Part shown: in pieces, positions 1 to 64,000 of the stretch
Position numbering within the stretch: the first letter of the stretch is position 1
Layout of the letters: every line of letters begins with the position of its first letter
IMG/VR virus record: IMGVR_UViG_3300042396_000723
Location: 32,185-96,184 of that record
Strand: one strand, 5' to 3'
Length of the DNA: 64,000 bases
Origin: a virus
Translations under genes and position numbers: made by a program
Notes under the pieces: generated by a model
Databases searched by the model: none
Told to the model about the DNA's origin: nothing
What the model saw: the letters and a program-made list of their open reading frames with translations, nothing else

Positions 1-29
1 TAACTCCTATTATAGTACAAATCAAACCC

Positions 30-497
30 TCAATATCTCCGCCTTAAATATTCTGCCAATAATAACGCCTCTGCCCTCCCGTGATGTTTTTCGAGTTTAA
101 GATTGTTAGTTTCACCTGGAAACATCTGCAACGCCATCACCCTTGACGCTTTCTTATCTTTTCCTATTAGGCTGTAGTGCTTTTTCCATGCCTGGGGAGT
201 AACAAACTCCATCGGGATTCCTAGCGTTGCAATAATCCCAAGCCAAATCCCAAAACCCATCCCAAAGTTAAAAGTAGAAGATACCCCTTGCTTGGGCATT
301 GCATGAACATTCTCAATAATTAGGTGAGTATTGATGGTGATCATTTCCTTCAGTCCAGATGCCATTAATGTCGGGTTGGGGCGTATCTTTCCACTAATCT
401 TAATCACTGGACAGTCGAGAAATTTAACCTCACCATTAGAAATCCTACACACTGCCCCCGTCGCTCCGGGGTCAATTCCGATAAATGTTTTAGTCAT
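30..497 (-). CDS. RuvC-like Holliday junction resolvase (phage type)
   Basis: 155 aa ORF with N-terminal FIGIDPGATGA motif typical of RuvC/RNase H-fold resolvases; last gene of the minus-strand early block. Confidence 0.6.
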   Translation of the reverse strand: MTKTFIGIDPGATGAVCRISNGEVKFLDCPVIKISGKIRPNPTLMASGLKEMITINTHLIIENVHAMPKQGVSSTFNFGMGFGIWLGIIATLGIPMEFVTPQAWKKHYSLIGKDKKASRVMALQMFPGETNNLKLEKHHGRAEALLLAEYLRRRY

Positions 498-810
498 TAT
501 CCGTTGTTGTTTGTAAATAGTTGATAACAGATGGGCTATAGTCAGATATTAAAATTCTTTCAATTGCCCAAGAGAAGTTGTATTTATCAATTTTTTCACC
601 AAGTCTTCTGCTTAGAATTTTAAATATTATTCTGATTTTATCGCCAATATAAGCAGATCCATAATTTAGATTTTTGGCAATCTCAGGATAAGTATTGTCG
701 TTTAATATTCCCTCGAGAATCTTTCTAGTCAAGCTATCAAGATGTTTTCCGGTCTCGGAAAATACCAAACTATCAACCAACCAGATATATTCTAACTGTT
801 CCCTAGTCAC
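490..810 (-). CDS. hypothetical protein, possible HTH DNA-binding protein
   Basis: 106 aa ORF in operon context; central segment LTRKILEGILNDNTYPEIAKNL resembles a helix-turn-helix. Assignment by eye only. Confidence 0.35.
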   Translation of the reverse strand: MTREQLEYIWLVDSLVFSETGKHLDSLTRKILEGILNDNTYPEIAKNLNYGSAYIGDKIRIIFKILSRRLGEKIDKYNFSWAIERILISDYSPSVINYLQTTTDND

Positions 811-1135
811 CTATAAAATCTCCCTCCGCATGGTAGATCCCATTATGAATTTTAAAACCTTCAATATTCTCGGTTTCAATATCCGAAAAACTTACCCGTT
901 CACTAACCATCCAGATTAGTAATTTTTCTAAAGTGTCAAAAGCTGGAAGGTGTGGCAGTTCAAGCCTTAATCTATCGGGTGTTCCAAAAGCACCTTTAAA
1001 GTGAGTGCTGAATTTAAAGATAGAATAATGGCGATCGCTTACCCCTCTTGATATTTTTTCCACTTCATCGAGTAGGCATCCTAAGTTTTCCATCCTAAGT
1101 TTTCCATCCTTTCTTAGCACTGTTGGCATCCGCAA
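803..1135 (-). CDS. hypothetical protein
   Basis: 110 aa ORF in co-oriented gene string; true start may be the internal Met near 1093 because the upstream ORF ends at 1095. Confidence 0.3.
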   Translation of the reverse strand: MRMPTVLRKDGKLRMENLGCLLDEVEKISRGVSDRHYSIFKFSTHFKGAFGTPDRLRLELPHLPAFDTLEKLLIWMVSERVSFSDIETENIEGFKIHNGIYHAEGDFIGD

Positions 1136-1370
1136 AAGCTATATGATCTCGCGTTATTTGCCACTCGTAACGAGGTCTTAGTCCCTCTCCAATCCTAACA
1201 CAATCCGAGTCTGTATCAGTCAGAGGAGTCACACCATTCTGATATTTGAACAGGGTCTTAGTCACCCAATTGACATCGGTTAATAATTGATTCCCGCCGC
1301 GTTTTCTGGCAGTGGTAACAACTAACTCGGCAATCTCTGGATAATTTGATTTAACTTTTGACTTTTTCAT
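1095..1370 (-). CDS. hypothetical protein
   Basis: 91 aa ORF tightly packed between neighbours on the same strand. Confidence 0.3.
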   Translation of the reverse strand: MKKSKVKSNYPEIAELVVTTARKRGGNQLLTDVNWVTKTLFKYQNGVTPLTDTDSDCVRIGEGLRPRYEWQITRDHIAFADANSAKKGWKT

Positions 1371-1700
1371 TTAAAATTCTTGATTGTTGTCTATGGTTTT
1401 CTTGAACTCTGAACCAACGGGAGCTAAGTTTTCTCGCCAGCTTAACCATCGGGTTTGTTGGTTTAGTTTGGCGGCGTTATAGTCTTCTAGTGTGATGTTC
1501 CAATCCTCAACAGGAGCAAACTCTAAACCAAGATCAAGAATGGTTTTGACAGCCCCTTCACGGGGGTATTTGGCTTTAGGGTTTGTCGTCCGGTGATAGA
1601 GTGTCATCAAAATAAAGTCTTTGTTTTTGGGGATGGGATTGGGTTCTGGGATTAACAGGATTTGACTGTAGACTGATTCGACTACTTCTGGATATTGCAT
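1371..1700 (-). CDS. hypothetical protein
   Basis: 109 aa ORF abutting the upstream gene start (1370/1371). Confidence 0.35.
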   Translation of the reverse strand: MQYPEVVESVYSQILLIPEPNPIPKNKDFILMTLYHRTTNPKAKYPREGAVKTILDLGLEFAPVEDWNITLEDYNAAKLNQQTRWLSWRENLAPVGSEFKKTIDNNQEF

Positions 1701-1707
1701 GAGGTTA

Positions 1708-2475
1708 TTAAGCTCTTGACGGTATCTTGTTAGTGTTGTCAGATGGAACTATTGAGGTAATACTTGAATCCCCATAATTATTCCACTGAACTATATTTGT
1801 CGCCTGCTTCCAGAGTTGTTGCACTCGGACTTTGTGAGGTAAAAATTCTTCGCTACAAAACTTTCCGAAGTAATCTATATCCCCATCATAACAATCAGTA
1901 ATTAAATCCCTGGGATATTCAAAATCATAAATCCCGTAAATATTGTTAAAGTTTGCATCGGAATGTTTACCAGATCCCTCCCACAAACCAAATTGACCCC
2001 GAAACCACCCTCGACTTATATCTTCTCTCTTTTGGAATTGTTTACGTCTTTGTATCTCGTATTCGTAACCGTCAATCTCGCTACAGTCTTCCTGTTCATC
2101 AGGAGCGTAAAGCATCCCTATTGCTGTTTCCGAGTCAGGATCATAATGTGATGATATCCCGTTATCAAGCAAAGAAATCCCAACTAAAAGAATAAGCCCT
2201 TTGCAATTACAGTTTTCTATATTCTCCTTAATCTTCCGAACAGTTGCATCGTAATCATGGAACGGATAAACGGGTTTAACCTCAACAAATATCAATTCTT
2301 GTCTCCCTACTATCACAAAGTCAGGTATCCATCCATCAAAATCGCAAGGTTCATATTCCCATTTCCAATTAAGTAAATCAAAGAAAGCCGCCCACTTAGC
2401 TTCTAATCTTGACCGGAATTGAATCCCATTATATCGAGTGGGTTTGTTTTTGATGGTGTAGTCAAATCCTTTCAT
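1708..2475 (-). CDS. putative PD-(D/E)XK-like nuclease domain protein
   Basis: 255 aa; N-terminal FRSRLEAKWAAFFD followed by PDFVIVG...ELIFVEVKP, reminiscent of D...E-x-K restriction-endonuclease-fold motifs. Motif-level only. Confidence 0.4.
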   Translation of the reverse strand: MKGFDYTIKNKPTRYNGIQFRSRLEAKWAAFFDLLNWKWEYEPCDFDGWIPDFVIVGRQELIFVEVKPVYPFHDYDATVRKIKENIENCNCKGLILLVGISLLDNGISSHYDPDSETAIGMLYAPDEQEDCSEIDGYEYEIQRRKQFQKREDISRGWFRGQFGLWEGSGKHSDANFNNIYGIYDFEYPRDLITDCYDGDIDYFGKFCSEEFLPHKVRVQQLWKQATNIVQWNNYGDSSITSIVPSDNTNKIPSRA

Positions 2476-2511
2476 GTTTTCCTCTTATTTGCTAATGTTT
2501 GCAATTCAAAA

Positions 2512-3132
2512 TTACCAACTCGGATTACCGCCATTAACGGCATCCGTCATGTATTTAGTTCTACGATGCCAACCCGACTTAAACACGGTTTGAGAAGGTC
2601 TACTGGTATAAATTGAGGTGTAATAACTATCTTGAGACTTGAGATAGTTTAACGCCTGTTCCTGCGGTGTTGACCCTGAGATATCCCACTTTTTACCACT
2701 ATTAACATAACTATTCATAATAGCTAAATTAAGCGGTTTCTGGGCTTTATCTGCACCTGAAGCTATCCAGTAGTCGGTGTGATATATCTTTATTGCTTGG
2801 GGTAAAGTTATTGAGGAAACGTTTAACCCGTGCCGTTTGGCTACACTTTCAATAATACCATACTTGGTTTTCCCACCGCCATCGGCAGGGTGATCCGACC
2901 AACCTCCTTCTACCTTCAAAATGTGACTTATAGCCCATGCAAAACCCTCGTCATTTATACCAGCTTGACTAACAGCTTTCTTAATCTCTTCAGGGGCTTG
3001 TGCTTTGGAAATATCACCGGAAACATTACCCGATGGATTAGCACCCGTTACTGATTGAATTGCGGGGGATTGTAATAAATTGATAAGTGTAAACCCCGTT
3101 ACCCCTAACATCATTAAGTTATTGAAAATCAT
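2512..3132 (-). CDS. GH108-like lysozyme / peptidoglycan hydrolase with N-terminal hydrophobic anchor
   Basis: 206 aa; motif EGGWSDHPADGGGKTKYGI matches the glycoside hydrolase family 108 signature (EGG...D..D.GG.T..GI); hydrophobic N-terminus. Confidence 0.65.
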   Translation of the reverse strand: MIFNNLMMLGVTGFTLINLLQSPAIQSVTGANPSGNVSGDISKAQAPEEIKKAVSQAGINDEGFAWAISHILKVEGGWSDHPADGGGKTKYGIIESVAKRHGLNVSSITLPQAIKIYHTDYWIASGADKAQKPLNLAIMNSYVNSGKKWDISGSTPQEQALNYLKSQDSYYTSIYTSRPSQTVFKSGWHRRTKYMTDAVNGGNPSW

Positions 3133-3725
3133 TTTTTCGGCTCCATTATTGGGATTACTTTTTTAGGGTCAATATATTTCCCGTTGAGTTTTATTCCTAA
3201 GTGCAGGTGATTTCCGGTTGATGTTCCCGTAGTACCAACTAGAGCTATGGGAGTACCTGCTTTGACCGACTGACCCTTTTGAGCTAAAACTTTCGAGGCG
3301 TGGCAGTATTTGGACAGGTAGCCACCTGAGTGATTGATCTCAACTGCATTGCCACAACCGCCCATGTCACCCGCAAAAGACACCTGACCATCGGCAACGG
3401 CTAAGATGTTTGCACCCCCCGGCGCTGCAAAATCAATCCCGTTGTGCATTTTTTGCCCTCCCGTTACAGGATGCTCTCTCATACCAAACCCAGAAGATAT
3501 TGTGTAAGGGGTTGAATGGGGATAGATAAACTTAGGGGCGTTTTTACCTAACGTAATTGTTTCTGATGTTGTTGTTGATTGGGATTGAGGAACTGAGGTA
3601 GAGGGTGATCCAAACTTAAAAATGCTAAAGCCCACAAGCAAAACAGAAACGAAACACCAGAACCAAACATCATCAAGCTGTTCCTCACAATCCCTTATCC
3701 TCTCCTCCAATTTCCGGTTCAACAT
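3129..3725 (-). CDS. M23 family (LytM-like) peptidoglycan endopeptidase
   Basis: 198 aa; HNGIDFAAP and GTTGTSTGNHLHLG motifs (HxxxD and HxH zinc ligands of M23 peptidases); N-terminal TM segment; start overlaps upstream stop. Confidence 0.8.
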   Translation of the reverse strand: MLNRKLEERIRDCEEQLDDVWFWCFVSVLLVGFSIFKFGSPSTSVPQSQSTTTSETITLGKNAPKFIYPHSTPYTISSGFGMREHPVTGGQKMHNGIDFAAPGGANILAVADGQVSFAGDMGGCGNAVEINHSGGYLSKYCHASKVLAQKGQSVKAGTPIALVGTTGTSTGNHLHLGIKLNGKYIDPKKVIPIMEPKK

Positions 3726-3729
3726 TGCC

Positions 3730-4080
3730 TTATTTTCCCCCCATATCTTGCTTGCCTATTTGTTCTGATTTATCGTTTTTGGGAACGTCAAGGTTGTAGC
3801 GCGATCGCAAGCCACCTAATTTAAACTCGCCACTAAATAGGTTTTTAGCTGTCTCTTTCTTTTCGGGTTTAGTGGAATCGGAAGATTTTTTATCATCGGT
3901 TTTGGGTTCTTCTTTAGGTTTTGCCCAGTCCTCCTTGGGTATCTGCCTAGTTATTTCTGGGATGGTTTTTACCGTTTCGGCTACACCCTTTTTAAACCAC
4001 CAAGGGATTGACTGATTCCAACAAAAGTAAATCAGAAATACCCAACCCAGAACAGATCCAAAATAGAATAAAACTCTCAT
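3730..4080 (-). CDS. membrane protein, Lys/Glu-rich tail (possible lysis accessory)
   Basis: 116 aa; N-terminal hydrophobic helix (VLFYFGSVLGWVFLIYF) then charged region; sits between M23 peptidase and another small TM ORF. Confidence 0.4.
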   Translation of the reverse strand: MRVLFYFGSVLGWVFLIYFCWNQSIPWWFKKGVAETVKTIPEITRQIPKEDWAKPKEEPKTDDKKSSDSTKPEKKETAKNLFSGEFKLGGLRSRYNLDVPKNDKSEQIGKQDMGGK

Positions 4081-4316
4081 TATTTAACATCCTCCAGTGA
4101 TTCAATTGGGGTAATGGTTGAATCGGAATCGTCACCTTGACCGGGGGGAAGTTGACGATTATTTGTGGCATTTATAGACCCGCCGAACCAATAGGTTAAA
4201 GTCCCTACACTTTTCTCGAATAATGTCTTGATAGCGGTTTCAACTGTCATCCCTCTGACTCCAAAAAAGACAAGTAAAGTTAGCGCAGAAACGAAAACAA
4301 TTCTTGAGGGTTTCAT
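4080..4316 (-). CDS. small membrane protein (holin-like candidate)
   Basis: 78 aa; single hydrophobic segment IVFVSALTLLVFFGV; start overlaps the downstream gene. Confidence 0.35.
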   Translation of the reverse strand: MKPSRIVFVSALTLLVFFGVRGMTVETAIKTLFEKSVGTLTYWFGGSINATNNRQLPPGQGDDSDSTITPIESLEDVK

Positions 4317-4328
4317 AAGTAAAGGCTC

Positions 4329-5765
4329 CTATTTATTAATTAAGACTTTGGACTGAGAGGACTGAGATAATTGAGACTCCCATGCGGGTTTGAGGTAATT
4401 CGTGTAACGCTTGTTAGTAGAACGCGGCTCTATTCCTAACTCGCTACAAATTTGTTTTAGGGGTGATGGAATCAAACCGTGGGAATATTTAAAAGCCCGA
4501 AGTTCAAGAGAAGATTTAAACAGGGCAGTATTAACCTGCTCCCACCAATCACTATCCGGGTCGGTTGATTTGGCACTGGCAAAGGTAACGTTAAATCCTG
4601 ATAGGTCAGGAATTGAAACTACTCTTGATTGCCCTTTGATTGTGCAGATAGCGGGTCTTTTCCCTTCCTTGAGCAACCTTTCAGCTATCTCTATTAACCC
4701 CGTTTTCTCCCCTGCTAAATACCGTAACTGCGATTCAGGGATTGATGGGTAGCAGATTATTAATTGAGCTAAATTTTCCAGTGTTGCCAAAGTAAAACCA
4801 CCCTCACCGACGGACGCGGATTGACCCACGGGGATTAACTTAATCTTGTAGCCTCTACCCTGCTTAATGATCTCAATTAGCTTATCGAGCCGGGAATTGG
4901 TTTTGTCTGACTTGTATCGTTCCACGATACTGTCAAATTCTTCGCAGATTAGGCAAATCGGAGTCAGGTCAACTTGAATTTCTGATATCTTTTTGGCTCC
5001 GTTTTTGGCTCCGTCAACACAAGCCTTAATCCGTTTATCTAATTGGGCGTGAACGTGATCAATTAGGCTATCAATCTCGTCATCGGGTTGCTTGATCCAT
5101 TCGGTGTCCAACCCAAACCAATTATTAAGATAACCGTCATTATCGGGCTTTCCATAGTTCGGGTCAGCAATAAACAGTTGACCATCGGGGTTATTCTCAA
5201 GCCATTGACTGATTATCAATCCCAGGAGTTTAGATTTTCCCGACCCCGTGCCACCCGTTAGCCTTTGATGTGGCAACGATAGAAATTCGGATACCCAACC
5301 CGAATCATCTTTGATTGATTGAAACTTAGACTTGATTTCCGGTGGGATAGCGCGGATCAACAGTTGAGATGATTTGGCATAACCTTTTTCTCCAAAGTCC
5401 CCTAGACTATCCAAAGCCTGACCAACTCCCCAAACTGTCCAACTAACTGATTTAGCCAAGGTATCGGGGACGGTGCGGGGTAGATCCTCAAGTTTGACCA
5501 TAGACTCATCCCCTAGTATCAACCCCGCTAAAGCACCAAGGCATCCCACGCCCGCTAAATATAGAAGGATTGAATTATTAACGGGTTTACGCTCAATTAC
5601 CAAAACGCTACCCCATTCTCCTTTCTGAGATTGGTGGGGTGAGATACCTTTTAAATCCTCAATCTGAACAGTCGCAGCGCTGAATAAACCAATGGCTGAA
5701 AATCCTAAACTTGCTGCAACGGCAACCCCCCAATTATCCTTAGTGAAGTTATTTGGTCTTGCCAT
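4329..5765 (-). CDS. membrane-anchored FtsK/SpoIIIE-HerA-like P-loop ATPase
   Basis: Walker A GGTGSGKS and Walker B-like ICLICEEFD; two N-terminal hydrophobic segments; first ATG (complement of 5763-5765) is preceded by AGGAGG. The track ORF extends to 5801 on a TTG. Confidence 0.6.
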   Translation of the reverse strand: MARPNNFTKDNWGVAVAASLGFSAIGLFSAATVQIEDLKGISPHQSQKGEWGSVLVIERKPVNNSILLYLAGVGCLGALAGLILGDESMVKLEDLPRTVPDTLAKSVSWTVWGVGQALDSLGDFGEKGYAKSSQLLIRAIPPEIKSKFQSIKDDSGWVSEFLSLPHQRLTGGTGSGKSKLLGLIISQWLENNPDGQLFIADPNYGKPDNDGYLNNWFGLDTEWIKQPDDEIDSLIDHVHAQLDKRIKACVDGAKNGAKKISEIQVDLTPICLICEEFDSIVERYKSDKTNSRLDKLIEIIKQGRGYKIKLIPVGQSASVGEGGFTLATLENLAQLIICYPSIPESQLRYLAGEKTGLIEIAERLLKEGKRPAICTIKGQSRVVSIPDLSGFNVTFASAKSTDPDSDWWEQVNTALFKSSLELRAFKYSHGLIPSPLKQICSELGIEPRSTNKRYTNYLKPAWESQLSQSSQSKVLINK

Positions 5766-6555
5766 CTTTAGCCTCCTTTTCTGCCAATTGTTTAGCCTCA
5801 AGTTCTAATTGCTTTTGAAGGGCCTCAGTCCGCTTCTGCTGCTCGTAGGTTAAAGCTCTAAGTGTCATGGCAACCTCAGAGAACCGACGGACATCACTCG
5901 CCAAAACCGAGACATTAACAGAGGTAAACTTTAATTGAATTTGATCTGCCGATGTAGTTTCCCAATGGCGTTTTAGTGCCAAAAGATTTCCCCAAACCTC
6001 AAACAACAAATCAGCCGCTTGCTTCCGTTCTTTAGGTGAACCGTTAAATTCTCCCTCTAGCGTAGCTTTATCAAGTTTGTTAGCCAGAAAGTTGATTTTC
6101 TTAATCAGAAATAACTCAATAGAAATGGGTTTCTTTTCAATCTCAGAACGAGCTTGCAACAGGAATGTTTCTGCTACCGCTTCACTCAAGTTGTTAACTT
6201 GAAAACCTACCTCGTTTAATGACTTATCTAATAGCTCATTTCGTGCCATTTCTAAGTCAGGGGATGGTTGAAATTCTCCAGAATTATCATTAGCTTCGGT
6301 CGAGGTTTCCCCTGTTGGTTCTACCGTCATTTGCTGAACTTCGGCACTTTCAGCTACGGGAACGTTAGGAGCAAACTTCTTGATAATTCCTGATTTATTC
6401 CCGACTAAGGTAATAAAACTACAAACTGCAATAACTGTTAGTAAAACCGCTACTCGTTTTCGTGTTTTATTAGGCTTTCTAGGTTCCCTCTGAGTGGCTT
6501 CTGAATCCCCACTAAAAGCTGGTAAGTCATCACTAGGCTGTAAACTGTCTAACAT
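5749..6555 (-). CDS. membrane-anchored coiled-coil protein
   Basis: 268 aa; one TM helix (VAVLLTVIAVCSFITLV) followed by a long helical, charged C-terminus (QKQLELEAKQLAEKEAK). Confidence 0.4.
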   Translation of the reverse strand: MLDSLQPSDDLPAFSGDSEATQREPRKPNKTRKRVAVLLTVIAVCSFITLVGNKSGIIKKFAPNVPVAESAEVQQMTVEPTGETSTEANDNSGEFQPSPDLEMARNELLDKSLNEVGFQVNNLSEAVAETFLLQARSEIEKKPISIELFLIKKINFLANKLDKATLEGEFNGSPKERKQAADLLFEVWGNLLALKRHWETTSADQIQLKFTSVNVSVLASDVRRFSEVAMTLRALTYEQQKRTEALQKQLELEAKQLAEKEAKDGKTK

Positions 6556-6560
6556 CTATA

Positions 6561-6986
6561 TCAATCTCCCTGTGCATGGTGTGAGGTTTTGATTTTCTGG
6601 GCGTTGGTGTTTGGAGTGGTGTTTTCGGGCGAAAGTACCTTTCCATAGAGTTCAAGGGCTTCAAAGTATTCAGGACTCCCAGGCTGAAGGCAATTCAGGT
6701 GATTCTCGGTTGCCCTTTGGATCAGTTCACCCAACACAAGGTTAAAGTCTGGTTTTGTGTCTGATCTGTTGGGGCTTGTTTCCTTGTTTGATTGGGTGTT
6801 ATTGCGGGTTGTGATAGCCAAGAGTGCAGTAGTTGTGGAACTAGCTATTAATCCGATAAAACCCCCGTATTGACCCATTCTAACCTCTGATATTTCCGGT
6901 TCTAATGTTAGGGATAACAGGACTGAACTAAGACCACCAATCACAGTTCCAACCATGATCGCCTTAACGGGTTCTGGGATTTTCAT
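6561..6986 (-). CDS. membrane protein
   Basis: 141 aa; two hydrophobic helices near the N-terminus. Confidence 0.4.
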   Translation of the reverse strand: MKIPEPVKAIMVGTVIGGLSSVLLSLTLEPEISEVRMGQYGGFIGLIASSTTTALLAITTRNNTQSNKETSPNRSDTKPDFNLVLGELIQRATENHLNCLQPGSPEYFEALELYGKVLSPENTTPNTNAQKIKTSHHAQGD

Positions 6987-7276
6987 ATTGATAGTTTTGG
7001 GATTGTTCCCTGATTCGACTAAAAACTACTTGATTGCTAAATATTAAAAACCCAATAAAGAATGCTGTTAAATAATAAATAGTATTCATTAGAAACAACC
7101 TCCCATTAAAAAGGGCATTACGTTATGTGAGCAGTAAACTCCAAATAGATTAACCAAGTCGATAACGATTCCCACTTAAAACCCTCCCATTAATAATTCT
7201 AATTGTTGACTGATTTCCTTGGGTTGAGGGATTTTTAGGATAACTTCTATTCTCTCAACCCGTGTTTCTAGTTCGT

Positions 7277-7786
7277 TTATTCTCCGAAAAAACTTCTCAC
7301 AGCTAACTGGGATTTTTTTGACTTTCCCACCGCTTCGTTAAGTTGCTGTTCTAAAGCCTCAATTGAGATTTCTTGATCAAAGTCTAAGAGGTTTCCTAAC
7401 TCATCCCCGGACGCTTGATCAATTGCATTCTTGTACTCAGGAATCCCAACTAATAAAGCCTTGGCGGATTCAATTTCATCGTCTGCAATTTCATTTAAGA
7501 AAGCCAATTGTTTTGCTTTTTTAAATAGTTTAGCATCTTCCCGCCCGGAGTTTTGACCCGCAACAACAACGGCTTTAGTGTTAACAATCGCGTTATCCTT
7601 AGCTTTCTTTTGGGTCTTAACAACTGCATCATTGAGTTGATCTGTTGTACTCCCTTTGGTGATAGCTGATTTAGTCTGCTGTTTCGGCTGTTCCGCCTGG
7701 GTTTGGGGTTTCCGTGAGTTCTGATACAACTCGGTAAGTTCCGGTTGAGTGTTGTTGTCGGTAGCTTGTGATTCTTGATAGGACAT
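7277..7786 (-). CDS. hypothetical protein
   Basis: 169 aa ORF; 5' end overlaps ORF 7671-8144, so one of the two starts is probably downstream of the track value. Confidence 0.3.
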   Translation of the reverse strand: MSYQESQATDNNTQPELTELYQNSRKPQTQAEQPKQQTKSAITKGSTTDQLNDAVVKTQKKAKDNAIVNTKAVVVAGQNSGREDAKLFKKAKQLAFLNEIADDEIESAKALLVGIPEYKNAIDQASGDELGNLLDFDQEISIEALEQQLNEAVGKSKKSQLAVRSFFGE

Positions 7787-8144
7787 CGACTTTAAACTCC
7801 TTAAATAGTTGGGTTGTGTTTAGCATTAACATCTTCTGGAAAACTTCTATCTCGATAGATAAACCGTTGTTTAAACAGTGGTGATAGAGGCTTTGGAACT
7901 GATAGTAGGTATGGTGTGGGTATTTGGAACTAACAAAAATATGCAATAGGTACAAGATGTTTAATTCCGCCCAATCAACAGGTTTTCTTGTTATCCCCAA
8001 AACCCCTTTTCTGTCTGCGATTGTCTGGTGGGAAACCTTGAAAATCAACTGAATCTCTTTTGAGGAAAATGGTTCTAAAGCGTTTTCGTCTCTAAGATCT
8101 ATTGTTTTCCTAATTCCCCCTTGCCTCGATCTAAAATCGCCCAT
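7671..8144 (-). CDS. hypothetical protein
   Basis: 157 aa ORF; overlaps 7277-7786 by about 116 nt at its 3' end. Confidence 0.3.
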   Translation of the reverse strand: MGDFRSRQGGIRKTIDLRDENALEPFSSKEIQLIFKVSHQTIADRKGVLGITRKPVDWAELNILYLLHIFVSSKYPHHTYYQFQSLYHHCLNNGLSIEIEVFQKMLMLNTTQLFKEFKVDVLSRITSYRQQHSTGTYRVVSELTETPNPGGTAETAD

Positions 8145-8267
8145 TCATGGCTTCCTATAGTCCTCCGTTCTGGGTTTACTCAGGCTTGATTTAACCTGAT
8201 GTACCAATAGTAAACCCACCTCTAAGGGTGGGCATAGGGGAAAATACATCTGGGGTGGAATTTGCCA

Positions 8268-8471
8268 CTACTGATTATTCTTTTCCTGCCATTCCATAAC
8301 ATAAAGCGTGTGTTTGCAAAATCGTTTCAATACATCTCGGTCAACCCATAAGTCCACAAAGGTATTATCTTGATTAATCGTTGCAATACAGTATTGACCA
8401 TTAAGGTTTTGCCCTAATTTTATTTCCCCTTTTAGGTGATGGACTTCTTGAGAGTGTGAATAATTGTCCAT
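8268..8471 (-). CDS. hypothetical small protein
   Basis: 67 aa ORF; its stop overlaps the upstream ORF start (8471). Confidence 0.3.
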   Translation of the reverse strand: MDNYSHSQEVHHLKGEIKLGQNLNGQYCIATINQDNTFVDLWVDRDVLKRFCKHTLYVMEWQEKNNQ

Positions 8472-8668
8472 TATATTTTTCCCTCTGATTGTGCTAACAA
8501 ACCTAAGTGGCGACGAAATTGAACGTATTGGGGTTTAGGGTCGTAGCCTTTGCGACGGTGATTTTTTACCGTGTCAGGGTCGGCTCCTGTTAACAATGAA
8601 ATTTGGTTGATGGATTTTCCGGTAAGTAAACGAAATTCATCTACAGATAGTTCTTTTTGTGCAAACAT
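8471..8668 (-). CDS. hypothetical small protein
   Basis: 65 aa ORF at the head of a leftward operon, next to the divergent intergenic region 8669-8793. Confidence 0.3.
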   Translation of the reverse strand: MFAQKELSVDEFRLLTGKSINQISLLTGADPDTVKNHRRKGYDPKPQYVQFRRHLGLLAQSEGKI

Positions 8669-8793
8669 TGTAATAGCCTCAACTGGGTTAAAGAATGGGT
8701 TGGGGTGGGGCTGATCGGCTGATATCCGGTCAGCCCCTTTCAGTATTTGTGTTAATGTTATGCTGATTATATGCTAAACGACATAAAAAAACA

Positions 8794-9045
8794 ATGGACA
8801 AAAGGTATAGAATTACGATTAAGATCCCTGCGTGGCATAATAAGCGATTAAGGGAATGGGCAGCACTCAAGGGTGTAGCACCCACAACCTTGGCGGGTAA
8901 CGTATTGCAAGCTCGAATAGAAGCAAACGACGAACAAATTGTGGCGATGTTAAAGTCTCGGTCTGAGGATGAAGGATTAACTATTGAGGAATTTATTAAA
9001 AAGATTGTCAATGATTCAGATGATCAAGAAAAGCCCACTAGGTAG
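8794..9045 (+). CDS. possible ribbon-helix-helix-like small DNA-binding protein
   Basis: 83 aa; the only plus-strand gene in the minus block; N-terminal beta-strand-like YRITIKIP followed by helices (REWAALKGVAPTTLAGNVLQARIE). Fold assignment speculative. Confidence 0.35.
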   Translation: MDKRYRITIKIPAWHNKRLREWAALKGVAPTTLAGNVLQARIEANDEQIVAMLKSRSEDEGLTIEEFIKKIVNDSDDQEKPTR

Positions 9046-9097
9046 AGTGAGCTTCTTTGGAGTTATCGGGAATAAGGGCAGGAGTTGTAAGATTGTT

Positions 9098-9532
9098 TTA
9101 AATAAGACTGTTCAAACTATTTACAATTTCTTCCTTATTGATTTCATCATCTACAAATCTTTTTGCATTGATTGAATCAATTAAAAATTGAAAAGCTCTT
9201 GATTCAGTAAGATACATTGGGATATTTAAAACGTTGTCAAGTTCACCGTTAAATATTTTATTTGCTATTATCACGGCATCCTCAACATTTAGAACGCCAT
9301 CATGCACCAACAATTCCACAATGCCAATTAATCCCATGTAGAATCCAGCTTTTAATAAATCCGAATAATCGGGTTTTACTATTTTGGCTTTTTCGTTAAT
9401 TTCAACCGTAGATTTATGAGCTAAACTGTATTCTAAACAGTATTTGAAATTATCTGGGTTCAATTGTGAGAGTAAAATAACGCCTTTTTCACTCACAAAC
9501 TTTGAGCCAGAATCTAATTCTTTAATGTCCAT
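9098..9532 (-). CDS. hypothetical protein (AT-rich moron candidate)
   Basis: 144 aa ORF in a visibly AT-rich stretch compared with flanking DNA. Confidence 0.35.
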   Translation of the reverse strand: MDIKELDSGSKFVSEKGVILLSQLNPDNFKYCLEYSLAHKSTVEINEKAKIVKPDYSDLLKAGFYMGLIGIVELLVHDGVLNVEDAVIIANKIFNGELDNVLNIPMYLTESRAFQFLIDSINAKRFVDDEINKEEIVNSLNSLI

Positions 9533-9645
9533 TTTGTCTCCATAATGTTTCCTGTGGGATGCCCCTACTCTGACGGGAATCAGAAATAGGGGCTTTTAAT
9601 TTATTTTATCGCCACCATTGTCCGTCGCTGATGAAGTCTTGATCG

Positions 9646-9975
9646 TTAGATAAACAAACTTAACTGACCCTCACTAGCAACCGCTTTACGTTTTGGATTG
9701 TTCCACGATTCCCCCCGACTGTTGACACGGTTTCGCCAGTGGGGATAGGTTCTGAACGGTTGTTTCAGTGCCACAAATTTAGGAATCAGTTTCAATTCCT
9801 CAAGCCAGATTTTGTAAGGACTGTATTCCCTGGCTCCGAATGGGTAGCGGTCGTTGCAATACTTCCGGGCATCCTTAGAGTTGATCTCTTCGCTCAGACA
9901 AGCGCATTGTGCTTCGTACTCGATCAAAGAGTCTGCAATCTTTGAGATTGAACAATCGCGCCAAGACATTTGCAT
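9646..9975 (-). CDS. hypothetical protein
   Basis: 109 aa ORF, co-oriented with neighbours. Confidence 0.3.
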   Translation of the reverse strand: MQMSWRDCSISKIADSLIEYEAQCACLSEEINSKDARKYCNDRYPFGAREYSPYKIWLEELKLIPKFVALKQPFRTYPHWRNRVNSRGESWNNPKRKAVASEGQLSLFI

Positions 9976-10106
9976 TTCAATTCCCTCCAGAATAATAATT
10001 CAACCAATACCAAAACGTTGTCAGTTGCCACTCGTGGGGTTTTTTACGACTGACAATATTGCGCCATAGTCTGAAGTTGGCTCGAAAGTCACGCAGGCCA
10101 GTCCAA

Positions 10107-10388
10107 TCAATCATGTTTCCTCCTGTGTTTTTTGGGGTTTAGCGATCGCAAATAATCTGCAATCGCTCGGCAATGGTTTGGATCATTAACATCTTCATGA
10201 CACTGAATCCAATGTTTAATCAGTGTCAAATTGTAGCCATACCCCGCCCGATTCCCCCCAGGGCGTTTGTAATAATGAATATTTTCGATCCATTTTTTGT
10301 GAGAGTGTTTAACGGAATCGGGATTTTTTAATCCCAGGAGTTTGACCGCTTCATGTTTGGAGCCAAATTCGTAGGCTGTGGCAATCAT
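10107..10388 (-). CDS. hypothetical protein
   Basis: 93 aa ORF; its start overlaps the stop of the upstream gene (10385-10388). Confidence 0.3.
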   Translation of the reverse strand: MIATAYEFGSKHEAVKLLGLKNPDSVKHSHKKWIENIHYYKRPGGNRAGYGYNLTLIKHWIQCHEDVNDPNHCRAIADYLRSLNPKKHRRKHD

Positions 10389-10774
10389 AAACCTTGAATC
10401 CTTAACTGAATAGGAACCTCGTTAATCTCCAACAATCCTTTTTTAGAAAGTTTTGCCAATTCAACCTGAACATCTTGCACGTCGAATTTAATTTCTTTCT
10501 CCTTCCCCAATGGAGTTACGCCAGAACAGTCAAGTATTGTGATTAGATTTTCTGGTGTAACTTCTAAATCTTTATTGCAGCCATAAAGAAGACGAAGCAT
10601 ATAGAGAATGTAGACAGATTTGTTTATTCCCCCTGCTATTAAATCCGATTGCAAATTATAAACAGATTGGACTAATTTACCCTGTTTATTCATCACTGTC
10701 CCCATATTTTTCTCTGGGGCTTTTAATTGAATGACGTTATCAATTTCAGTGGTTTCAATTTGTTCAACTTGCAT
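10385..10774 (-). CDS. hypothetical protein
   Basis: 129 aa ORF in a tightly packed operon. Confidence 0.35.
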   Translation of the reverse strand: MQVEQIETTEIDNVIQLKAPEKNMGTVMNKQGKLVQSVYNLQSDLIAGGINKSVYILYMLRLLYGCNKDLEVTPENLITILDCSGVTPLGKEKEIKFDVQDVQVELAKLSKKGLLEINEVPIQLRIQGL

Positions 10775-10783
10775 AATCTTCTC

Positions 10784-11077
10784 CTATCTAGTAAAACTGA
10801 TTTGAGCATCCCAGAGGGTTTGAAGCCACTGGTTTTGCGTGGGCATTAAGTGTTGATTTTTTTCTCTTAACGGATGCGGGAACATCCTCCGAGCTAGTTT
10901 AGATGCTGCGATCGCATCTTTTTTAGAATGAAAATACCCAGGGAAACGTCGCCCTGATGCCAAGTGAGTAACCCCCCAGTAATCGTCGTCAATCCGATGT
11001 ACAGCGATCCACTTTCTGATAGTTGCCTTTACTTTCCATCGCCCATAAATAGTATGGGTTACAATCGTTTTTCTCAT
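10784..11077 (-). CDS. hypothetical protein
   Basis: 97 aa ORF; 4-nt overlap with the upstream ORF at 11074-11077. Confidence 0.3.
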   Translation of the reverse strand: MRKTIVTHTIYGRWKVKATIRKWIAVHRIDDDYWGVTHLASGRRFPGYFHSKKDAIAASKLARRMFPHPLREKNQHLMPTQNQWLQTLWDAQISFTR

Positions 11078-11265
11078 GACTCAACCCTTGTTCTTGTGAT
11101 AACTGAAACGGGAACCCCGTCCCAATCTTCCTGGATATAGTATCTGCCAGTGCCAGATTTATTCATTTCCTCGCACTTTTTCCGAGCTTGATTAAATCTC
11201 GGATAAGACGCGATAATAACGCCTTTTCCTAGTTCCCAAATCGCGTAGCCTTTCTGTTTGCTCAT
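11074..11265 (-). CDS. hypothetical small protein
   Basis: 63 aa ORF. Confidence 0.3.
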   Translation of the reverse strand: MSKQKGYAIWELGKGVIIASYPRFNQARKKCEEMNKSGTGRYYIQEDWDGVPVSVITRTRVES

Positions 11266-11357
11266 CTTTCTGTCTTAATGTTAATTTGGCATATTCAATA
11301 GCAAAAAATATGCCCCCTTTATACTGTTTTTCCCTGTATGGATTGGGGGCTTAAACT

Positions 11358-11513
11358 TTAAGCTCGTTTTAATCTCGAACCATATTGAACGTGATGGTAT
11401 AGAGTCTCAACAGTTTTGAACCGATGCCCACAGTCTGGACATTTCCGCTCTCGGTACTCTTTCCTCGTGCCGACTACACAAGTCTTTTCAGCGTTGCATT
11501 TAGGACATTTCAT
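11358..11513 (-). CDS. small zinc-ribbon protein (not in ORF track)
   Basis: My own translation gives 51 aa MKCPKCNAEKTCVVGTRKEYRERKCPDCGHRFKTVETLYHHVQYGSRLKRA with paired CxxC motifs; GGAGGAGG precedes the ATG; its ATG overlaps the stop of a 32-codon upstream ORF (TAATG). Confidence 0.35.
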   Translation of the reverse strand: MKCPKCNAEKTCVVGTRKEYRERKCPDCGHRFKTVETLYHHVQYGSRLKRA

Positions 11514-11714
11514 TACAACACCTCCTCCTTCTTGTTGTAAAAGTCTTTTAGTTCGCTAATGGCTTTAATGAGAAGATCAATTTCTGGAGAATAACGCTTC
11601 GTACTTGACATCTGGTTTCTGGTTAATGGGTTAAAAAAGGGGTGTAGCTAGAGGGCTTTCCACCCCAGGAGATTCTTACTTACACAAACGTTTAAATGAT
11701 TAAACGATTTTTGT

Positions 11715-11870
11715 CTAAACATCACCTCCTTCATCTTCGGCTTCAATATCAATTGAAGCATCCGCTTTTTCTAGCAGCCATTCGATAAATTCTTGGTAGA
11801 TTTCTTCTTTGGTCAAAGAAGGATAATCTATTTCTTCTGTGTCACCACAAGCTCTAAATATTGCTTTCAT
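11715..11870 (-). CDS. small acidic protein (not in ORF track)
   Basis: My own translation gives 51 aa MKAIFRACGDTEEIDYPSLTKEEIYQEFIEWLLEKADASIDIEAEDEGGDV; its ATG overlaps the stop of ORF 11867-12163 (ATGA). Confidence 0.25.
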   Translation of the reverse strand: MKAIFRACGDTEEIDYPSLTKEEIYQEFIEWLLEKADASIDIEAEDEGGDV

Positions 11871-12163
11871 GATTCTCCTTTCTGCTTGATATAATCCCCA
11901 AGCGATAAAACATAAACTTCTGTCCCTTGTTCAATTGTTCCTTCGCTCCATTCAGGCTTGGGGATTCCCTTAGAGATTCCTAACAAAGTAACTGTTACCG
12001 AGGGGACGCTGTTGCCGTATCCGTTGGTAAAGCGGATATGGGTTAGTGGCTTATGAAATCGGGATTGATAGTAAGGTTTAATCTCCCGATATTCCTCTAG
12101 CTTCACGCCGGAGGCTATCATGTCAAACCACTTTTTCTTGATGGCTAGAGTTAAGGTTTTCAT
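11867..12163 (-). CDS. possible ASCH/PUA-like domain protein
   Basis: 98 aa; N-terminus LTLAIKKKWFDMIASGVKLEEYRE resembles ASCH-domain openings. Weak, motif-level. Confidence 0.3.
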   Translation of the reverse strand: MKTLTLAIKKKWFDMIASGVKLEEYREIKPYYQSRFHKPLTHIRFTNGYGNSVPSVTVTLLGISKGIPKPEWSEGTIEQGTEVYVLSLGDYIKQKGES

Positions 12164-12195
12164 AACCCTTTTCCTGCTCTCATAAGTTCATTGAT

Positions 12196-12405
12196 CTAGC
12201 GAGTGCGATCGCGCCCCGCTTGTTGACCATCTTCATAACACCCTTGATCAAGGTGTGCTATTACTTCATCCCCTTTCAGGAGCCACCATTTCCGGTGATA
12301 AGGGACAGAACCCGTAGCGGTTCCCCAGAGTTCAACGCCTTCGGGCATCGCGTAATAATCTTTGTCGTAATTTGAAGCCACCCGTCTAATTTCTGATGCG
12401 TTCAT
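12196..12405 (-). CDS. hypothetical small protein
   Basis: 69 aa ORF. Confidence 0.3.
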   Translation of the reverse strand: MNASEIRRVASNYDKDYYAMPEGVELWGTATGSVPYHRKWWLLKGDEVIAHLDQGCYEDGQQAGRDRTR

Positions 12406-12484
12406 AATTCTCTTATTTATGCTGGGTTTTGAATTGGGGGAATTTCACCCCCGGAGTTAATCAGTCAAGAACCAAGGCAATTAT

Positions 12485-13168
12485 TTAGAAATCGAAATTA
12501 CTTCCAGTGAGAACTTTTACTTCAACAGGTGGCAGCGCCGAGGGGAGTGTGGGAGTTTTGTTCCCAACTAAATAACTCAATTCATCTTGAGCAAGACCAT
12601 CAATGCACTGCATCATCCGAGTCCCTTCCATGTCGGTCATTCGAGACAGATTAGCCGGATCAGCTAAAACCGCCGACGCTTGATCTAACATCGCCCAGTC
12701 GGTGCGCTCCTGCCAAGACCACTTAAGGCTGTAATAATTAACAGGCTTGATAACGTTGTTGGCATCGGGTTTGGAGCTTGACTGTTTGACAAATTCGGGT
12801 ACAAAAATGCCTGTCGCGGGTTCCACACCTCGCGCTTGAACTTCTGTGACGAGGCGGTTAAAATCCCCTAAAGATTGGGTTTTTAAGTACGTCACCATCA
12901 CCACACCTTTAGGCAGTTCCCCCGATTCAGCGACGAACCAAATCTGTCCCCAGGTTGCGCCTTGAGTTTGTCCGAGGTCGCCCCAGAATTTGGAGAATTT
13001 CAGGATTGTCATGGAACATTTAGAGCCATAATCGGTGTCGCCAATTGTCCATTGTCCGGCTTGGCAATTGTTACGAACGGCAATAGGGAAATTGGGAACT
13101 AAGATTGCATCTTTCGGCTTAGCTCCGAAGACGGAAATAGTGGATTTTTCGGCTGCTGTTTTTGTCAT
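12485..13168 (-). CDS. hypothetical protein
   Basis: 227 aa ORF with protein-like composition; no recognisable motif. Confidence 0.4.
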   Translation of the reverse strand: MTKTAAEKSTISVFGAKPKDAILVPNFPIAVRNNCQAGQWTIGDTDYGSKCSMTILKFSKFWGDLGQTQGATWGQIWFVAESGELPKGVVMVTYLKTQSLGDFNRLVTEVQARGVEPATGIFVPEFVKQSSSKPDANNVIKPVNYYSLKWSWQERTDWAMLDQASAVLADPANLSRMTDMEGTRMMQCIDGLAQDELSYLVGNKTPTLPSALPPVEVKVLTGSNFDF

Positions 13169-13261
13169 TTTGTTTTAGCTTGGTTTCTGTTAGTTTAATT
13201 AGGCTTAATCGCACCGCCCCAACGCCTCACAATCGCACTATGAAGCGTAAGGGAAAAACGA

Positions 13262-13498
13262 TTACTGATTACGCTCTTTGTACATATCAAAAGGATAAAA
13301 GTCGTCATCCGGCATTTCGGGAAAGAAGCCGTCGCTACCATCGGCAAATAGAATAATTCCCCCTGAGTTGTTGGGGTTCTTGATAAAAATGTCCCCTTCT
13401 GGATTTGAGAAATAATCCAGACTTAAACTAGATCCACGATCAGATCCGATCTCATAGGCTCTATCTAAATTTTTTCTGTCCATGTTAGTTTTCTCCAA
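13262..13498 (-). CDS. hypothetical small acidic protein
   Basis: 78 aa ORF; overlaps the next ORF start. Confidence 0.3.
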   Translation of the reverse strand: MEKTNMDRKNLDRAYEIGSDRGSSLSLDYFSNPEGDIFIKNPNNSGGIILFADGSDGFFPEMPDDDFYPFDMYKERNQ

Positions 13499-13682
13499 GA
13501 ATTGAATTAATTAATTCGTTAAACTCATTCATTGTTCCCTGTGGAATCTGCTTAATAATTGCAGGGATCAAAACATCGTCAATCTCAATACATCGGTCGT
13601 TATAGGTTTCGTTGAACTCGACAATGAAGTCGCGTTCTTCTATTAATTCGACGAATCTTTCAGCCAACTGCTTAACATCCAT
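13485..13682 (-). CDS. hypothetical small protein
   Basis: 65 aa ORF. Confidence 0.3.
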   Translation of the reverse strand: MDVKQLAERFVELIEERDFIVEFNETYNDRCIEIDDVLIPAIIKQIPQGTMNEFNELINSILGEN

Positions 13683-13912
13683 TACGCCACCTCCTCGTGG
13701 GATTTGTAATATTTCACCGATCCGTTGTCGTAACGATATTCGATCCGATAGACTCGGTTAAATTTATCAGTTTCTTCTTTATTCGGAAATCCTATGATTC
13801 CTTCACATCTGAAGGTGGGATTTTCCCCATTCTCTCCCACCCATTCTTTAAATTCTTGGTAGGTGTCGAAGTTGATGGGTTCGATTCCCAGCGTGATGTA
13901 GTTACTGTTCAT
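13682..13912 (-). CDS. hypothetical small protein
   Basis: 76 aa ORF; 1-nt overlap with the downstream gene. Confidence 0.3.
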   Translation of the reverse strand: MNSNYITLGIEPINFDTYQEFKEWVGENGENPTFRCEGIIGFPNKEETDKFNRVYRIEYRYDNGSVKYYKSHEEVA

Positions 13913-13987
13913 TTTTTTTGCCTTAAATAATTAATGCTTTGTTGAACCTTTTAGGGACTTGTTCAGGTCTCGGTTGTTCTATGGGTA

Positions 13988-14512
13988 TTAATAGCGGTTT
14001 TCCTCCTCAGTCCAACTTTGTTCAACTAAGCAATCAACAGCTAACTGAAACGAACTATGGCGGGACGTACTATACTGAAAACCTTTCCCATGCACCAGCA
14101 TCTCACCGACCGCATAAAACCAGGATTTGTACTGGACTACGAAACCCAACTTACAACCCGTCTCATAAATAACCGTCCCCTGTTGTTTGGCTAAGGAAAC
14201 AATCATTTCTTGAGTTGGTTGATTCGCGTCGATTAATTCCCGTTTTTGGGAACAGATTAGCTCCCAATAGAATGAGAACTGATCCGCACCAATTAGAATT
14301 GCGCCACCATCAGCTAACACAAATTTCAAGATGTCGTGATTGGTAAAGATACCTGTTATCTGTTCGGGCGTGGGATTGATTTGTCCGAATGTGTCCCAAG
14401 CAATGACTTGGGCAGCGATGGTCTTGTCTAGTGCTAACGCCATGATTTCCCCTGAAATCAGAGGGGCGGGCGCTGTCTGAACTTGACTTGTTTGGACGGT
14501 TGTTGCTATCAT
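13988..14512 (-). CDS. hypothetical protein
   Basis: 174 aa ORF downstream of the regulator gene; a palindrome and -10-like element lie upstream at 14590-14620. Confidence 0.35.
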   Translation of the reverse strand: MIATTVQTSQVQTAPAPLISGEIMALALDKTIAAQVIAWDTFGQINPTPEQITGIFTNHDILKFVLADGGAILIGADQFSFYWELICSQKRELIDANQPTQEMIVSLAKQQGTVIYETGCKLGFVVQYKSWFYAVGEMLVHGKGFQYSTSRHSSFQLAVDCLVEQSWTEEENRY

Positions 14513-14731
14513 GGTTTAGTTGGGTTTTGACCCGTAAGGCGGTTGGCACTGATGTTGTAGTCGGGTGCTGACCGCTTTTGGCTTTGTATCTACAATCTTA
14601 TAGTAATCTGATTACTATGTCAAGGGGTTTCGGAAAAATTCTTGTTACTACACAAAAAGAAGTTTAGGTATTGGCGGCAAGGCTTGTACAGAAAGGCATT
14701 TAGCTTATGCGGTTGCAATCGACAATCACTC

Positions 14732-15004
14732 TCATCGCTTCTGACTAAAGGACTTGATTGTCACGGTAGGGAACAGGTCTCGGATATCAGCACCGAGGGT
14801 CTTTAAAACAAAATCCAATCTTTCACGACTAACAGATGCAACTTTTCCCTGTTCCCATTTGAGGATTGTGTCAAAGGAAACCGTTGGCTCCGTAAGGGTT
14901 GCAAGTTTTTTTTGCGATATGTTTTTGGCATTTCTTACATCTTGCAATCTAGTCCCAACGTCCTTATCCCAAGCAATTTGGACAATACAGTTATATGGAA
15001 TCAT
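14732..15004 (-). CDS. XRE-family helix-turn-helix transcriptional regulator (CI/Cro-like)
   Basis: HTH segment ISQKKLATLTEPTVSFDTILKWEQGKVASVS; the internal ATG (complement of 15002-15004) is preceded by AGGAG; first gene of the leftward operon, facing the divergent replication operon. The track ORF extends to 15217. Confidence 0.6.
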   Translation of the reverse strand: MIPYNCIVQIAWDKDVGTRLQDVRNAKNISQKKLATLTEPTVSFDTILKWEQGKVASVSRERLDFVLKTLGADIRDLFPTVTIKSFSQKR

Positions 15005-15446
15005 AATCTCCTCTTCTTGATCTTTCGGTATAGTATTGACATTACTACCTTTTTGTTCTAACATAGCAATATTGTAGGAATCTGGCAAGACCAAATCACC
15101 AGATTCCTGCACCCCCTGAAACAACAAGCCTTGGATCGGCTTTGTAAATCGTAAGGGGAAAAACCCGAAAAGGAAAATGCCTATGGGATGAAACTGAACG
15201 GGCAGATTGTAGAACACCTAAATACCAGAGGGAAGATTCAAGCATTCCCTTTGGTTTCCTAAATAATGAAATGAAAAAAATAGCGATAGCGATTGCGATT
15301 GCGATTTTTGCAGTCATAAATTGTTTATTAATTTTCTGTGATGATTCGCAGAAAATCGGGGAAAATTCCCCGTCGGAAGAGCAACCCAAACGGGGAGATG
15401 GTCGAAGAAGCTGATCATCATTTTCCCTAAAAATTTTGAGGAAAAT
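15005..15446. promoter_or_regulatory. divergent control region between regulator gene and replication operon
   Basis: About 440 bp without a convincing ORF; contains TTGACA at 15044-15049, hexamer repeats GCGATAGCGATTGCGATTGCGATT at 15283-15306 and palindrome CGGGGAAAATTCCCCG at 15357-15372. Confidence 0.4.
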
Positions 15447-15725
15447 ATGAAGATTTCAATTTCAGAAGAATTGGATGACATTGGAATGTCCGCCGAAGCA
15501 TTCCGAGTCTATTTTGCGATCGTTTGCCATATTGCAAATCACGAGACGTTTCCAACGGTTGATCAAATCACGTCAAAATGTTTTTCCAGACGACGCGCGT
15601 CTGGAAAAACGCAGACAAGGCTTGCGTTGCGCGAGCTAATTAAGCTCGGTTTAATTAGCGGTGATATCGAAACGGAAAACTATACCTTAGTTCATCCCAG
15701 TAAGTGGGAAGTGGGGGCTGTATGA
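15447..15725 (+). CDS. winged-helix DNA-binding protein, first gene of replication operon
   Basis: 92 aa; FRVYFAIVCHIANHETFPTVDQITSKC...RLALRELIKLGLI resembles a winged helix; its stop overlaps the next ATG (ATGA at 15722-15725). Confidence 0.45.
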   Translation: MKISISEELDDIGMSAEAFRVYFAIVCHIANHETFPTVDQITSKCFSRRRASGKTQTRLALRELIKLGLISGDIETENYTLVHPSKWEVGAV

Positions 15726-16897
15726 AACCATCTATTCTAGCCGCCTTTGCAGAAGCCGTCCCCTATATCCCCGGACTCAGACAGCAAACAGGGAGCGTAG
15801 TAGCCACGATTCTTATGATGCAACTTGAGTATCGTTTCGCAAAGTATCCAGACGGGTTTTATAAGTTTTTAGAACCCCCTCAAAACGGACATCAGGACTA
15901 CAGGCTTGGGGATAGTTGGGTTGAGGAACTCGCTTTTTCTAAAGAAGAATTTAGGACTGGGTTTGACAAGATTGGAGTCCGTTACAACTCCAAAACCCAG
16001 TATGACGAAGCAAAATCTAGCGGATCGGAATTTGGTTGTAATTACTACTGTTCTTACGTTGACCGGAGGTCGGGGTTAACTTTCTACTTTCGGAATCACA
16101 GCAAGGTAGATGAGCTAATTTCCGATATCGAACCCAGGCAAAAATCAGTGGGTTTTCGCCCACGGAAAACTAGACCCCAAATGGTAGATCCCAATCTACA
16201 GGAAATCGGGAATCCCAATTTACTGAATATGGTAAATCCCAATTTACCATCATCGGGAATCCCAATTTACCAGAGTGGTGAATCCCAATTTCCTATTCCT
16301 TATATAGATATTTCAGAAAAGACTTCAGAAAAGACTCCAGAAAATACCCCCCTTACCCCCCAAGGGGAATCGGAGGAGGGGGGGATTCAGAACGAAGCCG
16401 TTTTGATTTCAAACGAAGACCAGGGGAAAGAGCTTACCGAGGACTCTGCTACACAGCAAAGTCAAAAAGAGAATCACCGACCTGAACAAAATCTTAATCC
16501 GGTGATCAGACATTCCGCCGCCGTCGAGTCCGATCCTCGATTTCTACCAACGGACGCAACAGCAGACAATATGAAAACTTGGAACGCAATTGTGGCGACC
16601 GGAGCCATGAGAGGTGAGCGATCGCCCGACCCTGAGTTTTTGGAATATTACAGGGGGCTATTAAGCAAATGCACTCATTACAGGGGCAAAGACTGTAATT
16701 CAAACCATGCCAAATCTTCCCTTGCTCAGAAATGGAAATCCGAGCCACTAAAAATCCTTGCCGATGCCGAGTCGTGGTTGAAATCAAAAGCCAAGTTTAG
16801 CGGTGGCAAATCAACCCAGACCCGCAATATCAGCGAACTTTCTAGGGATGAACGCCTCGCCATCCTGAGAGCCAAACGCGAACAAAAAGGAGCCTAA
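15722..16897 (+). CDS. putative replication initiation protein with origin repeats embedded in a low-complexity linker
   Basis: Sits directly upstream of the DnaB helicase; the central linker (PNLQEIGNPNLLNMVNPNL...) is encoded by iteron-like direct repeats, the arrangement known for lambda O and its ori. Confidence 0.45.
   Translation: MKPSILAAFAEAVPYIPGLRQQTGSVVATILMMQLEYRFAKYPDGFYKFLEPPQNGHQDYRLGDSWVEELAFSKEEFRTGFDKIGVRYNSKTQYDEAKSSGSEFGCNYYCSYVDRRSGLTFYFRNHSKVDELISDIEPRQKSVGFRPRKTRPQMVDPNLQEIGNPNLLNMVNPNLPSSGIPIYQSGESQFPIPYIDISEKTSEKTPENTPLTPQGESEEGGIQNEAVLISNEDQGKELTEDSATQQSQKENHRPEQNLNPVIRHSAAVESDPRFLPTDATADNMKTWNAIVATGAMRGERSPDPEFLEYYRGLLSKCTHYRGKDCNSNHAKSSLAQKWKSEPLKILADAESWLKSKAKFSGGKSTQTRNISELSRDERLAILRAKREQKGA
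16188..16347. repeat. iteron array plus AT-rich tract and 12-bp tandem repeats (candidate origin of replication)
   Basis: Five direct repeats of (G)AATCCCAATTTAC starting at 16188, 16211, 16235, 16258 and 16281 (23-24 bp spacing), then TTATATAGATA and three copies of TTCAGAAAAGAC-like 12-mers at 16312-16347. Confidence 0.55.
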
Positions 16898-16899
16898 CC

Positions 16900-17487
16900 A
16901 TGACCGAGCTTAACGATGAAATCTTTGATCAGGGAATTGAAAACCTGAAAGAAAATTTTTCCGACGCGATTTTCACCGAACTCAAATATGAAATTTGGTT
17001 CGACAAACTCTCTCAGGAGTTATCAGCTGAAGAATTTGAGACTGCAATCCGTGAGGCAATTTTCAACCTTAGCAAGTGTCCCACGGGAAAAGAGCTTGTA
17101 AGCCTCGTTAAAGAATCCGAACGTGAGTTAGTAAGTAACTGTTGGTCAAGATGCCTAGAATCGCTTGCTAAACGCCTCCCGTTGAATAATTTAGACGATG
17201 CGAGTCAATATGCAATCGTTCAACTCGGAGGGATGTCTCACCTTGGGTCGATTGAAAGTACCCAACTCAACTACCTGAGCAACGATTTCAAGACTCATTG
17301 GCAAGCCTACCGAAAAGCCCCGCGAGAATTTGAGCGTCCCACGCAGGTCATCCCCCGTGAGCAAATCGAGTTCAAGCCCAATGGACTCAAGCCACAGATT
17401 TCAGAGGAACAGAAGTTAAAAAATCAGGAATTTCTAAATAACCTGATCGCCACAAAAATGAATAAAAACTTAAATGGAGCGAAATAA
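16900..17487 (+). CDS. hypothetical protein (position suggests replication-associated, e.g. helicase loader)
   Basis: 195 aa ORF between the initiator-like gene and dnaB; its stop overlaps the dnaB start; no motif recognised. Confidence 0.35.
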   Translation: MTELNDEIFDQGIENLKENFSDAIFTELKYEIWFDKLSQELSAEEFETAIREAIFNLSKCPTGKELVSLVKESERELVSNCWSRCLESLAKRLPLNNLDDASQYAIVQLGGMSHLGSIESTQLNYLSNDFKTHWQAYRKAPREFERPTQVIPREQIEFKPNGLKPQISEEQKLKNQEFLNNLIATKMNKNLNGAK

Positions 17488-18803
17488 TGGAAACAATAAT
17501 CATGCAAAACGTTGAGGCAGAACAAGCCGTTTTGGGAGCGATTCTCTTAGACCCCGAAGCTATGGGGCGAGTTGCGGAAACGCTAACTGCTAAATCTTTT
17601 TCCCTGCGATCGCATCAAACAATCTACAAAGCAGCTTTAGCATTACATTCCGAGGGAATAACCACGGATTTAATGACCGTCACTACCTGGTTATCCGATC
17701 AGAAATTACTTGAAAAAGCCGGGGGACAATTAGGATTAACCCAATTATTAGACCGCACAGTTTCAGCAGTTAACATTGATCAATACGGGCTGTTAATTGC
17801 CGATAAGCAAACTCGAAGAAACCTAATTGAATCTGCCCATAAAATTATTGAATTGGCAGAAGATACCAGTCAACCTTTAGAGACAATTCTCCAAAAGTCA
17901 GAGGAACAAATTGCTAATATTTCCCAATCAAAATCACAACAGGATTTAGTTTCGATTGGTGAAACTTTAATTGATACCTTTCAAGAAATTGAAGACCGGA
18001 GCGAAAGCAAGATTCCCCCCGGTGTCCCCTCTGGATTTTATGACCTCGATGCTATGACTGGAGGATTCCAACACACCGACTTAATTATTGTGGCAGGAAG
18101 ACCTGCAATGGGCAAATCGAGTTTGGCTTTAAATTTTGGATATAACATTGCCAAAAAAGGGCTACCCGTCGCGGTCTTCAGTTTAGAAATGTCTAAAGGT
18201 CAATTAGTCCAAAGACTATTATCGAGCGAAACCAAAATTGAAAGTACCCGCATTCGTTCAGGAAACATTCAGCAAGAGGAATGGGAACCTTTGACAACCG
18301 CAATTAGTTCCTTAGCAGAATTACCGATTTATATTGACGACACCTCGAATATTACCATCACCGAAATGCGTTCTGAAGCTCGAAGATTGCAAGCCGATAA
18401 CGATGGAAAGTTAGGCTTAATTCTAATAGATTATCTGCAATTAATGGACGGAGGAAGTGATAATCGGGTGCAAGAATTGTCAAGAATTACACGGGGATTA
18501 AAGGGAATGGCAAAAGATTTAAACGTTCCTGTAGTTGTCCTGTCTCAGTTGAGTCGTAGCGTCGAACAGCGCACCAATAAACGCCCAATGCTTTCAGACT
18601 TGAGAGAATCGGGCTCAATTGAACAAGACGCGGACTTAGTAATGATGATCTATCGAGATGATTATTATAATCCCAACACTTCGGACGCGGGAATAGCTGA
18701 ATTAATTTTAGCTAAACATCGCAACGGCCCCACCGGAACAGTAAAGCTATTGTTCGATTCTCAATTTACCCAATTTAAAAATTTAGTACGGGGGATGAAC
18801 TAA
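17487..18803 (+). CDS. dnaB: replicative DNA helicase DnaB
   Basis: 438 aa; Walker A GRPAMGKSSLALN, Walker B LILIDYLQLM, and SQLSRSVEQR...SDLRESGSIEQDADLVMMIYRDDYY typical of DnaB-family hexameric helicases. Confidence 0.9.
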   Translation: METIIMQNVEAEQAVLGAILLDPEAMGRVAETLTAKSFSLRSHQTIYKAALALHSEGITTDLMTVTTWLSDQKLLEKAGGQLGLTQLLDRTVSAVNIDQYGLLIADKQTRRNLIESAHKIIELAEDTSQPLETILQKSEEQIANISQSKSQQDLVSIGETLIDTFQEIEDRSESKIPPGVPSGFYDLDAMTGGFQHTDLIIVAGRPAMGKSSLALNFGYNIAKKGLPVAVFSLEMSKGQLVQRLLSSETKIESTRIRSGNIQQEEWEPLTTAISSLAELPIYIDDTSNITITEMRSEARRLQADNDGKLGLILIDYLQLMDGGSDNRVQELSRITRGLKGMAKDLNVPVVVLSQLSRSVEQRTNKRPMLSDLRESGSIEQDADLVMMIYRDDYYNPNTSDAGIAELILAKHRNGPTGTVKLLFDSQFTQFKNLVRGMN

Positions 18804-19232
18804 ATGGACATACTTGGTTGGGAAGACTTAGGAAGTATTATCAATTGGTTTTACGAACAGCAGAGACAAGGCAAAACTTCCTTTAAAGTTCAAGAAATGC
18901 GCGATAAGTTTAATTTGAATATTCCAAATTCAAACACCCGAATAAAACGGTTTCTTAAGTTTGGAATCATTAAACCACTAACTTATGGCAGATACGAAAT
19001 CGAACCACTGTCAGAAGAAAGAATCCAGGAGATTAAAGACAAAATCATCCCCCCTAATCCCATTTTTAAAACCTATTATTTCAGGGGAAGACAACATACC
19101 GTCGAATGGATTTACCAAAACCAAAACCCCCCGATGACCCTCCAATATTTTGCTCAAAGACTTCAACGGGGTTGGTCACTAAAGAAAGCATTAGAAACAC
19201 CGACCCGAAAATACAAAAAAGAGGTTAATTAA
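18804..19232 (+). CDS. hypothetical protein
   Basis: 142 aa ORF starting one base after the dnaB stop. Confidence 0.35.
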   Translation: MDILGWEDLGSIINWFYEQQRQGKTSFKVQEMRDKFNLNIPNSNTRIKRFLKFGIIKPLTYGRYEIEPLSEERIQEIKDKIIPPNPIFKTYYFRGRQHTVEWIYQNQNPPMTLQYFAQRLQRGWSLKKALETPTRKYKKEVN

Positions 19233-19236
19233 CGCC

Positions 19237-19800
19237 ATGACCGCAGCAACCAAGAAGATAATTGAAAGAATCTTAAAAATTGGTGAGTGGGTAGAGATTG
19301 ACCCACATAAACACCGCCCATCTTATCTAATAAGAGGTACAGCATGGCGAGTTGAAAGTTTCAATGTATTAAAACAAACCTGTCAAGTAACTAACGAAAA
19401 AACCAGATCGGAAACCCTAGACTTTGAGGAGGTTTCCGACTCATCCCCATTCAAAAAAACAGATATTGTGCAATTAAAAAAGGATAGCCGTTACATCGGA
19501 CGGGTGATTATGTGCCGGGGGAATAAAATCAAAATTCAGTGGGCGAAAGGATTGGCAGAATCCTTAGACTCGGACAAGATAAAACTATTTATTCAGATGG
19601 TCAAAGGGGAACAAATCCCCCTCGGAAATTACGCTTTCCAGAAAGGCGATCATGTCAAAACTACAGACAAGAATTTTGGCAATGTAATCCTCACTGTAAA
19701 AGAATGCTTACCCTCTGGAATGGTGGTGTTGAGTTCATCAAACGATCCTAATTTATTGCTCCCCGGCTGTGGCTTAACAATTGTTGAGGAGGGTTTCTAA
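19237..19800 (+). CDS. hypothetical protein
   Basis: 187 aa ORF; its stop overlaps the methyltransferase start. Confidence 0.35.
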   Translation: MTAATKKIIERILKIGEWVEIDPHKHRPSYLIRGTAWRVESFNVLKQTCQVTNEKTRSETLDFEEVSDSSPFKKTDIVQLKKDSRYIGRVIMCRGNKIKIQWAKGLAESLDSDKIKLFIQMVKGEQIPLGNYAFQKGDHVKTTDKNFGNVILTVKECLPSGMVVLSSSNDPNLLLPGCGLTIVEEGF

Positions 19801-20831
19801 TGCCAACATTCGCAACATTATTCATGGGCGGAGGCGGTGCAGATTTGGGGTTAGAGGCCGCAGGGTTTAAGTCTTTATGGGGAATTGAAAGAGATCCTAA
19901 AATTGCAGAAGTAGCACGATTAAATTTCCCAAATACCAAAGTATTTAATTCTTGCGCAGGAGACATAAACCCCCGCAGTCTTCCCTATGTTGACCTGCTT
20001 TGGATGAGTCCCCCGTGCCAACAGTATTCAAACGCTAGACGGGGTAATTTAGGCGATCACAAAGACAAGGACGCGGGGCTGTACTGTAGCAGTTATATCG
20101 CAGCGATTGATCCTCGATGGGTAGTTTTAGAAAACGTCCCTGGCTACTCAAAATCACCTGTATTCGAGAAAATCCTACAATCCTTAATTCGCCACGGATA
20201 TCGCTATCATTGGTTAATACTTGACGCGGCGGATCACGGGGTTCCCCAAAACCGGAAACGGTTGATTATGTGGGCAGTTAAAAATGATCAACCTCTCCCC
20301 TATTTCCCCGAATCAAAACCCAAAAAGGGATGGTATCAAGCCATTGCTGACTTAATCCCAGAAATGCAGGACTGTGAGCTTGCAGACTGGCAGATTAAGC
20401 GACTAAATGAATTGGGTTATTTACCAGAAAAAGCCTGGATTGATATTGGGAAACAACTCATTAGACAGGCTACAGTTCGGGAGTCAAACGATCCAAGTTT
20501 TACTATTGTGAGTGGTCATGTTAACTCGCATTCTCCTATCCTGTTAATCCCCCGAGCGGGAGCTTGCATCAAGAATATTCTCCCGACTCCACAGAACAAA
20601 CCCTGCCCAACAATTCGAGCTATGAAGGATGTTTCAACCCATTGGGCGGACATCGTGCAGGGAAGCCAAATTAAACGAATTAGTCAGAAAGCGACGGCAC
20701 GGCTCCAGACTTTCCCCGACTCCTATCAATTCCCAGAATCCAAAACTTTAAGCCAACAAATAATAGGAAACGCCGTGCCTCCGTTATTGGCTAAAGAATT
20801 AGGTCTGGCAATCTTAAAATCAATTAACTAA
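19800..20831 (+). CDS. DNA (cytosine-5)-methyltransferase, orphan
   Basis: 343 aa; motif I FMGGGGADLG, catalytic motif IV SPPCQQYS (PCQ), motif VI LENVPG. No adjacent restriction endonuclease gene recognised. Confidence 0.85.
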   Translation: MPTFATLFMGGGGADLGLEAAGFKSLWGIERDPKIAEVARLNFPNTKVFNSCAGDINPRSLPYVDLLWMSPPCQQYSNARRGNLGDHKDKDAGLYCSSYIAAIDPRWVVLENVPGYSKSPVFEKILQSLIRHGYRYHWLILDAADHGVPQNRKRLIMWAVKNDQPLPYFPESKPKKGWYQAIADLIPEMQDCELADWQIKRLNELGYLPEKAWIDIGKQLIRQATVRESNDPSFTIVSGHVNSHSPILLIPRAGACIKNILPTPQNKPCPTIRAMKDVSTHWADIVQGSQIKRISQKATARLQTFPDSYQFPESKTLSQQIIGNAVPPLLAKELGLAILKSIN

Positions 20832-20833
20832 CC

Positions 20834-21277
20834 ATGAAAACATCAACTAAAGCCAAAACCAAACCCGCTAAAAAAGGATTTCAACCCGCCCCTAAAATTC
20901 ATGACAATGACTTACATATATTTTCTTGTGAGTGCCTTTGGTATGACTCAGAAACCGACGAGGAACTATTGACCGAATTGTGGACAGTCAAACTCGATAA
21001 ACGACGGTTTCGGACTGATGTCAGGCAAGCCATTATTACGGGGTTGATCTATTGCTTTCTTGAAACACCGGAAGCAACGGAACGGCATATTAACAGGGTG
21101 TTTTTTTGGAATAATAAATCCCGTGCCTATGAGCCATTAGGGGCGGTGTCTGACGCGCCGATGGACGGATCTAGTCCGGTTGATTTTGAAGCCGATCCGG
21201 TGGTGGCTTATGAGCGATTAAAAGCCCTTTGTGTCGAGATCGAAGTTATCAAGGTTGACGATTGCTTTTGCTCTTGA
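20834..21277 (+). CDS. hypothetical protein
   Basis: 147 aa ORF immediately after the methyltransferase gene. Confidence 0.35.
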   Translation: MKTSTKAKTKPAKKGFQPAPKIHDNDLHIFSCECLWYDSETDEELLTELWTVKLDKRRFRTDVRQAIITGLIYCFLETPEATERHINRVFFWNNKSRAYEPLGAVSDAPMDGSSPVDFEADPVVAYERLKALCVEIEVIKVDDCFCS

Positions 21278-21288
21278 CCTTTTAAAAA

Positions 21289-21330
21289 TACACAAATAAA
21301 CTTGTTTTTTTTGCGTTATTTGTGTATAAT
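21289..21330 (+). promoter_or_regulatory. 11-bp perfect inverted repeat overlapping a -10-like TATAAT
   Basis: TACACAAATAA (21289-21299), a 16-nt T-rich spacer, then TTATTTGTGTA (21316-21326) running into TGTGTATAAT (TATAAT at 21325-21330). Could act as an operator/promoter or as a terminator hairpin. Confidence 0.3.
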
Positions 21331-21597
21331 GAAAACAGTCAAGAATCAAGGTTTACCAATGTAGTTTGTTGGTAAATAGTTAACCAGTCTAAGCTCTTTA
21401 CTGAGCTACGTTATTGGGAAGTGTTTAAGTTCATACCTTGGGATGCGTTGCCAGTTCCAAGCTCTATAACTAAGTGATTAAACAGATGTACAGCAATTAA
21501 GTCAGCAATACTGCTGATACCCTCTTAATAAGCAGCGATTTCCCACAAATCCCCATAATCTGTTATAACTGGTGAGTAGTTATATGAGGTTGTTTTT

Positions 21598-21798
21598 ATG
21601 GTAAGACCCCACGAACACAGGCAAGAAATCAAAGCCAGACTCAAACCAGAAGATAGGGAGAAGTTGAAAGCCCTCGTCGTTGGCATGGGTTATCGTTATT
21701 GGAGGCAGGAGTCACCGGAACCCGCATGGACTGAGTTTTTGGAGGCGATCGCAACGGGCGATATAATTCTTTACAAAAAAGTCGGGGGAGGGGGTTGA
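21598..21798 (+). CDS. hypothetical small protein
   Basis: 66 aa ORF after a ~320 bp intergenic region. Confidence 0.3.
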   Translation: MVRPHEHRQEIKARLKPEDREKLKALVVGMGYRYWRQESPEPAWTEFLEAIATGDIILYKKVGGGG

Positions 21799-21859
21799 CC
21801 TTTTGGGATAAGTGGGGTACAGTTATAAATGTAGAAGGTTGAAATAAAGGAACAAGACG

Positions 21860-22090
21860 ATGACCACTCAAACCGAGCCAACTAAAATTTACTGCGACCG
21901 GAAATTTTCACTTTACGACGTAACACCCTGGACAGCCGCAAGGCTGACGAATTTCTTTAACTTGGTTGACGATGGTGAAGACGTGAAACGTGCCGTCAAT
22001 GGGTTGAAAACCTGGAAAGGTAGTCAGTCCTACCGCTTGACAATGAGTGACAAAGCTTCGATTGATTACGTTATTGAATGCTACGGTTAA
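21860..22090 (+). CDS. hypothetical small protein
   Basis: 76 aa ORF. Confidence 0.3.
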   Translation: MTTQTEPTKIYCDRKFSLYDVTPWTAARLTNFFNLVDDGEDVKRAVNGLKTWKGSQSYRLTMSDKASIDYVIECYG

Positions 22091-22158
22091 AGATTAATTA
22101 ACCGAGTAAGGTGGCTGCCCTACTCGGTTCGAAGTCAATCATTTAAGAGGAGTATACC

Positions 22159-22668
22159 ATGTCAAGCAAAAAACAGGTCAAGCAATCTTTAGAACTGACA
22201 CTAAGTTTAGCCGAATCACTAGGGCCATTAACACGGTCAGAAGCTAAAGAGTTTTTTGGATTATTGGGAGAACTCAATAAAGTTTTCAGTAAAGTAGTTG
22301 ACCCCGATGCTCACGGCCTAAAACCCGAACCCAGTCCCGAAGTAGTTAAACACCCCATTGATGCCCTACTCAAAAAAGGAAAGGTCGAACTACCAGAGGG
22401 ACGCTACAAACAACTGATTCAGATTCATGACGAGCTTTTAGTCCTCAAGATTAAATTCTTGAGTGCGAAGCAAAATCAGAATGTCACCTGGTTCCCCCTT
22501 GAGTGGAACGGGGATAAGTCAGCCGCGTTGTACTTGTCATCGTCGGAATGGTCTATAGCTCCCATCAAGTACCGAGATGACAACGATTTGACGGGCGAGT
22601 GGGAAGGATTTGATCTTACTGAGTTCATGAGTATGAACTGCCCAGAGTTTGATCAAGACGAATATTGA
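22159..22668 (+). CDS. hypothetical protein
   Basis: 169 aa ORF; AGAGGAG lies upstream of the ATG. Confidence 0.35.
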   Translation: MSSKKQVKQSLELTLSLAESLGPLTRSEAKEFFGLLGELNKVFSKVVDPDAHGLKPEPSPEVVKHPIDALLKKGKVELPEGRYKQLIQIHDELLVLKIKFLSAKQNQNVTWFPLEWNGDKSAALYLSSSEWSIAPIKYRDDNDLTGEWEGFDLTEFMSMNCPEFDQDEY

Positions 22669-22720
22669 TTTCATGGGAGGTCTTACCCTCCCTCCAAGAA
22701 GTAAAGCAGGAGAACAAATT

Positions 22721-22879
22721 ATGCTATATCGCATCACCCGAATCAAAACCGCACCCGACAGAAAAGACCGTCAAGGGTATTATTTAGAAGCCTTGAATGA
22801 GTTAGAGGCTTTGACAAGATTTCATAACCAATTCCCTGAATTTGTAGGGGAAGAATTAGAGTTAGAGGAATGGAATTAA
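22721..22879 (+). CDS. hypothetical small protein
   Basis: 52 aa from the internal ATG at 22721 (preceded by GGAGAA); the track ORF 22649-22879 overlaps the previous gene. Confidence 0.3.
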   Translation: MLYRITRIKTAPDRKDRQGYYLEALNELEALTRFHNQFPEFVGEELELEEWN

Positions 22880-22904
22880 AAGACCTCTAATTCAACTTAA
22901 AACT

Positions 22905-22934
22905 AACCAGGGGTTTATATTCCCTGGTTTTTTG
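22905..22934 (+). terminator. rho-independent terminator candidate
   Basis: Hairpin AACCAGGG / CCCTGGTT with a 9-nt loop followed by TTTTTT, placed between convergent genes (22879 plus, 22939 minus). Confidence 0.5.
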
Positions 22935-22938
22935 CTGT

Positions 22939-23535
22939 TTATCTAATCACAGGGACAGGAATAATCCCCATCAGAATGCCAGATATTTCCTGAAACATTC
23001 GCGTAGTTGTTTGCGTTGCGTCAATTATAATCCAGTTATTTTGCCTAGCCAATTCCAGATATCCGAAGCGAACCCGATCTAAAAAAAGCAAGTCTCGTTC
23101 AACCTTGTCCAGAGGTTTGTCGAGATCGCGGCGCACCGCCACCTCAACAGGACAATCGAACAAAATCACCATATCGGGATCAATTCCCCCCGTCGCCTCG
23201 TGATTTAGCTTCCTTAAATTATCTAAATTAAGCCCGTGCCCATATCCCTGATAGGCAAGTGTTGAATCCGTGTATCGATCACACAATACCAAATCAGAAT
23301 CTTCTAACAAATATCTAATCGTGGGATTGTGTTTAATCCTATCCTTCAGGATTAATTTAAGCTGCTGCTCCGGCGTTAAACACCCATTCTTTAATTCAAA
23401 ACGAACGTCATAATCGCAGGGTTCTCTTGTGATGTAGAACTTTAACTTTAACGCCGTGAAATGGTCGCAAAGTTTTCTAATTTGGGTTGTTTTCCCACTG
23501 CGGTCAATACCTTCAAAAGCAATCAATTTACTCAT
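22939..23535 (-). CDS. tmk: thymidylate kinase (dTMP kinase)
   Basis: P-loop IAFEGIDRSGKTTQ and DRYTDSTLAYQG motifs; first ATG is the complement of 23533-23535. The track ORF extends to 23550 on a TTG. Confidence 0.85.
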   Translation of the reverse strand: MSKLIAFEGIDRSGKTTQIRKLCDHFTALKLKFYITREPCDYDVRFELKNGCLTPEQQLKLILKDRIKHNPTIRYLLEDSDLVLCDRYTDSTLAYQGYGHGLNLDNLRKLNHEATGGIDPDMVILFDCPVEVAVRRDLDKPLDKVERDLLFLDRVRFGYLELARQNNWIIIDATQTTTRMFQEISGILMGIIPVPVIR

Positions 23536-23696
23536 TTCATCCTCATCCAATTTTTAATCAAATCATCTTTAATCATACCTTGCCTTATTAATTCAATTAT
23601 ATATTCTCTAGCTTCCTCCAGTGTCAATATATCCACATTACGTTTAATTATCGCAAGTTTAAATTCTTGCTCCATTGTTAGCTGTGTTGGTTCCAT
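23532..23696 (-). CDS. nblA: NblA-like phycobilisome degradation protein (not in ORF track)
   Basis: My own translation gives 54 aa MEPTQLTMEQEFKLAIIKRNVDILTLEEAREYIIELIRQGMIKDDLIKNWMRMK; its length, predicted two-helix layout, LTxEQEF start and C-terminal KNW fit the NblA pattern (L-[ST]-x-E-Q-[QE]-F ... K-H-Q-W); its stop overlaps the tmk ATG. Confidence 0.5.
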   Translation of the reverse strand: MEPTQLTMEQEFKLAIIKRNVDILTLEEAREYIIELIRQGMIKDDLIKNWMRMK

Positions 23697-23878
23697 TTCC
23701 GTTGTTATAAGAATATCAACACATAGATTATATCAAAAAATATTTTGATTTTTATACCTCTTTAATACAGAATCAAAATATTTTTTTGATTTACCTGTTG
23801 CCAATTGCTCCTGATGATGGATTTAATTTGCCAATGCGTATAGTATAGAAATATATAAATACAGCAGGAGATGGCACA

Positions 23879-24088
23879 ATGCGCGACTATATAAACAGAG
23901 TCCCCGACTATGGGGAAAAGAAAAAGCCTCACAATCTGAGTTTGACCGACACGGCGTGGCAACGGCTTGATAAATTAGCTGCGCTCTTGGGAGTGTCCAG
24001 GAGTGAGTTCGTCGAACGCCTATCCCGTGGAGCGATTGCCCCACAAGACTTACAAGCCTTTTATAAAATTTTTTTAAAAAAAGGTTGA
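23879..24088 (+). CDS. ribbon-helix-helix (CopG/Arc-like) DNA-binding protein
   Basis: 69 aa; LSLTDTAWQRLDKLAALLGVSRSEFVERL is a typical RHH strand-helix-helix signature; the upstream intergenic region carries paired near-palindromes. Confidence 0.5.
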   Translation: MRDYINRVPDYGEKKKPHNLSLTDTAWQRLDKLAALLGVSRSEFVERLSRGAIAPQDLQAFYKIFLKKG

Positions 24089-24114
24089 CAATTTCTAAAG
24101 TATGCGTATATTAT
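24085..24114 (+). promoter_or_regulatory. sigma70-like promoter candidate
   Basis: TTGACA (24085-24090), 18-nt spacer, TATTAT (24109-24114), 30 nt upstream of the ATG at 24144. Confidence 0.4.
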
Positions 24115-24143
24115 AGAATTTGTAAACGCACAGAGGTAACGCC

Positions 24144-24947
24144 ATGACAACCGCAACCACAGCAAAAACCAAAACCGCAGCAAAAACTAAAACCCCTGAG
24201 TGGAAATGGAATAATAATCTGGGGTGTGATGCCCTAAAACTCCCTACAAAGGGATGTCACGTTGACAACAGAGGAAACGTCTGGAAAGACGGCGACTCCA
24301 TTGGTAACGTCACCCCGTTGCCAAATTCAGTTAAGGTGACACCCCTAGAATGGGTTGTCACCCACGAACAAAAACAGGAAGCCGTTTCCTGCGAAAAGCT
24401 ACACGGGAGCTACAAAAAAAACGCGACTCCTGCCCGTCGTAAAGAATCCCCCGATGGGATGCGGGGAGGCAATTCTCAGTGGGGAGAAGTCTCTGGCCCT
24501 AAAGCCCATTTTGTGGCTGATGAGTACGAGGTGATTGTCACCTACACGGCAACTAAAGCCGTCAATCAATTCAGGGAAATTATTGAGGGAAAACCCAAGT
24601 TTCCTTCCCCCACTACCATTGCCTATGAAACGGGCTATGGGAAAGAAACGGAATATACCGTGACCGAGTTGGCCGTCTTAGACTTGCCTACCGAAAAAGT
24701 GGAGAAGGTCTACACAGACCAACGAAAACACCTCTATGGAGAGGCAATCAAGGTTGTCAAAGAATACCTTGACAATTTAGATAAACCCGTTGAAGGGCTG
24801 TTAAAGGTCGGTGACAGCGTGATTCACCCTGTATATGGACAGGGAACTGTCACAAAGGCTTTCGGGACTAAAAACCCCACCTACCAGTCCGTTTGCGCGG
24901 ATTTCCCCTGCGGGAACAAGATGGTAGGAAAATGTGACCTGATATGA
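24144..24947 (+). CDS. hypothetical protein
   Basis: 267 aa ORF with GAGG upstream; N-terminal TTATTAKTKTAAKTKT low-complexity tract. Confidence 0.4.
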   Translation: MTTATTAKTKTAAKTKTPEWKWNNNLGCDALKLPTKGCHVDNRGNVWKDGDSIGNVTPLPNSVKVTPLEWVVTHEQKQEAVSCEKLHGSYKKNATPARRKESPDGMRGGNSQWGEVSGPKAHFVADEYEVIVTYTATKAVNQFREIIEGKPKFPSPTTIAYETGYGKETEYTVTELAVLDLPTEKVEKVYTDQRKHLYGEAIKVVKEYLDNLDKPVEGLLKVGDSVIHPVYGQGTVTKAFGTKNPTYQSVCADFPCGNKMVGKCDLI

Positions 24948-25003
24948 CCTTTTCACTATGATTACCCCACGGAAGCCACAGCTAAAAACAGAGAGGAAAA
25001 ACA

Positions 25004-25501
25004 ATGACAACTTTCACAAAACCAGAAAACCTTTTTGATTCAGTTGATTTTCAAGGATTTGTCGTCGGAGAAGACGACGCGGTAACAACAGTATTGTATC
25101 GGGGTCAAGTCCCCGATTTTAAGCGGAATAAAAAACAGGTCGTAAAGTTTGACTTCGACCTTCACTGCCTAACGGCAAAACACTGGTTTCTAGCTATAGA
25201 GCTATCTACTTCTGACCTTTTGTTTAAGGAGGTAGAAAGTTGTCCTGTTGAACTTCCCAATGAGTTCAAGGATTCAGTTGTCCTGCACCCTGTAAACGGG
25301 AAAGTGGGCGTTTGGGTTGCGCCGATGTCACCCACTGATGTTTCGGGTTGGCAAAAAGCTATGGAAACTACAGCGACAGAGGTAAAAGCCTCTGGTAGTG
25401 TGAAGTTTCGAGGGCTTCACAACCTGTTCAACAGGCTATCCCGCGTTACCCCCAAAACAGGGGTTGTTGGGGGTGCTAAATTCCCGACATGGAGAGACTA
25501 A
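25004..25501 (+). CDS. hypothetical protein
   Basis: 165 aa ORF with GAGAGGAAAAACA before the ATG; lies inside a segment bracketed by direct repeats. Confidence 0.35.
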   Translation: MTTFTKPENLFDSVDFQGFVVGEDDAVTTVLYRGQVPDFKRNKKQVVKFDFDLHCLTAKHWFLAIELSTSDLLFKEVESCPVELPNEFKDSVVLHPVNGKVGVWVAPMSPTDVSGWQKAMETTATEVKASGSVKFRGLHNLFNRLSRVTPKTGVVGGAKFPTWRD

Positions 25502-25506
25502 AAGTA

Positions 25507-25553
25507 GCGATCTCAGGTTAGCTCCTAGCACGGTTCGATTCCGTGCGGTCGCA
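25507..25553 (+). other. tRNA-like 3' fragment (T-arm plus acceptor strand); possible att core or tRNA remnant
   Basis: CACGG-TTCGATT-CCGTG (25529-25545) is a canonical T-stem/loop (GGTTCGATTCC), followed by a 7-nt acceptor-like strand and discriminator A; the element is too short (47 nt) for D and anticodon arms. Confidence 0.4.
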
Positions 25554-25590
25554 TTCCCGAAAGGGATTATTAACTACATAGGCTAAAGCA

Positions 25591-25872
25591 ATGAAGAAAC
25601 ATCAAATCAATGAGCAACTTAGTAAGTTATTGAAACTTACTAACTGCTCTAACCTAGAGGTAACGGTTGACAACAACACCAGGGATTGTATGACCGTCTG
25701 GAAGCTATGGGGTAAAGGTGGGCAAATTGCCCAAGCCGAAGCACGGTTTGGATCGGAATATTCTGATCAACCCGATGGTTTTGCCTTCTATTTAGAAGGC
25801 TACAACTGGACAGATTACTGTCCTACAGTTCAAGATTGTGCCAGCCAACACAAGGAGCGCGCTCTTGTCTAA
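25591..25872 (+). CDS. hypothetical protein
   Basis: 93 aa ORF downstream of the tRNA-like fragment. Confidence 0.3.
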   Translation: MKKHQINEQLSKLLKLTNCSNLEVTVDNNTRDCMTVWKLWGKGGQIAQAEARFGSEYSDQPDGFAFYLEGYNWTDYCPTVQDCASQHKERALV

Positions 25873-25873
25873 T

Positions 25874-26038
25874 ATGACCCATTATTTCGGCTACGAAGTC
25901 GAGATTAAAGATAAATCAGGGAAGTACGCCTGGTTTATCTACCAAGACGGGGTAATCATCTTTTCAAGTGGCTACGATTACCCCACAGAAGCCACAGCCT
26001 ATGACTGCGCTTGCAGTCGCATTGACACATTATTCTAA
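25874..26038 (+). CDS. hypothetical small protein; a decayed partial copy lies at 24945-24982
   Basis: 54 aa from the ATG at 25874; its 5' and 3' segments (ATGACC... and ...GATTACCCCACAGAAGCCACAGC) recur in collapsed form at 24945-24982. Confidence 0.3.
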   Translation: MTHYFGYEVEIKDKSGKYAWFIYQDGVIIFSSGYDYPTEATAYDCACSRIDTLF

Positions 26039-26049
26039 GGAAAAATCAA

Positions 26050-26430
26050 ATGGAAATCATTAACGCTACACCCCATCAAATCGTTATCTGTAGCAACCAA
26101 GGGGTTGTCCAAGATGCAAAGACTAAGCAATTCACAGCTTCGGCTGTTGAGATCCTCCACACCCTGCCACCATCGGGAATCATCCCCCGCGTGGCGATGG
26201 GGAATACCGAATCCGAACCCATTTTAGGTATTCCAGTCCAAAGCGTTCAATATGGCGAGATTGAGGGACTCCCCCCTGCGTCTCCCGATGTTTATTATGT
26301 AGTGTCGGGACTGGTAGCAGCAGCCGCCGTTAAAGTGAACAGGGCTGATTGCCTGGCTCCGGGTGCGCTAGTCCGCAATTCTGCCAACCCATCAGAGGTG
26401 TTAGGCTGTCTTTTTTTGCAAAAGCCCTGA
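26050..26430 (+). CDS. hypothetical protein
   Basis: 126 aa ORF, last intact gene of the plus block. Confidence 0.35.
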   Translation: MEIINATPHQIVICSNQGVVQDAKTKQFTASAVEILHTLPPSGIIPRVAMGNTESEPILGIPVQSVQYGEIEGLPPASPDVYYVVSGLVAAAAVKVNRADCLAPGALVRNSANPSEVLGCLFLQKP

Positions 26431-26432
26431 TT

Positions 26433-26537
26433 GGCGACGGTTGCCCCCGGTGTGGTAGTCATAGGCTGGTTAGATATGGTTACACCGAACACGGTCGCCG
26501 CCGAATGAAATGCAAGGATTGTAATAAATTATTTTAA
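26433..26537 (+). pseudogene. transposase N-terminal zinc-ribbon remnant (IS1/IS1595-like)
   Basis: In-frame GDGCPRCGSHRLVRYGYTEHGRRRMKCKDCNKLF then a stop; the C-x2-C...C-x2-C block matches transposase N-terminal zinc ribbons; no canonical start codon and no catalytic domain follow. Confidence 0.45.
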
Positions 26538-26542
26538 AATCA

Positions 26543-26573
26543 ACCCTCTAAATATTTAGAGGGTTCTTTTTTT
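26543..26573. terminator. bidirectional rho-independent terminator candidate
   Basis: Perfect 10-bp stem ACCCTCTAAA / TTTAGAGGGT with a 2-nt loop, T-run downstream on plus and A/T-rich on minus; sits between convergent gene blocks. Confidence 0.55.
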
Positions 26574-26575
26574 GA

Positions 26576-27265
26576 TTATCTGATAATCGTTAACGTCGTA
26601 GTCTCTGGCAACTTCACCCACGGATAAACGATCCGCCAAACATCGTGACTATAAATATTTTTCGTCATGTACCGGGCGTCGGGAACTTGTTTAATCTCTA
26701 TCCCCATCTTAATACTCATCGCTTTGAGAGGTCGCCAACTGAAGTTAGACTCATGAACTTTATTGAACTTGGCAACCCTGATGATTGACGAATAATCAAA
26801 AAGTTCATCCAAAGCCTCGGACAGTTGATTGTTTTCTTCCTCAAGCAGTGCTTTCTCGGCCTCTAACTTTTCTACCTCTAACGCCAATCGTCCAGCCTCT
26901 AGCAAAGCCTGAGCATAGGTTTGTGGTAACGCAAGCGGGGTCTGAACGTGGTTATTCTTAGCAAGGGAGAAAGCCTCAACTAACCGTTCTTTGCAATCCA
27001 AAACCTGATCACTGTTTCGGGAAAACGTCATCAAAAGTGTTGCTTGTGCTTCATTCAAGAAACAGTAAGAGACTTCGTAAGCCCCACCCTGCGGGCGTCT
27101 CACCACGTCCGTTTTAAACGCGACTGGTGTTTTTCGTTCTAATCGGTCTAAATACTTTGTGATTGTTTGCAGTAAGTTCTTATGTTGAATCCCCAGTTCA
27201 TCAGCAATCAATCGGGAATCGACAACTAAGGTGTCATTCTGTGTGGTAATGTCAAGAATAGCCAT
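26576..27265 (-). CDS. phage regulatory protein, Rha-family N-domain with antirepressor-type C-domain
   Basis: N-terminus LVVDSRLIADELGIQHKNLLQTITKY resembles the Rha family; the C-terminal ~110 aa are about 60% identical to the C-terminus of ORF 49458-50186. Confidence 0.55.
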   Translation of the reverse strand: MAILDITTQNDTLVVDSRLIADELGIQHKNLLQTITKYLDRLERKTPVAFKTDVVRRPQGGAYEVSYCFLNEAQATLLMTFSRNSDQVLDCKERLVEAFSLAKNNHVQTPLALPQTYAQALLEAGRLALEVEKLEAEKALLEEENNQLSEALDELFDYSSIIRVAKFNKVHESNFSWRPLKAMSIKMGIEIKQVPDARYMTKNIYSHDVWRIVYPWVKLPETTTLTIIR

Positions 27266-27420
27266 TGTTTACTCCGTATAAGTAAGTTGTGGTTAGACCC
27301 GTTCAAAAGCCAAAAACTTTTGGCGGGTTGCCTATTTATATTATAATACAAACCCAATATCTTCACCAATAAAAATAACCCAACAATTAATAAATCATCG
27401 GGTGTGTTGTCCAATTTTAA

Positions 27421-27852
27421 TCAGTGTGCATTATTATTATAGCACCCTATTTCATCATCAACCATTGCTGAAACCAAAGGTTTTCTTTCTGGAAATAAAT
27501 CTTTAATTGACCTGACAGCATCAATATAAGACTTACCGAGGTATGTTCCATTCTCTCCAAAACTAACAGGGATATCAGAAACCGCCCACCACCCAGACCG
27601 ACCTCTGAACTCAATATACCAATAACCATAGTTGGTATTTTCTCCCGTTGTTTGGGATATTAAATTATTTAATTGTTCTGTTTTTGTTTGCATTCGCAAC
27701 ATCATTTCCTCTCTAATTTTCCCTTGAAGTTCCCAGATATCTTTTTTTATAATGTCGTTCATCTGATTAGCTAATCTCATCTTGTACCCTGAATCCGTAG
27801 TAGCATTCTCGTACTCGGTTATTAAATTTTTTAATGCTTCCGTATCCATCAT
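27421..27852 (-). CDS. hypothetical protein
   Basis: 143 aa ORF in an AT-rich stretch. Confidence 0.35.
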   Translation of the reverse strand: MMDTEALKNLITEYENATTDSGYKMRLANQMNDIIKKDIWELQGKIREEMMLRMQTKTEQLNNLISQTTGENTNYGYWYIEFRGRSGWWAVSDIPVSFGENGTYLGKSYIDAVRSIKDLFPERKPLVSAMVDDEIGCYNNNAH

Positions 27853-28088
27853 CCCACCTCAAAAGTAACAACATTCCACTTCAATTCTACCTGTAATTCT
27901 ACCTGTAATTTTACCTGTTCTGATATCCATTTATCCATACACGAATTAATAAAAACAGGATAATCATTACGAGATTGTAGCCATTGTTTAGGATACTTAA
28001 CTTTCAATTCCTTAATCGTGAAAGTTTCCTCGGATACGGTAACTTCACGATCCAATGCAATCAGTTTAATTTTAGTTGAATTATTCAT
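27849..28088 (-). CDS. hypothetical small protein
   Basis: 79 aa ORF; 4-nt overlap with the downstream gene. Confidence 0.3.
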   Translation of the reverse strand: MNNSTKIKLIALDREVTVSEETFTIKELKVKYPKQWLQSRNDYPVFINSCMDKWISEQVKLQVELQVELKWNVVTFEVG

Positions 28089-28160
28089 GATAAAAAGGGA
28101 CTGGGTTGTGTTGGTGTTGCATTAAATACAATCTAATGCCCTCCCGTGCAAGAGATTGTC

Positions 28161-28607
28161 TCAGGTTTGATTGCCGTCGTTAGTGTTTGAATTACTTGCA
28201 TTGGTAGATACCCCTTTTAGCTTCTTTATTATTGCAATAGCTTTTTGATGTTCTGAAGCTAAGTGTTGATATTTTTCTTGAATGTTTACTAATTGTTCAG
28301 AAAAATTAGAGTTAGTTTTCTCCTGTAGCGCGGCTATCTTTTCCCTGAGTTCGTTGTTTTCAACCTCAAGCCTGTTTAAATCATTCTCCCTATAATTAGC
28401 CTCCCTCTGAAGGCTTTTAATTTCACTTTGTAATTCAACTATAACCTTGATGTTTTTGGTATCAAAAATTCTATTGATAGCAATACCAATTACACTACTA
28501 CCACCCAACAGAACGGTAATCAAACCAAATACTGATTGAATCGTTTGGTCTGTAGTAGCTGTTGTTGTATTTGATTGGAGAATAACATGAAAAAAAGACA
28601 TCAACAT
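28161..28607 (-). CDS. membrane-anchored coiled-coil protein
   Basis: 148 aa; hydrophobic segment VFGLITVLLGGSSVIGIAI followed by a heptad-like region (LQREANYRENDLNRLEVENNELREKIAALQEK). Confidence 0.35.
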   Translation of the reverse strand: MLMSFFHVILQSNTTTATTDQTIQSVFGLITVLLGGSSVIGIAINRIFDTKNIKVIVELQSEIKSLQREANYRENDLNRLEVENNELREKIAALQEKTNSNFSEQLVNIQEKYQHLASEHQKAIAIIKKLKGVSTNASNSNTNDGNQT

Positions 28608-28624
28608 TTTGATTACGAGGGTAA

Positions 28625-29155
28625 TTAACTTTTGTAGGCATATTTAATTGATAACATAATCTCTGCAAGCATTGAAGAAAACACCCCGCAAGCTAAGGAA
28701 GATATACTGCCATTTTGCTTGATTCCTACAGACAAAAAGAAAACTACTATAAACAATACTGAAAGGATGTGGCAGATATTTAAAAGAATATAGCAAGCAG
28801 TCCAAACAGAGGAGCTAATTTCACTACTAAACTCTTTCTTGAACTTGTAGACGAAACACCAACAAATTATCCCGCCAATCCCCACCCCAAGGGTGATAGC
28901 GTTTAAAAAATCAATACTCTCATTTATCCATCTAATAGATGTTTCTAATGGGGTAAAAATCATTCCAAACAATCCGACCAGAATCATCACCAGGAAATGA
29001 TGATTAAAAAATAATGCCTGAACTATATATTTAATTCTAAAAACAGGGCGTGGCATATTGCAATATTTACCCCCTCTTTCTAAAATCGTAAGACTCACCC
29101 TCTTTTTTTCGCTCTTTGAGTTTTTTGCTACGTTCATAGTGATGCCCCAATACAA
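28625..29155 (-). CDS. multi-pass membrane protein
   Basis: 176 aa with at least four hydrophobic segments; very AT-rich coding sequence. Confidence 0.35.
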   Translation of the reverse strand: MYWGITMNVAKNSKSEKKRVSLTILERGGKYCNMPRPVFRIKYIVQALFFNHHFLVMILVGLFGMIFTPLETSIRWINESIDFLNAITLGVGIGGIICWCFVYKFKKEFSSEISSSVWTACYILLNICHILSVLFIVVFFLSVGIKQNGSISSLACGVFSSMLAEIMLSIKYAYKS

Positions 29156-29426
29156 GGAAAAGCGATAAAAAACTTATAATAATTTGAATTATTAAAGTTG
29201 ATATTTTCATATTATCAAACTTGTCATAACCTATCTTGTTAAAGCTGTCAAACAATAACATCAATCCGTTATTTATCAACAGAGTAGATGACAAGTATTG
29301 ATTCAACTTTCGGTTATCAAATATCAAGGAAAATCCATTAATAATAGAAATCAGTCCGGCAAAGAAAAGCAAGAAGGCATAACCGGACTGGTTGAAAGGG
29401 AGCGAAAAAATTGATATTGATATCAT
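29067..29426 (-). CDS. membrane protein
   Basis: 119 aa with hydrophobic segments; 3' end overlaps ORF 28625-29155, so gene boundaries are uncertain. Confidence 0.3.
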   Translation of the reverse strand: MISISIFSLPFNQSGYAFLLFFAGLISIINGFSLIFDNRKLNQYLSSTLLINNGLMLLFDSFNKIGYDKFDNMKISTLIIQIIISFLSLFLVLGHHYERSKKLKERKKEGESYDFRKRG

Positions 29427-29746
29427 TCTATTGGTGTTAATGGGTTGTTTTTTGACGCTTCAATTGCTGCTTTTCTGGTGGCTATTATTCCCATTGCCTC
29501 TGTAACCAGTGCAATTTTTATCCACTCCATCTTTTCGGAAAATCCTGGATATTTAGTCTCTAATTCATTGGGTGTTCCCAAATTCAAAATACCTTCACCT
29601 GGACTTGTCCCCAAAACTTCTCCAGTCTCAAGATTGACAATCGAATATTGGTGGCACAGTTCAATTACAACATCCAATAAAATCCCACTCACAGGAATCT
29701 GTTGGCTTTGTAATACAAAAAAATGGTCTTTTTTCTCAATAGTCAT
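29423..29746 (-). CDS. hypothetical protein
   Basis: 107 aa ORF directly downstream of the tail-fiber-like gene. Confidence 0.3.
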   Translation of the reverse strand: MTIEKKDHFFVLQSQQIPVSGILLDVVIELCHQYSIVNLETGEVLGTSPGEGILNLGTPNELETKYPGFSEKMEWIKIALVTEAMGIIATRKAAIEASKNNPLTPIE

Positions 29747-29750
29747 GATT

Positions 29751-31874
29751 TTATGCCGTGTAAATTATTGTTATTTTAACTGGTTTTGATAAAATATTTT
29801 CGCTATTTGTTGGATGATTTATTATTTGTATGTCCGCCACTGACACGGACACGGAAAAATGAAGACCAACAAACTGTGTATCATATCCAGACAATACAAA
29901 CGCGTTTGCGCTGAATTCCACTAATACTGTGACGGATACAATTTTTGAAACCGTAACTCCATGAGCTATTAATGCAACCCCCCCTTCAGTTGCAGCCGTA
30001 GTCCCCGTCAAAACTTTAATCTTAATCCCTGGATGATTAGCGTCCCCACCTAAAGAACTGAAACCACCAACATATTGATTTCCTCCAATCCCCTGTCCCC
30101 CAGGAATTACACTAGCTCCCGTGGTGGGAGATGTTGAAGGTGTTGTGGAATTAGTTGATATCACACCTCTTAGGTAGGTATTGGTGATACTTGAATCACC
30201 AATTGTTACGGTGTTTGAGCCGTTACCGGTGGCGTTAAAACAAAATACGTTTTCGTTGGTTGCGTTCTGGGTTCCTTTTGTATTTGCGCCAAAAAAACAA
30301 GAGTTATTTGAGATAGTTAGACCTGTAACGCCGTCAGAAGTGAAGCGTCCTGCACCAACTCCAAAACCTGCCAAATTACTCCCTGTTATATTGCTGAAAA
30401 GCGCACCAACTCCAGAGGCAGTTAAATTATTCCCTGTAGTGTTATTTTCTAAAGCCCCAACGCCAAAAGCAGACGAATTATTCCCTGTAGTATTAGAACG
30501 AAGCGCATTAAGTCCAGCGGCAGTTAAACTACTCCCTGTAATATTGGACAAAAGCGCACTAACTCCAACTGCCGTTGAATAATTCCCTGTGGTGTTATTT
30601 TGTAAAGCCCCAGTTCCAAAACCTGCCAGGCCAATACCTGTGGTATTGGCCTGGAGCACACTAACTCCTGTTATTGTATTTGTGTCTAAACTCCCCCCTC
30701 CTCTCCCAATAGGAATCAAATTATAAGAATTGGCACTAACAGTACCAGCAAAAATAGCACCCGTAACCCCTAAACTAGCGACCCTTAAAGCCCCTGTAGT
30801 TGTTGATGTTGATTGGGTTGATAGGGGAATATGAAATCTCGAACTATCAACAGAGAAATAAGTAGTCGCACCATCTCCCCAGGATTGAATCCCTGTCGAT
30901 ATATCTCTCTCCCACCACGTTCTAGTGGTACTCAGGGGAATGTTAAAGGAAGCATCAACAGCTATCCCGTTATGAAAACTGGTTGTATTCCAGTCTACAC
31001 CATTAGCTTTCCGACAAAGCCAAGTTCTTTCTGTTATTATGTTTCCTGATGCCCCTGTTTTTGAAGATAAAACTTGAAAATCTCCAGATGTACTACCGAG
31101 AGGAGACCCTTGATATAGACTAACTCCTGCACCTAAAGAACCTATTATGTTTCCGTTTACTGCTAGATTCCCCGTGATAGTCCCACCCGCCAATGAAAGA
31201 TAGGAATTAATATCAATTGAATAAGTCCCATCCCCTGTTTTCTTTAGGAATCCTGGGGTGTCGGATAGCGATTGAATAGCAATTAATTCGTTGCCGATAC
31301 TGTTAGTTGAAACCGCAGTTACTTGACCCTTAGCATTGACAGTAATAGCAGGAATTGAACTAGCACTACCGAAAGAACCAGCATTACTATTGACCGTTGC
31401 CAGTGTTATCGCACTTGTAACATTGGCTGAACCATCAAAAGATACTGAATAACTAGCATCCCCCGTTGTTGTAATTGTCCGTGGCGTGGTTAGTTTTAAA
31501 GCCTCTCCCGCAGTAGCAGAACTCGATATCTCAACATAAACAGAACCCGACCATCGGTAAACTTTATTAGTCGTTTCATCAACGTAAATCTTTCCAGTTT
31601 CACCCGTACCTGGGAACCCGGCAAGGTTTGTATAACTCAGGACATCATCAACATAAGACGGTAAAAGCCCAGATGAAATTGTGCCAGACGCGGCGTTTAA
31701 ACTTGTTAAAACTTCGTTACCAGTAGACGCGATCGCACCAACATCAGACGCGGTTAAACTAATCTGAGCTTTAGGAACCTTGGTATTTGAATCCAAGGTA
31801 GCCACACCATTAGCCATTGCTTTCTCTAATTGCAAAACAATCAAAGAATAATCAATATCCGAAAACATTCCCAT
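29751..31874 (-). CDS. tail fiber / receptor-binding protein candidate with tandem Gly/Thr/Asn-rich repeats
   Basis: 707 aa, extremely rich in G/S/T/N/A; contains successive ~19-aa repeats (NTTGNxxTAxGVGALxSNxTGS); typical of phage fibre/spike proteins. Confidence 0.5.
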   Translation of the reverse strand: MGMFSDIDYSLIVLQLEKAMANGVATLDSNTKVPKAQISLTASDVGAIASTGNEVLTSLNAASGTISSGLLPSYVDDVLSYTNLAGFPGTGETGKIYVDETTNKVYRWSGSVYVEISSSATAGEALKLTTPRTITTTGDASYSVSFDGSANVTSAITLATVNSNAGSFGSASSIPAITVNAKGQVTAVSTNSIGNELIAIQSLSDTPGFLKKTGDGTYSIDINSYLSLAGGTITGNLAVNGNIIGSLGAGVSLYQGSPLGSTSGDFQVLSSKTGASGNIITERTWLCRKANGVDWNTTSFHNGIAVDASFNIPLSTTRTWWERDISTGIQSWGDGATTYFSVDSSRFHIPLSTQSTSTTTGALRVASLGVTGAIFAGTVSANSYNLIPIGRGGGSLDTNTITGVSVLQANTTGIGLAGFGTGALQNNTTGNYSTAVGVSALLSNITGSSLTAAGLNALRSNTTGNNSSAFGVGALENNTTGNNLTASGVGALFSNITGSNLAGFGVGAGRFTSDGVTGLTISNNSCFFGANTKGTQNATNENVFCFNATGNGSNTVTIGDSSITNTYLRGVISTNSTTPSTSPTTGASVIPGGQGIGGNQYVGGFSSLGGDANHPGIKIKVLTGTTAATEGGVALIAHGVTVSKIVSVTVLVEFSANAFVLSGYDTQFVGLHFSVSVSVADIQIINHPTNSENILSKPVKITIIYTA
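30300..30660. repeat. in-frame ~57-bp tandem repeats inside the tail-fiber-like gene
   Basis: At least five consecutive degenerate ~57-bp units (e.g. ...GCACCAACTCCAGAGGCAGTTAAATTATTCCCTGTAGTG...) visible on both strands. Confidence 0.5.
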
Positions 31875-31875
31875 G

Positions 31876-32310
31876 TTAATATCCTCTTACTAATCGAACT
31901 GATTTACCACTAGGAATTACCAACTCAATAGCGGGGTATAGAACATTATTAATGGCCTCAAAGTTTAGATTTTCACCGGATGAAAATGTTAATCCATTAA
32001 TAGTTACATCCCCTACGAGTACCTTTAAATAAATGAAATAACTACCAGTTGCAATTGTTGTATTTGTTGTTAGCAATCTACAATCTAACTCGGCGGTTAT
32101 TGTTGGTAAAGAGACTGGGACTCTACCACTTGATAAAGATGGAAGTTTGGCGTTGATCGCACCAAGTGTTGCTTCCGCAGATCCCCCGTCGTTTGAGATA
32201 GCACGATAAATCTCCCAGTAGGGAAGTGTCTGTGCCGGGTTCTCCAGGGCTTCTATTTGCTCTTTAATTAAAGCAGCCGCCTCCGTTTGCTGTGTACTAA
32301 TATCAGGCAT
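31876..32310 (-). CDS. hypothetical protein (tail module)
   Basis: 144 aa ORF between two large structural-type genes. Confidence 0.35.
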   Translation of the reverse strand: MPDISTQQTEAAALIKEQIEALENPAQTLPYWEIYRAISNDGGSAEATLGAINAKLPSLSSGRVPVSLPTITAELDCRLLTTNTTIATGSYFIYLKVLVGDVTINGLTFSSGENLNFEAINNVLYPAIELVIPSGKSVRLVRGY

Positions 32311-32415
32311 CTTTCAAAAATAGAAGGATTTATAATTAATTTTAACCCCTCTTTTATTGATTGCATTTTTAATTTAAGAAAATTCACCCTAGGACTAAAA
32401 GCATAATTTTTAAAA

Positions 32416-34143
32416 TTATCCCAAGACTAAGGCATATTTTTTAGCCGAGTTTTCAATAAAACTCAAAATATCAGAATCCATCTCTAAAATCCCTTGGTGA
32501 GAAATGGCTGTCACAGTGTTTGTGTAGTAATATGCGACTGTGATCAAATAATTCCCACTAGCGAAGCCTGAAGCCCCATTGACGGCAGCTACAGAGTTAA
32601 TTACAGGGCTGTACAATCCCAGTTCCGAATCAGGAACAGTAGTTGCCTCTCCTCCTGATCCAGTTAAGACAATAGTTTGAGTTGCTTCGCCTAGCTGCAC
32701 TGGAGTGCTAAACTTATTTCCCCCTATCCAGATCCATATATCTGTTGCATTGAAATTCCCTTTTGAATTTCCTGCAATAACATCAAGATAGTCGGATCTG
32801 ATATTTGTGGGATGCGTTAGTTTAATCTCTAATTGTTTTGAAGGGCTTAACGTTACACTCCCTGCCACAATTGCTTTTCCACAACCATTTAATGTCCCGA
32901 CTTTAGCCCTCAATACTTGACCTGTTCCTAACCCCGAAACTGCTAAACAAGTCCCATTCCCGTTAATGGCAACGATCTGATTGGCAGTGTTGGCAACTAA
33001 ACCAAATACCCCACGCTCTCCTGCTCCAATAAATGATCGCCCATTGACAATTCCCGATCCCGATAAGGCGATCGCGCTTAAACCCGTATCAGGGACAATT
33101 CGACGTAGATCCAACCCCGCACTAATTAAATTGCCAATGATTGCAGCCACACCCGAATAATAGCCAACACGCTCCCCGATTGATAGACTGACTTCTATCT
33201 GAGCATTCTCGGCTACCCTCCCCCCTAAACTTGCCACGTCAACCTGAATCTCCACAGCAACTAGATAGGCATATCCCGATAGCAAATCTTTTTCTAAAAT
33301 TAATCCCGAATTGTTGTTGGTATAAGTAATTCTTTGATTAATTCCCGTCATCTCCCCACCTCCAGAGGCGGAGGTATCCAGAGATCCATCGGTCAAGTTG
33401 ACGTATCCTAAAAATGTCAAATTGACCGCACCCGCACCAAAAAACAGATCAGTTAAGTCTGTATCCCCCCACGATATCCCTACTGATATGGATCTCCCCG
33501 CAAAATAGGGAGATGTCGTTTCGTTTCTTAGCCAAAATTTGACGGGCTCGGAATAACTTCTGTCAACTGCATAATCGGGACGGATAATAATTTCTTTTTG
33601 CTCATCTGTGAACTCAGAAAGCAACCTATCACAGCCGTTTACCGAACGAGTTGATGTAACTAAGGTTTGGAATTCTTGGGGATAAACCCTCAGCCACTGA
33701 CTGTCTTGCCATTCTCTGATTTCTCCCCATTCGTCAACGTAAACCCGCATCCCGTCGATTTTATTAACAGGGATTTGAGAGGTATTCGCTACGCTTTTTT
33801 GGGTAACGAAGTATTCATTTTTGTTAAGTGTTAGCGTCCCAGGTAAAGTATCTGAAGCTGAGTAAGTGGCTATAACATAAGCAGCTAAATAGGTATTTGT
33901 CGGGGAGAATGACAGCACATAGGAGACTGGATCATACCCCTCACAGTTACAGTTAGGCACAATTACAGTCACACCTTGACCCGTTGTTAAATTGATGGCG
34001 GTTGGAGGGGAATACAGGTTAAATCCTTGGCGGTTCCGCATCTGCCAATACAACGAACCCGAAACCGGAGTTGTTAAACTTCCCGAAATTACTGAGACAA
34101 CCGGAGCAGGAATTTGAGAGGGAATACCAGCGTAAGTCAGCAT
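32416..34143 (-). CDS. tail structural protein candidate
   Basis: 575 aa, rich in G/S/T/N/A; lies in a block of large structural-type genes. Confidence 0.4.
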   Translation of the reverse strand: MLTYAGIPSQIPAPVVSVISGSLTTPVSGSLYWQMRNRQGFNLYSPPTAINLTTGQGVTVIVPNCNCEGYDPVSYVLSFSPTNTYLAAYVIATYSASDTLPGTLTLNKNEYFVTQKSVANTSQIPVNKIDGMRVYVDEWGEIREWQDSQWLRVYPQEFQTLVTSTRSVNGCDRLLSEFTDEQKEIIIRPDYAVDRSYSEPVKFWLRNETTSPYFAGRSISVGISWGDTDLTDLFFGAGAVNLTFLGYVNLTDGSLDTSASGGGEMTGINQRITYTNNNSGLILEKDLLSGYAYLVAVEIQVDVASLGGRVAENAQIEVSLSIGERVGYYSGVAAIIGNLISAGLDLRRIVPDTGLSAIALSGSGIVNGRSFIGAGERGVFGLVANTANQIVAINGNGTCLAVSGLGTGQVLRAKVGTLNGCGKAIVAGSVTLSPSKQLEIKLTHPTNIRSDYLDVIAGNSKGNFNATDIWIWIGGNKFSTPVQLGEATQTIVLTGSGGEATTVPDSELGLYSPVINSVAAVNGASGFASGNYLITVAYYYTNTVTAISHQGILEMDSDILSFIENSAKKYALVLG

Positions 34144-34169
34144 ATTTTATTGTTTACCCTTGTACTCAT

Positions 34170-34376
34170 TTATCCTTGAATTACTTGCCATTTACCATTG
34201 TGTTTAAAGGCGATCGCATTCCCTGTAACCACACCTTTAGCTACAAAACTTTTACCCATCCCAGAGAATACAGATCCACTATTCCCCAGAGGGTAAGCCT
34301 TGCCAATTAACACTGATTTGTTAAGAGCGTTTAATCGACTTAAAGCCTGAGATGCGATTTGATTTACCGTCGCCAT
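34170..34376 (-). CDS. hypothetical small protein
   Basis: 68 aa ORF between two large structural genes. Confidence 0.25.
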   Translation of the reverse strand: MATVNQIASQALSRLNALNKSVLIGKAYPLGNSGSVFSGMGKSFVAKGVVTGNAIAFKHNGKWQVIQG

Positions 34377-34537
34377 GCTACTGATTCCCTTAACGTTCTG
34401 GTTCGGTTTGTTGCTCTTACAGTTTTCCCTCCATATCTGCCCGTGATGGAACTTCCTGAAATATTCCAGGTTGGCTGTCCACTGCTTAATATTCTTAAAA
34501 GTTTGGCTGCTAATTCTCTTTCTTTTGGGGACGACAT

Positions 34538-36904
34538 TTAATTCCTCCGACCGGGGACAGTTGAGGGTAAAACCCCTCCTAAAGTAATTATAGTGGCATT
34601 ATTGTCTACCTTTGGATCTTCCCCTTGGTTATTGTCCGAACCTTCGTTAGATGGAACGATATCTTCTATTGTTTCAATACGAATAGATCGACTGTCCGAC
34701 AATCCTAGTGTTAGCTTTGTGCCGTCCGTTTTACAGATTGGATCTAATCCGTAGGCATTCTGACTTCCATCATATTCAAGGGTATAAGAAGCCGACAAGA
34801 CTCTAAATCTTCCCTGAAACCTGTTTCCACTAAAAGTGCAAAAATCCCCGCCTTCAATATTTGGGAAGTGCCAGCTAACCGTTCGGGTTTCTTGGGTGCT
34901 TTGAAGGGTGTTAATTGTAAGTTGAGTTTCGGCTGCTTTTTTTGCTTGCTCAAGGGTAGAAGCAGCCCCAAAACTTAGACTCTCTCCCCCCTCTGTTGCC
35001 CATTCAGGGATTGAATCAGAGTAGACAAAGTAGCGTTTTCCGACACCTTCTTTTGTCGTTACAACACTTTTTGTATAGGTTTTTTTGGGTTGCTGTTGCT
35101 CCCATGTTGTTTTCCTGTATTGAGCTTCTGGGGGTCTACCCTGAATCTCCCGATATCGAACATTCTCAACCCCATCAACAAACCCTGCTCCCGATGCGGT
35201 TAACTCCACTATTTTCTCGGTTGAATATTCGTCGTTCTTTTTAGTCCAAATTGATTGATAGTAACTTTCCTCTCCTGTAACAAGTGCTGGCAGAGGATCT
35301 TCGCTGGTTGAGTCGGGGTGAGCCATTGTTGCGATAGACGAGGCTTGGCGAGATTCTGTCCAAACCAGCATCGGCTCCACAAAATCCATGTCAGCAGTAA
35401 GCAAGCCCACTTTCAACCTTCGATTAAAGCCCTCTTTTGGGGGTGTAACCTTTGTGAACATCTTTCGCTGCATTTCCTCATCCATTTCATCCCAAAAAAC
35501 CCACTCAATGCTGTAAGGGACTGTATCCTGTCCATAGTCTGCGCGCATTGATTTGATGTAAAAGCTGGTTACATCTTGCCTGTTTATCTTTTTAAAGGTA
35601 ACCACTGGAGCCCAAGGCCCTATGAGATTCCCGTTGTTATCTACCTCCATCTGACTTGTATCAGTATCCCCTCCTGGTTCTTCCTGTTGAAATCGGCTTA
35701 ATTTCCATCCAGACGTGACAATACTTGTCAAGTATTTAGCATTTGAAACCTTAGATTGAAGCCCCTTCAATGAATCACCACGTCCTAAATATTCTTCATA
35801 ATCTGGATGCACAGTTAACTGATATTCTATTTCTTTTGTGTTCTTAGGTGTAGTAAGTGTGTAAGTCGGTGGTTCTACTGCCTGATAATAATAGCGAGTT
35901 TCTTGAAATTCGATTAATTTCCAGAAGTTTACTGGATCGAGAATCATTAATCCATCGGGCGTTTCAATAAAGTCTTTTAAATAATAAGCAAATCCCCAGG
36001 TTTCAATAACCTCTCTGTCTGTTTGCCCGTCAATTGAGTAGGTTGTTCTCCTGACTTTCTTTGGGCCGGATTGGTCTAAGTTGCTATCTAAACTCCTTAA
36101 AATAGCTGTTCCTTTTGGTGGGTTTGTTACATCTTGGTCGTATTCATATTCGGTTTTAAGTTCAGGTTCTTTTTCCTCGAATTCGGGAGGTGAATTTGGG
36201 TCAACTTGCTCTTTATTACTTTCCCTTGGAGTCCATGTCAACGCGGCTCCATTGTAATAGGGTGCGACACCTAACTGGTTAGATCCGTCCGCTATTTGTT
36301 CTCCCCAACTAAAACTATAAGAAGAGCCAGAATTGATATTCTTCAATGCGACAAACTGCCCATAATGGACGTAACAGCCCTCTACTAAGGCATATTCCTC
36401 CAATACATCATCCAGGGAAATCATAGAGTCTTCGCCAACTTCATCAATGAAGATGTCAAACCCACCAGACAAATTGACACCCGCCTTGGATGCCAACCGA
36501 CTCGCCGATAATGTCCCCGTGGCAATATTAACCAAAGGCTTGATTTTCACCGACCGTGAACAATAAACCTTCCACCATCCTTCTAGGTTGATTGAGACAG
36601 TATAAACATTTATTTTTTTGGTTCCTTTATATAAATATCCAGTTCTTTCGTAGCTATAACCGCCATCGGGAGCAACTCTAAATGGAATCCCGTCTATGGT
36701 GATTCTTGTATTCCTTGAAGGATTATAAACCTGCTCGTAACTGCTAATATCTTCTTCTGTAATCCCTTCATAGGTAATTGAGGCACTGGGATGATCTTGG
36801 AAGTTCTTTGTAACAGTTAATGATCCCAGTTTTATCGGAACTGGAAGGCTAGGGGGATTTTTGACAATATTACTTTTAAATAATGGACGGGAAACAATAG
36901 GCAT
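34538..36904 (-). CDS. large virion structural protein candidate (tail or baseplate)
   Basis: 788 aa ORF with uniform coding character; positional inference only. Confidence 0.4.
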   Translation of the reverse strand: MPIVSRPLFKSNIVKNPPSLPVPIKLGSLTVTKNFQDHPSASITYEGITEEDISSYEQVYNPSRNTRITIDGIPFRVAPDGGYSYERTGYLYKGTKKINVYTVSINLEGWWKVYCSRSVKIKPLVNIATGTLSASRLASKAGVNLSGGFDIFIDEVGEDSMISLDDVLEEYALVEGCYVHYGQFVALKNINSGSSYSFSWGEQIADGSNQLGVAPYYNGAALTWTPRESNKEQVDPNSPPEFEEKEPELKTEYEYDQDVTNPPKGTAILRSLDSNLDQSGPKKVRRTTYSIDGQTDREVIETWGFAYYLKDFIETPDGLMILDPVNFWKLIEFQETRYYYQAVEPPTYTLTTPKNTKEIEYQLTVHPDYEEYLGRGDSLKGLQSKVSNAKYLTSIVTSGWKLSRFQQEEPGGDTDTSQMEVDNNGNLIGPWAPVVTFKKINRQDVTSFYIKSMRADYGQDTVPYSIEWVFWDEMDEEMQRKMFTKVTPPKEGFNRRLKVGLLTADMDFVEPMLVWTESRQASSIATMAHPDSTSEDPLPALVTGEESYYQSIWTKKNDEYSTEKIVELTASGAGFVDGVENVRYREIQGRPPEAQYRKTTWEQQQPKKTYTKSVVTTKEGVGKRYFVYSDSIPEWATEGGESLSFGAASTLEQAKKAAETQLTINTLQSTQETRTVSWHFPNIEGGDFCTFSGNRFQGRFRVLSASYTLEYDGSQNAYGLDPICKTDGTKLTLGLSDSRSIRIETIEDIVPSNEGSDNNQGEDPKVDNNATIITLGGVLPSTVPGRRN

Positions 36905-36908
36905 AATA

Positions 36909-37628
36909 TCAAGTGATTAATTTTAAAGATTGAATGGCATCATCCCAGAAAAACTGACCAGGTGTAAATTCTCCCTGTTGCTCAACAAACCGTCTACCCC
37001 TCCATTCTACATAATCAATAAATCCCAAGTTCTCCCCAATATTAAAGACATTGAGTTTACCAATTAGCTCCTGATGTGCGGTATATTGCCCTGTCATCTC
37101 CAAAGTTTCCCCTCCTCTAATCCGACAGCAGGAATTAGAGCAATCAATCACAACTCGCTCCCCTACTTGCCCAAAATTAAGAGGGACACCTCTATTTAAA
37201 ACTTGAGATACAATCATTCCCAACGGAACAGATACTATCAACTCACACATTACCCTGGGGATAGGGGCGTTAAATTCTATGGTTAAATTAATACTATCAG
37301 GAACGGTATTAGTCGCAAAATAGACAGTAGTATTTTGTAAATAGAATCTTTGCCCAGTCAATCTATCTGGGTTTGTGGCTTGAATAAAATTGTTTATCCC
37401 GACCCGTAGAACAGCTAAAAAAGGCAGATTTATTTTATAAAGGGTAAAGACGGCATCAGGGGTTGTTAGCTCTGTTGGGGAAGGGTTAACGCCAGGGTAT
37501 TTGTGAAATGTTTTAGTTTGAAATAAAGGAGCTAATGTCTGATTTCCTTGTGCAGACAAAATAGGAGCCGATAAATTAAATGGACTCAGGATTGTTGCGG
37601 GTAAGTTAGAATTAGAGAGCGTGAACAT
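36909..37628 (-). CDS. virion structural protein candidate
   Basis: 239 aa ORF upstream of the 788-aa gene. Confidence 0.35.
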   Translation of the reverse strand: MFTLSNSNLPATILSPFNLSAPILSAQGNQTLAPLFQTKTFHKYPGVNPSPTELTTPDAVFTLYKINLPFLAVLRVGINNFIQATNPDRLTGQRFYLQNTTVYFATNTVPDSINLTIEFNAPIPRVMCELIVSVPLGMIVSQVLNRGVPLNFGQVGERVVIDCSNSCCRIRGGETLEMTGQYTAHQELIGKLNVFNIGENLGFIDYVEWRGRRFVEQQGEFTPGQFFWDDAIQSLKLIT

Positions 37629-37659
37629 AAAAAATTAATTTAACTACTAATATTATCCC

Positions 37660-38076
37660 GTGAATTATCGCCAAGAATTAAAACAGACCATAGAATTGTT
37701 TGTCCCTCAAGTTGAACAAGCATTTCTCAAAGCATTCTTTCTAAAAGACCTCGATTTTGGGCGGGATTTAATGGTGGGGGAGCGGACGGGTGCGATAGAT
37801 TGGTATACCTCTGACCTGGGATCTCTTGTAGGAAACGTGATGATTTCGATGGGTTGTAGCTCCCGATTAAATGCCGAGATAGAAAAAGCAACCGAGGCGA
37901 TTTATGCCAGACACGGGATATTTTCCATCAACGAGGAGGTTGTTAGAGCCATAGAGCTTTCAACCGCCAAGGTACAGCTAAAAGGGGAAGTGAATGCTAC
38001 AACAGTGCAACAAACTTCTTCTCGGCTCTGGGTAGCAATTTCCACGTTTCAAATTGACTGTTTTATTGGGTTGTGA
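37660..38076 (+). CDS. hypothetical protein (opposite-strand insert between minus-strand genes)
   Basis: 138 aa plus-strand ORF filling the gap between 37628 and 38078. Confidence 0.3.
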   Translation: MNYRQELKQTIELFVPQVEQAFLKAFFLKDLDFGRDLMVGERTGAIDWYTSDLGSLVGNVMISMGCSSRLNAEIEKATEAIYARHGIFSINEEVVRAIELSTAKVQLKGEVNATTVQQTSSRLWVAISTFQIDCFIGL

Positions 38077-38077
38077 T

Positions 38078-39682
38078 CTATTTTTTCATCCAATCAGCCA
38101 GTCCTTCTCGGTAAGTTTTAGCAAACGCATAGCATACCGCATCGGCTAAGTTAGGCGATCGCCCGATAATACGCTTAATATCATCTTTTTTGGTAATCAT
38201 TATTGTTTTCCCAGACTCCCACCACCGGAATGCACAGAGTTCTTCTTTTAATTGATCGTCGGGAGGTAAACAGATCGGGATTTGATTCTTGGGGTCTAAT
38301 AAGTCTCGCAGATTCCAGTACCAATAAGTCCGCATATTAGCAAAAGTCAAGAGTCCGCTTTTGTCTTTCAAATACTCGCCGTTTCCATCCTTCGCGGCTT
38401 CACTTCCTTTCAAGGGAATAACGTGCATTTTCATCCCTCGACAGGTATCGTGAACCGCAGCGCCCACCCCAATTACGTCAATTTGTACCTTTACCCCAAT
38501 GTTCGCCATACAGGAGGCAATCTGCTGCGCGACAATATTGCTGTCTGGGGTCTGGCTTCCATCAAATTCCCTGAGTCTATCAAGCCAGTTGTCCCATCGC
38601 AGAGCCAACACTGTCTTATCTATCCCACCCCGCGCCACATCCACACCAATATGGGACATTTTTAAGGTTTGAGGATAGTCAACCCATCGTTGCATCGCCA
38701 AAGTGACCCAATCCCCAGGAATAACTTGATAGGGGTCTGATTCTGGCTCGATGGTCATGTCGCCATAGAGAAGCTGCGATCGCAAAGGTTCAGGGAGAGA
38801 TTGCAGCACCCCTCTATATCCTGAATCTTTCAGGAAAGGATTGTCGTCTAGTGTCGCTCGAATAAATGTGCGGGATCGGGGTTCTAAGTCTTCGTCTCCA
38901 ATTCTGATCTTTTTAGGCTTGGGATAATAGAGTTTTCCCTCAACCTTTACAGGATCAAGAGAAGAAACCTCGTGGATTTCCTTGCCAATCGTGAGATAAA
39001 AGCTATCAACATCTACTTCTTGGTCTTTCCCGTTCACCCCCACAAACCAACGCAACTCACCTGGTTCGGCAAGGTGTCTTCCTGTCTGAGATTCATATTT
39101 TGGATCAAGCCAGGGAGCCAGGTAGCCGATAATCCATCGCCCACTTACTTGACTGGGAGGATTAAACGTAAAGATTACTCGGCATTTTTGATGGGGATCG
39201 GGACTTCTGCACCAACCTGTTAAAAAGAGGAATTGCTCAAGGGAGAACTCTGTCACCTCGTCTACTGCCTTGAGATCGTGTTCAATCCCTCGCCAGTTTT
39301 CAATATCACTTTCATGTTGCGCCGCACCAAACTTTAGAGTTCTCCCTCCGGGTATTTTCCTCCATAGCTTTTCGTTACTATTGTAAGTCGCCCCACTCCC
39401 CCGTAATAATAGCCGCGATTTTTCAATAATATCTAGCAGCCGAGGATACTCTCGCCGGAAAACAATTGATTTCCGGTGTTGTGTCACCGCCATAATCTGA
39501 ATGATTGCGGTTTTCCCCCCTCCAGCACTCCCCCCAAACCCAATAATGTCAGCATGGGAAGACAAAGCCATTCTTTGTGGTTCACTTTTGGGTTCCCAAG
39601 GGTTCCAGTTTGCAATACTCTGTCCAGTAAATCCTAATTTGTCTAATACAGAAGGGTAGCCACTATGTCTTTGTTTTGTCAC
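38078..39682 (-). CDS. terminase large subunit
   Basis: 534 aa; N-terminal Walker A-like GFGGSAGGGKT (ATPase) and an acidic-residue-rich C-terminal half consistent with an RNase H-like nuclease; size and position fit TerL. Confidence 0.75.
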   Translation of the reverse strand: MTKQRHSGYPSVLDKLGFTGQSIANWNPWEPKSEPQRMALSSHADIIGFGGSAGGGKTAIIQIMAVTQHRKSIVFRREYPRLLDIIEKSRLLLRGSGATYNSNEKLWRKIPGGRTLKFGAAQHESDIENWRGIEHDLKAVDEVTEFSLEQFLFLTGWCRSPDPHQKCRVIFTFNPPSQVSGRWIIGYLAPWLDPKYESQTGRHLAEPGELRWFVGVNGKDQEVDVDSFYLTIGKEIHEVSSLDPVKVEGKLYYPKPKKIRIGDEDLEPRSRTFIRATLDDNPFLKDSGYRGVLQSLPEPLRSQLLYGDMTIEPESDPYQVIPGDWVTLAMQRWVDYPQTLKMSHIGVDVARGGIDKTVLALRWDNWLDRLREFDGSQTPDSNIVAQQIASCMANIGVKVQIDVIGVGAAVHDTCRGMKMHVIPLKGSEAAKDGNGEYLKDKSGLLTFANMRTYWYWNLRDLLDPKNQIPICLPPDDQLKEELCAFRWWESGKTIMITKKDDIKRIIGRSPNLADAVCYAFAKTYREGLADWMKK

Positions 39683-39774
39683 CTATCTTCCCCGTATAAC
39701 CAATTGTGATTTTAATTTTTATCCTTCCCTTTGAAGATGGTCTAGTTGCTCTATTTAGAACAATTCTTTCCATA

Positions 39775-40434
39775 TTAAAACTCCGTAGGAACACTTACCC
39801 CAAAATTAATTAACCAGTTATATAACCTAGACCTATCCTTAACAAAATCATCGTCCAATGGTTCGTTTTCTAAGTTTTCATCCCCACCTGTTGTTTCCCC
39901 TTTGGCTAACTCCTCCGCCTGTTTTAGTCTATCATTTGCTTGTTTACATAGCTTTGCCAAATCATCTAAAGAGTAATGATTTTCAAGTCCTCCCACCTTA
40001 AATATTAAGATAGCATCCGCTATAATATCAAGGGCTAAATCTCCCGTTGTAATAAGCTCCTGGGGAAGTAATTTAGAGTCTGTCCCATCTTCGGGATACT
40101 TGTAACCCAATAATTGTTCTAGTAAACTCAATCCTGGGATTAGCTGCTCTCGATAGGTGATCGGCTCCGTTGCTATAAAAAAATGATGGCGTGATTCTTG
40201 AGTTAATTGGTCAGGATCAAACTCAAAAAAATGAGCTATTTTTAAATAATGACAACGAAACCGAGGGAAAAGGTAATCATCCATTTTCTCTGGGTAAATG
40301 TGAAGCCCTGCAATGGACTTCTTTAAATCCAAAAGATATGCAGATAGTTTCCTAGACTCTCTAATAGCCACAGGGAAAACCAAGATAAAATTCCCAGTCT
40401 GATAATTTAATCGGAAGTGCAACATTAAAGCCAC
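39775..40434 (-). CDS. hypothetical protein (possible terminase small subunit, by position only)
   Basis: 219 aa ORF immediately upstream of the large terminase; acidic C-terminus. Confidence 0.3.
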   Translation of the reverse strand: MALMLHFRLNYQTGNFILVFPVAIRESRKLSAYLLDLKKSIAGLHIYPEKMDDYLFPRFRCHYLKIAHFFEFDPDQLTQESRHHFFIATEPITYREQLIPGLSLLEQLLGYKYPEDGTDSKLLPQELITTGDLALDIIADAILIFKVGGLENHYSLDDLAKLCKQANDRLKQAEELAKGETTGGDENLENEPLDDDFVKDRSRLYNWLINFGVSVPTEF

Positions 40435-41066
40435 TCCTCCTGACTATCTTGCCAATTAACTAACTTGATTCTATTGCCAAATAATGGCTCGAATTCGCAT
40501 TGTTTTAATTCCAAATATCGCCACCTTCGATTTAGGGATTCCCCTTCCTTGAAGACAAGATGGGCATCTAGTTTTTCTATGGGTTCCTGTAGCTCTTGGG
40601 TCGCTTCACGGTAAATCACCTGCGTCCTAATTTTTACCGTTTGCCCAGAAAGATTGGGAGAAGCATAGATTTTCCCGCCTTCTTCAACCACGATTTGAGA
40701 TTGACCTGTAATCCTATCTACTAATTCTACTGTTAGAGGCGATTTATTATCGGCATTTGGGAAGTAATAAGCGATCGCCTCGCTATCTGGTTTAGGGATT
40801 TTAATATCATATTTTGAAGCATTGCCAGAGAGGGATAATTGCCCACCATTCCCCGATAACCTCGCCTCTAAGAGCGTAAAGTCCAGAAATTCAGGGGTAA
40901 CAGCCCATCGTTTTTTCCTGCGCAATGCTGCGACTAATGGATGACCAGCTAACTTTAACTCGATTTTATCTTCGTCAACCTTGACAGAAGAAGGCAACAC
41001 CAAATCAGGAGGGGTGTACAACTCGCCTCCTGACTCCTTTACCCAAGCTCGGCAAACTTTACGCAT
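40425..41066 (-). CDS. hypothetical protein
   Basis: ORF with a likely start at the internal ATG (complement near 41066); the track ORF extends to 41198 and overlaps the upstream gene. Confidence 0.35.
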   Translation of the reverse strand: MRKVCRAWVKESGGELYTPPDLVLPSSVKVDEDKIELKLAGHPLVAALRRKKRWAVTPEFLDFTLLEARLSGNGGQLSLSGNASKYDIKIPKPDSEAIAYYFPNADNKSPLTVELVDRITGQSQIVVEEGGKIYASPNLSGQTVKIRTQVIYREATQELQEPIEKLDAHLVFKEGESLNRRWRYLELKQCEFEPLFGNRIKLVNWQDSQEEWL

Positions 41067-41742
41067 TAACAGAAGCGGAGATCGCCTCCATGCTTGTAGG
41101 GTGATTTGCGAGGGTTTCAGTGCCTGTCCGTGAAACAGTAGGAGGGTTTCCCCCGTCATAAAAAACGGCTTGTGAAACCCCTGCAATATTCCGCCCACCA
41201 GAGGGGAGAATGAAGTACGTTTTTATCTCTCCTATTTTTCGCATTTTTGCGGTTCCCGATGCAGCAGTGGTTTGGGCGACAACAATATTACTAGGCGTGG
41301 TAGACCCACCTACATCGTAAGTAATTGTTACCCCAGGCAAGTCAGAAGTAAGGGTTAAAACATTGGTCGCTGCCGTTCCTGAAACCAAAGCAGATGCAGA
41401 AGGAACTCCATTAATCTCCTCTAAAAGTCTTGTTGCAATTGTGGTCGCAGTATCACCTGACCTTTGGGTGTGGGAGACAATAGCCGAGTTACCCCCGGCA
41501 GTGATTCCTATTAGGTAGTCATCCCCTGTACTCCCTGCTGTGATGGTCATGGTATTCACTTGAGACACCGCGCCACCAAAATCTGCCCAGGCTTCTAACA
41601 CATCCTTTACCACCCCCCCTTCAGTAATTTGTGTCCGTACCCTTTTAAAAGGGATTGTTACCGTCAGGTCGGGTTGGGATGCAGGATAACTAATTGAGCC
41701 AATTGAAGAAGTCATTTGTTTTGAGTAATAACTTATTAACAA
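41059..41742 (-). CDS. hypothetical protein, Thr/Ser/Gly-rich
   Basis: 227 aa ORF, first gene of the leftward late operon. Confidence 0.35.
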   Translation of the reverse strand: MLISYYSKQMTSSIGSISYPASQPDLTVTIPFKRVRTQITEGGVVKDVLEAWADFGGAVSQVNTMTITAGSTGDDYLIGITAGGNSAIVSHTQRSGDTATTIATRLLEEINGVPSASALVSGTAATNVLTLTSDLPGVTITYDVGGSTTPSNIVVAQTTAASGTAKMRKIGEIKTYFILPSGGRNIAGVSQAVFYDGGNPPTVSRTGTETLANHPTSMEAISASVNA

Positions 41743-41813
41743 TATTATAATTATAATTATGCCTTAAACTCAAAGATAATTCCGCAAAAAAATACCAATA
41801 ACTTTATATAAAA

Positions 41814-43802
41814 ATGACCGCCCAATCATCCGAGACAACAAAAAAAGAAACCACCACAGAGATTGTGAATCGTTATAGAGAAGACTCTCGCGTCATGATG
41901 CAAGCGTTAGCGGAGAGTGCCGACGCAAGTTCGATGCGAAATCCTCTCCCTGTAACGGGAAGAATCCAGCCTTTCTCTCAACAGCAAGTAGAAAACTGTT
42001 TAGCAGACGCGATCTTAAAACGAATTGCATGGAGCCTTCCATCTTCGTCAACCCAAAAGATGTGGCAGTTATCCTTGGGGGATGACTTCTCTAGTAAGAC
42101 GGGTTCTAAATTAGTCCGAGATTATTATGCCTATCACGAAAGATTGAAAACCATATCACAATTTAGAAAAGCATTGCAGTTCTCTCGCTCTCATGGTGGG
42201 ACAGTTATTATTCTCAAGATTAACGATGGAAGACATTATTCCGAACCTGTTGATGAAGGCAAGATTAAATCAATCTCTGGGTTAATCGTTCGTCACCGAT
42301 GGCAAGTTGCTCCTTCGGTGAGAACGGCTGCTAGTATATTTGACCTTGATGACATTGAACATTATGAAATCCTAACAATTGACCAACAAATAAAACAAAA
42401 ATTACTATTTAACGGAACAAATTCCAAGCAGGATGATCGCCTGATTCATCGGTCAAGAATCCTCCGGTTTAATGGGGCATTAATGCCTGATGATTGGATG
42501 ATTTCCTATAACAATGGATGGGGATTGAGTGTCTTTGACGAGGTTTGGAAATATTATAAAAACTATACGAATGGACTCAATGCAGTAGGCGAATTAATTA
42601 AAACCCAATCAGTTCTACAGCATTCTTTTGAAGGACTGCGGGAACTGATGATGGCATCTGATGAAGAAAGTATCGCAGCTATTAAGCAAACCATGAAATC
42701 AATCCGACTAATGTTTGATCTATATGGCATGGTTCTCCACGACTCCCGTGAACAATTCAACTGGAATGCCCGCCCCGTCGTCGGGATGGATTCACTCGTG
42801 CAAGTACAGAAGGATGGGGTAACAGGAGCCTCTGGGATGCCTCACACGATAGTTTGGGGAGAAAGCCCTGGGGGTTTGGGGCGTGATGGCAAGGAGACCC
42901 AAATCAACTATGCTAACTCGGTGGCAGAGTACCAAGGAGAGAGCTTAGATCCTAGCGCAGCTATTCTTGATCGTTATATCTTCTTGGCTAAAGACGGCCC
43001 CACAAAAGGCAAAATCCCCGACAACTACCAGAGGCAGTACCCTTCTATCTTGAGGATGACCATCGAGGATCTCCGCTCTGGACGCTCATCTGATATTCAG
43101 GCATTGGCTTCAGGTATTCAAGCCGGATTCATCACGACAGATGAAGCTCGGACAGTGCCTTCTAACTCCGGTTGGTGGCCAGAGCTTAATCTTGATCAAA
43201 AAGCATGGGAAGAAGCCAGGAAAAAAGCAGAAGAACAAGCAAACTCCCTTGGTGGTTTTGATATGGGAGCATTAGGAGGAGAGGAAGTTGCCCCACCCAC
43301 TGAAGAACCCGTCGAAGAAGAATCTATAACTCAAATGGACAGTGCTGTTTACACCCCAATAAAGCGGGTTCTTAATTGGCACGGGCTATCAATTGGGGTC
43401 ACTCACGATAAAGGGGATCTTCGCTATAACAAAACGATGAAGGTAGGGTATGGGCATATTAGACGCAGCTATGGACACGCGGAGGACGCAAAAGCAATCG
43501 ACGTTTATATCAAAAATCCAAACTCACCTAGTCTCTGGAAGGTTCGGCAACTCAACACAACAACAGGGGAGATTGACGAAACAAAGTATTTCTTGGGTTT
43601 TGATTCCCCCAAAGAAGTGCGCGATTGCTATTACTATCATGCCGGATTAGATCGTTTTGGAGGAGTGGAGAAGTGCGATCCTACGGAATTAAACCAATAT
43701 CGCCAAGATGCAGAAGAATTGGAGGGAGTTAATGAAGTTTATCAAAATAAGATATTAACAGATGTAGCAAATAGAATCAATCAACAAACTCAATTAGATT
43801 AA
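41814..43802 (+). CDS. portal protein candidate
   Basis: 662 aa, first gene of the rightward head operon, divergent from the terminase operon; size and position fit a portal. No motif confirmed. Confidence 0.4.
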   Translation: MTAQSSETTKKETTTEIVNRYREDSRVMMQALAESADASSMRNPLPVTGRIQPFSQQQVENCLADAILKRIAWSLPSSSTQKMWQLSLGDDFSSKTGSKLVRDYYAYHERLKTISQFRKALQFSRSHGGTVIILKINDGRHYSEPVDEGKIKSISGLIVRHRWQVAPSVRTAASIFDLDDIEHYEILTIDQQIKQKLLFNGTNSKQDDRLIHRSRILRFNGALMPDDWMISYNNGWGLSVFDEVWKYYKNYTNGLNAVGELIKTQSVLQHSFEGLRELMMASDEESIAAIKQTMKSIRLMFDLYGMVLHDSREQFNWNARPVVGMDSLVQVQKDGVTGASGMPHTIVWGESPGGLGRDGKETQINYANSVAEYQGESLDPSAAILDRYIFLAKDGPTKGKIPDNYQRQYPSILRMTIEDLRSGRSSDIQALASGIQAGFITTDEARTVPSNSGWWPELNLDQKAWEEARKKAEEQANSLGGFDMGALGGEEVAPPTEEPVEEESITQMDSAVYTPIKRVLNWHGLSIGVTHDKGDLRYNKTMKVGYGHIRRSYGHAEDAKAIDVYIKNPNSPSLWKVRQLNTTTGEIDETKYFLGFDSPKEVRDCYYYHAGLDRFGGVEKCDPTELNQYRQDAEELEGVNEVYQNKILTDVANRINQQTQLD

Positions 43803-44047
43803 TTTTAAATTAATTGGTTTTTGAATGCAACTTAGTCAGCCCATTTTATTTCACTAGGGTTGGCTAAGTTGTCTAAACTGTTACATCAAATCTTTGTCAG
43901 TTCCTGATTTACGGGCTACGTAAATCTATGTATAGGTTAAGGTAGTTTGGCAACAATTGGCACTTCGGACAGTAAGGACACCCCAGACCCACTGCAACGG
44001 TCTGTCTCCCGCCTATTCACCAAGAAATCAATACAATAAAAAAGGTG

Positions 44048-44072
44048 TGATTTTCTTATATAGAAATTATTT
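44048..44072 (+). promoter_or_regulatory. conserved 25-bp element GATTTTCTTATATAGAAATTATTTT, copy 1
   Basis: Exact 25-bp identity with 51066-51090; lies 75 bp upstream of the ATG at 44147; contains a TATATAG core. Confidence 0.4.
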
Positions 44073-44146
44073 TATAAAGTCCCGTTGATCTATAAGAATT
44101 TAACCTTAAAATTATAGTAATAACTTCTGATCAGAAGGGTTTTATC

Positions 44147-44539
44147 ATGCCAATTCCTGTTAGTTTTTTCAAGATTACAAGAGCCGGAAAGGATTACGCC
44201 TTCAAGCCCGAAGACATCTCGTTTGGGGACGACGACACTCTTGAGGTTAAATTAAATCAAGGGGGAGATATAGCGGTCATCCCTCTTGTAAAAAAATCCG
44301 TGACATTAACAATTCAGGGTGCTGTTGACACTGATCTTGATACGTTTGAAACCGAGAGAACCCAAAATGTCCAAAACTTAATTGACAATCAGCCGGTTGG
44401 CGCAAACATGGCTTTTGCAAACTATATTATTTACAGTGCTTACTTGCGAAAAGTAACCCCCACTGCCCCAATTACCGTGTCAGGGAAGACCTTGTTTGAC
44501 ACAATTGAGTTAGAGTTTGCCTCTCGCGTTTACGTTTAA
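44147..44539 (+). CDS. hypothetical protein
   Basis: 130 aa ORF downstream of the conserved 25-bp element. Confidence 0.35.
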   Translation: MPIPVSFFKITRAGKDYAFKPEDISFGDDDTLEVKLNQGGDIAVIPLVKKSVTLTIQGAVDTDLDTFETERTQNVQNLIDNQPVGANMAFANYIIYSAYLRKVTPTAPITVSGKTLFDTIELEFASRVYV

Positions 44540-44589
44540 ATTTATACTGCCTAAGCCAATCAAGGTTTAGGTAGTAGCCCCTAAAATCT

Positions 44590-45555
44590 ATGTATAAAAA
44601 GATGACACCAACAGAAACTTCAGTAAAATTAGCGATTGCACAAGTCTTGTCAATGCCTTCTGTTTTTAACGCACCTCTTTACGTCTTGGATTTTAACATT
44701 GACGAAAAAGGGACGGTATCAGGAAGGTTTAGAGATGCTGCTAGACCCCGTGTATTTAGCTATGAGATTGCAGACGATGGAATAACCTTTAGTCCCTTTG
44801 TCCCTGGAAGAATGGATAGCAGTGACTGGAAAGTAGAAGACTGGGAGAAGTTTTCAGATGGCTATTCGTTTAGGATTGACGCAGGGATGCAAAAACGAAC
44901 CGACAAGCCAAAATGTAATCCGGCTGTTTCTTTTTCTTGTGGAAAGGCTTGTGTTAGTTTAAAAAAGAAATGCAAAACAGATCCTCAAGATCCGACTTCT
45001 GTAGCCAAGAAAGAAAAATTAAAAGCTGTTATTAAAGAGGTTACAGTTACCGACAAGACGAGCAAAATTAAAGTCAGTAAGGATAAATCTAGTAAGCCCA
45101 AAGCCAATAAATTGATCAATGACCTAGAACCCTTAGAGCCATTAAACACCTCTCGGACACCCACTGAAACCGTGTTACCTGAGCTAAGTTCTAACAATGT
45201 TGTTAAGGGTCTTGGTGGTAAAGTGGGCAGAGGAAAATATTCAGGCGATGCGGGTAGGGATTTTGAAGATACTGGCAAGATGATGAACTACCCACTAAAA
45301 AGCGTTGTAGCCACAAAGGACATGAAAGGGAAGGAAAAAGAAGTGGCAGACGTAGCAAAAATGTTGAAAGAATCCGAGAGAAATTGGCTCCCTGTTTATG
45401 TCAAAGAAGTTAGACCTTACGAGTATGAAGTTGTCGGAAATCATTTGACCCATGCAGCAGCAATAAAAGCAGGGTTTGAGAGGATTTGGACTATTCCGGT
45501 TGATTCAGATCCGGCTACTCTCAAACAGATTCAAATGTTAACAAACGGTAATTAA
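44590..45555 (+). CDS. modular family member A: conserved N-domain, 4-Cys linker, ParB/Srx-like C-terminus (tentative)
   Basis: N-domain (KLAIAQVLSMP...GRFRDAARPRVFSYEI...GYSFRIDA) and KPKCNPAVSFSCGKACVSLKKKCKTDPQD shared with the paralogs; C-terminus LPVYVKEV...YEVVGNHLTHAAAIKAGFERIWTIPV resembles ParB-like domains. Confidence 0.5.
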   Translation: MYKKMTPTETSVKLAIAQVLSMPSVFNAPLYVLDFNIDEKGTVSGRFRDAARPRVFSYEIADDGITFSPFVPGRMDSSDWKVEDWEKFSDGYSFRIDAGMQKRTDKPKCNPAVSFSCGKACVSLKKKCKTDPQDPTSVAKKEKLKAVIKEVTVTDKTSKIKVSKDKSSKPKANKLINDLEPLEPLNTSRTPTETVLPELSSNNVVKGLGGKVGRGKYSGDAGRDFEDTGKMMNYPLKSVVATKDMKGKEKEVADVAKMLKESERNWLPVYVKEVRPYEYEVVGNHLTHAAAIKAGFERIWTIPVDSDPATLKQIQMLTNGN

Positions 45556-45596
45556 TTCCTGTGTTTATTTTACAATCTTATAAATTAAGATTTGAT

Positions 45597-45672
45597 GCTC
45601 CGCCAACAGAAATCCAGGCGAAATTAGCGATCGCCAAAGTACATCTCAATATTGGTAGAAGTGAACTTAATT
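45597..45672 (+). pseudogene. decayed remnant of the family N-domain start
   Basis: One frame reads APPTEIQAKLAIAKVHLNIGRSELN then stop, matching the paralog N-domain opening (APTExQMKLxIAQxLSM...) but truncated. Confidence 0.35.
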
Positions 45673-45723
45673 AAGCAAAAACAAAGTACAATAGACTCAT
45701 CGCATTAAAAAGGAAAATCAATC

Positions 45724-45948
45724 ATGAAAGCTAAAAAAACTGCTGTTGAAGGACAGAAGAAAATTAAAACCGTTCCCCCTGCTGTTGTAGATGAAGATGA
45801 GGATGTTTTAGGGGAAGGGGAGACATTGCAGGAATTTGACAAGAGAATGGAGAAAAAATATCCGAAAAGAAGTTATGACGATTTGACAGAAGAAGAAAAA
45901 CGCGAACGTGCCAAACGTTTTGTAGCTCAAGGGCCGGAAGACTGGTAA
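45724..45948 (+). CDS. hypothetical small charged protein
   Basis: 74 aa, Lys/Glu-rich, between family members A and B. Confidence 0.3.
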   Translation: MKAKKTAVEGQKKIKTVPPAVVDEDEDVLGEGETLQEFDKRMEKKYPKRSYDDLTEEEKRERAKRFVAQGPEDW

Positions 45949-45997
45949 ACTCCCCAGCCCGCACCCGTACAAAAAAATTTAGTTTATCTCAAAAACA

Positions 45998-48900
45998 ATG
46001 GTCACAACCTTAAACCGTCAAAATCCCCGTCGCCTTGATGCTGCTCCTACGGAAGTGCAGATGAAACTTGGTATTTCTCAAGTTTTGTCGATGCCATTTG
46101 CCTACAACTCTCCGGTTATCGTTCTGGATTTTGAAGTAGGCAATAAAAACATCATCAAGGGACGGTTTAAGGATGCCATTAGATCCCGTGTTTTTGAGTT
46201 TGAGATTGGGGATTCTATCACGTTCAAGCCGTTCACCTGGAGGCGAACGGATAGCGACGTTGACCCGATGGCATGGGAAGACTTCTCTAAAGGGTATTGC
46301 TACCGATTCGATGCAGTCAAGACCGTCAGAAAGGAAAAACCTAAGTGTGGCAATACTTCTTATAACTGCGGTAAAGCCTGCATTGGCTTAAACAAGAATT
46401 GCAAATCAGATCCCCCCGATAAACCGTCCCAGGAGAAAGTTGATAAACTCAGAGCCGCGGCAGGGGAGTTTAAAGCTGTTCAGGGCGATCCAACCAAGAA
46501 GCAAGAGGATAATAAGTTAACGCCAAAACCACAGGAAGTTAAGGAAGTCGCGCCCACCCCCTCTCCCGATAAAGCAGAAGTCCCTGTCACCGACCTTGCT
46601 AAACAGCCACCTGTTGCCTTAAAAATTGGTAAAAAATCAGTCAACCTAAAAGACGACCTTGATTCCTACAAAGATTTAAGAATAACCGCCGATCCCGTTT
46701 TAGGTTGGCAAGTTATCAATAAGAATGGGAACGTACTGAGAGAACCGCCCAAGGGCAACACGGCTCCAAGTCATAGATTCAAGAAAAGAGAGCAGGCTGA
46801 AAAGTTTGCTAACGATGTGATGACACGGGTTGAGAAGTTGCAGAAGGCTCAACCAAAACCGGATGCTGATGTAAGTGACTCTGATAAAAGGTCATTTGAA
46901 AGTCTTTACACCACAAAATTATCATCCGCCCAACAGTTGCTTAACTTAGAAAAAAACGCAAAAATAGCGCGAATATCTCCCAGTGAAGATCAAAAAAATT
47001 ATGACAAAAAACAACCCGACCTCAATATTGATTCGGGGCCAGGAATAATGGAAGGTTGGAGGACTGCGAAACCAGACGGATCTGTCCAGGGAATCCCTTG
47101 GTCTGTCAAGGCGGAGGGTCAAGAAAAGTCACGGGCTATCGTGGGTGCTAGATTAACGGATCATCCAGCCAGCCCTAATTTAAAAAGACTCAGGTTATAC
47201 GACGCAGACGGACGTAATGAGACAATTGACTTCAAAAAGGGTGATAGAAACGCATCTCTTAGGGCTAGAAGACTTGTTAGAGAAATCGCACAAGGAAAGT
47301 CTCAAGAGATGGAATCTGGCGACATAAAAGCGTTGATTGAGGGAGGTAAAGAGGGTTTAGCTAAAAGAAAAGTGGAAAAGGCAAGATTAGCTGCTGAAGA
47401 CAAGCAATTTAAAGCAGCCTTAGATGATTATTTAAAATCAAAAAACCTAACAAGAGAAAGCATTAAAGGTTTGACCGATATCGGAATGGACGATCTTATC
47501 GAAAAAGTTGAGAAATACCAGAAATCACGATCTCAAACCCCCAATTCAGCAGGGGATAAGGGTGCGGGGGGTAAAACGTTTGACCTAAATGATTTATGGC
47601 GACAAACCGCCGACGCTGCTTATTCTAAAAACAAAGATGGTGTCTCAAAAAATCTTGAGCAATGGAAGGAAGTTGTAAAAAAATTAGAGTCAGGAGAAGG
47701 GATCTCTAAAGACGTTAACTTAAACGAATACGAAAAGTTAATGGATAATTTAGAAAAAAAATTAGTCCTCGATCCCAAAGATCCGTCTAATGTTGAATTT
47801 AAAAAGATTACGGGATCTATTTCTAAGATTCTTAGTAAAGCAGGCAGTCTCAACCCGTTAACACAAGAAGACCTAGAAAAAGCTCACCCTAACTTTAGAC
47901 CAATCATGCAACGAATTAATAAAACCGTTGCTAAGGATTATGAATTATTTGACAAAAAAGAGCGAGTTCAAAAAGAGTTAAATAGCCTAAAACAAGAAAA
48001 ATCTTATAACGAGGCTGTGATATTAAATAATTCAAAACGATTCCGAGAAATAGGTATTAATAATAACGAGGTAGAAATTCAAAGACTTTCCAAGAAAAAA
48101 CCGAGCGATTCAGTTGAGGTTAGAAATCCTGTCTCAAATTTACCAGAAAGGACTATTTCGGCATCCAAACGGATTAAGGAACTTCAAGATGAAATTGGGG
48201 AATTGAATAATAGTGAAAAAGCTAAAATAGAAGAAGACAGGGCTAGAAAAGAAATAGCCCGATTGCAAAGCCCAATGAAGGATGCAGAGAGTAGAATAAA
48301 CGCCATTTTAGACGAGAAGAAAAAATTAAGGGAATCTCGCGGCGGATCTAGTTCACAATCAGAACCCAAGCAAACCCCAAATTCAGTAGGGGTTGATGGT
48401 GCGGGGGGTAAATCAGTTGATCAACAATATAAGGATATAATTGCTAAGTCGAAAGATCCAAAGGGAACAGAGGAAGTTTTATCGTCAGCATTAAGAGGTG
48501 GGTTTGGTGACTTTGAAAGAAAAAATTATAACGAATATTCAACCGCTATAAAATCTGGGACTGTTCCAAAAGGAATGGGGAACTATTATCAAAAACAAGT
48601 CGACAAATATAAACCCATTATTGAGGCGGAAGATTTTATTAACGAAAGGAAGAAAAAAGCAATTAGTGGAGACTATGAAACAGAACAAGAAGCTGGGGTT
48701 TATGTTCTTAATAAATTAAAGCAAAAAGGCTACAAAGAACACGAATATTATGACAGTCCAGACTATGAAAAAGATTATGGAAAATTGGTGGGGGTAATGA
48801 AATCTGTTAAACTTCCTCCGCCGTTGTCTGGTATCGTCCCCGGTAAAGAATTAAAACAGACATTAACTCCGGGTGACAAACTACTTGTTAAAGAGGATAC

Positions 48901-49282
48901 TTATTCGTTAATGAGTAGTGGAAATACCCCTACTGGCTATCGAATAGTTGATGGTGGCGAAGTTTTAAAGGTTAATGTCAAGAATGTTAAAACCCGCGTT
49001 AGAGGCGAATACATGGGGAAACCCTACGAGAACGAGCCGTCTCTCGCTCTTGATAAAGTTACCCACGTCATCCGAGATGGTAAACGTTACAAGGTAGATG
49101 ATTCTGATAGATCCCCCAATGACTTAAAGTCGGAATCCTCCAAATCCCAGAAAGCAGTAAAACAAAAGGCAGTAAAACAGAAAGCAATAAAAGTTCAAGG
49201 GGAGCGATCGCAAAAACAAGAATCCCCTCTAATTCCGAAAGAGGAAATAGTTAAAGATGCTCCAATACTGATGTTAAGGTAA
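45998..49282 (+). CDS. modular family member B: N-domain, 4-Cys linker, long Lys/Glu-rich helical C-terminal region
   Basis: 1094 aa; N-domain and KPKCGNTSYNCGKACIGLNKNCKSDPPD shared with paralogs; C-terminal region has internal repeats (SAGDKGAGGKTFD / SVGVDGAGGKSVD; QKAVKQKAVKQKAIK). Confidence 0.5.
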   Translation: MVTTLNRQNPRRLDAAPTEVQMKLGISQVLSMPFAYNSPVIVLDFEVGNKNIIKGRFKDAIRSRVFEFEIGDSITFKPFTWRRTDSDVDPMAWEDFSKGYCYRFDAVKTVRKEKPKCGNTSYNCGKACIGLNKNCKSDPPDKPSQEKVDKLRAAAGEFKAVQGDPTKKQEDNKLTPKPQEVKEVAPTPSPDKAEVPVTDLAKQPPVALKIGKKSVNLKDDLDSYKDLRITADPVLGWQVINKNGNVLREPPKGNTAPSHRFKKREQAEKFANDVMTRVEKLQKAQPKPDADVSDSDKRSFESLYTTKLSSAQQLLNLEKNAKIARISPSEDQKNYDKKQPDLNIDSGPGIMEGWRTAKPDGSVQGIPWSVKAEGQEKSRAIVGARLTDHPASPNLKRLRLYDADGRNETIDFKKGDRNASLRARRLVREIAQGKSQEMESGDIKALIEGGKEGLAKRKVEKARLAAEDKQFKAALDDYLKSKNLTRESIKGLTDIGMDDLIEKVEKYQKSRSQTPNSAGDKGAGGKTFDLNDLWRQTADAAYSKNKDGVSKNLEQWKEVVKKLESGEGISKDVNLNEYEKLMDNLEKKLVLDPKDPSNVEFKKITGSISKILSKAGSLNPLTQEDLEKAHPNFRPIMQRINKTVAKDYELFDKKERVQKELNSLKQEKSYNEAVILNNSKRFREIGINNNEVEIQRLSKKKPSDSVEVRNPVSNLPERTISASKRIKELQDEIGELNNSEKAKIEEDRARKEIARLQSPMKDAESRINAILDEKKKLRESRGGSSSQSEPKQTPNSVGVDGAGGKSVDQQYKDIIAKSKDPKGTEEVLSSALRGGFGDFERKNYNEYSTAIKSGTVPKGMGNYYQKQVDKYKPIIEAEDFINERKKKAISGDYETEQEAGVYVLNKLKQKGYKEHEYYDSPDYEKDYGKLVGVMKSVKLPPPLSGIVPGKELKQTLTPGDKLLVKEDTYSLMSSGNTPTGYRIVDGGEVLKVNVKNVKTRVRGEYMGKPYENEPSLALDKVTHVIRDGKRYKVDDSDRSPNDLKSESSKSQKAVKQKAVKQKAIKVQGERSQKQESPLIPKEEIVKDAPILMLR

Positions 49283-49457
49283 CAGATAGAGATGGAATTA
49301 TTCTTGTGGAAGCCGAAGAAGTATAGAAAATTAACAATAAATTAGTGGTTTTGCTTCTGTTTTGCCCAAAATAAAACTGTTATAATTAATAATAACAAAC
49401 GCCTCTCGCGGTGCGCTAACACCCAGAGGCAGTAGATCCTATCCAAGAGGAACCACA

Positions 49458-50186
49458 ATGACTAATTTATCATTATTACCTGACGATATTCGTTCTGAAT
49501 TTTCCGTTAACGATCAAGGTCAGGCTTTTGCGAGTAGACGGGCGATCGCACGGTTGGCAGGCGTTTCTCATGTGTCCATCGGGAATCTATTGGATAAAAT
49601 CGCTGTTAACCTAGACCTCCCCGAAAGCATTGAAATCCTTGGAGGGCAGGACTTTGAGGGTGTTAACCTGATCCCTGATACCGTTGCCTCCCGGATTATT
49701 GAGTATTACGCTTTTGATGCTAAACGTTATTGCACAGAACAAGCCAAGCGAGTTTATAAAGCATTCGGGGCTATCGGGTTTCGGTCGTGGGTACAAACTG
49801 AATTAGGTTGGCAATATTCACAACCTAAGTTACCTCAGACTTATGCTGAGGCATTACTGGAGGCGGGACGGTTAGCGTTAGAAGTGGAGAAGTTGGAAGC
49901 CGAGAAAACATTGCTTGAGCAAGAGAATGGCGAACTCTCCAAAAATTTAGATGAGTTATTTGATTATTCCTCTATTGTTCGGATTGCCAAGTTTAACCAA
50001 ATCTCAGAGAAAATCTTTAACTGGCGGTTACTCAAGGCATTGAGTCTTAAAATGGGGTTAGAAATTAAAAAAGTCCCGTGTCCCAGGTTTGAGACAAAAA
50101 GCCTATATTCTCACGATGTCTGGCGTGTTGCTTATCCTGAAATGAAGCTACCAGAAACGACAACGCTAGTTATTAACAGAGGATAA
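49458..50186 (+). CDS. antirepressor-like protein, paralogous in its C-domain to the Rha-family gene at 26576-27265
   Basis: C-terminus PQTYAEALLEAGRLALEVEKLEAEK...YSHDVWRVAYPEMKLPETTTL is near-identical in pattern to 26576-27265; the N-terminal domain is different. Confidence 0.5.
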   Translation: MTNLSLLPDDIRSEFSVNDQGQAFASRRAIARLAGVSHVSIGNLLDKIAVNLDLPESIEILGGQDFEGVNLIPDTVASRIIEYYAFDAKRYCTEQAKRVYKAFGAIGFRSWVQTELGWQYSQPKLPQTYAEALLEAGRLALEVEKLEAEKTLLEQENGELSKNLDELFDYSSIVRIAKFNQISEKIFNWRLLKALSLKMGLEIKKVPCPRFETKSLYSHDVWRVAYPEMKLPETTTLVINRG

Positions 50187-50262
50187 CCAAAACAGTAGGA
50201 GGGATGCGTTAAAACATCCTTTCTCTGTACTAAGATCGGGGTATATCCTACTTTTTAACCCC

Positions 50263-50682
50263 ATGCTATCCCTAAGATTTAACGCCAATCAAGTCCGAAA
50301 TTATCTAAATAAATTAATTAAAAAGTTTCAGAATCTTAACCCCGAACTGCATAAAGTTGGGCAGTTTATGGTGGCATCAACCGATGAGAACTTCCAAAAG
50401 GAACAGAGTCCTTATGGGGAGAAATGGGAACACTTAGCACCATCAACCCTCAAATACAAGGCAAGTCGGGGTTTTATTATGCAAATATTACAACGCCAAG
50501 GATTGTTGCGATCTTCTATTCGGTATCGGATTGAAAAAGGAAGGGTTGAGGTAGGGAGTCCATTGCCCTATGCCTCCTATTTACAAGAAGGCACTAAGAA
50601 AATGCCTAAACGTCAATTTTTAGGAGTAAGTCAACGCGATCGCAGGGAGATTATCGCTATTCTAAAGGATTCTCTTCGTTGA
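50263..50682 (+). CDS. virion morphogenesis protein candidate (Mu G-like)
   Basis: 139 aa; C-terminal LPYASYLQEGTKKMPKRQFLG resembles the Mu gpG-type signature; located in the head module. Confidence 0.4.
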   Translation: MLSLRFNANQVRNYLNKLIKKFQNLNPELHKVGQFMVASTDENFQKEQSPYGEKWEHLAPSTLKYKASRGFIMQILQRQGLLRSSIRYRIEKGRVEVGSPLPYASYLQEGTKKMPKRQFLGVSQRDRREIIAILKDSLR

Positions 50683-51031
50683 TCTCGACGAGTTTATCAA
50701 TAAGACCTGGGTTGATTTCTTGAGGGATTTCTTGCTCAATAATCTTTAAAGTTTCCTTAGTCCAAGCAAGGATCAATCGTTCTGCCTCCGATTGATCCTC
50801 AGAAATTAACGAAGCGATAATCAATAGTTCTACGAAATCCGTCCGTCGCTCCCCCATTAAAATCCGTCGAATTGTCTGCCAATCCCATCCACTTTTTTCA
50901 CTAAATTCCATCATCCCAAAATTTGCATTTATAAGATCCCGTCGAATTGACCGACCAAGAGCGCGATAGGGAGCCAACGCACCAGATCCTAGTGTCTTCT
51001 TAGAAGGATACTCTCTTTTGATAGTAGTCAT
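50657..51031 (-). CDS. HTH-containing small protein, antisense insert in the head module
   Basis: 124 aa minus-strand ORF converging on the previous gene; segment FSEKSGWDWQTIRRILMGERRTD resembles an HTH. Confidence 0.35.
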   Translation of the reverse strand: MTTIKREYPSKKTLGSGALAPYRALGRSIRRDLINANFGMMEFSEKSGWDWQTIRRILMGERRTDFVELLIIASLISEDQSEAERLILAWTKETLKIIEQEIPQEINPGLIDKLVEINEENPLE

Positions 51032-51065
51032 TATTTATATCTAAATCATTGGTTTAATTTTAGTC

Positions 51066-51090
51066 GATTTTCTTATATAGAAATTATTTT
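51066..51090 (+). promoter_or_regulatory. conserved 25-bp element GATTTTCTTATATAGAAATTATTTT, copy 2
   Basis: Exact repeat of 44048-44072; lies 71 bp upstream of the ATG at 51161. Confidence 0.4.
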
Positions 51091-51160
51091 TTTACACCAT
51101 CTTTAAATGACTGATAAGGTGCGTTATTCTTTAACAAGAATTATTTTTTTGTATTGAGAA

Positions 51161-52675
51161 ATGGTTGAAATCAGGCTTGATGCTCCAGCTAAATTTAGGG
51201 TAATCAGAACTGATGATGGTCGCCTCCATTGTGAGGGGTCTTTTTGTCGTGATGGGGTGTTGGAATATCGTCAGCCTGATGGCTCCATAGTCCACGAACT
51301 CAGGAGACCGGAAACCAATGCAGAACTAGCCACAGTGGAGAGTTTTAAGCTCCTCCCCCTGGTAATTGAACATCCCCATGTTGGGCTTCTTAATAGCGAA
51401 AGTTATAAGGATTACGCAGTCGGGATGACTGATTCTTCTGCTTATTACAACAAGGCTGAAGGGGTGATCGAAGGCTTGGTGTCGTTTTTTGATGCTAAAG
51501 CGATCGCCCTAATTGATTCAAGGGAAAAGGAACAGTTGTCTGCGGGATATACCTGCGATATCAAACAAGGGGCAGGGGTATGGAATGGTCAACACTACGA
51601 CAGAGAACAGATTAATGTTCGTGCTAACCATTTGGCTTTAACGAGCCGAGGAAGGGCAGGAGAAGATGCCCGTCTCCGATTAGATAGTGCTGCGGGGATT
51701 GGGCAAGCTGTTGCAGGGCAAGCTGTTGAAAACCCTAGTAACCCCAACAAAACCAAAGATAATGGAGATAATGAACAGCGCATGGCAATAATTAGATGCG
51801 ATGGAGTCGAATATTCAGGAATCCCTGAAGTTTTCGCTTCTATTAGTGGTACTCGATTCCGTGAATTAAAAGAATTAAAGGAACGCCACGATTCGCTTGT
51901 TACACGGTTTGACGCTACGATTCGGGAGAATCGGAAGCTAGAAGCCGCACAAGAGAACTACCAGTTTCGGTTGGATAACCTGGAAATCATTGTGGACAAT
52001 GCTGACAATGTCCTTGGTGAATTAGGTTATTACCGGAACGACATGGGGCAATACGTCCGTGTTGATGGGGGCAAAAAGAAAATGATGTCTCTTGTTCCCG
52101 AAGATGAAGAAATGATGGAAGATGAGGACAATGAAGATGAAGAAATGATGGAAGATGAGGTTATGGAAGAAAAAGAAACCATGACTTCCAGAAAGAAAAA
52201 AAAGTCCAAACCTCGTGCTGATGGCGACGATGAAGGCGAGAGTGATTACCGGGGTGATTCAATCGGGGATCTGTTGGCGATTTGGAAGGAAGCCGACAGT
52301 TTGTTACCAGGGTTCTCTGACACTCGGTTTGATAGTGGCTTCTCCACTAGCGATATCAAGCGCACTTTGTTGGCTGAAATCGAACCCAATATGGATTTGA
52401 CGTTCCGATCCGATTCTTATGTAGACGGGGTTTTTGCCTACATTCAGGAGAATTATGATTCCTCCCCCACCGATCCAGGTGACGAAGAAGAAGGGGATGA
52501 CGAGGAGGAAGACGATGGAGACTCGGAGGAGTTTTCCCATCGCCTTGATTCGGTACTCAAAAGACCTGCTCAATCTACCTACGGAGATGAACTCACCGAA
52601 TGGGAAAGACGACGGGTAGATGCCTATAAGCAGCCTTTAACGATAGGAAAAACACGCACGGGGTTTACTAGATAA
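51161..52675 (+). CDS. capsid scaffolding / head maturation protein candidate
   Basis: 504 aa; acidic low-complexity C-terminal half (MMEDEDNEDEEMMEDEVMEE, DEEEGDDEEEDDGD) typical of scaffolding proteins; lies immediately upstream of capsid-like genes. Confidence 0.4.
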   Translation: MVEIRLDAPAKFRVIRTDDGRLHCEGSFCRDGVLEYRQPDGSIVHELRRPETNAELATVESFKLLPLVIEHPHVGLLNSESYKDYAVGMTDSSAYYNKAEGVIEGLVSFFDAKAIALIDSREKEQLSAGYTCDIKQGAGVWNGQHYDREQINVRANHLALTSRGRAGEDARLRLDSAAGIGQAVAGQAVENPSNPNKTKDNGDNEQRMAIIRCDGVEYSGIPEVFASISGTRFRELKELKERHDSLVTRFDATIRENRKLEAAQENYQFRLDNLEIIVDNADNVLGELGYYRNDMGQYVRVDGGKKKMMSLVPEDEEMMEDEDNEDEEMMEDEVMEEKETMTSRKKKKSKPRADGDDEGESDYRGDSIGDLLAIWKEADSLLPGFSDTRFDSGFSTSDIKRTLLAEIEPNMDLTFRSDSYVDGVFAYIQENYDSSPTDPGDEEEGDDEEEDDGDSEEFSHRLDSVLKRPAQSTYGDELTEWERRRVDAYKQPLTIGKTRTGFTR

Positions 52676-53505
52676 TGCGGTACAATTACAATCTTCAATT
52701 TGATCGGGCGACTCCTGGCATGGGCGAGGGATCTATTAATTTTCCGAGGGTCAAAGCCCTTGTTTCTGTCAAGAATGCTGTTAAAGAGGTCTGGACTCTG
52801 GCGGTTCCTGCCTCCCCCACTTCTAGCACTACATATACCGTCAAATTAAACAACGGACTAGGTACGGCACGTTTTACAACCGACGCTAGTGCCACTCAAG
52901 CGGAACTGCAAGCTGGTTTATTGAATGCAATCCGAATAAACCCTGCTTTTGGGCGACGAGGGATTGCTGCTGTTAGTGGGAATAATGTGTTGTTTACAGC
53001 ACTGGAATATGGTATCGAAAATATCCTAACAGTTACTGGTGCTAGTTTAACAGCAACTAAAACTACGGCGATGACCATACCTCTTCCTGTCCCCTTCGGT
53101 CGGTTTGTCGCCAGAGCAAACACTGAAACCGATCCCAAAGTTGCAGGGCTTCCTACTGCTATTACTGACGTAATCCTGGGCATTACTCGAATCGTCAAAG
53201 ATATCGAAATGCAGCCTTTGATAAATCAAGGTGCAAGCTATGGTGGAACGACTTACCCATATCAAGATGTGATGGACGTGGTTGACCGGACAGGAGAATC
53301 GTCAGGGATCTGGGTTGAATGTGTCGAGACGGATATCACAATTAATGATGCCGTCTATGTCTCTATTGCTGCGGGACACGAGGGGAAAGCAACAAAGGTG
53401 ACAAGTGGCACGATTAATATCTCCACGAAGGCTGAGTTCAAGTGTTCCCCCGTAGTCACTAGCACTGGTGCGGTGTGCGTTTTGATCGGCTTCAATGTTC
53501 CCTAA
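52675..53505 (+). CDS. head structural protein candidate
   Basis: 276 aa, Thr/Ala/Gly-rich; start overlaps the scaffold-like gene stop. Confidence 0.35.
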   Translation: MRYNYNLQFDRATPGMGEGSINFPRVKALVSVKNAVKEVWTLAVPASPTSSTTYTVKLNNGLGTARFTTDASATQAELQAGLLNAIRINPAFGRRGIAAVSGNNVLFTALEYGIENILTVTGASLTATKTTAMTIPLPVPFGRFVARANTETDPKVAGLPTAITDVILGITRIVKDIEMQPLINQGASYGGTTYPYQDVMDVVDRTGESSGIWVECVETDITINDAVYVSIAAGHEGKATKVTSGTINISTKAEFKCSPVVTSTGAVCVLIGFNVP

Positions 53506-53530
53506 TTTGTATAGAAAGAATTTATAAACT

Positions 53531-54484
53531 ATGATGAACTTTTCTGGGACTACAAGGTTAGATGCTGATGAAATCGGCACGTTCTTTGGCTCTCTGATGG
53601 ATTTAGAGGCTCAGATAGATAAGGAATTTGACCTTGCGGACTATCCTTTCGCTGCTGGAGTCATTTGCCCTCTGAATATCCAAAACAAGCCCTGGGCAAA
53701 AACCTGGGGGTATCGGTGGCTCCGCCACGTTGGGCAGTTCAAGTTAATCCGAAACTACACCACAGACCTTCCCGAAGTGGAACTGGTCTATGGCGAGATG
53801 AAGATGCCGATTCATAAATGGGGACAAGGCTATAGCGTCTCTGAGGATGATATCGCGGCTGTTAGTCGGATGGGCGAGAGTATTGAAGAAGACAAAATCT
53901 GGACAATTCAAGAAGCCGCACAACAAAAAATCAATCAGTTGGTGGCAAACGGGGATTTAGAAACAGGAATGCCCGGTTTCTTGAATCATCCCCAAGCACT
54001 GCGGTCTTATGCTCCCTTCCCTTTGAACGGGTCAGCAACATCACAGCAAAAACTGAGTGTATTGAATGATTGTGTTAATGCTCCGACTCGGCTGACCAAT
54101 AACCGAGAGAAGCCGGACACATTGTTGATGGATTCGGAAACTTACGAACACCTCTCCTCGGATATTATTCAAATCGGCACATCCGCATTGGATCGTACGG
54201 TGTTAGAGCATTTCTTAAAAGTCAACCCTAATATCAAAGAAGTCGGCGTTGTGTCCGAGATGGCTCCTGACTATTTAGAGTCGATTGGTTTAGCTCCCAC
54301 CCGCTTTATTCAGGCTTTCCGTCGAGATCCCAAAAAAGTCTCTGCTAAGATTTATCAACCGTTAAAGTGGACTGATACTCGCCCCATTGGTGTTGATTCT
54401 TTCTGGCGTGGTGCCAAGTTTAAGTTTGGGGGAATTGATCTCAAACGCCCATTCTCCATGCACGTTGTAGTATTACCTGAATAA
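53531..54484 (+). CDS. major capsid protein candidate
   Basis: 317 aa ORF downstream of the scaffold-like gene, with a strong RBS context; assignment by position and size. Confidence 0.4.
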   Translation: MMNFSGTTRLDADEIGTFFGSLMDLEAQIDKEFDLADYPFAAGVICPLNIQNKPWAKTWGYRWLRHVGQFKLIRNYTTDLPEVELVYGEMKMPIHKWGQGYSVSEDDIAAVSRMGESIEEDKIWTIQEAAQQKINQLVANGDLETGMPGFLNHPQALRSYAPFPLNGSATSQQKLSVLNDCVNAPTRLTNNREKPDTLLMDSETYEHLSSDIIQIGTSALDRTVLEHFLKVNPNIKEVGVVSEMAPDYLESIGLAPTRFIQAFRRDPKKVSAKIYQPLKWTDTRPIGVDSFWRGAKFKFGGIDLKRPFSMHVVVLPE

Positions 54485-54486
54485 AA

Positions 54487-54966
54487 ATGTCTAAAACTAT
54501 CATCTTTGACCCCAAACTAAATCCTCACAATCCACGCATTCCCTATGGAATATCAGTGGAGGCTATCACTTCGCCGATTCGTTTTTCCCGTCCCATTAAT
54601 CGTGGGGGAACCAAGAAAACTTCCTTAGATGCGGTAGAAACACGGGGGAGTTGGATTCTTCCTGGGACTAATTTAGAACTTCCCGACGAGGACTATGAGT
54701 ATATTACTCGGCATCCTCTCGGATTACAACTTATTAATTGCGGAGCATTCAGAATCATCTCTCCCACACTAGAGGAAGGGAAGTTTCCCACTGAAACAAC
54801 CCTTGATTATATTGAAAAAGATGCCCTCGATCTGATTCGCAATTCTAGCGATATTGATTGGTTAGAACGATCCGAGAAAAGAGAAGGTCGTCCCGCTATT
54901 TCTAGGGCAATAGCAGAGCAAATCAAGAATATCAAGTCAGTCAATACTATGAACATCCGGGGGTAG
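54487..54966 (+). CDS. head-associated protein candidate
   Basis: 159 aa ORF following the capsid-like gene. Confidence 0.35.
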   Translation: MSKTIIFDPKLNPHNPRIPYGISVEAITSPIRFSRPINRGGTKKTSLDAVETRGSWILPGTNLELPDEDYEYITRHPLGLQLINCGAFRIISPTLEEGKFPTETTLDYIEKDALDLIRNSSDIDWLERSEKREGRPAISRAIAEQIKNIKSVNTMNIRG

Positions 54967-54969
54967 TAA

Positions 54970-55305
54970 ATGGTTCTCCCTTCCGAATTTTTAGCGGTTT
55001 ATCCTCAGTTCGCTGTGGTCGAATCTTCTGTGATTCAATACAGTTTAAACTTTGCCGAGAATAATTACTGCGCTGGTTGGGCAGATCCCAAGAGAACGGA
55101 TGGAATTATGTTGATTGCTGCCCATCGAATCAGCGTTGATTGGTTCCAACAGGCGGATATTGCCTCTAGTGTTACGGGAATCGCATCGGGGTCAGGGAGT
55201 TCCACCCCTTCTGGCTCCGAGAATGATTGGTCTTTAACGACTTACGGGAGGCAATATATCCACCTCCGCAATACTATCTTCACTCCCCCTATTTTGGTCT
55301 TATGA
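54970..55305 (+). CDS. hypothetical protein (head completion region)
   Basis: 111 aa ORF. Confidence 0.3.
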   Translation: MVLPSEFLAVYPQFAVVESSVIQYSLNFAENNYCAGWADPKRTDGIMLIAAHRISVDWFQQADIASSVTGIASGSGSSTPSGSENDWSLTTYGRQYIHLRNTIFTPPILVL

Positions 55306-55487
55306 AAGTACAGTTCCCTGATTTCTCAGTTGATAATGGTCGAGTTACTTCTGCCGGGATGGTAACTCCTGCTTCCCCAGAATTGCAAGCTATGGCAGCG
55401 ATTTATGTGGTGTTACAAGAAATTAACGAGAAGTTAGACAAATCAGACCACGCCCCGGTTTCTCATACTCCTAAAGAGAAGAAATGA
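55302..55487 (+). CDS. hypothetical small protein
   Basis: From the internal ATG at 55302, which overlaps the upstream stop (ATGA); the track ORF starts at 55227. Confidence 0.3.
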   Translation: MKVQFPDFSVDNGRVTSAGMVTPASPELQAMAAIYVVLQEINEKLDKSDHAPVSHTPKEKK

Positions 55488-55903
55488 GTCAATCTTTCGT
55501 TGAGCAAATGATAGCCCTAAGAGACCGAATCTCTCCCCTTGCGGGGGGATTTGGCAATCCCAACATTCAAAACCTCGTCGTTCGCACAAGAGTGGGCGAT
55601 GGGTACGAATATTTGGAGATTTCCCCAACTCCGGTTATCCAAAAACAATTCCCAAACAAGGAGGGGATTGAAAACCTAAGCTCAGTGGAGGGGATAACTA
55701 GATCCTATTCAGTTAAAGGGATTTCACGGCGTTATTTAGAGGTGCAATTGAAAGGGGAGGGGGTTGACTATCTAGTCGGAGCCGATACTACTTATTACCC
55801 TCCTGATGGCGTTGTTTGTAACTTAGTCTCACTAACAGAAAATGTTGTGACGTGGGACATGGAGTTAGTTGAGAAGATTAGCTCACAAGGTTTTTATTTG
55901 TGA
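55484..55903 (+). CDS. hypothetical protein
   Basis: 139 aa ORF; start overlaps the previous stop. Confidence 0.35.
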   Translation: MSQSFVEQMIALRDRISPLAGGFGNPNIQNLVVRTRVGDGYEYLEISPTPVIQKQFPNKEGIENLSSVEGITRSYSVKGISRRYLEVQLKGEGVDYLVGADTTYYPPDGVVCNLVSLTENVVTWDMELVEKISSQGFYL

Positions 55904-55940
55904 TTAACTCACAAGGTTTCTATTTATAAAAGGTAAAATC

Positions 55941-57365
55941 ATGCTGAAATCAAAACCAAGTTCTTTGTATCGGGTTGATGAAGATGAAGTAGCAATGGGA
56001 AGTGGTGGGAGAGGAACTGCACCAACCGAAGCCCAAATGAAGCTATTTATTGCCCAAACTTTGTCAATGAACTTCGCCTATAACGCCCCAGTTGTTGTGC
56101 TTAAATTTGATGTTGCCGAGAATGGGAATATTGCCGGATTATTTAAAGATGCGGCACGTCCACGGATGTTTTCCTTTACCTTAGACGGGGAGTCCGTAAC
56201 TTATAAGCCTTACAAACCTGGTAAAATGGACAGCTTGGAATCAGACGAGGATGTCCAAGAATGGGAGGCATTTTCAGAGGGGTACGGGTTCCGCGTAGAT
56301 GCGGGGGTAGGGGGCAAAAAAAAGCCTCAATGCGTTAAGCCCACCGCTTACAATTGTGGGAGTGCCTGTATTAATGTGATGAAGGACTGTAAGACTAACG
56401 CCAAAGATGCAGTTTCTAAGGATAGGCTTAAAAAGTTGAAAGGTGTGGCGATGTCTTATTACAAGGAATTTGAGAAACTTGATAAGACAGAAAGAGGCAG
56501 TGACAAACAGAAGGGATTTGGCGACAAATCAAATCAAGCTAGTCGGAAAAGAGTTGAATTGATGGAGCAATCCAAAAGCAAAAAGGGGGTAAAGTCGGAC
56601 GAACCCCAGATCAAGCCCAAGGCAGAAAGTAAAAAGCCTTCTACTCAAAAATTATCAACACAGAAAACGGTAGAACCCGAAGTTAAAACCAAGCCAAACG
56701 TAGAACCTAAAAAGACGGAATCCAAGCCAAAGTCCAAAGCCAATCCCTTTTATAGTGACGAACCAATTAAGGATTATGAGACTTTTAAAAAGGAAATACC
56801 AAAAGAACTGGCTAGGTTTAATTTTGAATACAATATGGACGGGTTGATCCCTATTCCAAGAATGAGAGAGGAATTAAAAGGGAGAGTAAAAGCAGAGGAC
56901 TTTGATAAGTGGATGCTACAGTCTCAAGCCGATAATGATAATATTCGACTTAGTGAAGGGCAAAAGAAAATGCCAGGGGGGATAAAAACCGAACTAGGAA
57001 ACCACAGGGATAACATTCGATTTTTTGACAAAGAGGCTATGGAAAAAGCTAGGACTGAAACGAAAAGAAAACCCGGTCAAATAATAGATCCAAAAGAATT
57101 TGAAGACGTGGCAATGAAGTCCTTAACCGATCTTGATAAGGACGGGAAATATGGCAATCTCATCCCTATTCATGAACTCAGAAAAACCCTTGGCGACAAA
57201 GTAAGTCGAGGGGATTTCAATAATTTATTGATGGAAATGCAGGCAAATGACAAGGTTCAATTAATTGGGGGTCAAATGACAGATGCCACCCCAAAAAAAG
57301 TGGAGGACTCTGTTGTATCAGAGCTGGGGGCATATCGTTATTACGTTAAAATCCTCAAGGATTAA
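55941..57365 (+). CDS. modular family member C: N-domain, 4-Cys linker, duplicated C-terminal domain
   Basis: 474 aa; KPQCVKPTAYNCGSACINVMKDCKTNAKD; the C-terminus carries two related ~45-aa units (GLIPIPRMREELKGRVKAEDFDKWMLQSQADNDNIRL / GNLIPIHELRKTLGDKVSRGDFNNLLMEMQANDKVQL). Confidence 0.5.
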   Translation: MLKSKPSSLYRVDEDEVAMGSGGRGTAPTEAQMKLFIAQTLSMNFAYNAPVVVLKFDVAENGNIAGLFKDAARPRMFSFTLDGESVTYKPYKPGKMDSLESDEDVQEWEAFSEGYGFRVDAGVGGKKKPQCVKPTAYNCGSACINVMKDCKTNAKDAVSKDRLKKLKGVAMSYYKEFEKLDKTERGSDKQKGFGDKSNQASRKRVELMEQSKSKKGVKSDEPQIKPKAESKKPSTQKLSTQKTVEPEVKTKPNVEPKKTESKPKSKANPFYSDEPIKDYETFKKEIPKELARFNFEYNMDGLIPIPRMREELKGRVKAEDFDKWMLQSQADNDNIRLSEGQKKMPGGIKTELGNHRDNIRFFDKEAMEKARTETKRKPGQIIDPKEFEDVAMKSLTDLDKDGKYGNLIPIHELRKTLGDKVSRGDFNNLLMEMQANDKVQLIGGQMTDATPKKVEDSVVSELGAYRYYVKILKD

Positions 57366-57466
57366 ACAAGATCAAATAGCTACAAGCCGAAAGTGTTAAA
57401 AGAAATAGCAGTAGGAACATATAGAAATCCTTAATTAAGTTACAGGCAAAAGGAATATCAAAAAAC

Positions 57467-59332
57467 ATGATCATAGAGACTAAATCAGCCCCAACAAAAG
57501 CTCAAATGCAAGCAGCGATCGCCCAGACTCTTGCTCTTCCTTTTGCCTATAACTCCCCAGTGGATGTGATGGACTTTAAGGTAGATGGCACGGGTAAAAT
57601 ATCAGGGCGATTCAAGGATTCTGCCCGTCCAAGGGTGTTTGATTTTGAGTTAGATGGAAATACCGTCAACTTCAAACCTTACACGACAGGACGTATGGAT
57701 TCGGACGATGCAGTGGAACAATGGGAGGAGTTCTCGTCAGGGTATTCCTATCGTTTTGATGCTAAGGCAAAAGCCAAGGCGAAAAGCAAGACAGGAGACT
57801 CCAAGAAACCCCAATGCGTTAAACCCACAGCATATAATTGCGGAAAAGCCTGTATAAATATTAATAATAATTGTAAATCCAACCCCGACGATGCTAACTC
57901 AAAGGATCGTTTAGAAAAACTGAAAGCTGCTGGTATTGATTACGCTAAAGAAACTAAGAAATCCACTCCTAAATCTACCGCAAAAACCAAGAAAGAGGTA
58001 GAAAAACCACCGGAAATAGATAAAACCCCTAAAATAGATAAAACCCCTGAAAAGATAGAGGGAAAGGCTACCGAGTCCAAATCCCTTAATTTAGTAGGAA
58101 AAGGGGATCACGAGTCCGTCCCCAAAGATGCGAATGAATACTATGAAGCAATGAAAACATCGGGCAATCCTATCTCTTATGACGATGCCATAAAGATTAC
58201 CGGAGCCGTTAGAGAGTGGACGGAGGATGCTTCTTATATTAGGGAATCTCAAAAAGCAGGGAAATACAGCATTATTGCCGACCGGATTAATGATTACGTT
58301 AAAAGTTCAACGCCATTCAAGGGCGAAATTTATCGAGGCATCTCCTTCGGATCAACAGATGAGGCTTTGAGTTGGGCTAAGGGAGATAGTGATGGGATAT
58401 TAGATAATCAGAATGCCCATGCTTCTTGGACTTCTAACTGGGATAAAGCCAGAAAGTTTGCTGGTAACAATTCGGTAAACGACTTTACATCGCAACCTGT
58501 CATTATCAAAACAAATAATAAGTCGGGTGCCTCCATCAAAAACCTAAGCAACATTGGCACAGAAGATGAGGTAGTGGTTGTCAAAGACACTCGCCATCGG
58601 GTTAAGAATGTTGTATACGAAGATGGTGTTTTGATCGTTGAGACAGAAGAAGTTTCTCCAGATGAGGGAAAGAAAGCGCCTGAACCATCACCAGAAATAA
58701 CTAAACCCCAAAAAGAATCCGAGGAAAAGGCAGTTAAACAACCCGAAAATAAACCCAAAAACCTTAATTTAGTGGGCAAAGGCGATCATGAATCCATGCC
58801 ATCAAGCCACAAAGAGTATTATAAAGCACTGAAAAAAGCAGGGGTCAATATTTCTGAGAAGGAGGCAGCAGCCACCACTACAGCCATCTATAAATGGACG
58901 AGGAATGCTAACGACATCCGAGCCGATCAAAAGGCAGGAGAGGAGAACGAAGATGCAAATCGAATCTCTAATTATGTCAGGAACTCAACCCCATACAAAG
59001 GCGAAGTTTACCGAGGGATTCACTTTGAAACCAAAGAGGAGGCTTTAAACTGGACTAAAGGCGACAAGGATGGAGTGCTAGATAATCAAGGTGCTCACGC
59101 CTCTTGGTCATCTAGCCTTAAAACAGCAGAAGAATTTTCAGACGATTTCTTTATTGAGGAAAAAAGATATCCTGTTGTCATTAAATCAATCAACAAATCA
59201 GGTGCTTCTATTAAGAATTTAAGCAACATCAAAGAAGAAGACGAGGTTATGGTTTTAAAGGATACTCGCCATCGGGTTAAAAGTGTCAGGGAAGAAAACG
59301 GACGGATTATTGTTGAAGCTGAGGAAGTATAG
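57467..59332 (+). CDS. modular family member D: N-domain, 4-Cys linker, two tandem ADP-ribosyltransferase-like domains
   Basis: 621 aa; each duplicated C-terminal unit has INDYV / ISNYV, YRG (KGEIYRGISF / KGEVYRGIHF), an STS-like HASWTS / HASWSS, and ExE followed by hydrophobics (TEDEVVVV / EEDEVMVL), matching the R-S-E ART motif order. Confidence 0.55.
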   Translation: MIIETKSAPTKAQMQAAIAQTLALPFAYNSPVDVMDFKVDGTGKISGRFKDSARPRVFDFELDGNTVNFKPYTTGRMDSDDAVEQWEEFSSGYSYRFDAKAKAKAKSKTGDSKKPQCVKPTAYNCGKACININNNCKSNPDDANSKDRLEKLKAAGIDYAKETKKSTPKSTAKTKKEVEKPPEIDKTPKIDKTPEKIEGKATESKSLNLVGKGDHESVPKDANEYYEAMKTSGNPISYDDAIKITGAVREWTEDASYIRESQKAGKYSIIADRINDYVKSSTPFKGEIYRGISFGSTDEALSWAKGDSDGILDNQNAHASWTSNWDKARKFAGNNSVNDFTSQPVIIKTNNKSGASIKNLSNIGTEDEVVVVKDTRHRVKNVVYEDGVLIVETEEVSPDEGKKAPEPSPEITKPQKESEEKAVKQPENKPKNLNLVGKGDHESMPSSHKEYYKALKKAGVNISEKEAAATTTAIYKWTRNANDIRADQKAGEENEDANRISNYVRNSTPYKGEVYRGIHFETKEEALNWTKGDKDGVLDNQGAHASWSSSLKTAEEFSDDFFIEEKRYPVVIKSINKSGASIKNLSNIKEEDEVMVLKDTRHRVKSVREENGRIIVEAEEV

Positions 59333-59343
59333 GAGATTTAACT

Positions 59344-59436
59344 ATGAGTTTAACGACTAGAAAAGATGCCATGCTAACGGAATCTCAGATGAAGTTGGCG
59401 ATCGCCCAGACTCTTGCCCTTCCTTTTATGTTCTGA
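59344..59436 (+). pseudogene. truncated N-domain remnant upstream of family member E
   Basis: Reads MSLTTRKDAMLTESQMKLAIAQTLALPFMF then stop; identical in pattern to the opening of members D and G but ends after ~30 codons, indicating a deletion of the rest of the N-domain. Confidence 0.4.
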
Positions 59437-59437
59437 A

Positions 59438-60532
59438 ATGAAAAAACCCCAATGCGTAAAGCCAACATCATATAACTGCGGAGCGGCTTGTATCAACGTT
59501 TCCAAATCTTGCCAACAAGTCCCTTCTGAATCTTTTGGGCGATCGCGTCTTCAGAAGTTAAAACAAATTGCTTCTATTTATGCGAAGCAAAACACAGCAA
59601 AATCTCAAAGACAAGGGGCTACGGCTAACAAGATCATAGGATCAATTGAAGAAAAAAGGAAAACTGAAGCGACATCTTTGGCACAAGACAGAAAAGTTAT
59701 TAACCAAGACCGTAGAAAAGCTAGGTTAAAAGCCGAAGCAAAAGCCAAGAGAGAGCAACTATTAAAGATGTATGAAGATGTTAGTAAAACGTCAACATCA
59801 AAAGGCAATGTCCCCAAACTTTTGAATACAGAAGCTCCTGACAGGGAGCTAACAAGGTTAAAAAATAAGTACGAAAAGCAATCGGTTGAAACGGCAAAGA
59901 CCAACCTACAAAAAGCCGAGAGAGCGCTAAGTAGTGCGCTTAAAACTATAGGGGAGATGAAACAGGAGTCTGATAAATTCCTAGAAGAAACCCGAAAACT
60001 GGTACAGGTAGACAAACCTACTAAATTAAACTCATCGGTCAAAACCGGAACCCCTAACGCCCATAAAAAAGGTGTTGAGGCGTTCCAAAAAATGATCTCA
60101 ATTCCAGGCTTGGACACTCCAGTTAGTATTGTGGAAACCCCTCCAGAAAGGAAGGGGAGAAGTTGCTACAAACCCAAGACAAATAATGTATTCATGGGTA
60201 ATTCCGACCCTGCCGTTGTAGTTCATGAGATGAGTCACTGGCTAGAGGAGAAAGTACCAGGAATCAGAGAGGAAGTTCAGGAGTTTTATAATAAGAGAAC
60301 CCAAGGCGAGAAAAATATTAAACTAAGTGAAGTTACTGGCAATAAAAACTATGGGGATAGAGAGGTTACAAAGGTTGATAAATGGTTAAATCCTTACATG
60401 GGCAAGGAATACAAAAACGCCTCTGAAATCCTTTCTATGGGAATGGAAATAATGTACCGCAACCCTGCTTATTTAGCCAAGAATGACCCCGAAATGTTCG
60501 ACTTTATTTATAGTGTTGTGAGGAGAGGATGA
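59438..60532 (+). CDS. modular family member E: 4-Cys linker plus HExxH domain, N-domain deleted
   Basis: Starts at ATG 59438 (MKKPQCVKPTSYNCGAACINVSKSC...); C-terminal VVVHEMSHWLE ... SMGMEIMYRNPAYLAKNDPEMFDFIYSVVRRG shared with F and G. Confidence 0.5.
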   Translation: MKKPQCVKPTSYNCGAACINVSKSCQQVPSESFGRSRLQKLKQIASIYAKQNTAKSQRQGATANKIIGSIEEKRKTEATSLAQDRKVINQDRRKARLKAEAKAKREQLLKMYEDVSKTSTSKGNVPKLLNTEAPDRELTRLKNKYEKQSVETAKTNLQKAERALSSALKTIGEMKQESDKFLEETRKLVQVDKPTKLNSSVKTGTPNAHKKGVEAFQKMISIPGLDTPVSIVETPPERKGRSCYKPKTNNVFMGNSDPAVVVHEMSHWLEEKVPGIREEVQEFYNKRTQGEKNIKLSEVTGNKNYGDREVTKVDKWLNPYMGKEYKNASEILSMGMEIMYRNPAYLAKNDPEMFDFIYSVVRRG

Positions 60533-61668
60533 TTAAATACAGAGAAGACAAGAGGGAAAAGAAAGCTCAATGCGTGAAGACTACTTCCTATAATTGCGGT
60601 CTATCTTGCATTAATGTTAAGAAAAATTGCAGGATAGTCCCGAATGATTCAAGGTCAAAGGATAGGCTTGAAAAGCTGAAAACAATGGGGATTGATTACG
60701 CTAAAATTAGACCCTCAAAGTCTAAAGTTAAGCCGACACCAACCCCTATTCCGGTCATTCCCGCGCCAGTGATACCCGCGCCAGTCGTAATGCCAGAACC
60801 CGAAGTTAAAGAGACTCCAGAGCAAAGGAAAGCGAGGTTACAAATAGAATCAAGAGTTGTTCGGCAACGACTCGTGGGGATGTATGATGATCTTGAGCAT
60901 GAAGAGAAAAGAAATCCAATCAAAGCCAATCAAAATGCCATAATAGCAATTAACGAAGAAAACCCCAAAAAGTTTTTAACTAGCAGGATAAAATTCTCTA
61001 ATTCAAGAGCGAAGGATTATATTAAAACAAATCCAGAAAAAGCTCAGACATATGTGGATGCTGCCAAAATCGACCTAGAACCTGCACTAGCTAAAGTTAA
61101 CGATCTTTTGGGTGAAGCCAGAAAATTAGTTGAAGTAAAGAATCCGTCATCATTTAATATAAAACAAAAAGGGGATAATATAATCCTTTACAAACACTTG
61201 TTAGATAAAGGAATTGACGCTTTTCAGAGGTTGGTCGATGTACCAAAATTGAGAAGTCCTGTCTCCATCGTAGTAACAGAACCATTGGGAAGCAGAAGCT
61301 CTTATTCTGACGCTGCAAAGAAAATCACACTAGGAACTGATGACCCGTCTGCCATTGTCCATGAGTTAGCGCATTGGTTGGATTTGTCTGACAATGGGGT
61401 CAAAAAAGAAGTTTTAGAATTTTACAATAAAAGAACGGAGGGAGAAAAAACGGTAAAGTTAAGTGATGTTAGCAAAAACCCATATAGTAATGATGAAGTA
61501 ACTAAAGTTGATAAGTGGTTAAATCTTTATATGGGAAAAGTTTATCCTGACAAGTCAACGGAAATCCTCTCAATGGGTTTAGAATTAATGTATAAGAACC
61601 CAGTATATCTAGCAAAAAAAGACCCCGAAATGTTTGACTTTATTTACTCAGTAGTTAGGAGAGGTTAG
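60529..61668 (+). CDS. modular family member F: 4-Cys linker plus HExxH domain, no N-domain
   Basis: 379 aa; AQCVKTTSYNCGLSCINVKKNCRIVPND; Pro-rich PVIPAPVIPAPVV tract; C-terminal IVHELAHWLD ... SMGLELMYKNPVYLAKKDPEMFDFIYSVVRRG; its ATG overlaps the E stop. Confidence 0.5.
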   Translation: MIKYREDKREKKAQCVKTTSYNCGLSCINVKKNCRIVPNDSRSKDRLEKLKTMGIDYAKIRPSKSKVKPTPTPIPVIPAPVIPAPVVMPEPEVKETPEQRKARLQIESRVVRQRLVGMYDDLEHEEKRNPIKANQNAIIAINEENPKKFLTSRIKFSNSRAKDYIKTNPEKAQTYVDAAKIDLEPALAKVNDLLGEARKLVEVKNPSSFNIKQKGDNIILYKHLLDKGIDAFQRLVDVPKLRSPVSIVVTEPLGSRSSYSDAAKKITLGTDDPSAIVHELAHWLDLSDNGVKKEVLEFYNKRTEGEKTVKLSDVSKNPYSNDEVTKVDKWLNLYMGKVYPDKSTEILSMGLELMYKNPVYLAKKDPEMFDFIYSVVRRG

Positions 61669-61669
61669 C

Positions 61670-61945
61670 ATGGCTTATCGCGTTAAAATCAATGGTGTAG
61701 TGGCAATTGTTGAAAATGGCGTTTGGTCATCCTCAACACCCCATTATGCCGAAATTCTAAATAACGTCTTGGCAATGGAGAAATTGGCAGCCATAGACCC
61801 TGATTCGCCTTTTTTCTGGCTTAATTCCCCTGCAACACCCGACCCAGATTGGTTAATTGCCACCGAAATAGCCAAAACCTTTGAGGGGACGGTGATGGAT
61901 CAACCGATTACTCCTCTGACAACAGACGAAGATATTATTTATTAA
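61670..61945 (+). CDS. hypothetical small protein following an HExxH-domain gene
   Basis: 91 aa ORF starting 2 nt after the F stop; possible accessory or immunity-type partner (speculative). Confidence 0.3.
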   Translation: MAYRVKINGVVAIVENGVWSSSTPHYAEILNNVLAMEKLAAIDPDSPFFWLNSPATPDPDWLIATEIAKTFEGTVMDQPITPLTTDEDIIY

Positions 61946-61949
61946 TGCG

Positions 61950-63401
61950 ATGAAGTTCAATCCAAATGCTACGGTTTCCGAGACTCAAATGAAGTTAGCG
62001 ATCGCTCAAACGTTATCGCTCCCATTTGCCTATAATTCGCCCGTGATGGTGTTGGATTTTGATTTAGGGGATAAGGATAGTAACAAGATAACAGGGCGAT
62101 TCAAAGACTTATCCCGTCCCCGCGTGTTCAGTTTTGAGATAACCAAGAAGTCAGTTGTCTATAAACCCTTCGTGGCTCGAACTGATAGCACGGAATTGGA
62201 TGCTAAATCGTGGGAAGATTTCTCGAAAGGTTACTCTTATCGAGTTGATAGTCAAGGCTTGAGAAAGGAAAAAGCTCAATGTGTCAAGCCGACTTCTTAT
62301 AACTGTGGGAGTATTTGTATTAATATTAAGAAAAACTGTAAGGCTAATGCTGATGATGACTTTTCGGAAGAACGGATTGACAAGCTATTTAAGTTAAGAA
62401 GATATTATACAGACAAATTATTGGAAATAAATCCAAGTACACAAAGAGAAGAAGAGACTCTCCTTGAAGAAAAAGTCCGAGAAGTCTCTCGACTACTTAA
62501 ACCATACAATGATCGTCAAAAAGAGCTAGAGAAACAAAAACAGGAGCAAATCAAAGAACAAAGAAGCCGTCAAATAGAAGTATTGAAGTCCGAAGCTCAA
62601 TCGAAAAGAACGCAATTAATGGCATTGTCAAATGAATTAGATAGCAATCAAAAAATATCTTCTGATGCAAGAATTAAGGCATCAGTTCACCTTGAATTCG
62701 ATGATCCAGAAAGCGGAATAAAAAGGGATCTTAAATTTGCTGAAAGTGTTGCTCTAAAACTGAATAAAAATGGACAAAAAGAAGCCGAGATATTCTCCCA
62801 AAATGAGTTAAAAATTGCCATAGAAGCAAAAAAAGAAATTGATAATATTTTAGACAAAGCTCGTGAGTTGATAAAGGTTGAGAAACCAGTTGATATTGGT
62901 GTAGCGTTTGATTCTAAGAATGTAAGAAAACCAGATGAATATAAGAAAGGGCTTGAGATGTTTTCTGAAATGATTTCGGTTCCCAATTTAAAAGAAACAT
63001 TAGAAGTTAAAGAGACAGATTCGGGAAGAAGTTATTACAAACAGGGAGCTATACACATGGCAAATCCAGATCCGGCGACAATCATCCACGAATCAGGGCA
63101 TTGGCTAGAGGCTCGGAATATTCAGGTAAGGAGAGAAGTTAAAGAATTTTATAATAAAAGGACAGAAGGAGAGCCTATTGTCAAATTGAGCGAATCAACG
63201 GGTGATCTCTATGAAGACTATGAAGTTACCAAGGTCGATAAATGGCTTCATCATTACATAGGGAAGTTTTATGGAAACCAGCCTAGTTCCGAGGTTCTGT
63301 CAATGGGATTAGAGATGATGTATAAAAACCCCATTTACTTAGCCAAAAACGATCCCGAAATGTTTGATTTTATCTATTCTGTAGTTAGGCAAGGGAATTG
63401 A
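61950..63401 (+). CDS. modular family member G: N-domain, 4-Cys linker, coiled-coil, HExxH domain
   Basis: 483 aa; KLAIAQTLSLPFAYNSPVMVLDF...GRFKDLSRPRVFSFEI; AQCVKPTSYNCGSICINIKKNCKANADD; C-terminal IIHESGHWLE ... SMGLEMMYKNPIYLAKNDPEMFDFIYSVVRQG. Confidence 0.5.
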   Translation: MKFNPNATVSETQMKLAIAQTLSLPFAYNSPVMVLDFDLGDKDSNKITGRFKDLSRPRVFSFEITKKSVVYKPFVARTDSTELDAKSWEDFSKGYSYRVDSQGLRKEKAQCVKPTSYNCGSICINIKKNCKANADDDFSEERIDKLFKLRRYYTDKLLEINPSTQREEETLLEEKVREVSRLLKPYNDRQKELEKQKQEQIKEQRSRQIEVLKSEAQSKRTQLMALSNELDSNQKISSDARIKASVHLEFDDPESGIKRDLKFAESVALKLNKNGQKEAEIFSQNELKIAIEAKKEIDNILDKARELIKVEKPVDIGVAFDSKNVRKPDEYKKGLEMFSEMISVPNLKETLEVKETDSGRSYYKQGAIHMANPDPATIIHESGHWLEARNIQVRREVKEFYNKRTEGEPIVKLSESTGDLYEDYEVTKVDKWLHHYIGKFYGNQPSSEVLSMGLEMMYKNPIYLAKNDPEMFDFIYSVVRQGN

Positions 63402-63474
63402 AGTTAATGGGTCAATCAAAGCAACAAAGCAAACGCTAAAATGTCTTCCTTGGAGAAAATATAGGAGGGTGGGA

Positions 63475-64000
63475 ATGCTAATAGATAAATCAACTGAAGA
63501 AGACTATCTCAATGGTCGTACTTTTGCTCAGGGTTATTTTTTGCGGATTGACGCAGCTAGAGCCGACGCAGCTAGAGCCACCCCAAAATGCAAGAATGGG
63601 GTTTCTTATAGCTGTGGGAAGTCCTGTATTAGCCTTAAGAAAAATTGCAAGTCAGAACCGCAAGATGAAAAAGGGAAACAAATTCTTAAGGCAGTAAAAT
63701 CCAAGGCTTCTGAGTTTGCTAAAACAAAAGCAAAAACACCCAAAGCTACTCCAGTTAAGCCTACTGAAATTAAGCCAGATGTAGAAGCTCCTCCCCCTCC
63801 CCAAGGTGATATAAAGGTTAAGGCATCTAAATCAAAAACCAAGGTATCAAAACCCGTCGCAGTGGAAGCAGAGAAAAAAGCGACTCCTGCCAAAACCAAA
63901 AAAGCAAAACCCTCAACAAAGCTTAGTGAAGTTAGCAAAGAGCAGAAGAAAGTGGAGGCGATCGCAAAACCATCCAAAACAATAGGAGATGGAACTCATG
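63475..64000 (+). CDS. modular family member H (partial, runs off window): truncated N-domain, 4-Cys linker, Lys-rich region
   Basis: ATG at 63475 preceded by AGGAGG; FAQGYFLRIDAARADAARATPKCKNGVSYSCGKSCISLKKNCKSEPQD; contains a 15-bp tandem duplication (GACGCAGCTAGAGCC x2); no stop before the window end. Confidence 0.45.
   Translation, partial: MLIDKSTEEDYLNGRTFAQGYFLRIDAARADAARATPKCKNGVSYSCGKSCISLKKNCKSEPQDEKGKQILKAVKSKASEFAKTKAKTPKATPVKPTEIKPDVEAPPPPQGDIKVKASKSKTKVSKPVAVEAEKKATPAKTKKAKPSTKLSEVSKEQKKVEAIAKPSKTIGDGTH

What the first reader, a model, noticed from the sequence alone, without database searches (positions are those of the whole stretch)
23532..23696. Unannotated 54-codon NblA-like ORF translationally coupled to thymidylate kinase
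A minus-strand ORF absent from the six-frame track encodes MEPTQLTMEQEFKLAIIKRNVDILTLEEAREYIIELIRQGMIKDDLIKNWMRMK. Its length, helical propensity and LTxEQEF ... KNW pattern resemble NblA, the phycobilisome degradation adaptor, which is known to be carried by some cyanophages as an auxiliary metabolic gene. Its stop overlaps the tmk start, and it lies in an AT-rich island opposite in orientation to the surrounding block, as expected for a moron.
Basis: partly seen in the sequence, partly recalled or inferred. Interest (0 to 1): 0.7.

Follow-up and report, generated by a model that had tools for sequence, protein, structure and literature searches.

The report
Cyanophage NblA gene, already known

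The parts
23532..23696 (-). nblA coding sequence (54 codons plus stop): viral NblA, the phycobilisome proteolysis adaptor
22939..23535 (-). tmk coding sequence (thymidylate kinase, 198 aa), starting at the ATG inside the ATGA overlap
   Evidence: Pfam PF02223 120.7 bits. Orthologue of PaV-LD ORF021L. P-loop GIDRSGKTT is visible in the translation.
23532..23535 (-). ATGA overlap: nblA stop and tmk start share 4 nt. A purine-rich GAGGA lies 4 nt upstream of the tmk ATG, inside nblA.
   Evidence: Sequence. The ATGA junction is present in 42 of 42 related loci that extend far enough.
23727..23735 (-). Candidate extended -10 promoter element TGATATAAT, starting 39 nt upstream of the nblA ATG
   Evidence: Read from the sequence. 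Invariant in the 7-sequence alignment. Exact TGnTATAAT in 37 of the 40 loci with upstream sequence; the other three (L032, L033, L045) have GGGTATAAT. Function is inferred, not shown.
23735..23786 (.). Perfect 16-bp inverted repeat (arms 23735-23750 and 23771-23786, 20 nt apart). The proximal arm abuts the -10 element and covers the -35/spacer position, so it looks like an operator.
   Evidence: the repeat finder I1. Present in all 'window-type' upstream regions; a different hairpin takes its place in the second upstream type. Function is inferred.
22905..22929 (.). GC-rich hairpin with T runs on both strands, between the convergent tmk (-) and ORF 22649..22879 (+): probable bidirectional terminator ending the nblA-tmk transcript
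   Evidence: Terminator scan reports it on the + strand. The minus-strand reading shows the same stem followed by AGTTTTAAG.
23879..24088 (+). Divergent neighbour: 69-aa ribbon-helix-helix protein (PaV-LD ORF023R orthologue). A possible but unproven regulator of the shared intergenic region.
   Evidence: Pfam RHH_1 21.6 bits, cut-off 20.5. It is the neighbour in most window-type loci, but it is absent within 1.2 kb in L012, L022, L024, L026 and L027, which keep the inverted repeat.

Best explanation
The ORF is the nblA gene of a PaV-LD-like cyanophage that infects Planktothrix. By analogy with cellular NblA and the PaV-LD orthologue, the 54-residue protein folds into a helix-loop-helix and probably dimerises. 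It would bind phycocyanin in the host phycobilisome and recruit the ClpC-ClpP protease, so the antenna is degraded during infection. That releases amino acids and nitrogen and cuts light absorption. The gene is the first cistron of a two-gene transcript with its own extended -10 promoter and its own terminator. The second cistron, thymidylate kinase, starts inside the nblA stop codon (ATGA) and is probably translated by ribosomes that have just finished nblA. Antenna breakdown and dTTP supply for phage DNA synthesis would then be switched on together. Shown here: the ORF, the overlap, family membership, the fold, purifying selection, conservation of the pair, and orthology to PaV-LD ORF022L. 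Shown by others for the orthologue: a phycocyanin decline on expression. Inferred: dimerisation, ClpC recruitment, promoter use, translational coupling, and any control through the palindrome.
Against: NCBIfam's strict equivalog model for cellular NblA gives only 22.8 bits against a cut-off of 100, so this is a diverged viral branch and not a cellular-type orthologue. Foldseek against the PDB returned nothing (submitted, result), which I attribute to the short all-helical query. The clade carries D45 where 82 of 91 family representatives have N. No experiment was done on this exact sequence, which differs from PaV-LD NblA at 3 of 54 residues. Promoter, coupling and ClpC binding rest on sequence reading and on knowledge of the family.
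Confidence: 0.93

Rival explanations
1. It is an NblA homologue with a shifted role. It would still recruit the Clp protease, but to targets other than or beyond phycocyanin, or it would bind phycobilisomes and uncouple them without degradation.
For: The PaV-LD clade carries a clade-specific D45 at a nearly invariant N column and fails the NCBIfam equivalog cut-off. A marine viral NblA was reported to lead to cleavage of many non-antenna proteins as well (PMC12695635).
Against: The 94.4%-identical PaV-LD protein, which also has D45, is reported to lower phycocyanin. All other family-conserved residues and the fold are retained.
Confidence: 0.05
2. The ORF is a chance open frame or a decaying remnant, and only tmk is functional.
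For: Short ORFs are plentiful here: 65 ORFs of at least 30 aa in 7 kb. The upstream Shine-Dalgarno-like sequence is weak (GGAA directly before the ATG).
Against: Pfam E = 6.6e-13. The frame is intact in all 43 related loci at 72-100% amino-acid identity. Synonymous sites are saturated while dN is 0.13-0.14. The structure model is confident.
Confidence: 0.01
3. The real gene is the 95-codon plus-strand ORF 23461..23748, antisense to nblA.
For: That frame has no stop codon across the nblA segment in the window or in the four distinct relatives checked: PaV-LD, L004, L005 and L008.
Against: It has no Pfam match at E up to 10. Its translation is low-complexity and rich in I, L and S, as expected for the mirror frame of an AT-rich helical protein. 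The substitution pattern fits selection on the minus-strand frame.
Confidence: 0.01

Closest known systems
Planktothrix phage PaV-LD ORF022L (YP_004957295.1), 'phycobilisome degradation protein nblA', with ORF021L thymidylate kinase
   Same: Same length (54 aa) and 94.4% identical. It has the same 4-nt overlap with tmk, the same divergent ORF023R/ORF024R neighbours, the same upstream inverted repeat and -10 element, and the same collinear phage backbone.
   Different: Three amino-acid differences: I37V, Q39L and G40D. The last ~25 residues of Tmk differ. The outer flanks differ too. The window has no counterpart of the PaV-LD integrase and PAPS-reductase genes on one side, or of the 7-kb toxin-antitoxin/ABC/kinase-phosphatase block on the other.
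Cellular NblA of freshwater cyanobacteria (Nostoc PCC 7120 1OJH, Thermosynechococcus vulcanus 2QDO/2Q8V, Synechococcus elongatus 3CS5)
   Same: The size, the helix-loop-helix fold and the conserved L-T/S-x-E-Q-x-F and M-x-K-D motifs are shared. Pfam membership is shared.
   Different: Only 16-30% identity in the structural alignments. It is below the NCBIfam equivalog cut-off and has D45 instead of N. It is carried by a phage under a phage promoter. Established knowledge of cyanobacterial nblA says the cellular genes respond to nutrient stress through NtcA and sRNAs; that was not tested here.
NblA of other cyanophages (Microcystis phages Ma-LMM01 and MaMV-DC; marine T7-like cyanophages)
   Same: A viral auxiliary gene of the same family, reported to reduce host phycobiliproteins during infection (PMC11477984; PMC12695635).
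   Different: These are different phage lineages and separate acquisitions. None appeared in tblastn against 50,697 phage records at E up to 0.01; only PaV-LD did. The nblA-tmk overlap is a feature of the PaV-LD-like group. In the marine T7-like phages the dominant nblA type is associated with the exonuclease gene.

Membership tests
NblA (Pfam PF04485) | Profile match above the curated gathering score | tested here: met
   49.3 bits against a cut-off of 25, E = 6.6e-13, protein residues 5-52 on profile positions 1-48 of 50.
NblA (Pfam PF04485) | Small protein of about 50-65 residues that folds as a helix-loop-helix | tested here: met
NblA (Pfam PF04485) | Conserved N-terminal motif L-T/S-x-E-Q-x-F (the 'LTMEQ' motif) | tested here: met
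   L6-T7-M8-E9-Q10-E11-F12 are present. Columns L6, E9, Q10 and F12 are conserved in at least 85 of 91 family representatives. The motif is named in PMC5083919.
NblA (Pfam PF04485) | Conserved C-terminal residues implicated in phycobiliprotein binding (Nostoc L51 and K53; the residue numbers are from my memory of Bienert et al. 2006) | tested here: inconclusive
   Extending the ungapped register of the 1ojh alignment puts these residues on window W50 and R52. Those family columns are L 47/W 20 and K 58/R 18 of 91. The match is therefore conservative, but the register at the C-terminus is not certain.
NblA (Pfam PF04485) | Homodimer that binds phycocyanin and ClpC and causes bleaching | not testable with these tools
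   A phycocyanin decline is reported only for the 94.4%-identical PaV-LD orthologue (Gao et al. 2012, via PMC11477984). Only single-chain structure prediction is offered here.
NCBIfam NF045916 (cellular NblA equivalog) | Score above the equivalog cut-off of 100 bits | tested here: not met
   22.8 bits, E = 7.6e-5. I do not file the protein under this narrow cellular equivalog. It belongs to the broader Pfam family and to the viral group PHROG 23930 (108.2 bits).
PaV-LD-like phage nblA-tmk module | nblA immediately upstream of tmk with an ATGA overlap, on a PaV-LD-like genome | tested here: met
   The junction is identical in PaV-LD and present in 42/42 related loci. The window is collinear with PaV-LD.
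Phage 'moron' (independently transcribed accessory insert) | Own promoter and terminator, deviant base composition, and variable presence among related phages | tested here: inconclusive
   A candidate promoter and a terminator are present, and the orientation is opposite to the flanks. Only nblA is AT-rich. The pair is present in every relative retrieved, but those relatives were found by searching for nblA, so absence in other PaV-LD-like phages could not be assessed.

The most novel reading that the evidence does not exclude
In PaV-LD-like phages nblA and tmk would form an obligatory, translationally coupled two-gene unit. It would be driven by its own promoter and gated by a palindromic operator, possibly bound by the divergent ribbon-helix-helix protein. 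Phycobilisome breakdown would then be tied, in amount and in timing, to dTTP synthesis. As far as the papers I could search show, this link between an antenna-degradation gene and nucleotide metabolism has not been described.
Probability: 0.25. Interest if true: 0.3.

Novelty: already known. Interest (0 to 1): 0.15.

Why it matters
Viral NblA lets a cyanophage dismantle the host's light-harvesting antenna. That is relevant to the control of Planktothrix blooms and to estimates of how much photosynthesis viruses suppress (PMC12695635). This copy adds no new principle. It confirms that the gene is kept, under purifying selection and always fused to tmk, across many environmental PaV-LD-like phages. 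It also shows that a reader working from sequence alone could recognise a 54-codon auxiliary gene that falls below common ORF-length cut-offs.

Tried and rejected

I looked for close relatives in one genome per species of bacteria and archaea. Only two short, evidently mis-binned phage contigs turned up, in MAGs labelled Acetobacteraceae and Terrimicrobiaceae, and none in a cyanobacterial genome. I therefore found no sign that the window is a prophage, and I could not identify the host donor gene.

I tried to name the nearest non-PaV-LD relatives (53-58% identity). They carry no useful names, and the two I inspected sit in phage-like contexts.

I tested whether the 16-bp inverted repeat always travels with the divergent RHH gene. 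It does not: five loci keep the repeat but have no RHH gene within 1.2 kb. The idea that the RHH protein is the repressor therefore stays a guess.

The antisense 95-codon ORF was rejected. The window has no tRNA genes. The original Gao et al. 2012 paper is not held in the library, so its results are cited second-hand.

Full report
**Observation.** The minus strand carries an ATG-to-TGA ORF at 23532..23696. It translates to MEPTQLTMEQEFKLAIIKRNVDILTLEEAREYIIELIRQGMIKDDLIKNWMRMK, exactly as reported. The last bases read ATGAAATGAGT, so the stop TGA and the ATG of the next ORF share the four bases ATGA. That next ORF matches Pfam Thymidylate_kin at 120.7 bits. Both genes lie on the minus strand, and the ORFs on either side are on the plus strand. 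A 54-codon ORF means little in itself, since 65 ORFs of at least 30 aa overlap this 7-kb stretch. The case rests on homology and conservation.

**Identity.**
- The protein matches Pfam NblA (PF04485) at 49.3 bits against a gathering score of 25, with E = 6.6e-13, over almost the whole profile.
- It matches the viral family PHROG 23930 at 108 bits; PHROGs labels that family 'unknown function'.
- It falls well below NCBIfam's strict cellular NblA equivalog model, with 22.8 bits against a cut-off of 100.
- phmmer against the PDB finds the four solved NblA proteins, 2qdo, 2q8v, 3cs5 and 1ojh. No other chain reaches E below 0.5.
- A full HMMER scan of 1.84 billion representatives returned at least 150 small proteins at E up to 1e-3.
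- In an alignment of 91 of these, the window protein has the family's conserved residues L6, E9, Q10, F12, L14, M41 and K43. It has D45 where 82 of 91 have N. That D is shared by the whole PaV-LD-like clade and is absent from the other 85 representatives aligned.
- AlphaFold2 on this alignment gives pLDDT 94.4, with helices 8-22 and 26-53.

**What the window is.** Megablast and blastn show a genome collinear with Planktothrix phage PaV-LD, circularly permuted relative to the deposited record. About 47 of 64 kb align at 67-97% identity. tblastn of the ORF against 50,697 phage records hits only PaV-LD, at 94.4% identity. The hit is ORF022L, annotated 'phycobilisome degradation protein nblA'. It overlaps ORF021L, thymidylate kinase, by the same four bases.

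Papers in the library cite Gao et al. 2012 for two results. nblA expression during PaV-LD infection accompanies a phycocyanin decline. The gene also lowers the phycocyanin peak when expressed in Synechocystis 6803 (PMC11477984). PaV-LD-like nblA in Lake Erie metagenome contigs has been tabulated as well (PMC10343443). Viral NblA more generally has been studied in depth (PMC12695635). The gene is therefore already known. The original 2012 paper is not held here.

**Conservation and context.**
- Relatives at 72-100% amino-acid identity occur on 34 IMG/VR viral contigs, on six metagenome contigs and on two short contigs binned into non-cyanobacterial MAGs.
- One of these, IMGVR_UViG_3300042882_001391, is 99.8% identical to window 20500-26500.
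- In all 42 loci that extend past the stop codon, tmk follows with the ATGA overlap.
- Against the diverged clade, 24-28 synonymous differences fall on about 29 synonymous sites, while dN is 0.13-0.14. This indicates purifying selection on the minus-strand frame.
- The plus-strand mirror ORF (23461..23748) stays open in the relatives checked but has no family match.
- The flanks are strongly mosaic. Homology between the window and different relatives starts or stops exactly at the nblA start codon, inside tmk, or at 23841, and the neighbouring genes differ from locus to locus.
- Relative to PaV-LD, the window has no counterpart of the integrase and PAPS-reductase genes on one side, or of a 7-kb block of toxin-antitoxin, ABC and kinase/phosphatase genes on the other.

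**Expression signals (read from sequence, not shown).** An extended -10 element, TGATATAAT, starts 39 nt upstream of the nblA ATG (23735-23727). It is invariant in a seven-sequence alignment. An exact TGnTATAAT is found in 37 of the 40 loci with enough upstream sequence, and the other three read GGGTATAAT.

Directly upstream lies a perfect 16-bp inverted repeat, with arms at 23735-23750 and 23771-23786. Its proximal arm covers the -35/spacer position, where repressors commonly bind. A second group of relatives has a different 9-bp hairpin followed by a T run at the same place, and a longer leader.

The divergent neighbour at 23879..24088 passes Pfam RHH_1 narrowly, at 21.6 bits against 20.5, and would be a natural candidate regulator. 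However, five loci keep the repeat without that gene nearby, so I rate this as a guess.

A GC-rich hairpin at 22905-22929, with T runs on both strands, lies between tmk and the convergent upstream gene. nblA (30.9% GC) and the intergenic region (27.5%) are AT-rich, but tmk (41.7%) is not.

**Mechanism.** The best-supported reading is that this is a working viral NblA. It would be a small helical adaptor, probably dimeric, that binds phycocyanin and hands the phycobilisome to ClpC-ClpP. That frees amino acids and reduces light capture during infection. It would be co-transcribed, and probably translationally coupled, with thymidylate kinase. The fold, family membership, selection and orthology are shown here. 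The phycocyanin decline is reported for the orthologue. Dimerisation, ClpC binding, promoter use and coupling are inferred from established knowledge of the NblA family and from the sequence.

**Verdict.** Two corrections apply: the AT-rich stretch covers only nblA and its promoter region, and the gene pair is a constant module and not a sporadic insert. Novelty is 'already known'. The small additions are the strict conservation of the nblA-tmk overlap within a mosaic region, the palindrome next to the promoter, and the clade-specific D45.

Noticed in passing
window 21263-21553, 21783-22947, 24941-27327: Relative to PaV-LD, the window has no counterpart of the integrase (ORF018R) and PAPS reductase (ORF020R) genes, or of the 7-kb block ORF025-037 (HicAB-type toxin-antitoxin, GNAT, ABC transporter, Ser/Thr phosphatase and kinase). 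Different short genes fill these places. A phage without that integrase may differ in lifestyle from PaV-LD.
   Followed up: partly
window 23834-23850 and 24102-24118 (+): A 17-mer, ATGCGTATAKTATAGAA, occurs twice, each time just upstream of a plus-strand gene (the RHH ORF and the 267-aa ORF at 24144). The second copy overlaps a near-consensus TTGACA-16-TATATT promoter. It could be a shared promoter or operator motif. Five of 100 shuffles gave two or more matches at up to 3 mismatches.
   Followed up: partly
window ~23697-23700 and 23841: Homology breakpoints between the window and several related contigs fall exactly at the nblA start codon or just beyond the promoter region. This suggests recurrent recombination at the module boundaries.
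   Followed up: partly
L004-L006, L008 and others, about 90 nt upstream of nblA: A second type of nblA upstream region has a 9-bp hairpin (TTTTGTATC...GATACAAAA) plus a T run directly before the -10 element. It also has a conserved leader of about 75-90 nt that the window lacks. It may be a regulatory leader.
   Followed up: no
window 24149-24184 (+): An 18-nt tandem repeat encodes a TAKTKTAAKTKT stretch at the N-terminus of the 267-aa ORF 24144..24947, the orthologue of PaV-LD ORF024R.
   Followed up: no
L048 (Logan SRR31200915 contig) 3340-3507 and 7826-7999: A contig with a phage-like context carries two nblA genes. Between them lie a group II intron-type reverse transcriptase with an HNH domain and an N6/N4 DNA methyltransferase.
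   Followed up: no
L010, L011 (JBIPLY010000603.1, JBIPMC010000376.1): Short PaV-LD-like contigs carrying nblA-tmk are binned into MAGs labelled Acetobacteraceae and Terrimicrobiaceae. This is almost certainly a binning error in the public records.
   Followed up: no
PHROG 23930: The viral protein family that this NblA matches at E = 3.4e-31 is labelled 'unknown function' in PHROGs v4, although its members are NblA.
   Followed up: no
window 26576-27265 (-) and 19800-20831 (+): A Rha-family phage regulatory protein (Pfam Phage_pRha, 48.4 bits) lies on the minus strand. A 343-aa ORF on the plus strand is at the position of PaV-LD's DNA methyltransferase ORF010R.
   Followed up: no

Follow-up and report, generated by a model that had tools for sequence, protein, structure and literature searches.

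A tRNA-like RNA module at cassette borders of PaV-LD-like Planktothrix phages as a candidate mRNA-processing signal

Plant-mitochondrial t-elements are tRNA-like processing signals contained in mRNAs, which can be searched for with the motif GGTTCRANYCC (Forner et al. 2007, PMC1920247). They direct cuts by RNase P and RNase Z, proposed or shown, that make mRNA ends. A related working principle is found in mascRNA (MEN-beta tRNA-like family, RF01684), a tRNA-like structure within a longer transcript that is excised by RNase P and RNase Z. In phages, Hammerhead_II ribozymes (RF02276) occupy the gaps between small genes on the same strand. The PeSLs of T4-type phages and other intergenic linkers are short and conserved and flank small variable genes, and recombination inside them swaps cassettes. 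T-arm and 3' acceptor sequences are also typical of the attP and attB cores of tyrosine integrases that use tRNA genes. The element described here resembles each of these systems in part.

The window, the whole stretch of 64,000 nucleotides analysed (IMG/VR virus record IMGVR_UViG_3300042396_000723, positions 32,185 to 96,184), contains a tRNA-like module designated element E (Table 1). E shows a 12-bp acceptor plus T stack, as long as the acceptor/T mini-helix of a tRNA, with a T-loop of the form TTCRANY and the G53:C61 closing pair of canonical tRNAs, followed by a discriminator base, a hairpin, a spacer resembling a Shine-Dalgarno (SD) region and an ATG. The original prediction described positions 25507 to 25553 as a tRNA 3' fragment with a canonical T-arm and an acceptor 3' strand in which the D and anticodon arms are absent. 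Both parts are present, with GGTTCGATTCC at 25532-25542. The missing arms are likewise borne out, as ARAGORN detects no tRNA or tmRNA in the window and Rfam gives no tRNA match. The description as a 3' fragment only does not hold: the 5' acceptor strand at 25507-25513 had been overlooked, as had the GNRA hairpin. This strand pairs with the 3' strand at six of seven positions, the minimum free energy is -25.7 kcal/mol with a z-score of -2.6, and RNAalifold independently predicts the same fold. The module lies 5 nt past the stop codon of one ORF and 24 nt ahead of the next ATG. Both the covariance model and the descriptor search find only 25503-25571 in the window; candidates from motif searches, for example GGTTCGATTCC at 13878 inside a minus-strand ORF, are chance matches.

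Table 1. Features of the operon around element E (positions in the window)
Feature	Start	End	Strand	Remarks
RHH (CopG-type) small ORF, before the operon promoter	23879	24088	+	Pfam RHH_1, E 2e-4, 21.6 bits against a cut-off of 20.5
Promoter-like site at the operon head	24085	24112	+	TTGACA-16-TATATT, 11/12; consensus scan only
267-aa ORF, homologue of PaV-LD ORF024R, first gene of the operon	24144	24947	+	~81-90% nucleotide identity to relatives
Decayed remnant of a small-gene copy	24945	25003	+	Contains the left 27-nt repeat; in frame, downstream of the TGA stop of the 267-aa ORF
165-aa orphan ORF, cassette gene	25004	25501	+	Stop TAA at 25499-25501
Element E, full 69-nt tRNA-like module	25503	25571	+	Covariance model R1: 91 bits, E 2.8e-18
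E, acceptor-like stem, 5' strand	25507	25513	+	GCGATCT; 7/8 bases of the HIP1 octamer
E, linker	25514	25528	+	15 nt, CAGGTTAGCTCCTAG, invariant GG; in place of D and anticodon arms
E, T-arm	25529	25545	+	Stem CACGG/CCGTG, loop TTCGATT; compensatory stem alleles CTGGG/CCCAG, GAGGG/CCCTC and others
E, acceptor-like stem, 3' strand, with discriminator-position A25553	25546	25553	+	CGGTCGC
E, GNRA hairpin	25555	25566	+	TCCC-GAAA-GGGA; then A/T-rich spacer with AGG, next ATG at 25591
93-aa orphan ORF, cassette gene	25591	25872	+	
54-aa small gene, intact copy	25874	26038	+	Right 27-nt repeat at 25972-25998
126-aa ORF	26050	26430	+	phrog_21731, function unknown
Palindromic bidirectional terminator-like hairpin, operon end	26542	26565	unspecified	

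E lacks the canonical cloverleaf, having neither a D arm nor an anticodon arm, and tests for known tRNA-related RNAs agree with this. ARAGORN finds no tRNA gene in 20 related loci either, and a search with relaxed settings yields no complete tRNA, RF00005 giving no match even at E<=10; genuine phage tRNAs of the control loci reach 39-78 bits. An assignment to tmRNA, including the permuted cyanobacterial form, was rejected, with no ARAGORN hit and 11.6 bits for RF01851 against a gathering score of 70, covering the T-arm only. The nearest Rfam match is a weak one to mascRNA-menRNA (RF01684), with 15.8 bits for E and 22.9 bits for the corresponding element of phage L144, both far below the gathering score of 42.5. 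RAGATH-36 (RF03104), which starts with a T-arm-like hairpin but differs in architecture, matches E weakly (18.6 bits against a gathering score of 70). E is absent from Rfam, and no description of this element was found in the literature searched.

E belongs to a family. PaV-LD-like phage genomes carry one to three copies each, always in the sense of the genes. The stem sequences vary between copies and pairing is retained; over 12-18 distinct copies of the PaV-LD type, pairing holds in 96.5% of cells, and three pairs show double changes in two main allele groups. Since only two main stem alleles occur among these copies, the number of independent covariation events is small. The stems contain 16 G·U against one A·C, which indicates that it is the gene-sense strand that folds. 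About nine diverged copies stand in an array on a cyanophage contig (L112/L129), where R1 picked them up by the T-loop and hairpin, which are conserved. The stems are unrelated in sequence, and the stack is always 12 bp, divided as 7+5, 6+6 or 5+7. These shifts of the linker position are the reason why a descriptor script, not a second general covariance model, was used for the diverged family. It returned 58 matches in 1.2 Mb of loci compared to three in shuffled copies; the strong covariation statistic for the family is partly circular, the sequences having been picked by a descriptor that requires pairing. The equivalent of the G53:C61 pair is invariant in the family, with a GC closing pair in 16 of 16 and the loop TTCGATT.

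Placement within the family is as regular as structure. Copies begin 1-15 nt past a stop codon and end about 20-35 nt before the next ATG, and every member shows a downstream hairpin at the position of that of E. These hairpins are short (4-6 bp), and in several members three to five T follow. The second copy of PaV-LD has lost the T-loop consensus. A partial PaV-LD copy without the tRNA-like part is located behind the last gene of its array and looks like a deletion between two arms formed by the HIP1 octamer GCGATCGC. Several PaV-LD-type copies have a complete HIP1 octamer in each acceptor strand, and where both arms are perfect HIP1 the minimum-energy fold is an extended rod; the arms of the window copy match at seven and six of eight bases. 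HIP1 occurs 24 times in the window compared to 0.45 expected, a 50-fold enrichment in the phage. HIP1 arms are missing from the non-cyanobacterial members and from the L112/L129 elements with the sole exception of E6 on L112. The cyanophage loci are free of tRNA genes. A metagenome scan yielded nothing beyond near-identical copies of the PaV-LD type. Of the 55 loci in viral contigs that match GRTCGCATTCCCGAAA, most are chance matches without the element, the L002-type match to CAGGTTAGC is unrelated sequence, and a comparison of L112 with the phage collection gave no match.

In the window, E lies between the promoter-like site and the terminator-like hairpin of a single operon; the Rha gene (26576-27265, opposite strand) converges on this hairpin. 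The 267-aa ORF belongs to no Pfam or PHROG family, and Pfam and PHROGs give nothing informative on the function of the cassette genes. Positions 24948-26040 form a variable cassette block, which is replaced by a single E in two relatives (L022 and L058), in which the 126-aa ORF directly follows the 267-aa ORF and E. A cassette designated X occupies two genome positions, each with E; in one of them (L003), at another genome position, a paralogous RHH ORF and a promoter precede cassette X and an E copy. Cassette content changes between phages at the borders of E. The second E copy of the relative L019 is chimeric, its left part corresponding to the E of L003 and its right part to that of the window, with the crossover interval a shared stretch of 25 nt. 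As the chimeric copies show, crossovers in cassette exchange fall inside E. Because it is conserved, E serves as a homology patch for cassette exchange between phages. This swapping within the element is shared with PeSLs; E differs from them by the lack of promoter-like sequence and by a tRNA-like instead of a simple stem-loop structure.

The best explanation, to which we give about an even chance, is that E is a strand-specific tRNA-like RNA module that would act as an mRNA-processing signal and also forms a cassette seam in PaV-LD-like Planktothrix phages. Judged by its architecture, it is most likely a phage "t-element" that would be cut by RNase P and RNase Z. E in the transcript would be recognized by the tRNA-maturation enzymes of the host; the cut of RNase P is predicted before G25507, that of RNase Z after A25553. 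The operon mRNA would thus be severed between cistrons, and the downstream cistron would keep a protective 5' hairpin. Against the model, the RNase P cut would leave the 3' end of the upstream cistron unprotected. The putative mode of action is comparable to that of plant-mitochondrial t-elements or mascRNA. Like the former, E folds in a tRNA-like but non-canonical way and has a perfect T-arm that fits GGTTCRANYCC and an acceptor-like stem, and it lies next to coding sequence in a predicted mRNA precursor. In contrast to them, the cuts in E are predicted only, the setting is that of a bacteriophage in cyanobacteria, and the element is smaller, with a linker of 7-27 nt across the family and no analogue of the D or anticodon arms. 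It is furthermore always accompanied by a downstream hairpin, an SD-like spacer and an ATG, and occurs in multiple copies at cassette boundaries. No common ancestry with the plant elements is claimed. mascRNA differs in being eukaryotic and nuclear, in its cloverleaf with an anticodon-like arm and in its context, and the score of E is far under its gathering score. If the model is correct, these phages borrow host tRNA-maturation enzymes for mRNA processing by means of a minimal tRNA mimic, which would be a bacterial-virus counterpart of mitochondrial tRNA punctuation and of mascRNA. It would also account for the one-by-one expression and stabilization of small orphan genes in arrays, and would give a sequence-level handle on the shuffling of cassettes between phages, which often encode host-takeover or anti-defence functions. 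E can in addition be used as a search marker for cassette arrays in the genomes of cyanophages.

A module of this kind is found in L144, a phage unrelated to the PaV-LD type, where it alternates with hammerhead ribozymes: three successive intergenic gaps contain a Hammerhead_II ribozyme, a weaker Hammerhead_II match and the tRNA-like module. A hammerhead association is seen in three of seven loci compared to none of 12 controls, on few and probably related contigs. E shares with Hammerhead_II ribozymes the location between small same-strand phage genes, but has no ribozyme core and would rely on host enzymes. We tentatively extend the model, at somewhat below an even chance, to several phage lineages (cyanophages and unrelated low-GC phages) that would carry uncatalogued "phage t-elements". 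Each made up of a minimal tRNA mini-helix with a hairpin behind it, these would bring the host's RNase P and RNase Z to polycistronic mRNAs for cuts between cistrons, would be interchangeable with self-cleaving hammerhead ribozymes and would also form a plug-and-play junction through which small-gene cassettes pass between phage genomes without loss of their expression signals.

Other readings of the same features have to be weighed. The excised mini-helix of ~47 nt might itself be the product, a trans-acting stable RNA that might receive CCA or an amino acid, or might serve to titrate or decoy either a host factor that binds tRNA or a defence directed at tRNA. This reading shares the structural evidence of the processing model; the CCA-adding enzyme and some aminoacyl-tRNA synthetases accept mini-helices, and mascRNA, which gives the closest weak match in Rfam, is a stable product too. 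We consider it unlikely, since the stem sequences, and with them any identity elements, vary freely between copies, a role in cis is indicated by the tight coupling to the hairpin and to the SD-like spacer with its ATG as well as by alternation with hammerheads, and an RNA without an anticodon arm cannot decoy anticodon nucleases. E could also act purely at the DNA level as a recombination linker, a conserved boundary of two HIP1 palindromes that provides homology only, with the structure as a by-product and no function as RNA. The crossovers within E, the HIP1 or HIP1-like arms in a phage enriched for this octamer and the partial PaV-LD copy speak for such a linker. Exchange by homology requires conserved sequence, however, and the diverged members keep the architecture with unrelated stems and without HIP1 arms. 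The strand-specific 16:1 bias of G·U over A·C, the invariant T-loop and G53:C61-equivalent pair, the stack fixed at 12 bp and the fixed placement relative to stop and start codons also argue against a pure DNA linker, which we regard as improbable.

An equally improbable reading is that of a tRNA pseudogene or a cis-acting 5' UTR or attenuator unrelated to tRNA enzymes, in which the remains of a phage tRNA and a terminator are neutral or only the hairpin acts, by weak termination or translational control. tRNA genes are frequent in phages, the control loci being tRNA arrays, the linker looks like a D-loop remnant (GGTTAG), and T residues follow the hairpin in several members. Against this stand the same truncated architecture in many lineages, the compensatory changes and the absence of intact tRNAs nearby; furthermore, the hairpins are short, the spacer of ~25 nt holds no promoter for the downstream genes, and in PaV-LD the partial copy from which the tRNA-like part is lost stands behind the final gene of its array. 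The arrangement of one promoter followed by promoterless small ORFs in the same orientation, each then followed by an element conserved in structure and variable in sequence, together with the two positions of cassette X, resembles an integron in which E, folded as single-stranded DNA like attC, would be the site of a site-specific recombinase driving the capture of cassettes behind one promoter. This is very improbable: no recombinase, of the IntI type or otherwise, is present in the window or in relatives sharing its gene order, an R''/L''-L'/R' box pattern was not seen by eye, the conserved core is a T-loop instead of R and L boxes, the PaV-LD integrase has a classical attP of its own, and the shared 25-nt crossover stretch fits ordinary homologous recombination. 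The remaining reading, extremely unlikely and already largely refuted, is that of an attachment-site core, raised as a possibility in the original prediction. E would be the 3' portion of a tRNA or tmRNA gene of the host, retained as attP or as a scar of integration or excision, and the flanking direct repeats would be the duplication from that event. The likeness of T-arm and 3' acceptor to a tRNA 3' end, the flanking repeats and the tyrosine integrase encoded by the relative PaV-LD favour it. E is instead a multicopy folded module with differing stems and its own 5' acceptor strand, without host-tRNA identity and without an adjacent integrase. Its T-arm and 3' acceptor run, searched as the pattern CWSGGTTCGAYTCCSWGYGRTYGCA in 185,579 species genomes (one genome per species, exact 25-nt match demanded), has no cyanobacterial match; the two matches are an archaeal tRNA-Gly and a Planctomycetota tRNA-Lys. 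The window is free of an integrase, as originally stated, and the PaV-LD-type integrase was found in no contig with the gene order of the window, among them contigs of 98 kb and 87 kb. A separate tRNA 3' fragment of the classical attP-like kind, with GATTAGAC repeats, lies immediately upstream of the integrase in PaV-LD and 15 relatives (GCAGGTTCAAATCCTGTCGCTCCGA in PaV-LD). For annotators, the case is a caution that T-arm-like fragments need not be att sites.

Near-identical repeats flanking a segment of ~1 kb are present as predicted, at the locations given; they comprise 27 nt instead of 23 bp (24956-24982 and 25972-25998, 25 of 27 identical), and the right copy ends at 25998 instead of 25999. 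Pairs of this kind are expected 1e-6 times per 3 kb, and the top match in 20 shuffles reaches 18-20 of 27. Both mismatches are synonymous in the YDYPTEATA frame, and the repeats represent coding sequence of a duplicated gene. Sequence comparison also agrees with the assignment of the left copy to a collapsed duplicate of the small gene at 25874-26038. The left region is composed of ATGACC, TTTTCA and CTATGATTACCCCACGGAAGCCACAGC, which correspond in the small gene to the region of the start codon, to codons ~30-31 and to codons ~33-42, with deletions of 81 nt and 5 nt. TATGACC also forms the end of the 267-aa ORF in the relative L111, so this portion may derive from the upstream gene. The proposed past recombination event stands as a rearrangement relic, a truncated and internally deleted gene copy left of the 165-aa ORF, and falls as far as an att core is concerned; judged by its sequence, the 27-nt repeat is a relic of this copy and unrelated to E. 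The possibility that the TGA at 24945 is read through into the remnant, which is in frame, was rejected, since no signal supports it and a decayed gene copy is clearly what the remnant represents. The remnant (24945-25003) is 98-100% conserved in every relative or contig that shares the gene order of the window.

The tRNA-like sequence at window 25503-25571 (element E) belongs to an uncatalogued family of phage modules that combine a tRNA-like mini-helix with a hairpin and occur in operons of small genes. The T-arm and acceptor 3' strand of the original prediction are both present (25529-25553); its reading as a 3' fragment fails, since a pairing 5' acceptor strand exists as well. Folding of the region yields a minimum free energy of -25.7 kcal/mol (z = -2.6), and R1, a covariance model of E, finds exactly one copy in the window (25503-25571, 91 bits). 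Neither ARAGORN nor Rfam calls a tRNA or tmRNA gene at this site. A promoter-like site and a terminator enclosing E suggest a transcription unit.

Features of E, of its surroundings and of the related loci
Feature	Location	Remark
5' acceptor strand, GCGATCT	window 25507-25513	pairs with 3' strand; overlooked in the original prediction
T-arm, CACGG-TTCGATT-CCGTG	window 25529-25545	
3' acceptor strand and A	window 25546-25553	
GNRA hairpin	window 25555-25566	directly downstream of the tRNA-like piece; overlooked in the original prediction
Strong promoter-like site	window 24085-24112	start of suggested transcription unit
Palindromic terminator, AACCCTCTAAATATTTAGAGGGTT	window 26542-26565 (region 26536-26575)	end of suggested transcription unit
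Gene order, window type		ORF267, remnant, ORF165, E, ORF93, small gene, ORF126
Gene order, PaV-LD		ORF024R, E, ORF025, E, ORF026, partial E
Gene order, L022 and L058		ORF267, E, ORF126
Cassette X, L019 and L021		additional cassette flanked by two E copies
Hammerhead_II ribozyme	L144, one of three successive gaps	65.8 bits
Weaker Hammerhead_II match	L144, one of three successive gaps	30 bits, under gathering score
tRNA-like module with hairpin	L144, one of three successive gaps	
Gap RNA elements (Hammerhead_II, tRNA-like modules)	L144 715-783, 1111-1178, 1377-1436; L149 9328-9396; L181 5958-6027	successive small-gene gaps of HIP1-free phages unrelated to the cyanophages

The Planktothrix phage PaV-LD (NC_016564) is a relative of the window phage, with ∼90% nucleotide identity across 22948-24940 and synteny over most of the 64 kb. 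Genes nearby include those for NblA, a thymidylate kinase and a Rha-type regulator; the Rha-family gene (26576-27265, minus strand) has a paralogous stretch, ∼71% identical, at 49829-50180. At 21263-22948, ∼1.7 kb of different sequence replaces the PaV-LD 7.9-12.8 kb segment with its integrase and PAPS reductase gene. The host oligonucleotide signature HIP1, the cyanobacterial palindromic octamer GCGATCGC, is common to the phage, with 24 occurrences in the window against 0.45 expected from base composition and 46 against 0.65 in PaV-LD.

PaV-LD carries two full copies of E and one partial copy at the homologous place, each right after a small ORF. Scanning IMG/VR and the JGI metagenomes by pattern, together with R1, recovers 18 distinct E sequences, all in PaV-LD-like contigs with one to three copies per phage. 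Every copy has the orientation of the genes, starts 1 to 15 nt past a stop codon and ends ∼20 to 30 nt ahead of the next ATG. In their alignment, 96.5% of cells are paired, the T-stem shows two compensatory pairs (CACGG/CCGTG versus CTGGG/CCCAG), and one acceptor stem position is U-A, U-G or C-G; RNAalifold independently predicts the same fold. The non-Watson-Crick cells comprise 16 G·U versus 1 A·C; it is thus the sense strand that folds, as expected for RNA. The signs of structural selection within this lineage are modest, because there are just two main alleles.

A scan for HIP1-armed mini-helices found a contig unrelated to PaV-LD, yet HIP1-rich (IMGVR_UViG_2830687482_000004, loci L112 and L129). 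In L112, R1 flags five sites within 2 kb of small ORFs arrayed on one strand. Reading of the sequence gives six modules there and three further ones in L129. These consist of an acceptor-like stem, a GG-containing linker, a T-arm whose loop reads TTCGATT, TTCGCGT or TTCGAGT, a single A or T, and a hairpin, followed by T-rich and Shine-Dalgarno-like sequence and the ATG; every stem sequence is different. The same build is found in further cyanophage-like contigs (L113/L117/L130, L131, L121/L133) and in phages without HIP1 (L139, L144, L149, L181, L184, L199). Acceptor stem and T-stem add up to exactly 12 bp in every module, as 7+5, 6+6 or 5+7; the acceptor/T mini-helix of tRNA is likewise 12 bp long. 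With linkers removed, 16 sequences show double changes at 11 of 12 pairs and a G-C pair closing the T-loop in all 16, their 100% pairing being built in by the pairing-demanding descriptor that supplied them. Noncircular support comes from the conserved loop and hairpin that led to the L112 copies, from the grouping of copies in arrays at equivalent positions, and from the descriptor search itself, with 58 matches in real versus 3 in shuffled DNA (1.2 Mb). The cyanophage loci with modules contain no real tRNA genes, and pattern matches that do not show the mini architecture belong to normal tRNA arrays of phages, easily recognized by Rfam. No Rfam family matches the module, and a literature search found no published description of one.

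The structure, family, placement and recombination role of E rest on tool results; its function as an intercistronic processing signal is inferred. Three successive gaps of the L144 small-gene array each hold a different RNA element, and in L149 and L181 a same-strand hammerhead lies 350 to 600 nt upstream of the module; 12 control loci contain no hammerheads. This link is anecdotal, because the three phages are probably related. The acceptor/T mini-helix is recognized by RNase P, RNase Z and the CCA-adding enzyme, and bacterial mRNAs are protected by a hairpin at the extreme 5' end. The nearest Rfam match, a weak one, is mascRNA, which resembles a tRNA and is cut out of its transcript by RNase P and RNase Z. 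Another similarity is to plant-mitochondrial t-elements, which direct mRNA cleavage by the same two enzymes: the module fits GGTTCRANYCC, the motif with which they are searched for (PMC1920247). By these likenesses, an RNase Z cut after A25553 would let the ORF93 message begin 1 to 2 nt ahead of the hairpin, with a possible RNase P cut before G25507.

The proposal that the tRNA-like piece is an attachment-site core is rejected. With all observed variants allowed, the T-arm and 3' acceptor pattern occurs in 2 of 185,579 species genomes, both times in unrelated tRNAs. The window indeed contains no integrase, as had been noted. PaV-LD ORF018R is a genuine tyrosine integrase, with close homologues only in contigs with other cassette orders; 98-kb and 87-kb contigs with the window's gene order have none. 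The window lineage lacks the PaV-LD integrase. PaV-LD has a distinct tRNA 3' fragment, GCAGG-TTCAAAT-CCTGT-CGCTCCGA, ∼130 nt upstream of ORF018R, which is perfectly conserved in 15 of the 16 relatives that carry the integrase and absent from the window. Followed by a terminator hairpin and four GATTAGAC repeats (PaV-LD 10242-10395), it matches the layout of a classical attP. It probably serves the PaV-LD group as its true attP and suggests lysogeny at a host tRNA; the acceptor of the fragment looks Ser-like.

The predicted direct repeat is confirmed, with 27 nt rather than 23 bp (25 of 27 identical, 24956-24982 and 25972-25998; 1e-6 expected per 3 kb, shuffles at most 20/27). Its left copy belongs, as proposed, to a degenerate duplicate of the 54-aa gene at 25874-26038; this duplicate retains ATGACC, TTTTCA and the 27-mer and has lost stretches of 81 nt and 5 nt. 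The two mismatches in the 27-mer are synonymous. The best reading of the repeat is a pair of paralogues of the small gene, of which the left one would have been cut off when it was joined illegitimately, long ago, to the ORF165 cassette, and would later have eroded. The proposed view of the repeat as a recombination relic is supported. The remnant is 98 to 100% identical among all contigs with the window gene order, their ORF267 genes just 81 to 85%. The repeat brackets no mobile unit defined by E. The remnant (24945-25003) lies in frame with the 267-aa ORF, right after its TGA (...KCDLI*PFHYDYPTEATAKNREEKQ*), which is probably coincidental rather than a sign of read-through.

E itself acts in cassette exchange. 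Gene content past the ORF024R/ORF267 homologue varies among phages, and the differences begin at E. The right-hand E of L019 is identical on its left side to the E after cassette X in L003, where X has another genome position, and on its right side to the window's E; the crossover therefore lies inside the shared CAGGTTAGCTCCTAGCACGGTTCGA. The partial E of PaV-LD looks like a deletion between its two HIP1 arms. GAC TAA or GAC TGA ends several unrelated ORFs upstream of E (window 25496-25501, PaV-LD 14794-14799, end of cassette X in L019/L003), and the exchanged module may take in the last codon and stop codon. The palindromic terminator is a second repeated boundary element, recurring at several cassette borders on the minus-strand side in L012, L036, L058 and PaV-LD (15622 and 16127). 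An RHH (CopG-type) ORF and the strong promoter-like site (window 23879-24112) form the head of the cassette operon; a paralogous pair precedes cassette X and E at another genome position in L003 (∼3730-3990). A 62-aa ORF (26349-26537, plus strand), overlapping the ORF126 3' end in another frame, matches an IS1595/InsA-type transposase zinc-ribbon just under the cutoff (Pfam, E = 6e-5) and could be either a small zinc-ribbon gene or what is left of a transposase.

Follow-up and report, generated by a model that had tools for sequence, protein, structure and literature searches.

A shared leucine-zipper and tail module carries different heads in two putative regulators of a PaV-LD-type cyanophage

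Phage and viral regulators in which varied heads are shuffled against varied C-terminal domains were reportedly described by Iyer, Koonin and Aravind in 2002 (Genome Biol 3:research0012). The two genes studied here, ORF A and ORF B, end in a C-terminal module that occurs behind the same set of heads as these Iyer-type regulators (KilA-N, Bro-N, Rha, AntA, ORF6N and P22_AR_N), and the size of 200–250 aa, the occurrence in phages and prophages and the combinatorial architecture are also the same. As C-terminal partners of these heads we take ANT/KilA-C, ORF6C, P22_AR_C and ORF11CD3; the present module, a leucine zipper followed by a tail that begins at a DELFDYSS motif, differs in being matched by none of the Pfam models searched, those four included, and the head of ORF B likewise lies outside Pfam.

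Head swapping on a common C-terminal module is already known for phage 'antirepressor-like' proteins, and since module shuffling is textbook for phage regulators, the biological surprise here is small. In Bacillus phages, a Bro head is known to replace a Rha head while the C-terminal domain stays constant between close relatives: gp103 of Basilisk-like phages joins Rha to KilA-C_ANT, and phage Stills carries a Bro-N head (PMC6145125, which cites Iyer et al. 2002). That domain, however, is ANT/KilA-C, which we did not detect in ORF A or ORF B, and the hosts differ. BstA, too, consists of two domains, the N-terminal one being a KilA-N-like DNA-binding head (PMC8585504), but the C-terminal domain of BstA is unlike that of ORF B, and ORF A has no match to it. 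ORF064R of PaV-LD ('KilA-like protein' or 'transcriptional regulator', YP_004957337) belongs to the same phage lineage as ORF B and is identical to it in 114 of the 117 zipper and tail residues, but carries a KilA-N head in place of the ORF B-type head; in PaV-LD, an extra block (ORF065R–068R) separates the gene from the tail-completion gene. An ORF B-type head on the same module, here 53% identical to that of ORF A, is found in ORF14 of Anabaena phage A-4L (YP_009042784), an early-region gene of an unrelated podovirus that is annotated as hypothetical and was the top BFVD fold match.

The window, that is, the whole stretch of 64,000 nucleotides that was analysed, is 95–98% identical in DNA to PaV-LD over the structural block and collinear with a circular permutation of PaV-LD. 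It contains 24 copies of the cyanobacterial HIP1 octamer GCGATCGC, compared with 0.9 expected. We assign it to the genome of a Planktothrix cyanophage of the PaV-LD type. The window lacks the integrase block of PaV-LD, and an Rfam scan of it gave no match. PaV-LD-like phages are relevant to Planktothrix bloom ecology, and their variable regulators are candidate strain-level markers. Both open reading frames named in a preliminary description were found precisely at the coordinates and on the strands given there, in inverted orientation and 22.9 kb apart (23 kb had been given), with the following features.

26576–27265, minus strand: ORF A, 229 aa, from the ORF list; Rha head, leucine zipper and conserved tail
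26966–27223, minus strand: ORF A head (aa 15–100), Rha DNA-binding domain (Pfam PF09669)
26798–26929, minus strand: ORF A zipper (aa 113–156), Leu at every seventh residue five times, Asn at a core 'a' position; heptads read from the sequence
26579–26797, minus strand: ORF A tail (aa 157–229), predicted small alpha/beta, winged-helix-like globular domain beginning at DELFDYSS
27266–27403, minus strand: region upstream of ORF A, with the preceding gene's terminator-like hairpin (27403–27378), a perfect TATAAT (27345–27340) and a leader inverted repeat GCCAAAAGTTTTTGGC
26542–26565, no strand assigned: hairpin AACCCTCTAAATATTTAGAGGGTT between ORF A and a convergent 62-aa ORF, from a terminator-like scan
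49458–50186, plus strand: ORF B, 242 aa, from the ORF list; non-Pfam HTH head, leucine zipper and conserved tail
49371–49472, plus strand: left flank of the ORF B head cassette, with an extended -10 TGTTATAAT (49378–49386), a hairpin GCCTCT...AGAGGC (49401–49430), the RBS and the first five codons
49473–49815, plus strand: ORF B head cassette, without homology to the KilA-N head that relatives carry at this locus
49830–49961, plus strand: ORF B zipper (aa 125–168), with the a/d core residues of ORF A
49962–50183, plus strand: ORF B tail (aa 169–242), ~100% identical in DNA to PaV-LD ORF064R

Terminator-like hairpins flank ORF A on both sides and each gene has a promoter-like sequence of its own upstream, these promoter and terminator calls being consensus matches only. 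The TATAAT hexamer would serve as the ORF A promoter, and the hairpin AACCCTCTAAATATTTAGAGGGTT is likely to be a bidirectional terminator. We take ORF A and ORF B to be accessory genes that are transcribed separately. A second copy of the ORF B promoter and hairpin element was sought in the window and none was found. ORF A is located in a variable island that is missing from PaV-LD, and the identical protein is encoded on 11 IMG/VR contigs. The exact ORF B protein occurs on at least 21 contigs from several independent samples, which makes an assembly chimera at its head junction unlikely; where its flanks are visible, they hold the gene for a 1094-aa protein on one side and a Phage_tail_S gene on the other. 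ORF B has its place within the structural gene block, which is unusual for a regulator and counts against reading it as one. In their variable positions, both genes resemble accessory cassettes.

The preliminary description had assigned different N-terminal domains to the two proteins, and this holds: BLASTP gave no alignment between the N-terminal parts. In ORF A, residues 15–100 match Phage_pRha (PF09669) with 48.4 bits (gathering score 29.9, E = 1.4e-12), while the Rha subfamily model TIGR02681 of NCBIfam reaches only 17.7 bits against a cut-off of 45.95; by these profiles ORF A is classed as a Rha family member at the Pfam level only. Its PHROG matches are to Ant/Rha-type regulator families. 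A Rha head is also fused to an unrelated C-terminus in the protein P0187, and the head is therefore an independent module. ORF B has no Pfam domain and no Phage_pRha match. Its residues 69–129 match the BstA model (E = 5.2e-10, profile positions 94–152 of 292), and the head also matches a CRISPR-linked HTH model and phrog_6287 (BstA); PADLOC returned no match for ORF A. We class the ORF B head as a predicted MerR/DdrC-like HTH that has no Pfam family and is a relative of the BstA N-domain. As to whether the two kinds of head might be remotely homologous, hhalign of the Rha cluster with the ORF B-type cluster gave a probability of 14%.

Behind these heads the two proteins are clearly related. 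BLASTP aligned them with 94 identities over 150 positions (63%, E = 2e-62), and from the LPQTYA motif onwards the module runs for 117 aa without a gap at 85 identities (73%), so that the ~110 aa and ~60% reported earlier were slightly conservative. In DNA, 246 of 351 positions are identical (70%; 72/86/52% by codon position). Synonymous sites are saturated (pS 0.79) at a pN of 0.16, and the module is under purifying selection, both between ORF A and ORF B and between ORF B and PaV-LD (omega 0.055). Residues 1–44 of the module make up the zipper (37/44 identical, 84% in protein). In both proteins Leu occupies module positions 15, 22, 29, 36 and 43, and positions 12, 19, 26, 33 and 40 are A, V, K, N and L; the e/g positions are mostly Glu. 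AlphaFold2 models a single long helix over module residues 2–43, and the module thus presents the at least four heptads, the a/d pattern and the continuous helix of a parallel dimeric leucine zipper. Through its five-heptad zipper the protein is most likely a parallel dimer; the acidic e/g positions could disfavour homodimers.

The long helix is followed by a predicted beta-helix-helix-beta-beta-helix unit. Over the helical part, weak Pfam and PDB matches (bZIP, DivIC, geminin) would fit a similarity confined to a low-complexity coiled coil, and a PDB profile search by sequence with the module found only coiled coils (geminin, bZIP). Against this, 48 of the 73 residues of the globular part (module residues 45–117) are identical, the tail is predicted to fold (pLDDT >84), and its motifs DELFDYSS, W..LK and YP...LPETTT are kept family-wide among 123 members. 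Since a globular tail of ~75 aa follows the zipper, the similarity is not only that of a coiled coil, and the low-complexity explanation, named in the preliminary description as what would undo its claim, has next to no probability left. The basic tail most likely supplies a second contact, with nucleic acid or with a partner. That it might be a duplicated copy of a head was rejected, all hhalign probabilities being below 5%. A BFVD fold search returned family members together with non-significant MerR, Xis and HTH proteins; these matches are suggestive of a winged HTH but are not evidence for one. Among solved structures, NyxB (PDB 8af9) comes nearest to the tail, at 11% identity and with homology unproven. 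NyxB differs in having neither zipper nor DNA-binding head, and it gave no sequence-level match in the PDB profile search. Because NyxB is a secreted Brucella effector that binds a host protease (PMC9823007), the tail could be protein-binding rather than DNA-binding. It is possible that the 'orphan' fold of Nyx effectors in Brucella descends from this phage-borne domain.

An exhaustive HMM search recovered 531 cluster representatives of the module family at E <= 1e-3, and the module stood at or near the C-terminal end in all of the 150 matches listed. Among 123 members, the Pfam heads were Rha (36), Bro-N (20), AntA (17) and KilA-N (13), with rarer domains being ORF6N (2), P22_AR_N, T5orf172 and a helicase (1 each). 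The member headed by P22_AR_N is a distant one. Clustering of the heads of 187 members gave 59 Rha, 52 AntA/Bro, 36 KilA-N and 29 ORF B-type. Recognised heads and one module behind several of them, as expected for Iyer-type shuffled regulators, are thus both present. No Pfam family covers the module among the 123 members, and NCBIfam and PADLOC gave none, only weak coiled-coil noise; ANT (KilA-C, PF03374) was found neither in ORF A or ORF B at E <= 1 nor among the 123 members at E <= 0.001. Most close members of the family come from cyanobacteria or cyanophages. Species-representative genomes yielded only five loci (one in Crocosphaera, two in Kamptonema, one in an uncultured cyanobacterium and one on a Bacteroidota fragment); phage and metagenome sequence accounts for most of the family. 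A widespread, uncurated C-terminal module and a recurrent head type are thereby defined, and because neither Pfam nor NCBIfam has a model for them, cyanophages, those of the PaV-LD type included, can be better annotated.

Domain shuffling, which the preliminary description had proposed from the two genes of the window, can be seen directly at the ORF B locus, where the gene of PaV-LD-type relatives joins the same module to a KilA-N head. This is the case for PaV-LD ORF064R and for five IMG/VR loci (L018–L021 and L037), in which the KilA-N-headed gene, like ORF B, immediately precedes the tail-completion gene. The DNA of these relatives aligns with the window at 49371–49472 and again from 49816, with no alignment between. 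Compared with the sequence that precedes the KilA-N-headed gene in L018 and L019, the left flank (49371–49472) shows 84% identity, and positions 49373–49434 show 92% identity to the sequence preceding PaV-LD ORF068R. On the right, the zipper and linker (49816–49965) are ~82–92% identical in DNA to PaV-LD ORF064R in 50-nt bins (pS 0.53), whereas the tail has a pS of 0.04; identity is ~83% at the linker, jumps to ~100% near 49950–49966 and stays there up to 50165, which points to another recombination joint at DELFDYSS. Near-identical phages thus show the head swap in place, and its breakpoints can be located to a few nucleotides. The zipper and tail would act as a portable chassis for different heads, and recombination in conserved flanking sequence would let related phages exchange heads as well as zipper variants. 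The promoter, leader and first codons would provide the left recombination stretch, and the linker with the DELFDYSS-coding motif at the zipper/tail boundary the right one; conserved promoter/leader sequence and motif would so act as recombination handles. A donor of the ORF B head cassette was sought in IMG/VR by exact 30-mer and none was found; a protein-level scan gave only a 27%-identical relative, and a word-based protein search two homologues. P0052, on a 1.2-kb contig, is the closest full-length relative (72%).

The preliminary description had called the two genes paralogs and had suggested that they form an inverted repeat able to mediate genome inversion. The copies are indeed inverted, and recombination joints do map to the module between different phage genomes, so that homologous recombination across the shared modules might invert the 23-kb segment between them. 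However, RecA-type recombination needs far more identity than 70% with a longest identical run of 11 nt, which is all that the two modules offer. A repeat search of the window with a 12-nt seed did not report the pair, whose arms nowhere share tens of identical base pairs. The saturated synonymous sites also show that the copies have not undergone gene conversion with each other. Over the interval, PaV-LD and the window are collinear, and both orientations of the segment were looked for in assemblies: only the parental one was seen, in PaV-LD, in the 11 IMG/VR contigs with ORF A (11/11 contiguous across the gene) and in the six contigs listed for the exact ORF B protein (6/6 in parental gene order where flanking genes are visible). 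Inversion is therefore extremely improbable, and the suggestion has been removed. The word paralogs calls for correction, in that it suggests a duplication within this genome. A recent duplication followed by divergence or replacement of one N-terminus would account for the presence of both genes in one genome and for zippers that are 84% identical in protein and mutually of the closest type, but it is very unlikely in view of the pS of 0.79. Moreover, the ORF B tail is ~100% identical in DNA to PaV-LD ORF064R while ORF A is 70% identical to both, the ORF A island is absent from PaV-LD, and the ORF A tail groups with Rha-head genes of other contigs (nearest, at 88%, that of locus L016). At 70% identity, with an 11-nt run and saturated synonymous sites, the two copies thus qualify neither as recent duplicates nor as a plausible substrate for inversion. 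Both genes are old members of the family and were probably acquired or assembled independently. We regard it as probable that they are three-module regulators (head, zipper and tail) of the Rha/KilA-N/Bro-N/AntA class, independently acquired and with heads exchanged by recombination.

We infer that such proteins bind DNA, dimerise and have a regulatory role. The term 'antirepressor' is a matter of family names, such as those of the 'anti-repressor Ant' families phrog_63 and phrog_373 matched in PHROG, and these names are annotation only. Known antirepressors carry head types seen on proteins of the ORF A and ORF B kind, and NyxB, structurally closest to the tail among solved proteins, is an effector that binds a protein, as would suit a tail that binds a CI-type repressor, the phage's own or that of a resident prophage, and inactivates it like P22 Ant. 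Inactivation of this kind is nevertheless unlikely for two proteins with predicted DNA-binding heads that neither P22_AR_N, P22_AR_C nor ANT (KilA-C) matches, in a phage without the integrase block that PaV-LD has. We are likewise doubtful of a BstA-type role in defence or superinfection exclusion, with the head sensing replicating foreign phage DNA and the C-terminal part acting as effector. The BstA, CRISPR-linked HTH and phrog_6287 matches of the ORF B head, the cassette-like, variable placement of both genes and an arms race served by rapid head swapping would favour it, but the match takes in only a part of the BstA profile, the C-terminal domain of BstA is missing, PADLOC gave no match for ORF A, and BstA is known from Gram-negative prophages (PMC8585504) while the element here lacks the PaV-LD integrase.

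For the three-module regulators themselves, one tentative and rather improbable extension is that the chassis is a hetero-oligomerisation platform, on which differently headed, co-resident members pair through near-identical zippers. If so, heterodimers would read two DNA sites at once, allowing combinatorial control or bridging of the phage genome, and a head swap would rewire the circuit in one step. The ORF A zipper is closest to the zippers of ORF B-locus genes (82%), unlike its tail, and the a/d core is identical; the acidic e/g positions would also fit if they disfavour homodimers. Zipper types I and II are found with every head type. A systematic matching of zippers between co-resident genes was considered and is not established: ORF A supports it, but one sample holds a Rha gene with a type II zipper together with a KilA-N gene with a type I zipper. 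Candidates for pairing are ORF A with ORF B in the window and, in one Kamptonema MAG, an AntA-headed gene with an ORF B-type-headed gene.

The preliminary description named two regulator genes, and the ORF listing bears out the coordinates and strands of both:

ORF A: 26576-27265, minus strand, 229 aa
ORF B: 49458-50186, plus strand, 242 aa

BLASTP aligned the C-terminal parts of the two products over 150 columns (63% identity, E 2e-62) and found no alignment between their N-terminal parts. The common C-terminal domain, earlier put at ~110 aa and ~60% identity, proved longer and more similar: from the LPQTYA motif to the C-terminal end, the two proteins align without gaps over 117 aa and agree at 85 positions (73%). 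Their coding DNA matches at 246 of 351 bases (70%), with just 52% identity at third codon positions. The first ~44 residues of this module form a leucine zipper with Leu at positions 15, 22, 29, 36 and 43 and the same 'a' positions (A/V/K/N/L) in both proteins, predicted by AlphaFold2 as a single long helix. The last ~73 residues, from DELFDYSS, constitute the tail, for which a small beta-helix-helix-beta-beta-helix unit is predicted (AlphaFold2; mean pLDDT 85 over the whole module). Since this tail, which lies outside the zipper, is predicted to be folded and is identical at 48 of 73 positions (counted on the translations), we rejected the explanation that the similarity is that of a low-complexity coiled coil alone.

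As for the N-terminal domains (heads), that of ORF A had been called Rha-like, and residues 15-100 indeed match the Rha domain (Pfam PF09669, 48.4 bits vs a cut-off of 29.9). The ORF B head gave no match in Pfam or NCBIfam. With PADLOC, residues 15-147 match the model of a CRISPR-linked 'HTH' protein (E 1.6e-14) and residues 69-129 match the N-terminal DNA-binding domain of BstA (E 5.2e-10), which is KilA-N-like and associated with DNA (PMC8585504). An AlphaFold2 model of the head from 12 homologues has a pLDDT of 84. Since P0187, a 210-aa protein from a Logan contig, joins the same head to a C-terminus unrelated to the module, the ORF B-type head is autonomous and is used on other chassis too. 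The PADLOC matches, the predicted structure and the occurrence on another chassis place it among DNA-binding domains. The C-terminal region of P0187 has a D...EVK motif that recalls PD-(D/E)xK nucleases. Rha and ORF B-type heads both begin strand-helix-turn-helix, and profile-profile comparison of the two gave a probability of only 14%. At any demonstrable level the N-termini are unrelated, as claimed earlier.

A word-seeded search yielded 45 proteins with the module, and when 1.84 billion cluster representatives were searched exhaustively with an HMM, 531 passed E <= 1e-3 and 220 of them E <= 1e-10. All 150 listed matches place the module at the C-terminus or close to it, and most of these proteins are ~200-260 aa long. 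Close relatives occur in cyanophages (PaV-LD, A-4L), IMG/VR contigs (56 loci) and a few cyanobacterial MAGs (Crocosphaera, Kamptonema and an uncultured cyanobacterium). No Pfam family covers the module in the 123 members annotated; PHROG 4936 ('transcriptional regulator') spans its globular part. Pfam annotation of the heads gave the following census:

Heads among 123 family members
Rha: 36
Bro-N: 20
AntA: 17
KilA-N: 13
ORF6N: 2
P22_AR_N: 1
T5orf172/MUG113: 1
helicase: 1

Clustering of 187 members gave four big head clusters, namely Rha (59), AntA/Bro (52), KilA-N (36) and ORF B-type (29). A Kamptonema sp. MAG (SMAG_U10623) carries two members, L062 and L063, one with an AntA-type and the other with an ORF B-type head, whose zippers are 90% and tails 75% identical; like ORF A and ORF B, the pair shares one genome and a similar chassis (zipper plus tail) but not the head. 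The case belongs to a well-known kind, that of module-swapping phage regulators. The combinatorial architecture of viral KilA-N/Bro-N/Rha regulators was reportedly described by Iyer, Koonin and Aravind in 2002 (cited in PMC6145125), and the module family shares this combination of heads and C-terminal domains. In Bacillus phages a Rha head is replaced by a Bro head on a KilA-C domain (PMC6145125), whereas the C-terminal partner here is a different, uncurated module. What it adds is modest: a C-terminal module and a head type that are both uncurated, and swap junctions mapped with precision.

The structural genes of the window are 95-98% identical to those of the Planktothrix phage PaV-LD (NC_016564, 95.3 kb; megablast), and whole-genome comparison showed collinearity with a circular permutation of PaV-LD:

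30-12170: collinear with PaV-LD 83.6-94.3 kb
14001-24940: collinear with PaV-LD 0.3-14.8 kb
27328-63998: collinear with PaV-LD 22.0-59.7 kb

Two PaV-LD segments are absent from the window: the integrase block (7.9-11.5 kb; 7865-11542), at window site 21263-21553, and a toxin-antitoxin/kinase island (14.8-22.0 kb; 14789-22015) with a methyltransferase, HicAB and PIN toxin-antitoxin genes, GNAT, an ABC protein and a Ser/Thr kinase/phosphatase pair. At the island site (24940-27328) the window has 2.4 kb of different small genes, ORF A being the last. Convergent with ORF A is a 62-aa ORF (26349-26537, plus strand) with a transposase-type zinc ribbon (Zn_ribbon_IS1595, Pfam, E 5.8e-5; phrog_1191 transposase), which may be an insertion-sequence remnant in this variable island. 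The cyanobacterial HIP1 octamer GCGATCGC, a palindrome, occurs 24 times in the window vs 0.9 expected, with one copy inside the ORF B head-coding segment at about 49544.

The proposal that the two oppositely oriented modules form an inverted repeat capable of mediating genome inversion did not hold up. At 70% DNA identity, their longest perfect run is 11 nt (TTTGATTATTC, inside DELFDYSS), and a repeat search of the window with a 12-nt seed did not report the pair. The window is collinear with PaV-LD over the ORF A-ORF B interval, each of the 11 IMG/VR contigs with ORF A runs through the gene without a break, and gene order in the six listed ORF B contigs is parental where flanks are visible. 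Inversion through this pair is very unlikely. Nor is the duplication implied by the word 'paralogs' supported: since synonymous divergence is saturated (pS 0.79) while pN is 0.16, the two copies have long been diverging independently, with purifying selection and no gene conversion between them. What is true of the proposal is that recombination does exploit the module, though between genomes whose copies are much more alike.

The shuffling of domains claimed earlier is supported, and sharpened, by an in-place head swap at the ORF B locus. In PaV-LD, ORF064R ('KilA-like protein') consists of a KilA-N head followed by zipper and tail, with 3 of 117 module residues differing from ORF B. In five IMG/VR loci (L018-L021 and L037) a KilA-N-headed gene immediately precedes the gene for tail completion (Phage_tail_S), the same place as ORF B. 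DNA alignment with these relatives delimits the exchange:

49371-49472: left flank, conserved, 84% identical to L018/L019; extended -10 box TGTTATAAT, GCCTCT...AGAGGC hairpin, ribosome-binding site and first five codons
49473-49815: head cassette, no similarity detectable to KilA-N-headed relatives
49816: homology restarts in the linker coding SQPK-LPQTY

The zipper DNA is about 83% identical to PaV-LD (pS 0.53), and the tail, from ~49950 (the DELFDYSS codons) to 50165, is about 100% identical (pS 0.04). Since identity jumps at DELFDYSS, head and zipper came in together on one incoming piece; its recombination joints are the conserved leader and, at the other end, DELFDYSS, the family's most conserved motif. 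An assembly artefact was rejected: at least 21 contigs from independent runs encode ORF B with an identical protein sequence, and gene order is unchanged in the six listed wherever their flanking genes can be seen. ORF A is likewise mosaic, judging by its nearest relatives: the best matches to its zipper are genes of the ORF B locus (82%), and those to its tail are Rha-headed genes on other contigs (L016, 88%), the zippers of which are only 57% identical to its own. The zipper variants 'ALLEAGRLALE' and 'ALKALVAE' were each found with every head type. Head, zipper and tail reassort with one another as three modules.

Judging by their flanking signals, the two genes appear to be self-contained units. 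ORF A is preceded by a terminator-like hairpin, a putative promoter region with a perfect TATAAT and a leader inverted repeat, and is followed by a hairpin just beyond the stop codon; ORF B, inside the structural gene block, has its own putative promoter (TGTTATAAT) and leader hairpin. The ORF B promoter/leader element (49378-49468) has a 72.5%-identical copy at PaV-LD 72088-72176, upstream of ORF099R-ORF100R ('anti-repressor') in a region outside the window, and may be a regulatory element common to this gene class. From their architecture, we infer that the products are putative dimeric, sequence-specific DNA-binding regulators, in which the head would select the DNA site, the zipper would dimerise the protein and the mildly basic, winged-helix-like tail would make a second contact, with nucleic acid or a partner protein. 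A strict antirepressor role, which only the family names suggest, is improbable, and so is a BstA-like defence or exclusion role, for which the match is confined to the head.

Five tandem paralogous ORFs (55941-63401) have repeated DNA segments in common (families D1-D4), each with a Cys-rich motif such as KKPQCVKPTAYNCG.ACI. Upstream of them, a 321-aa ORF (44590-45555) and a 1094-aa ORF (45998-49282) have a related motif, KPKCG..SYNCGKACI, and hit phrog_16619 'minor head protein'. The Cys-rich paralogs are an expanded, fast-diversifying family of virion-associated proteins. The 1094-aa ORF corresponds to PaV-LD ORF061R plus an internal insertion of ~790 nt related to ORF065R and flanked by a 50-nt direct repeat (47534 and 48371, 84% identical); PaV-LD has two separate large genes instead, with a 'minor head protein' after each. 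Finally, an identical 25-mer, GATTTTCTTATATAGAAATTATTTT, occurs in two intergenic regions, at 44049-44073 upstream of a 130-aa ORF (44147) and at 51066-51090 upstream of the head-maturation protease gene (51161), and a copy of 76% identity lies at 51122-51150; the element may be a late promoter or operator common to these sites.
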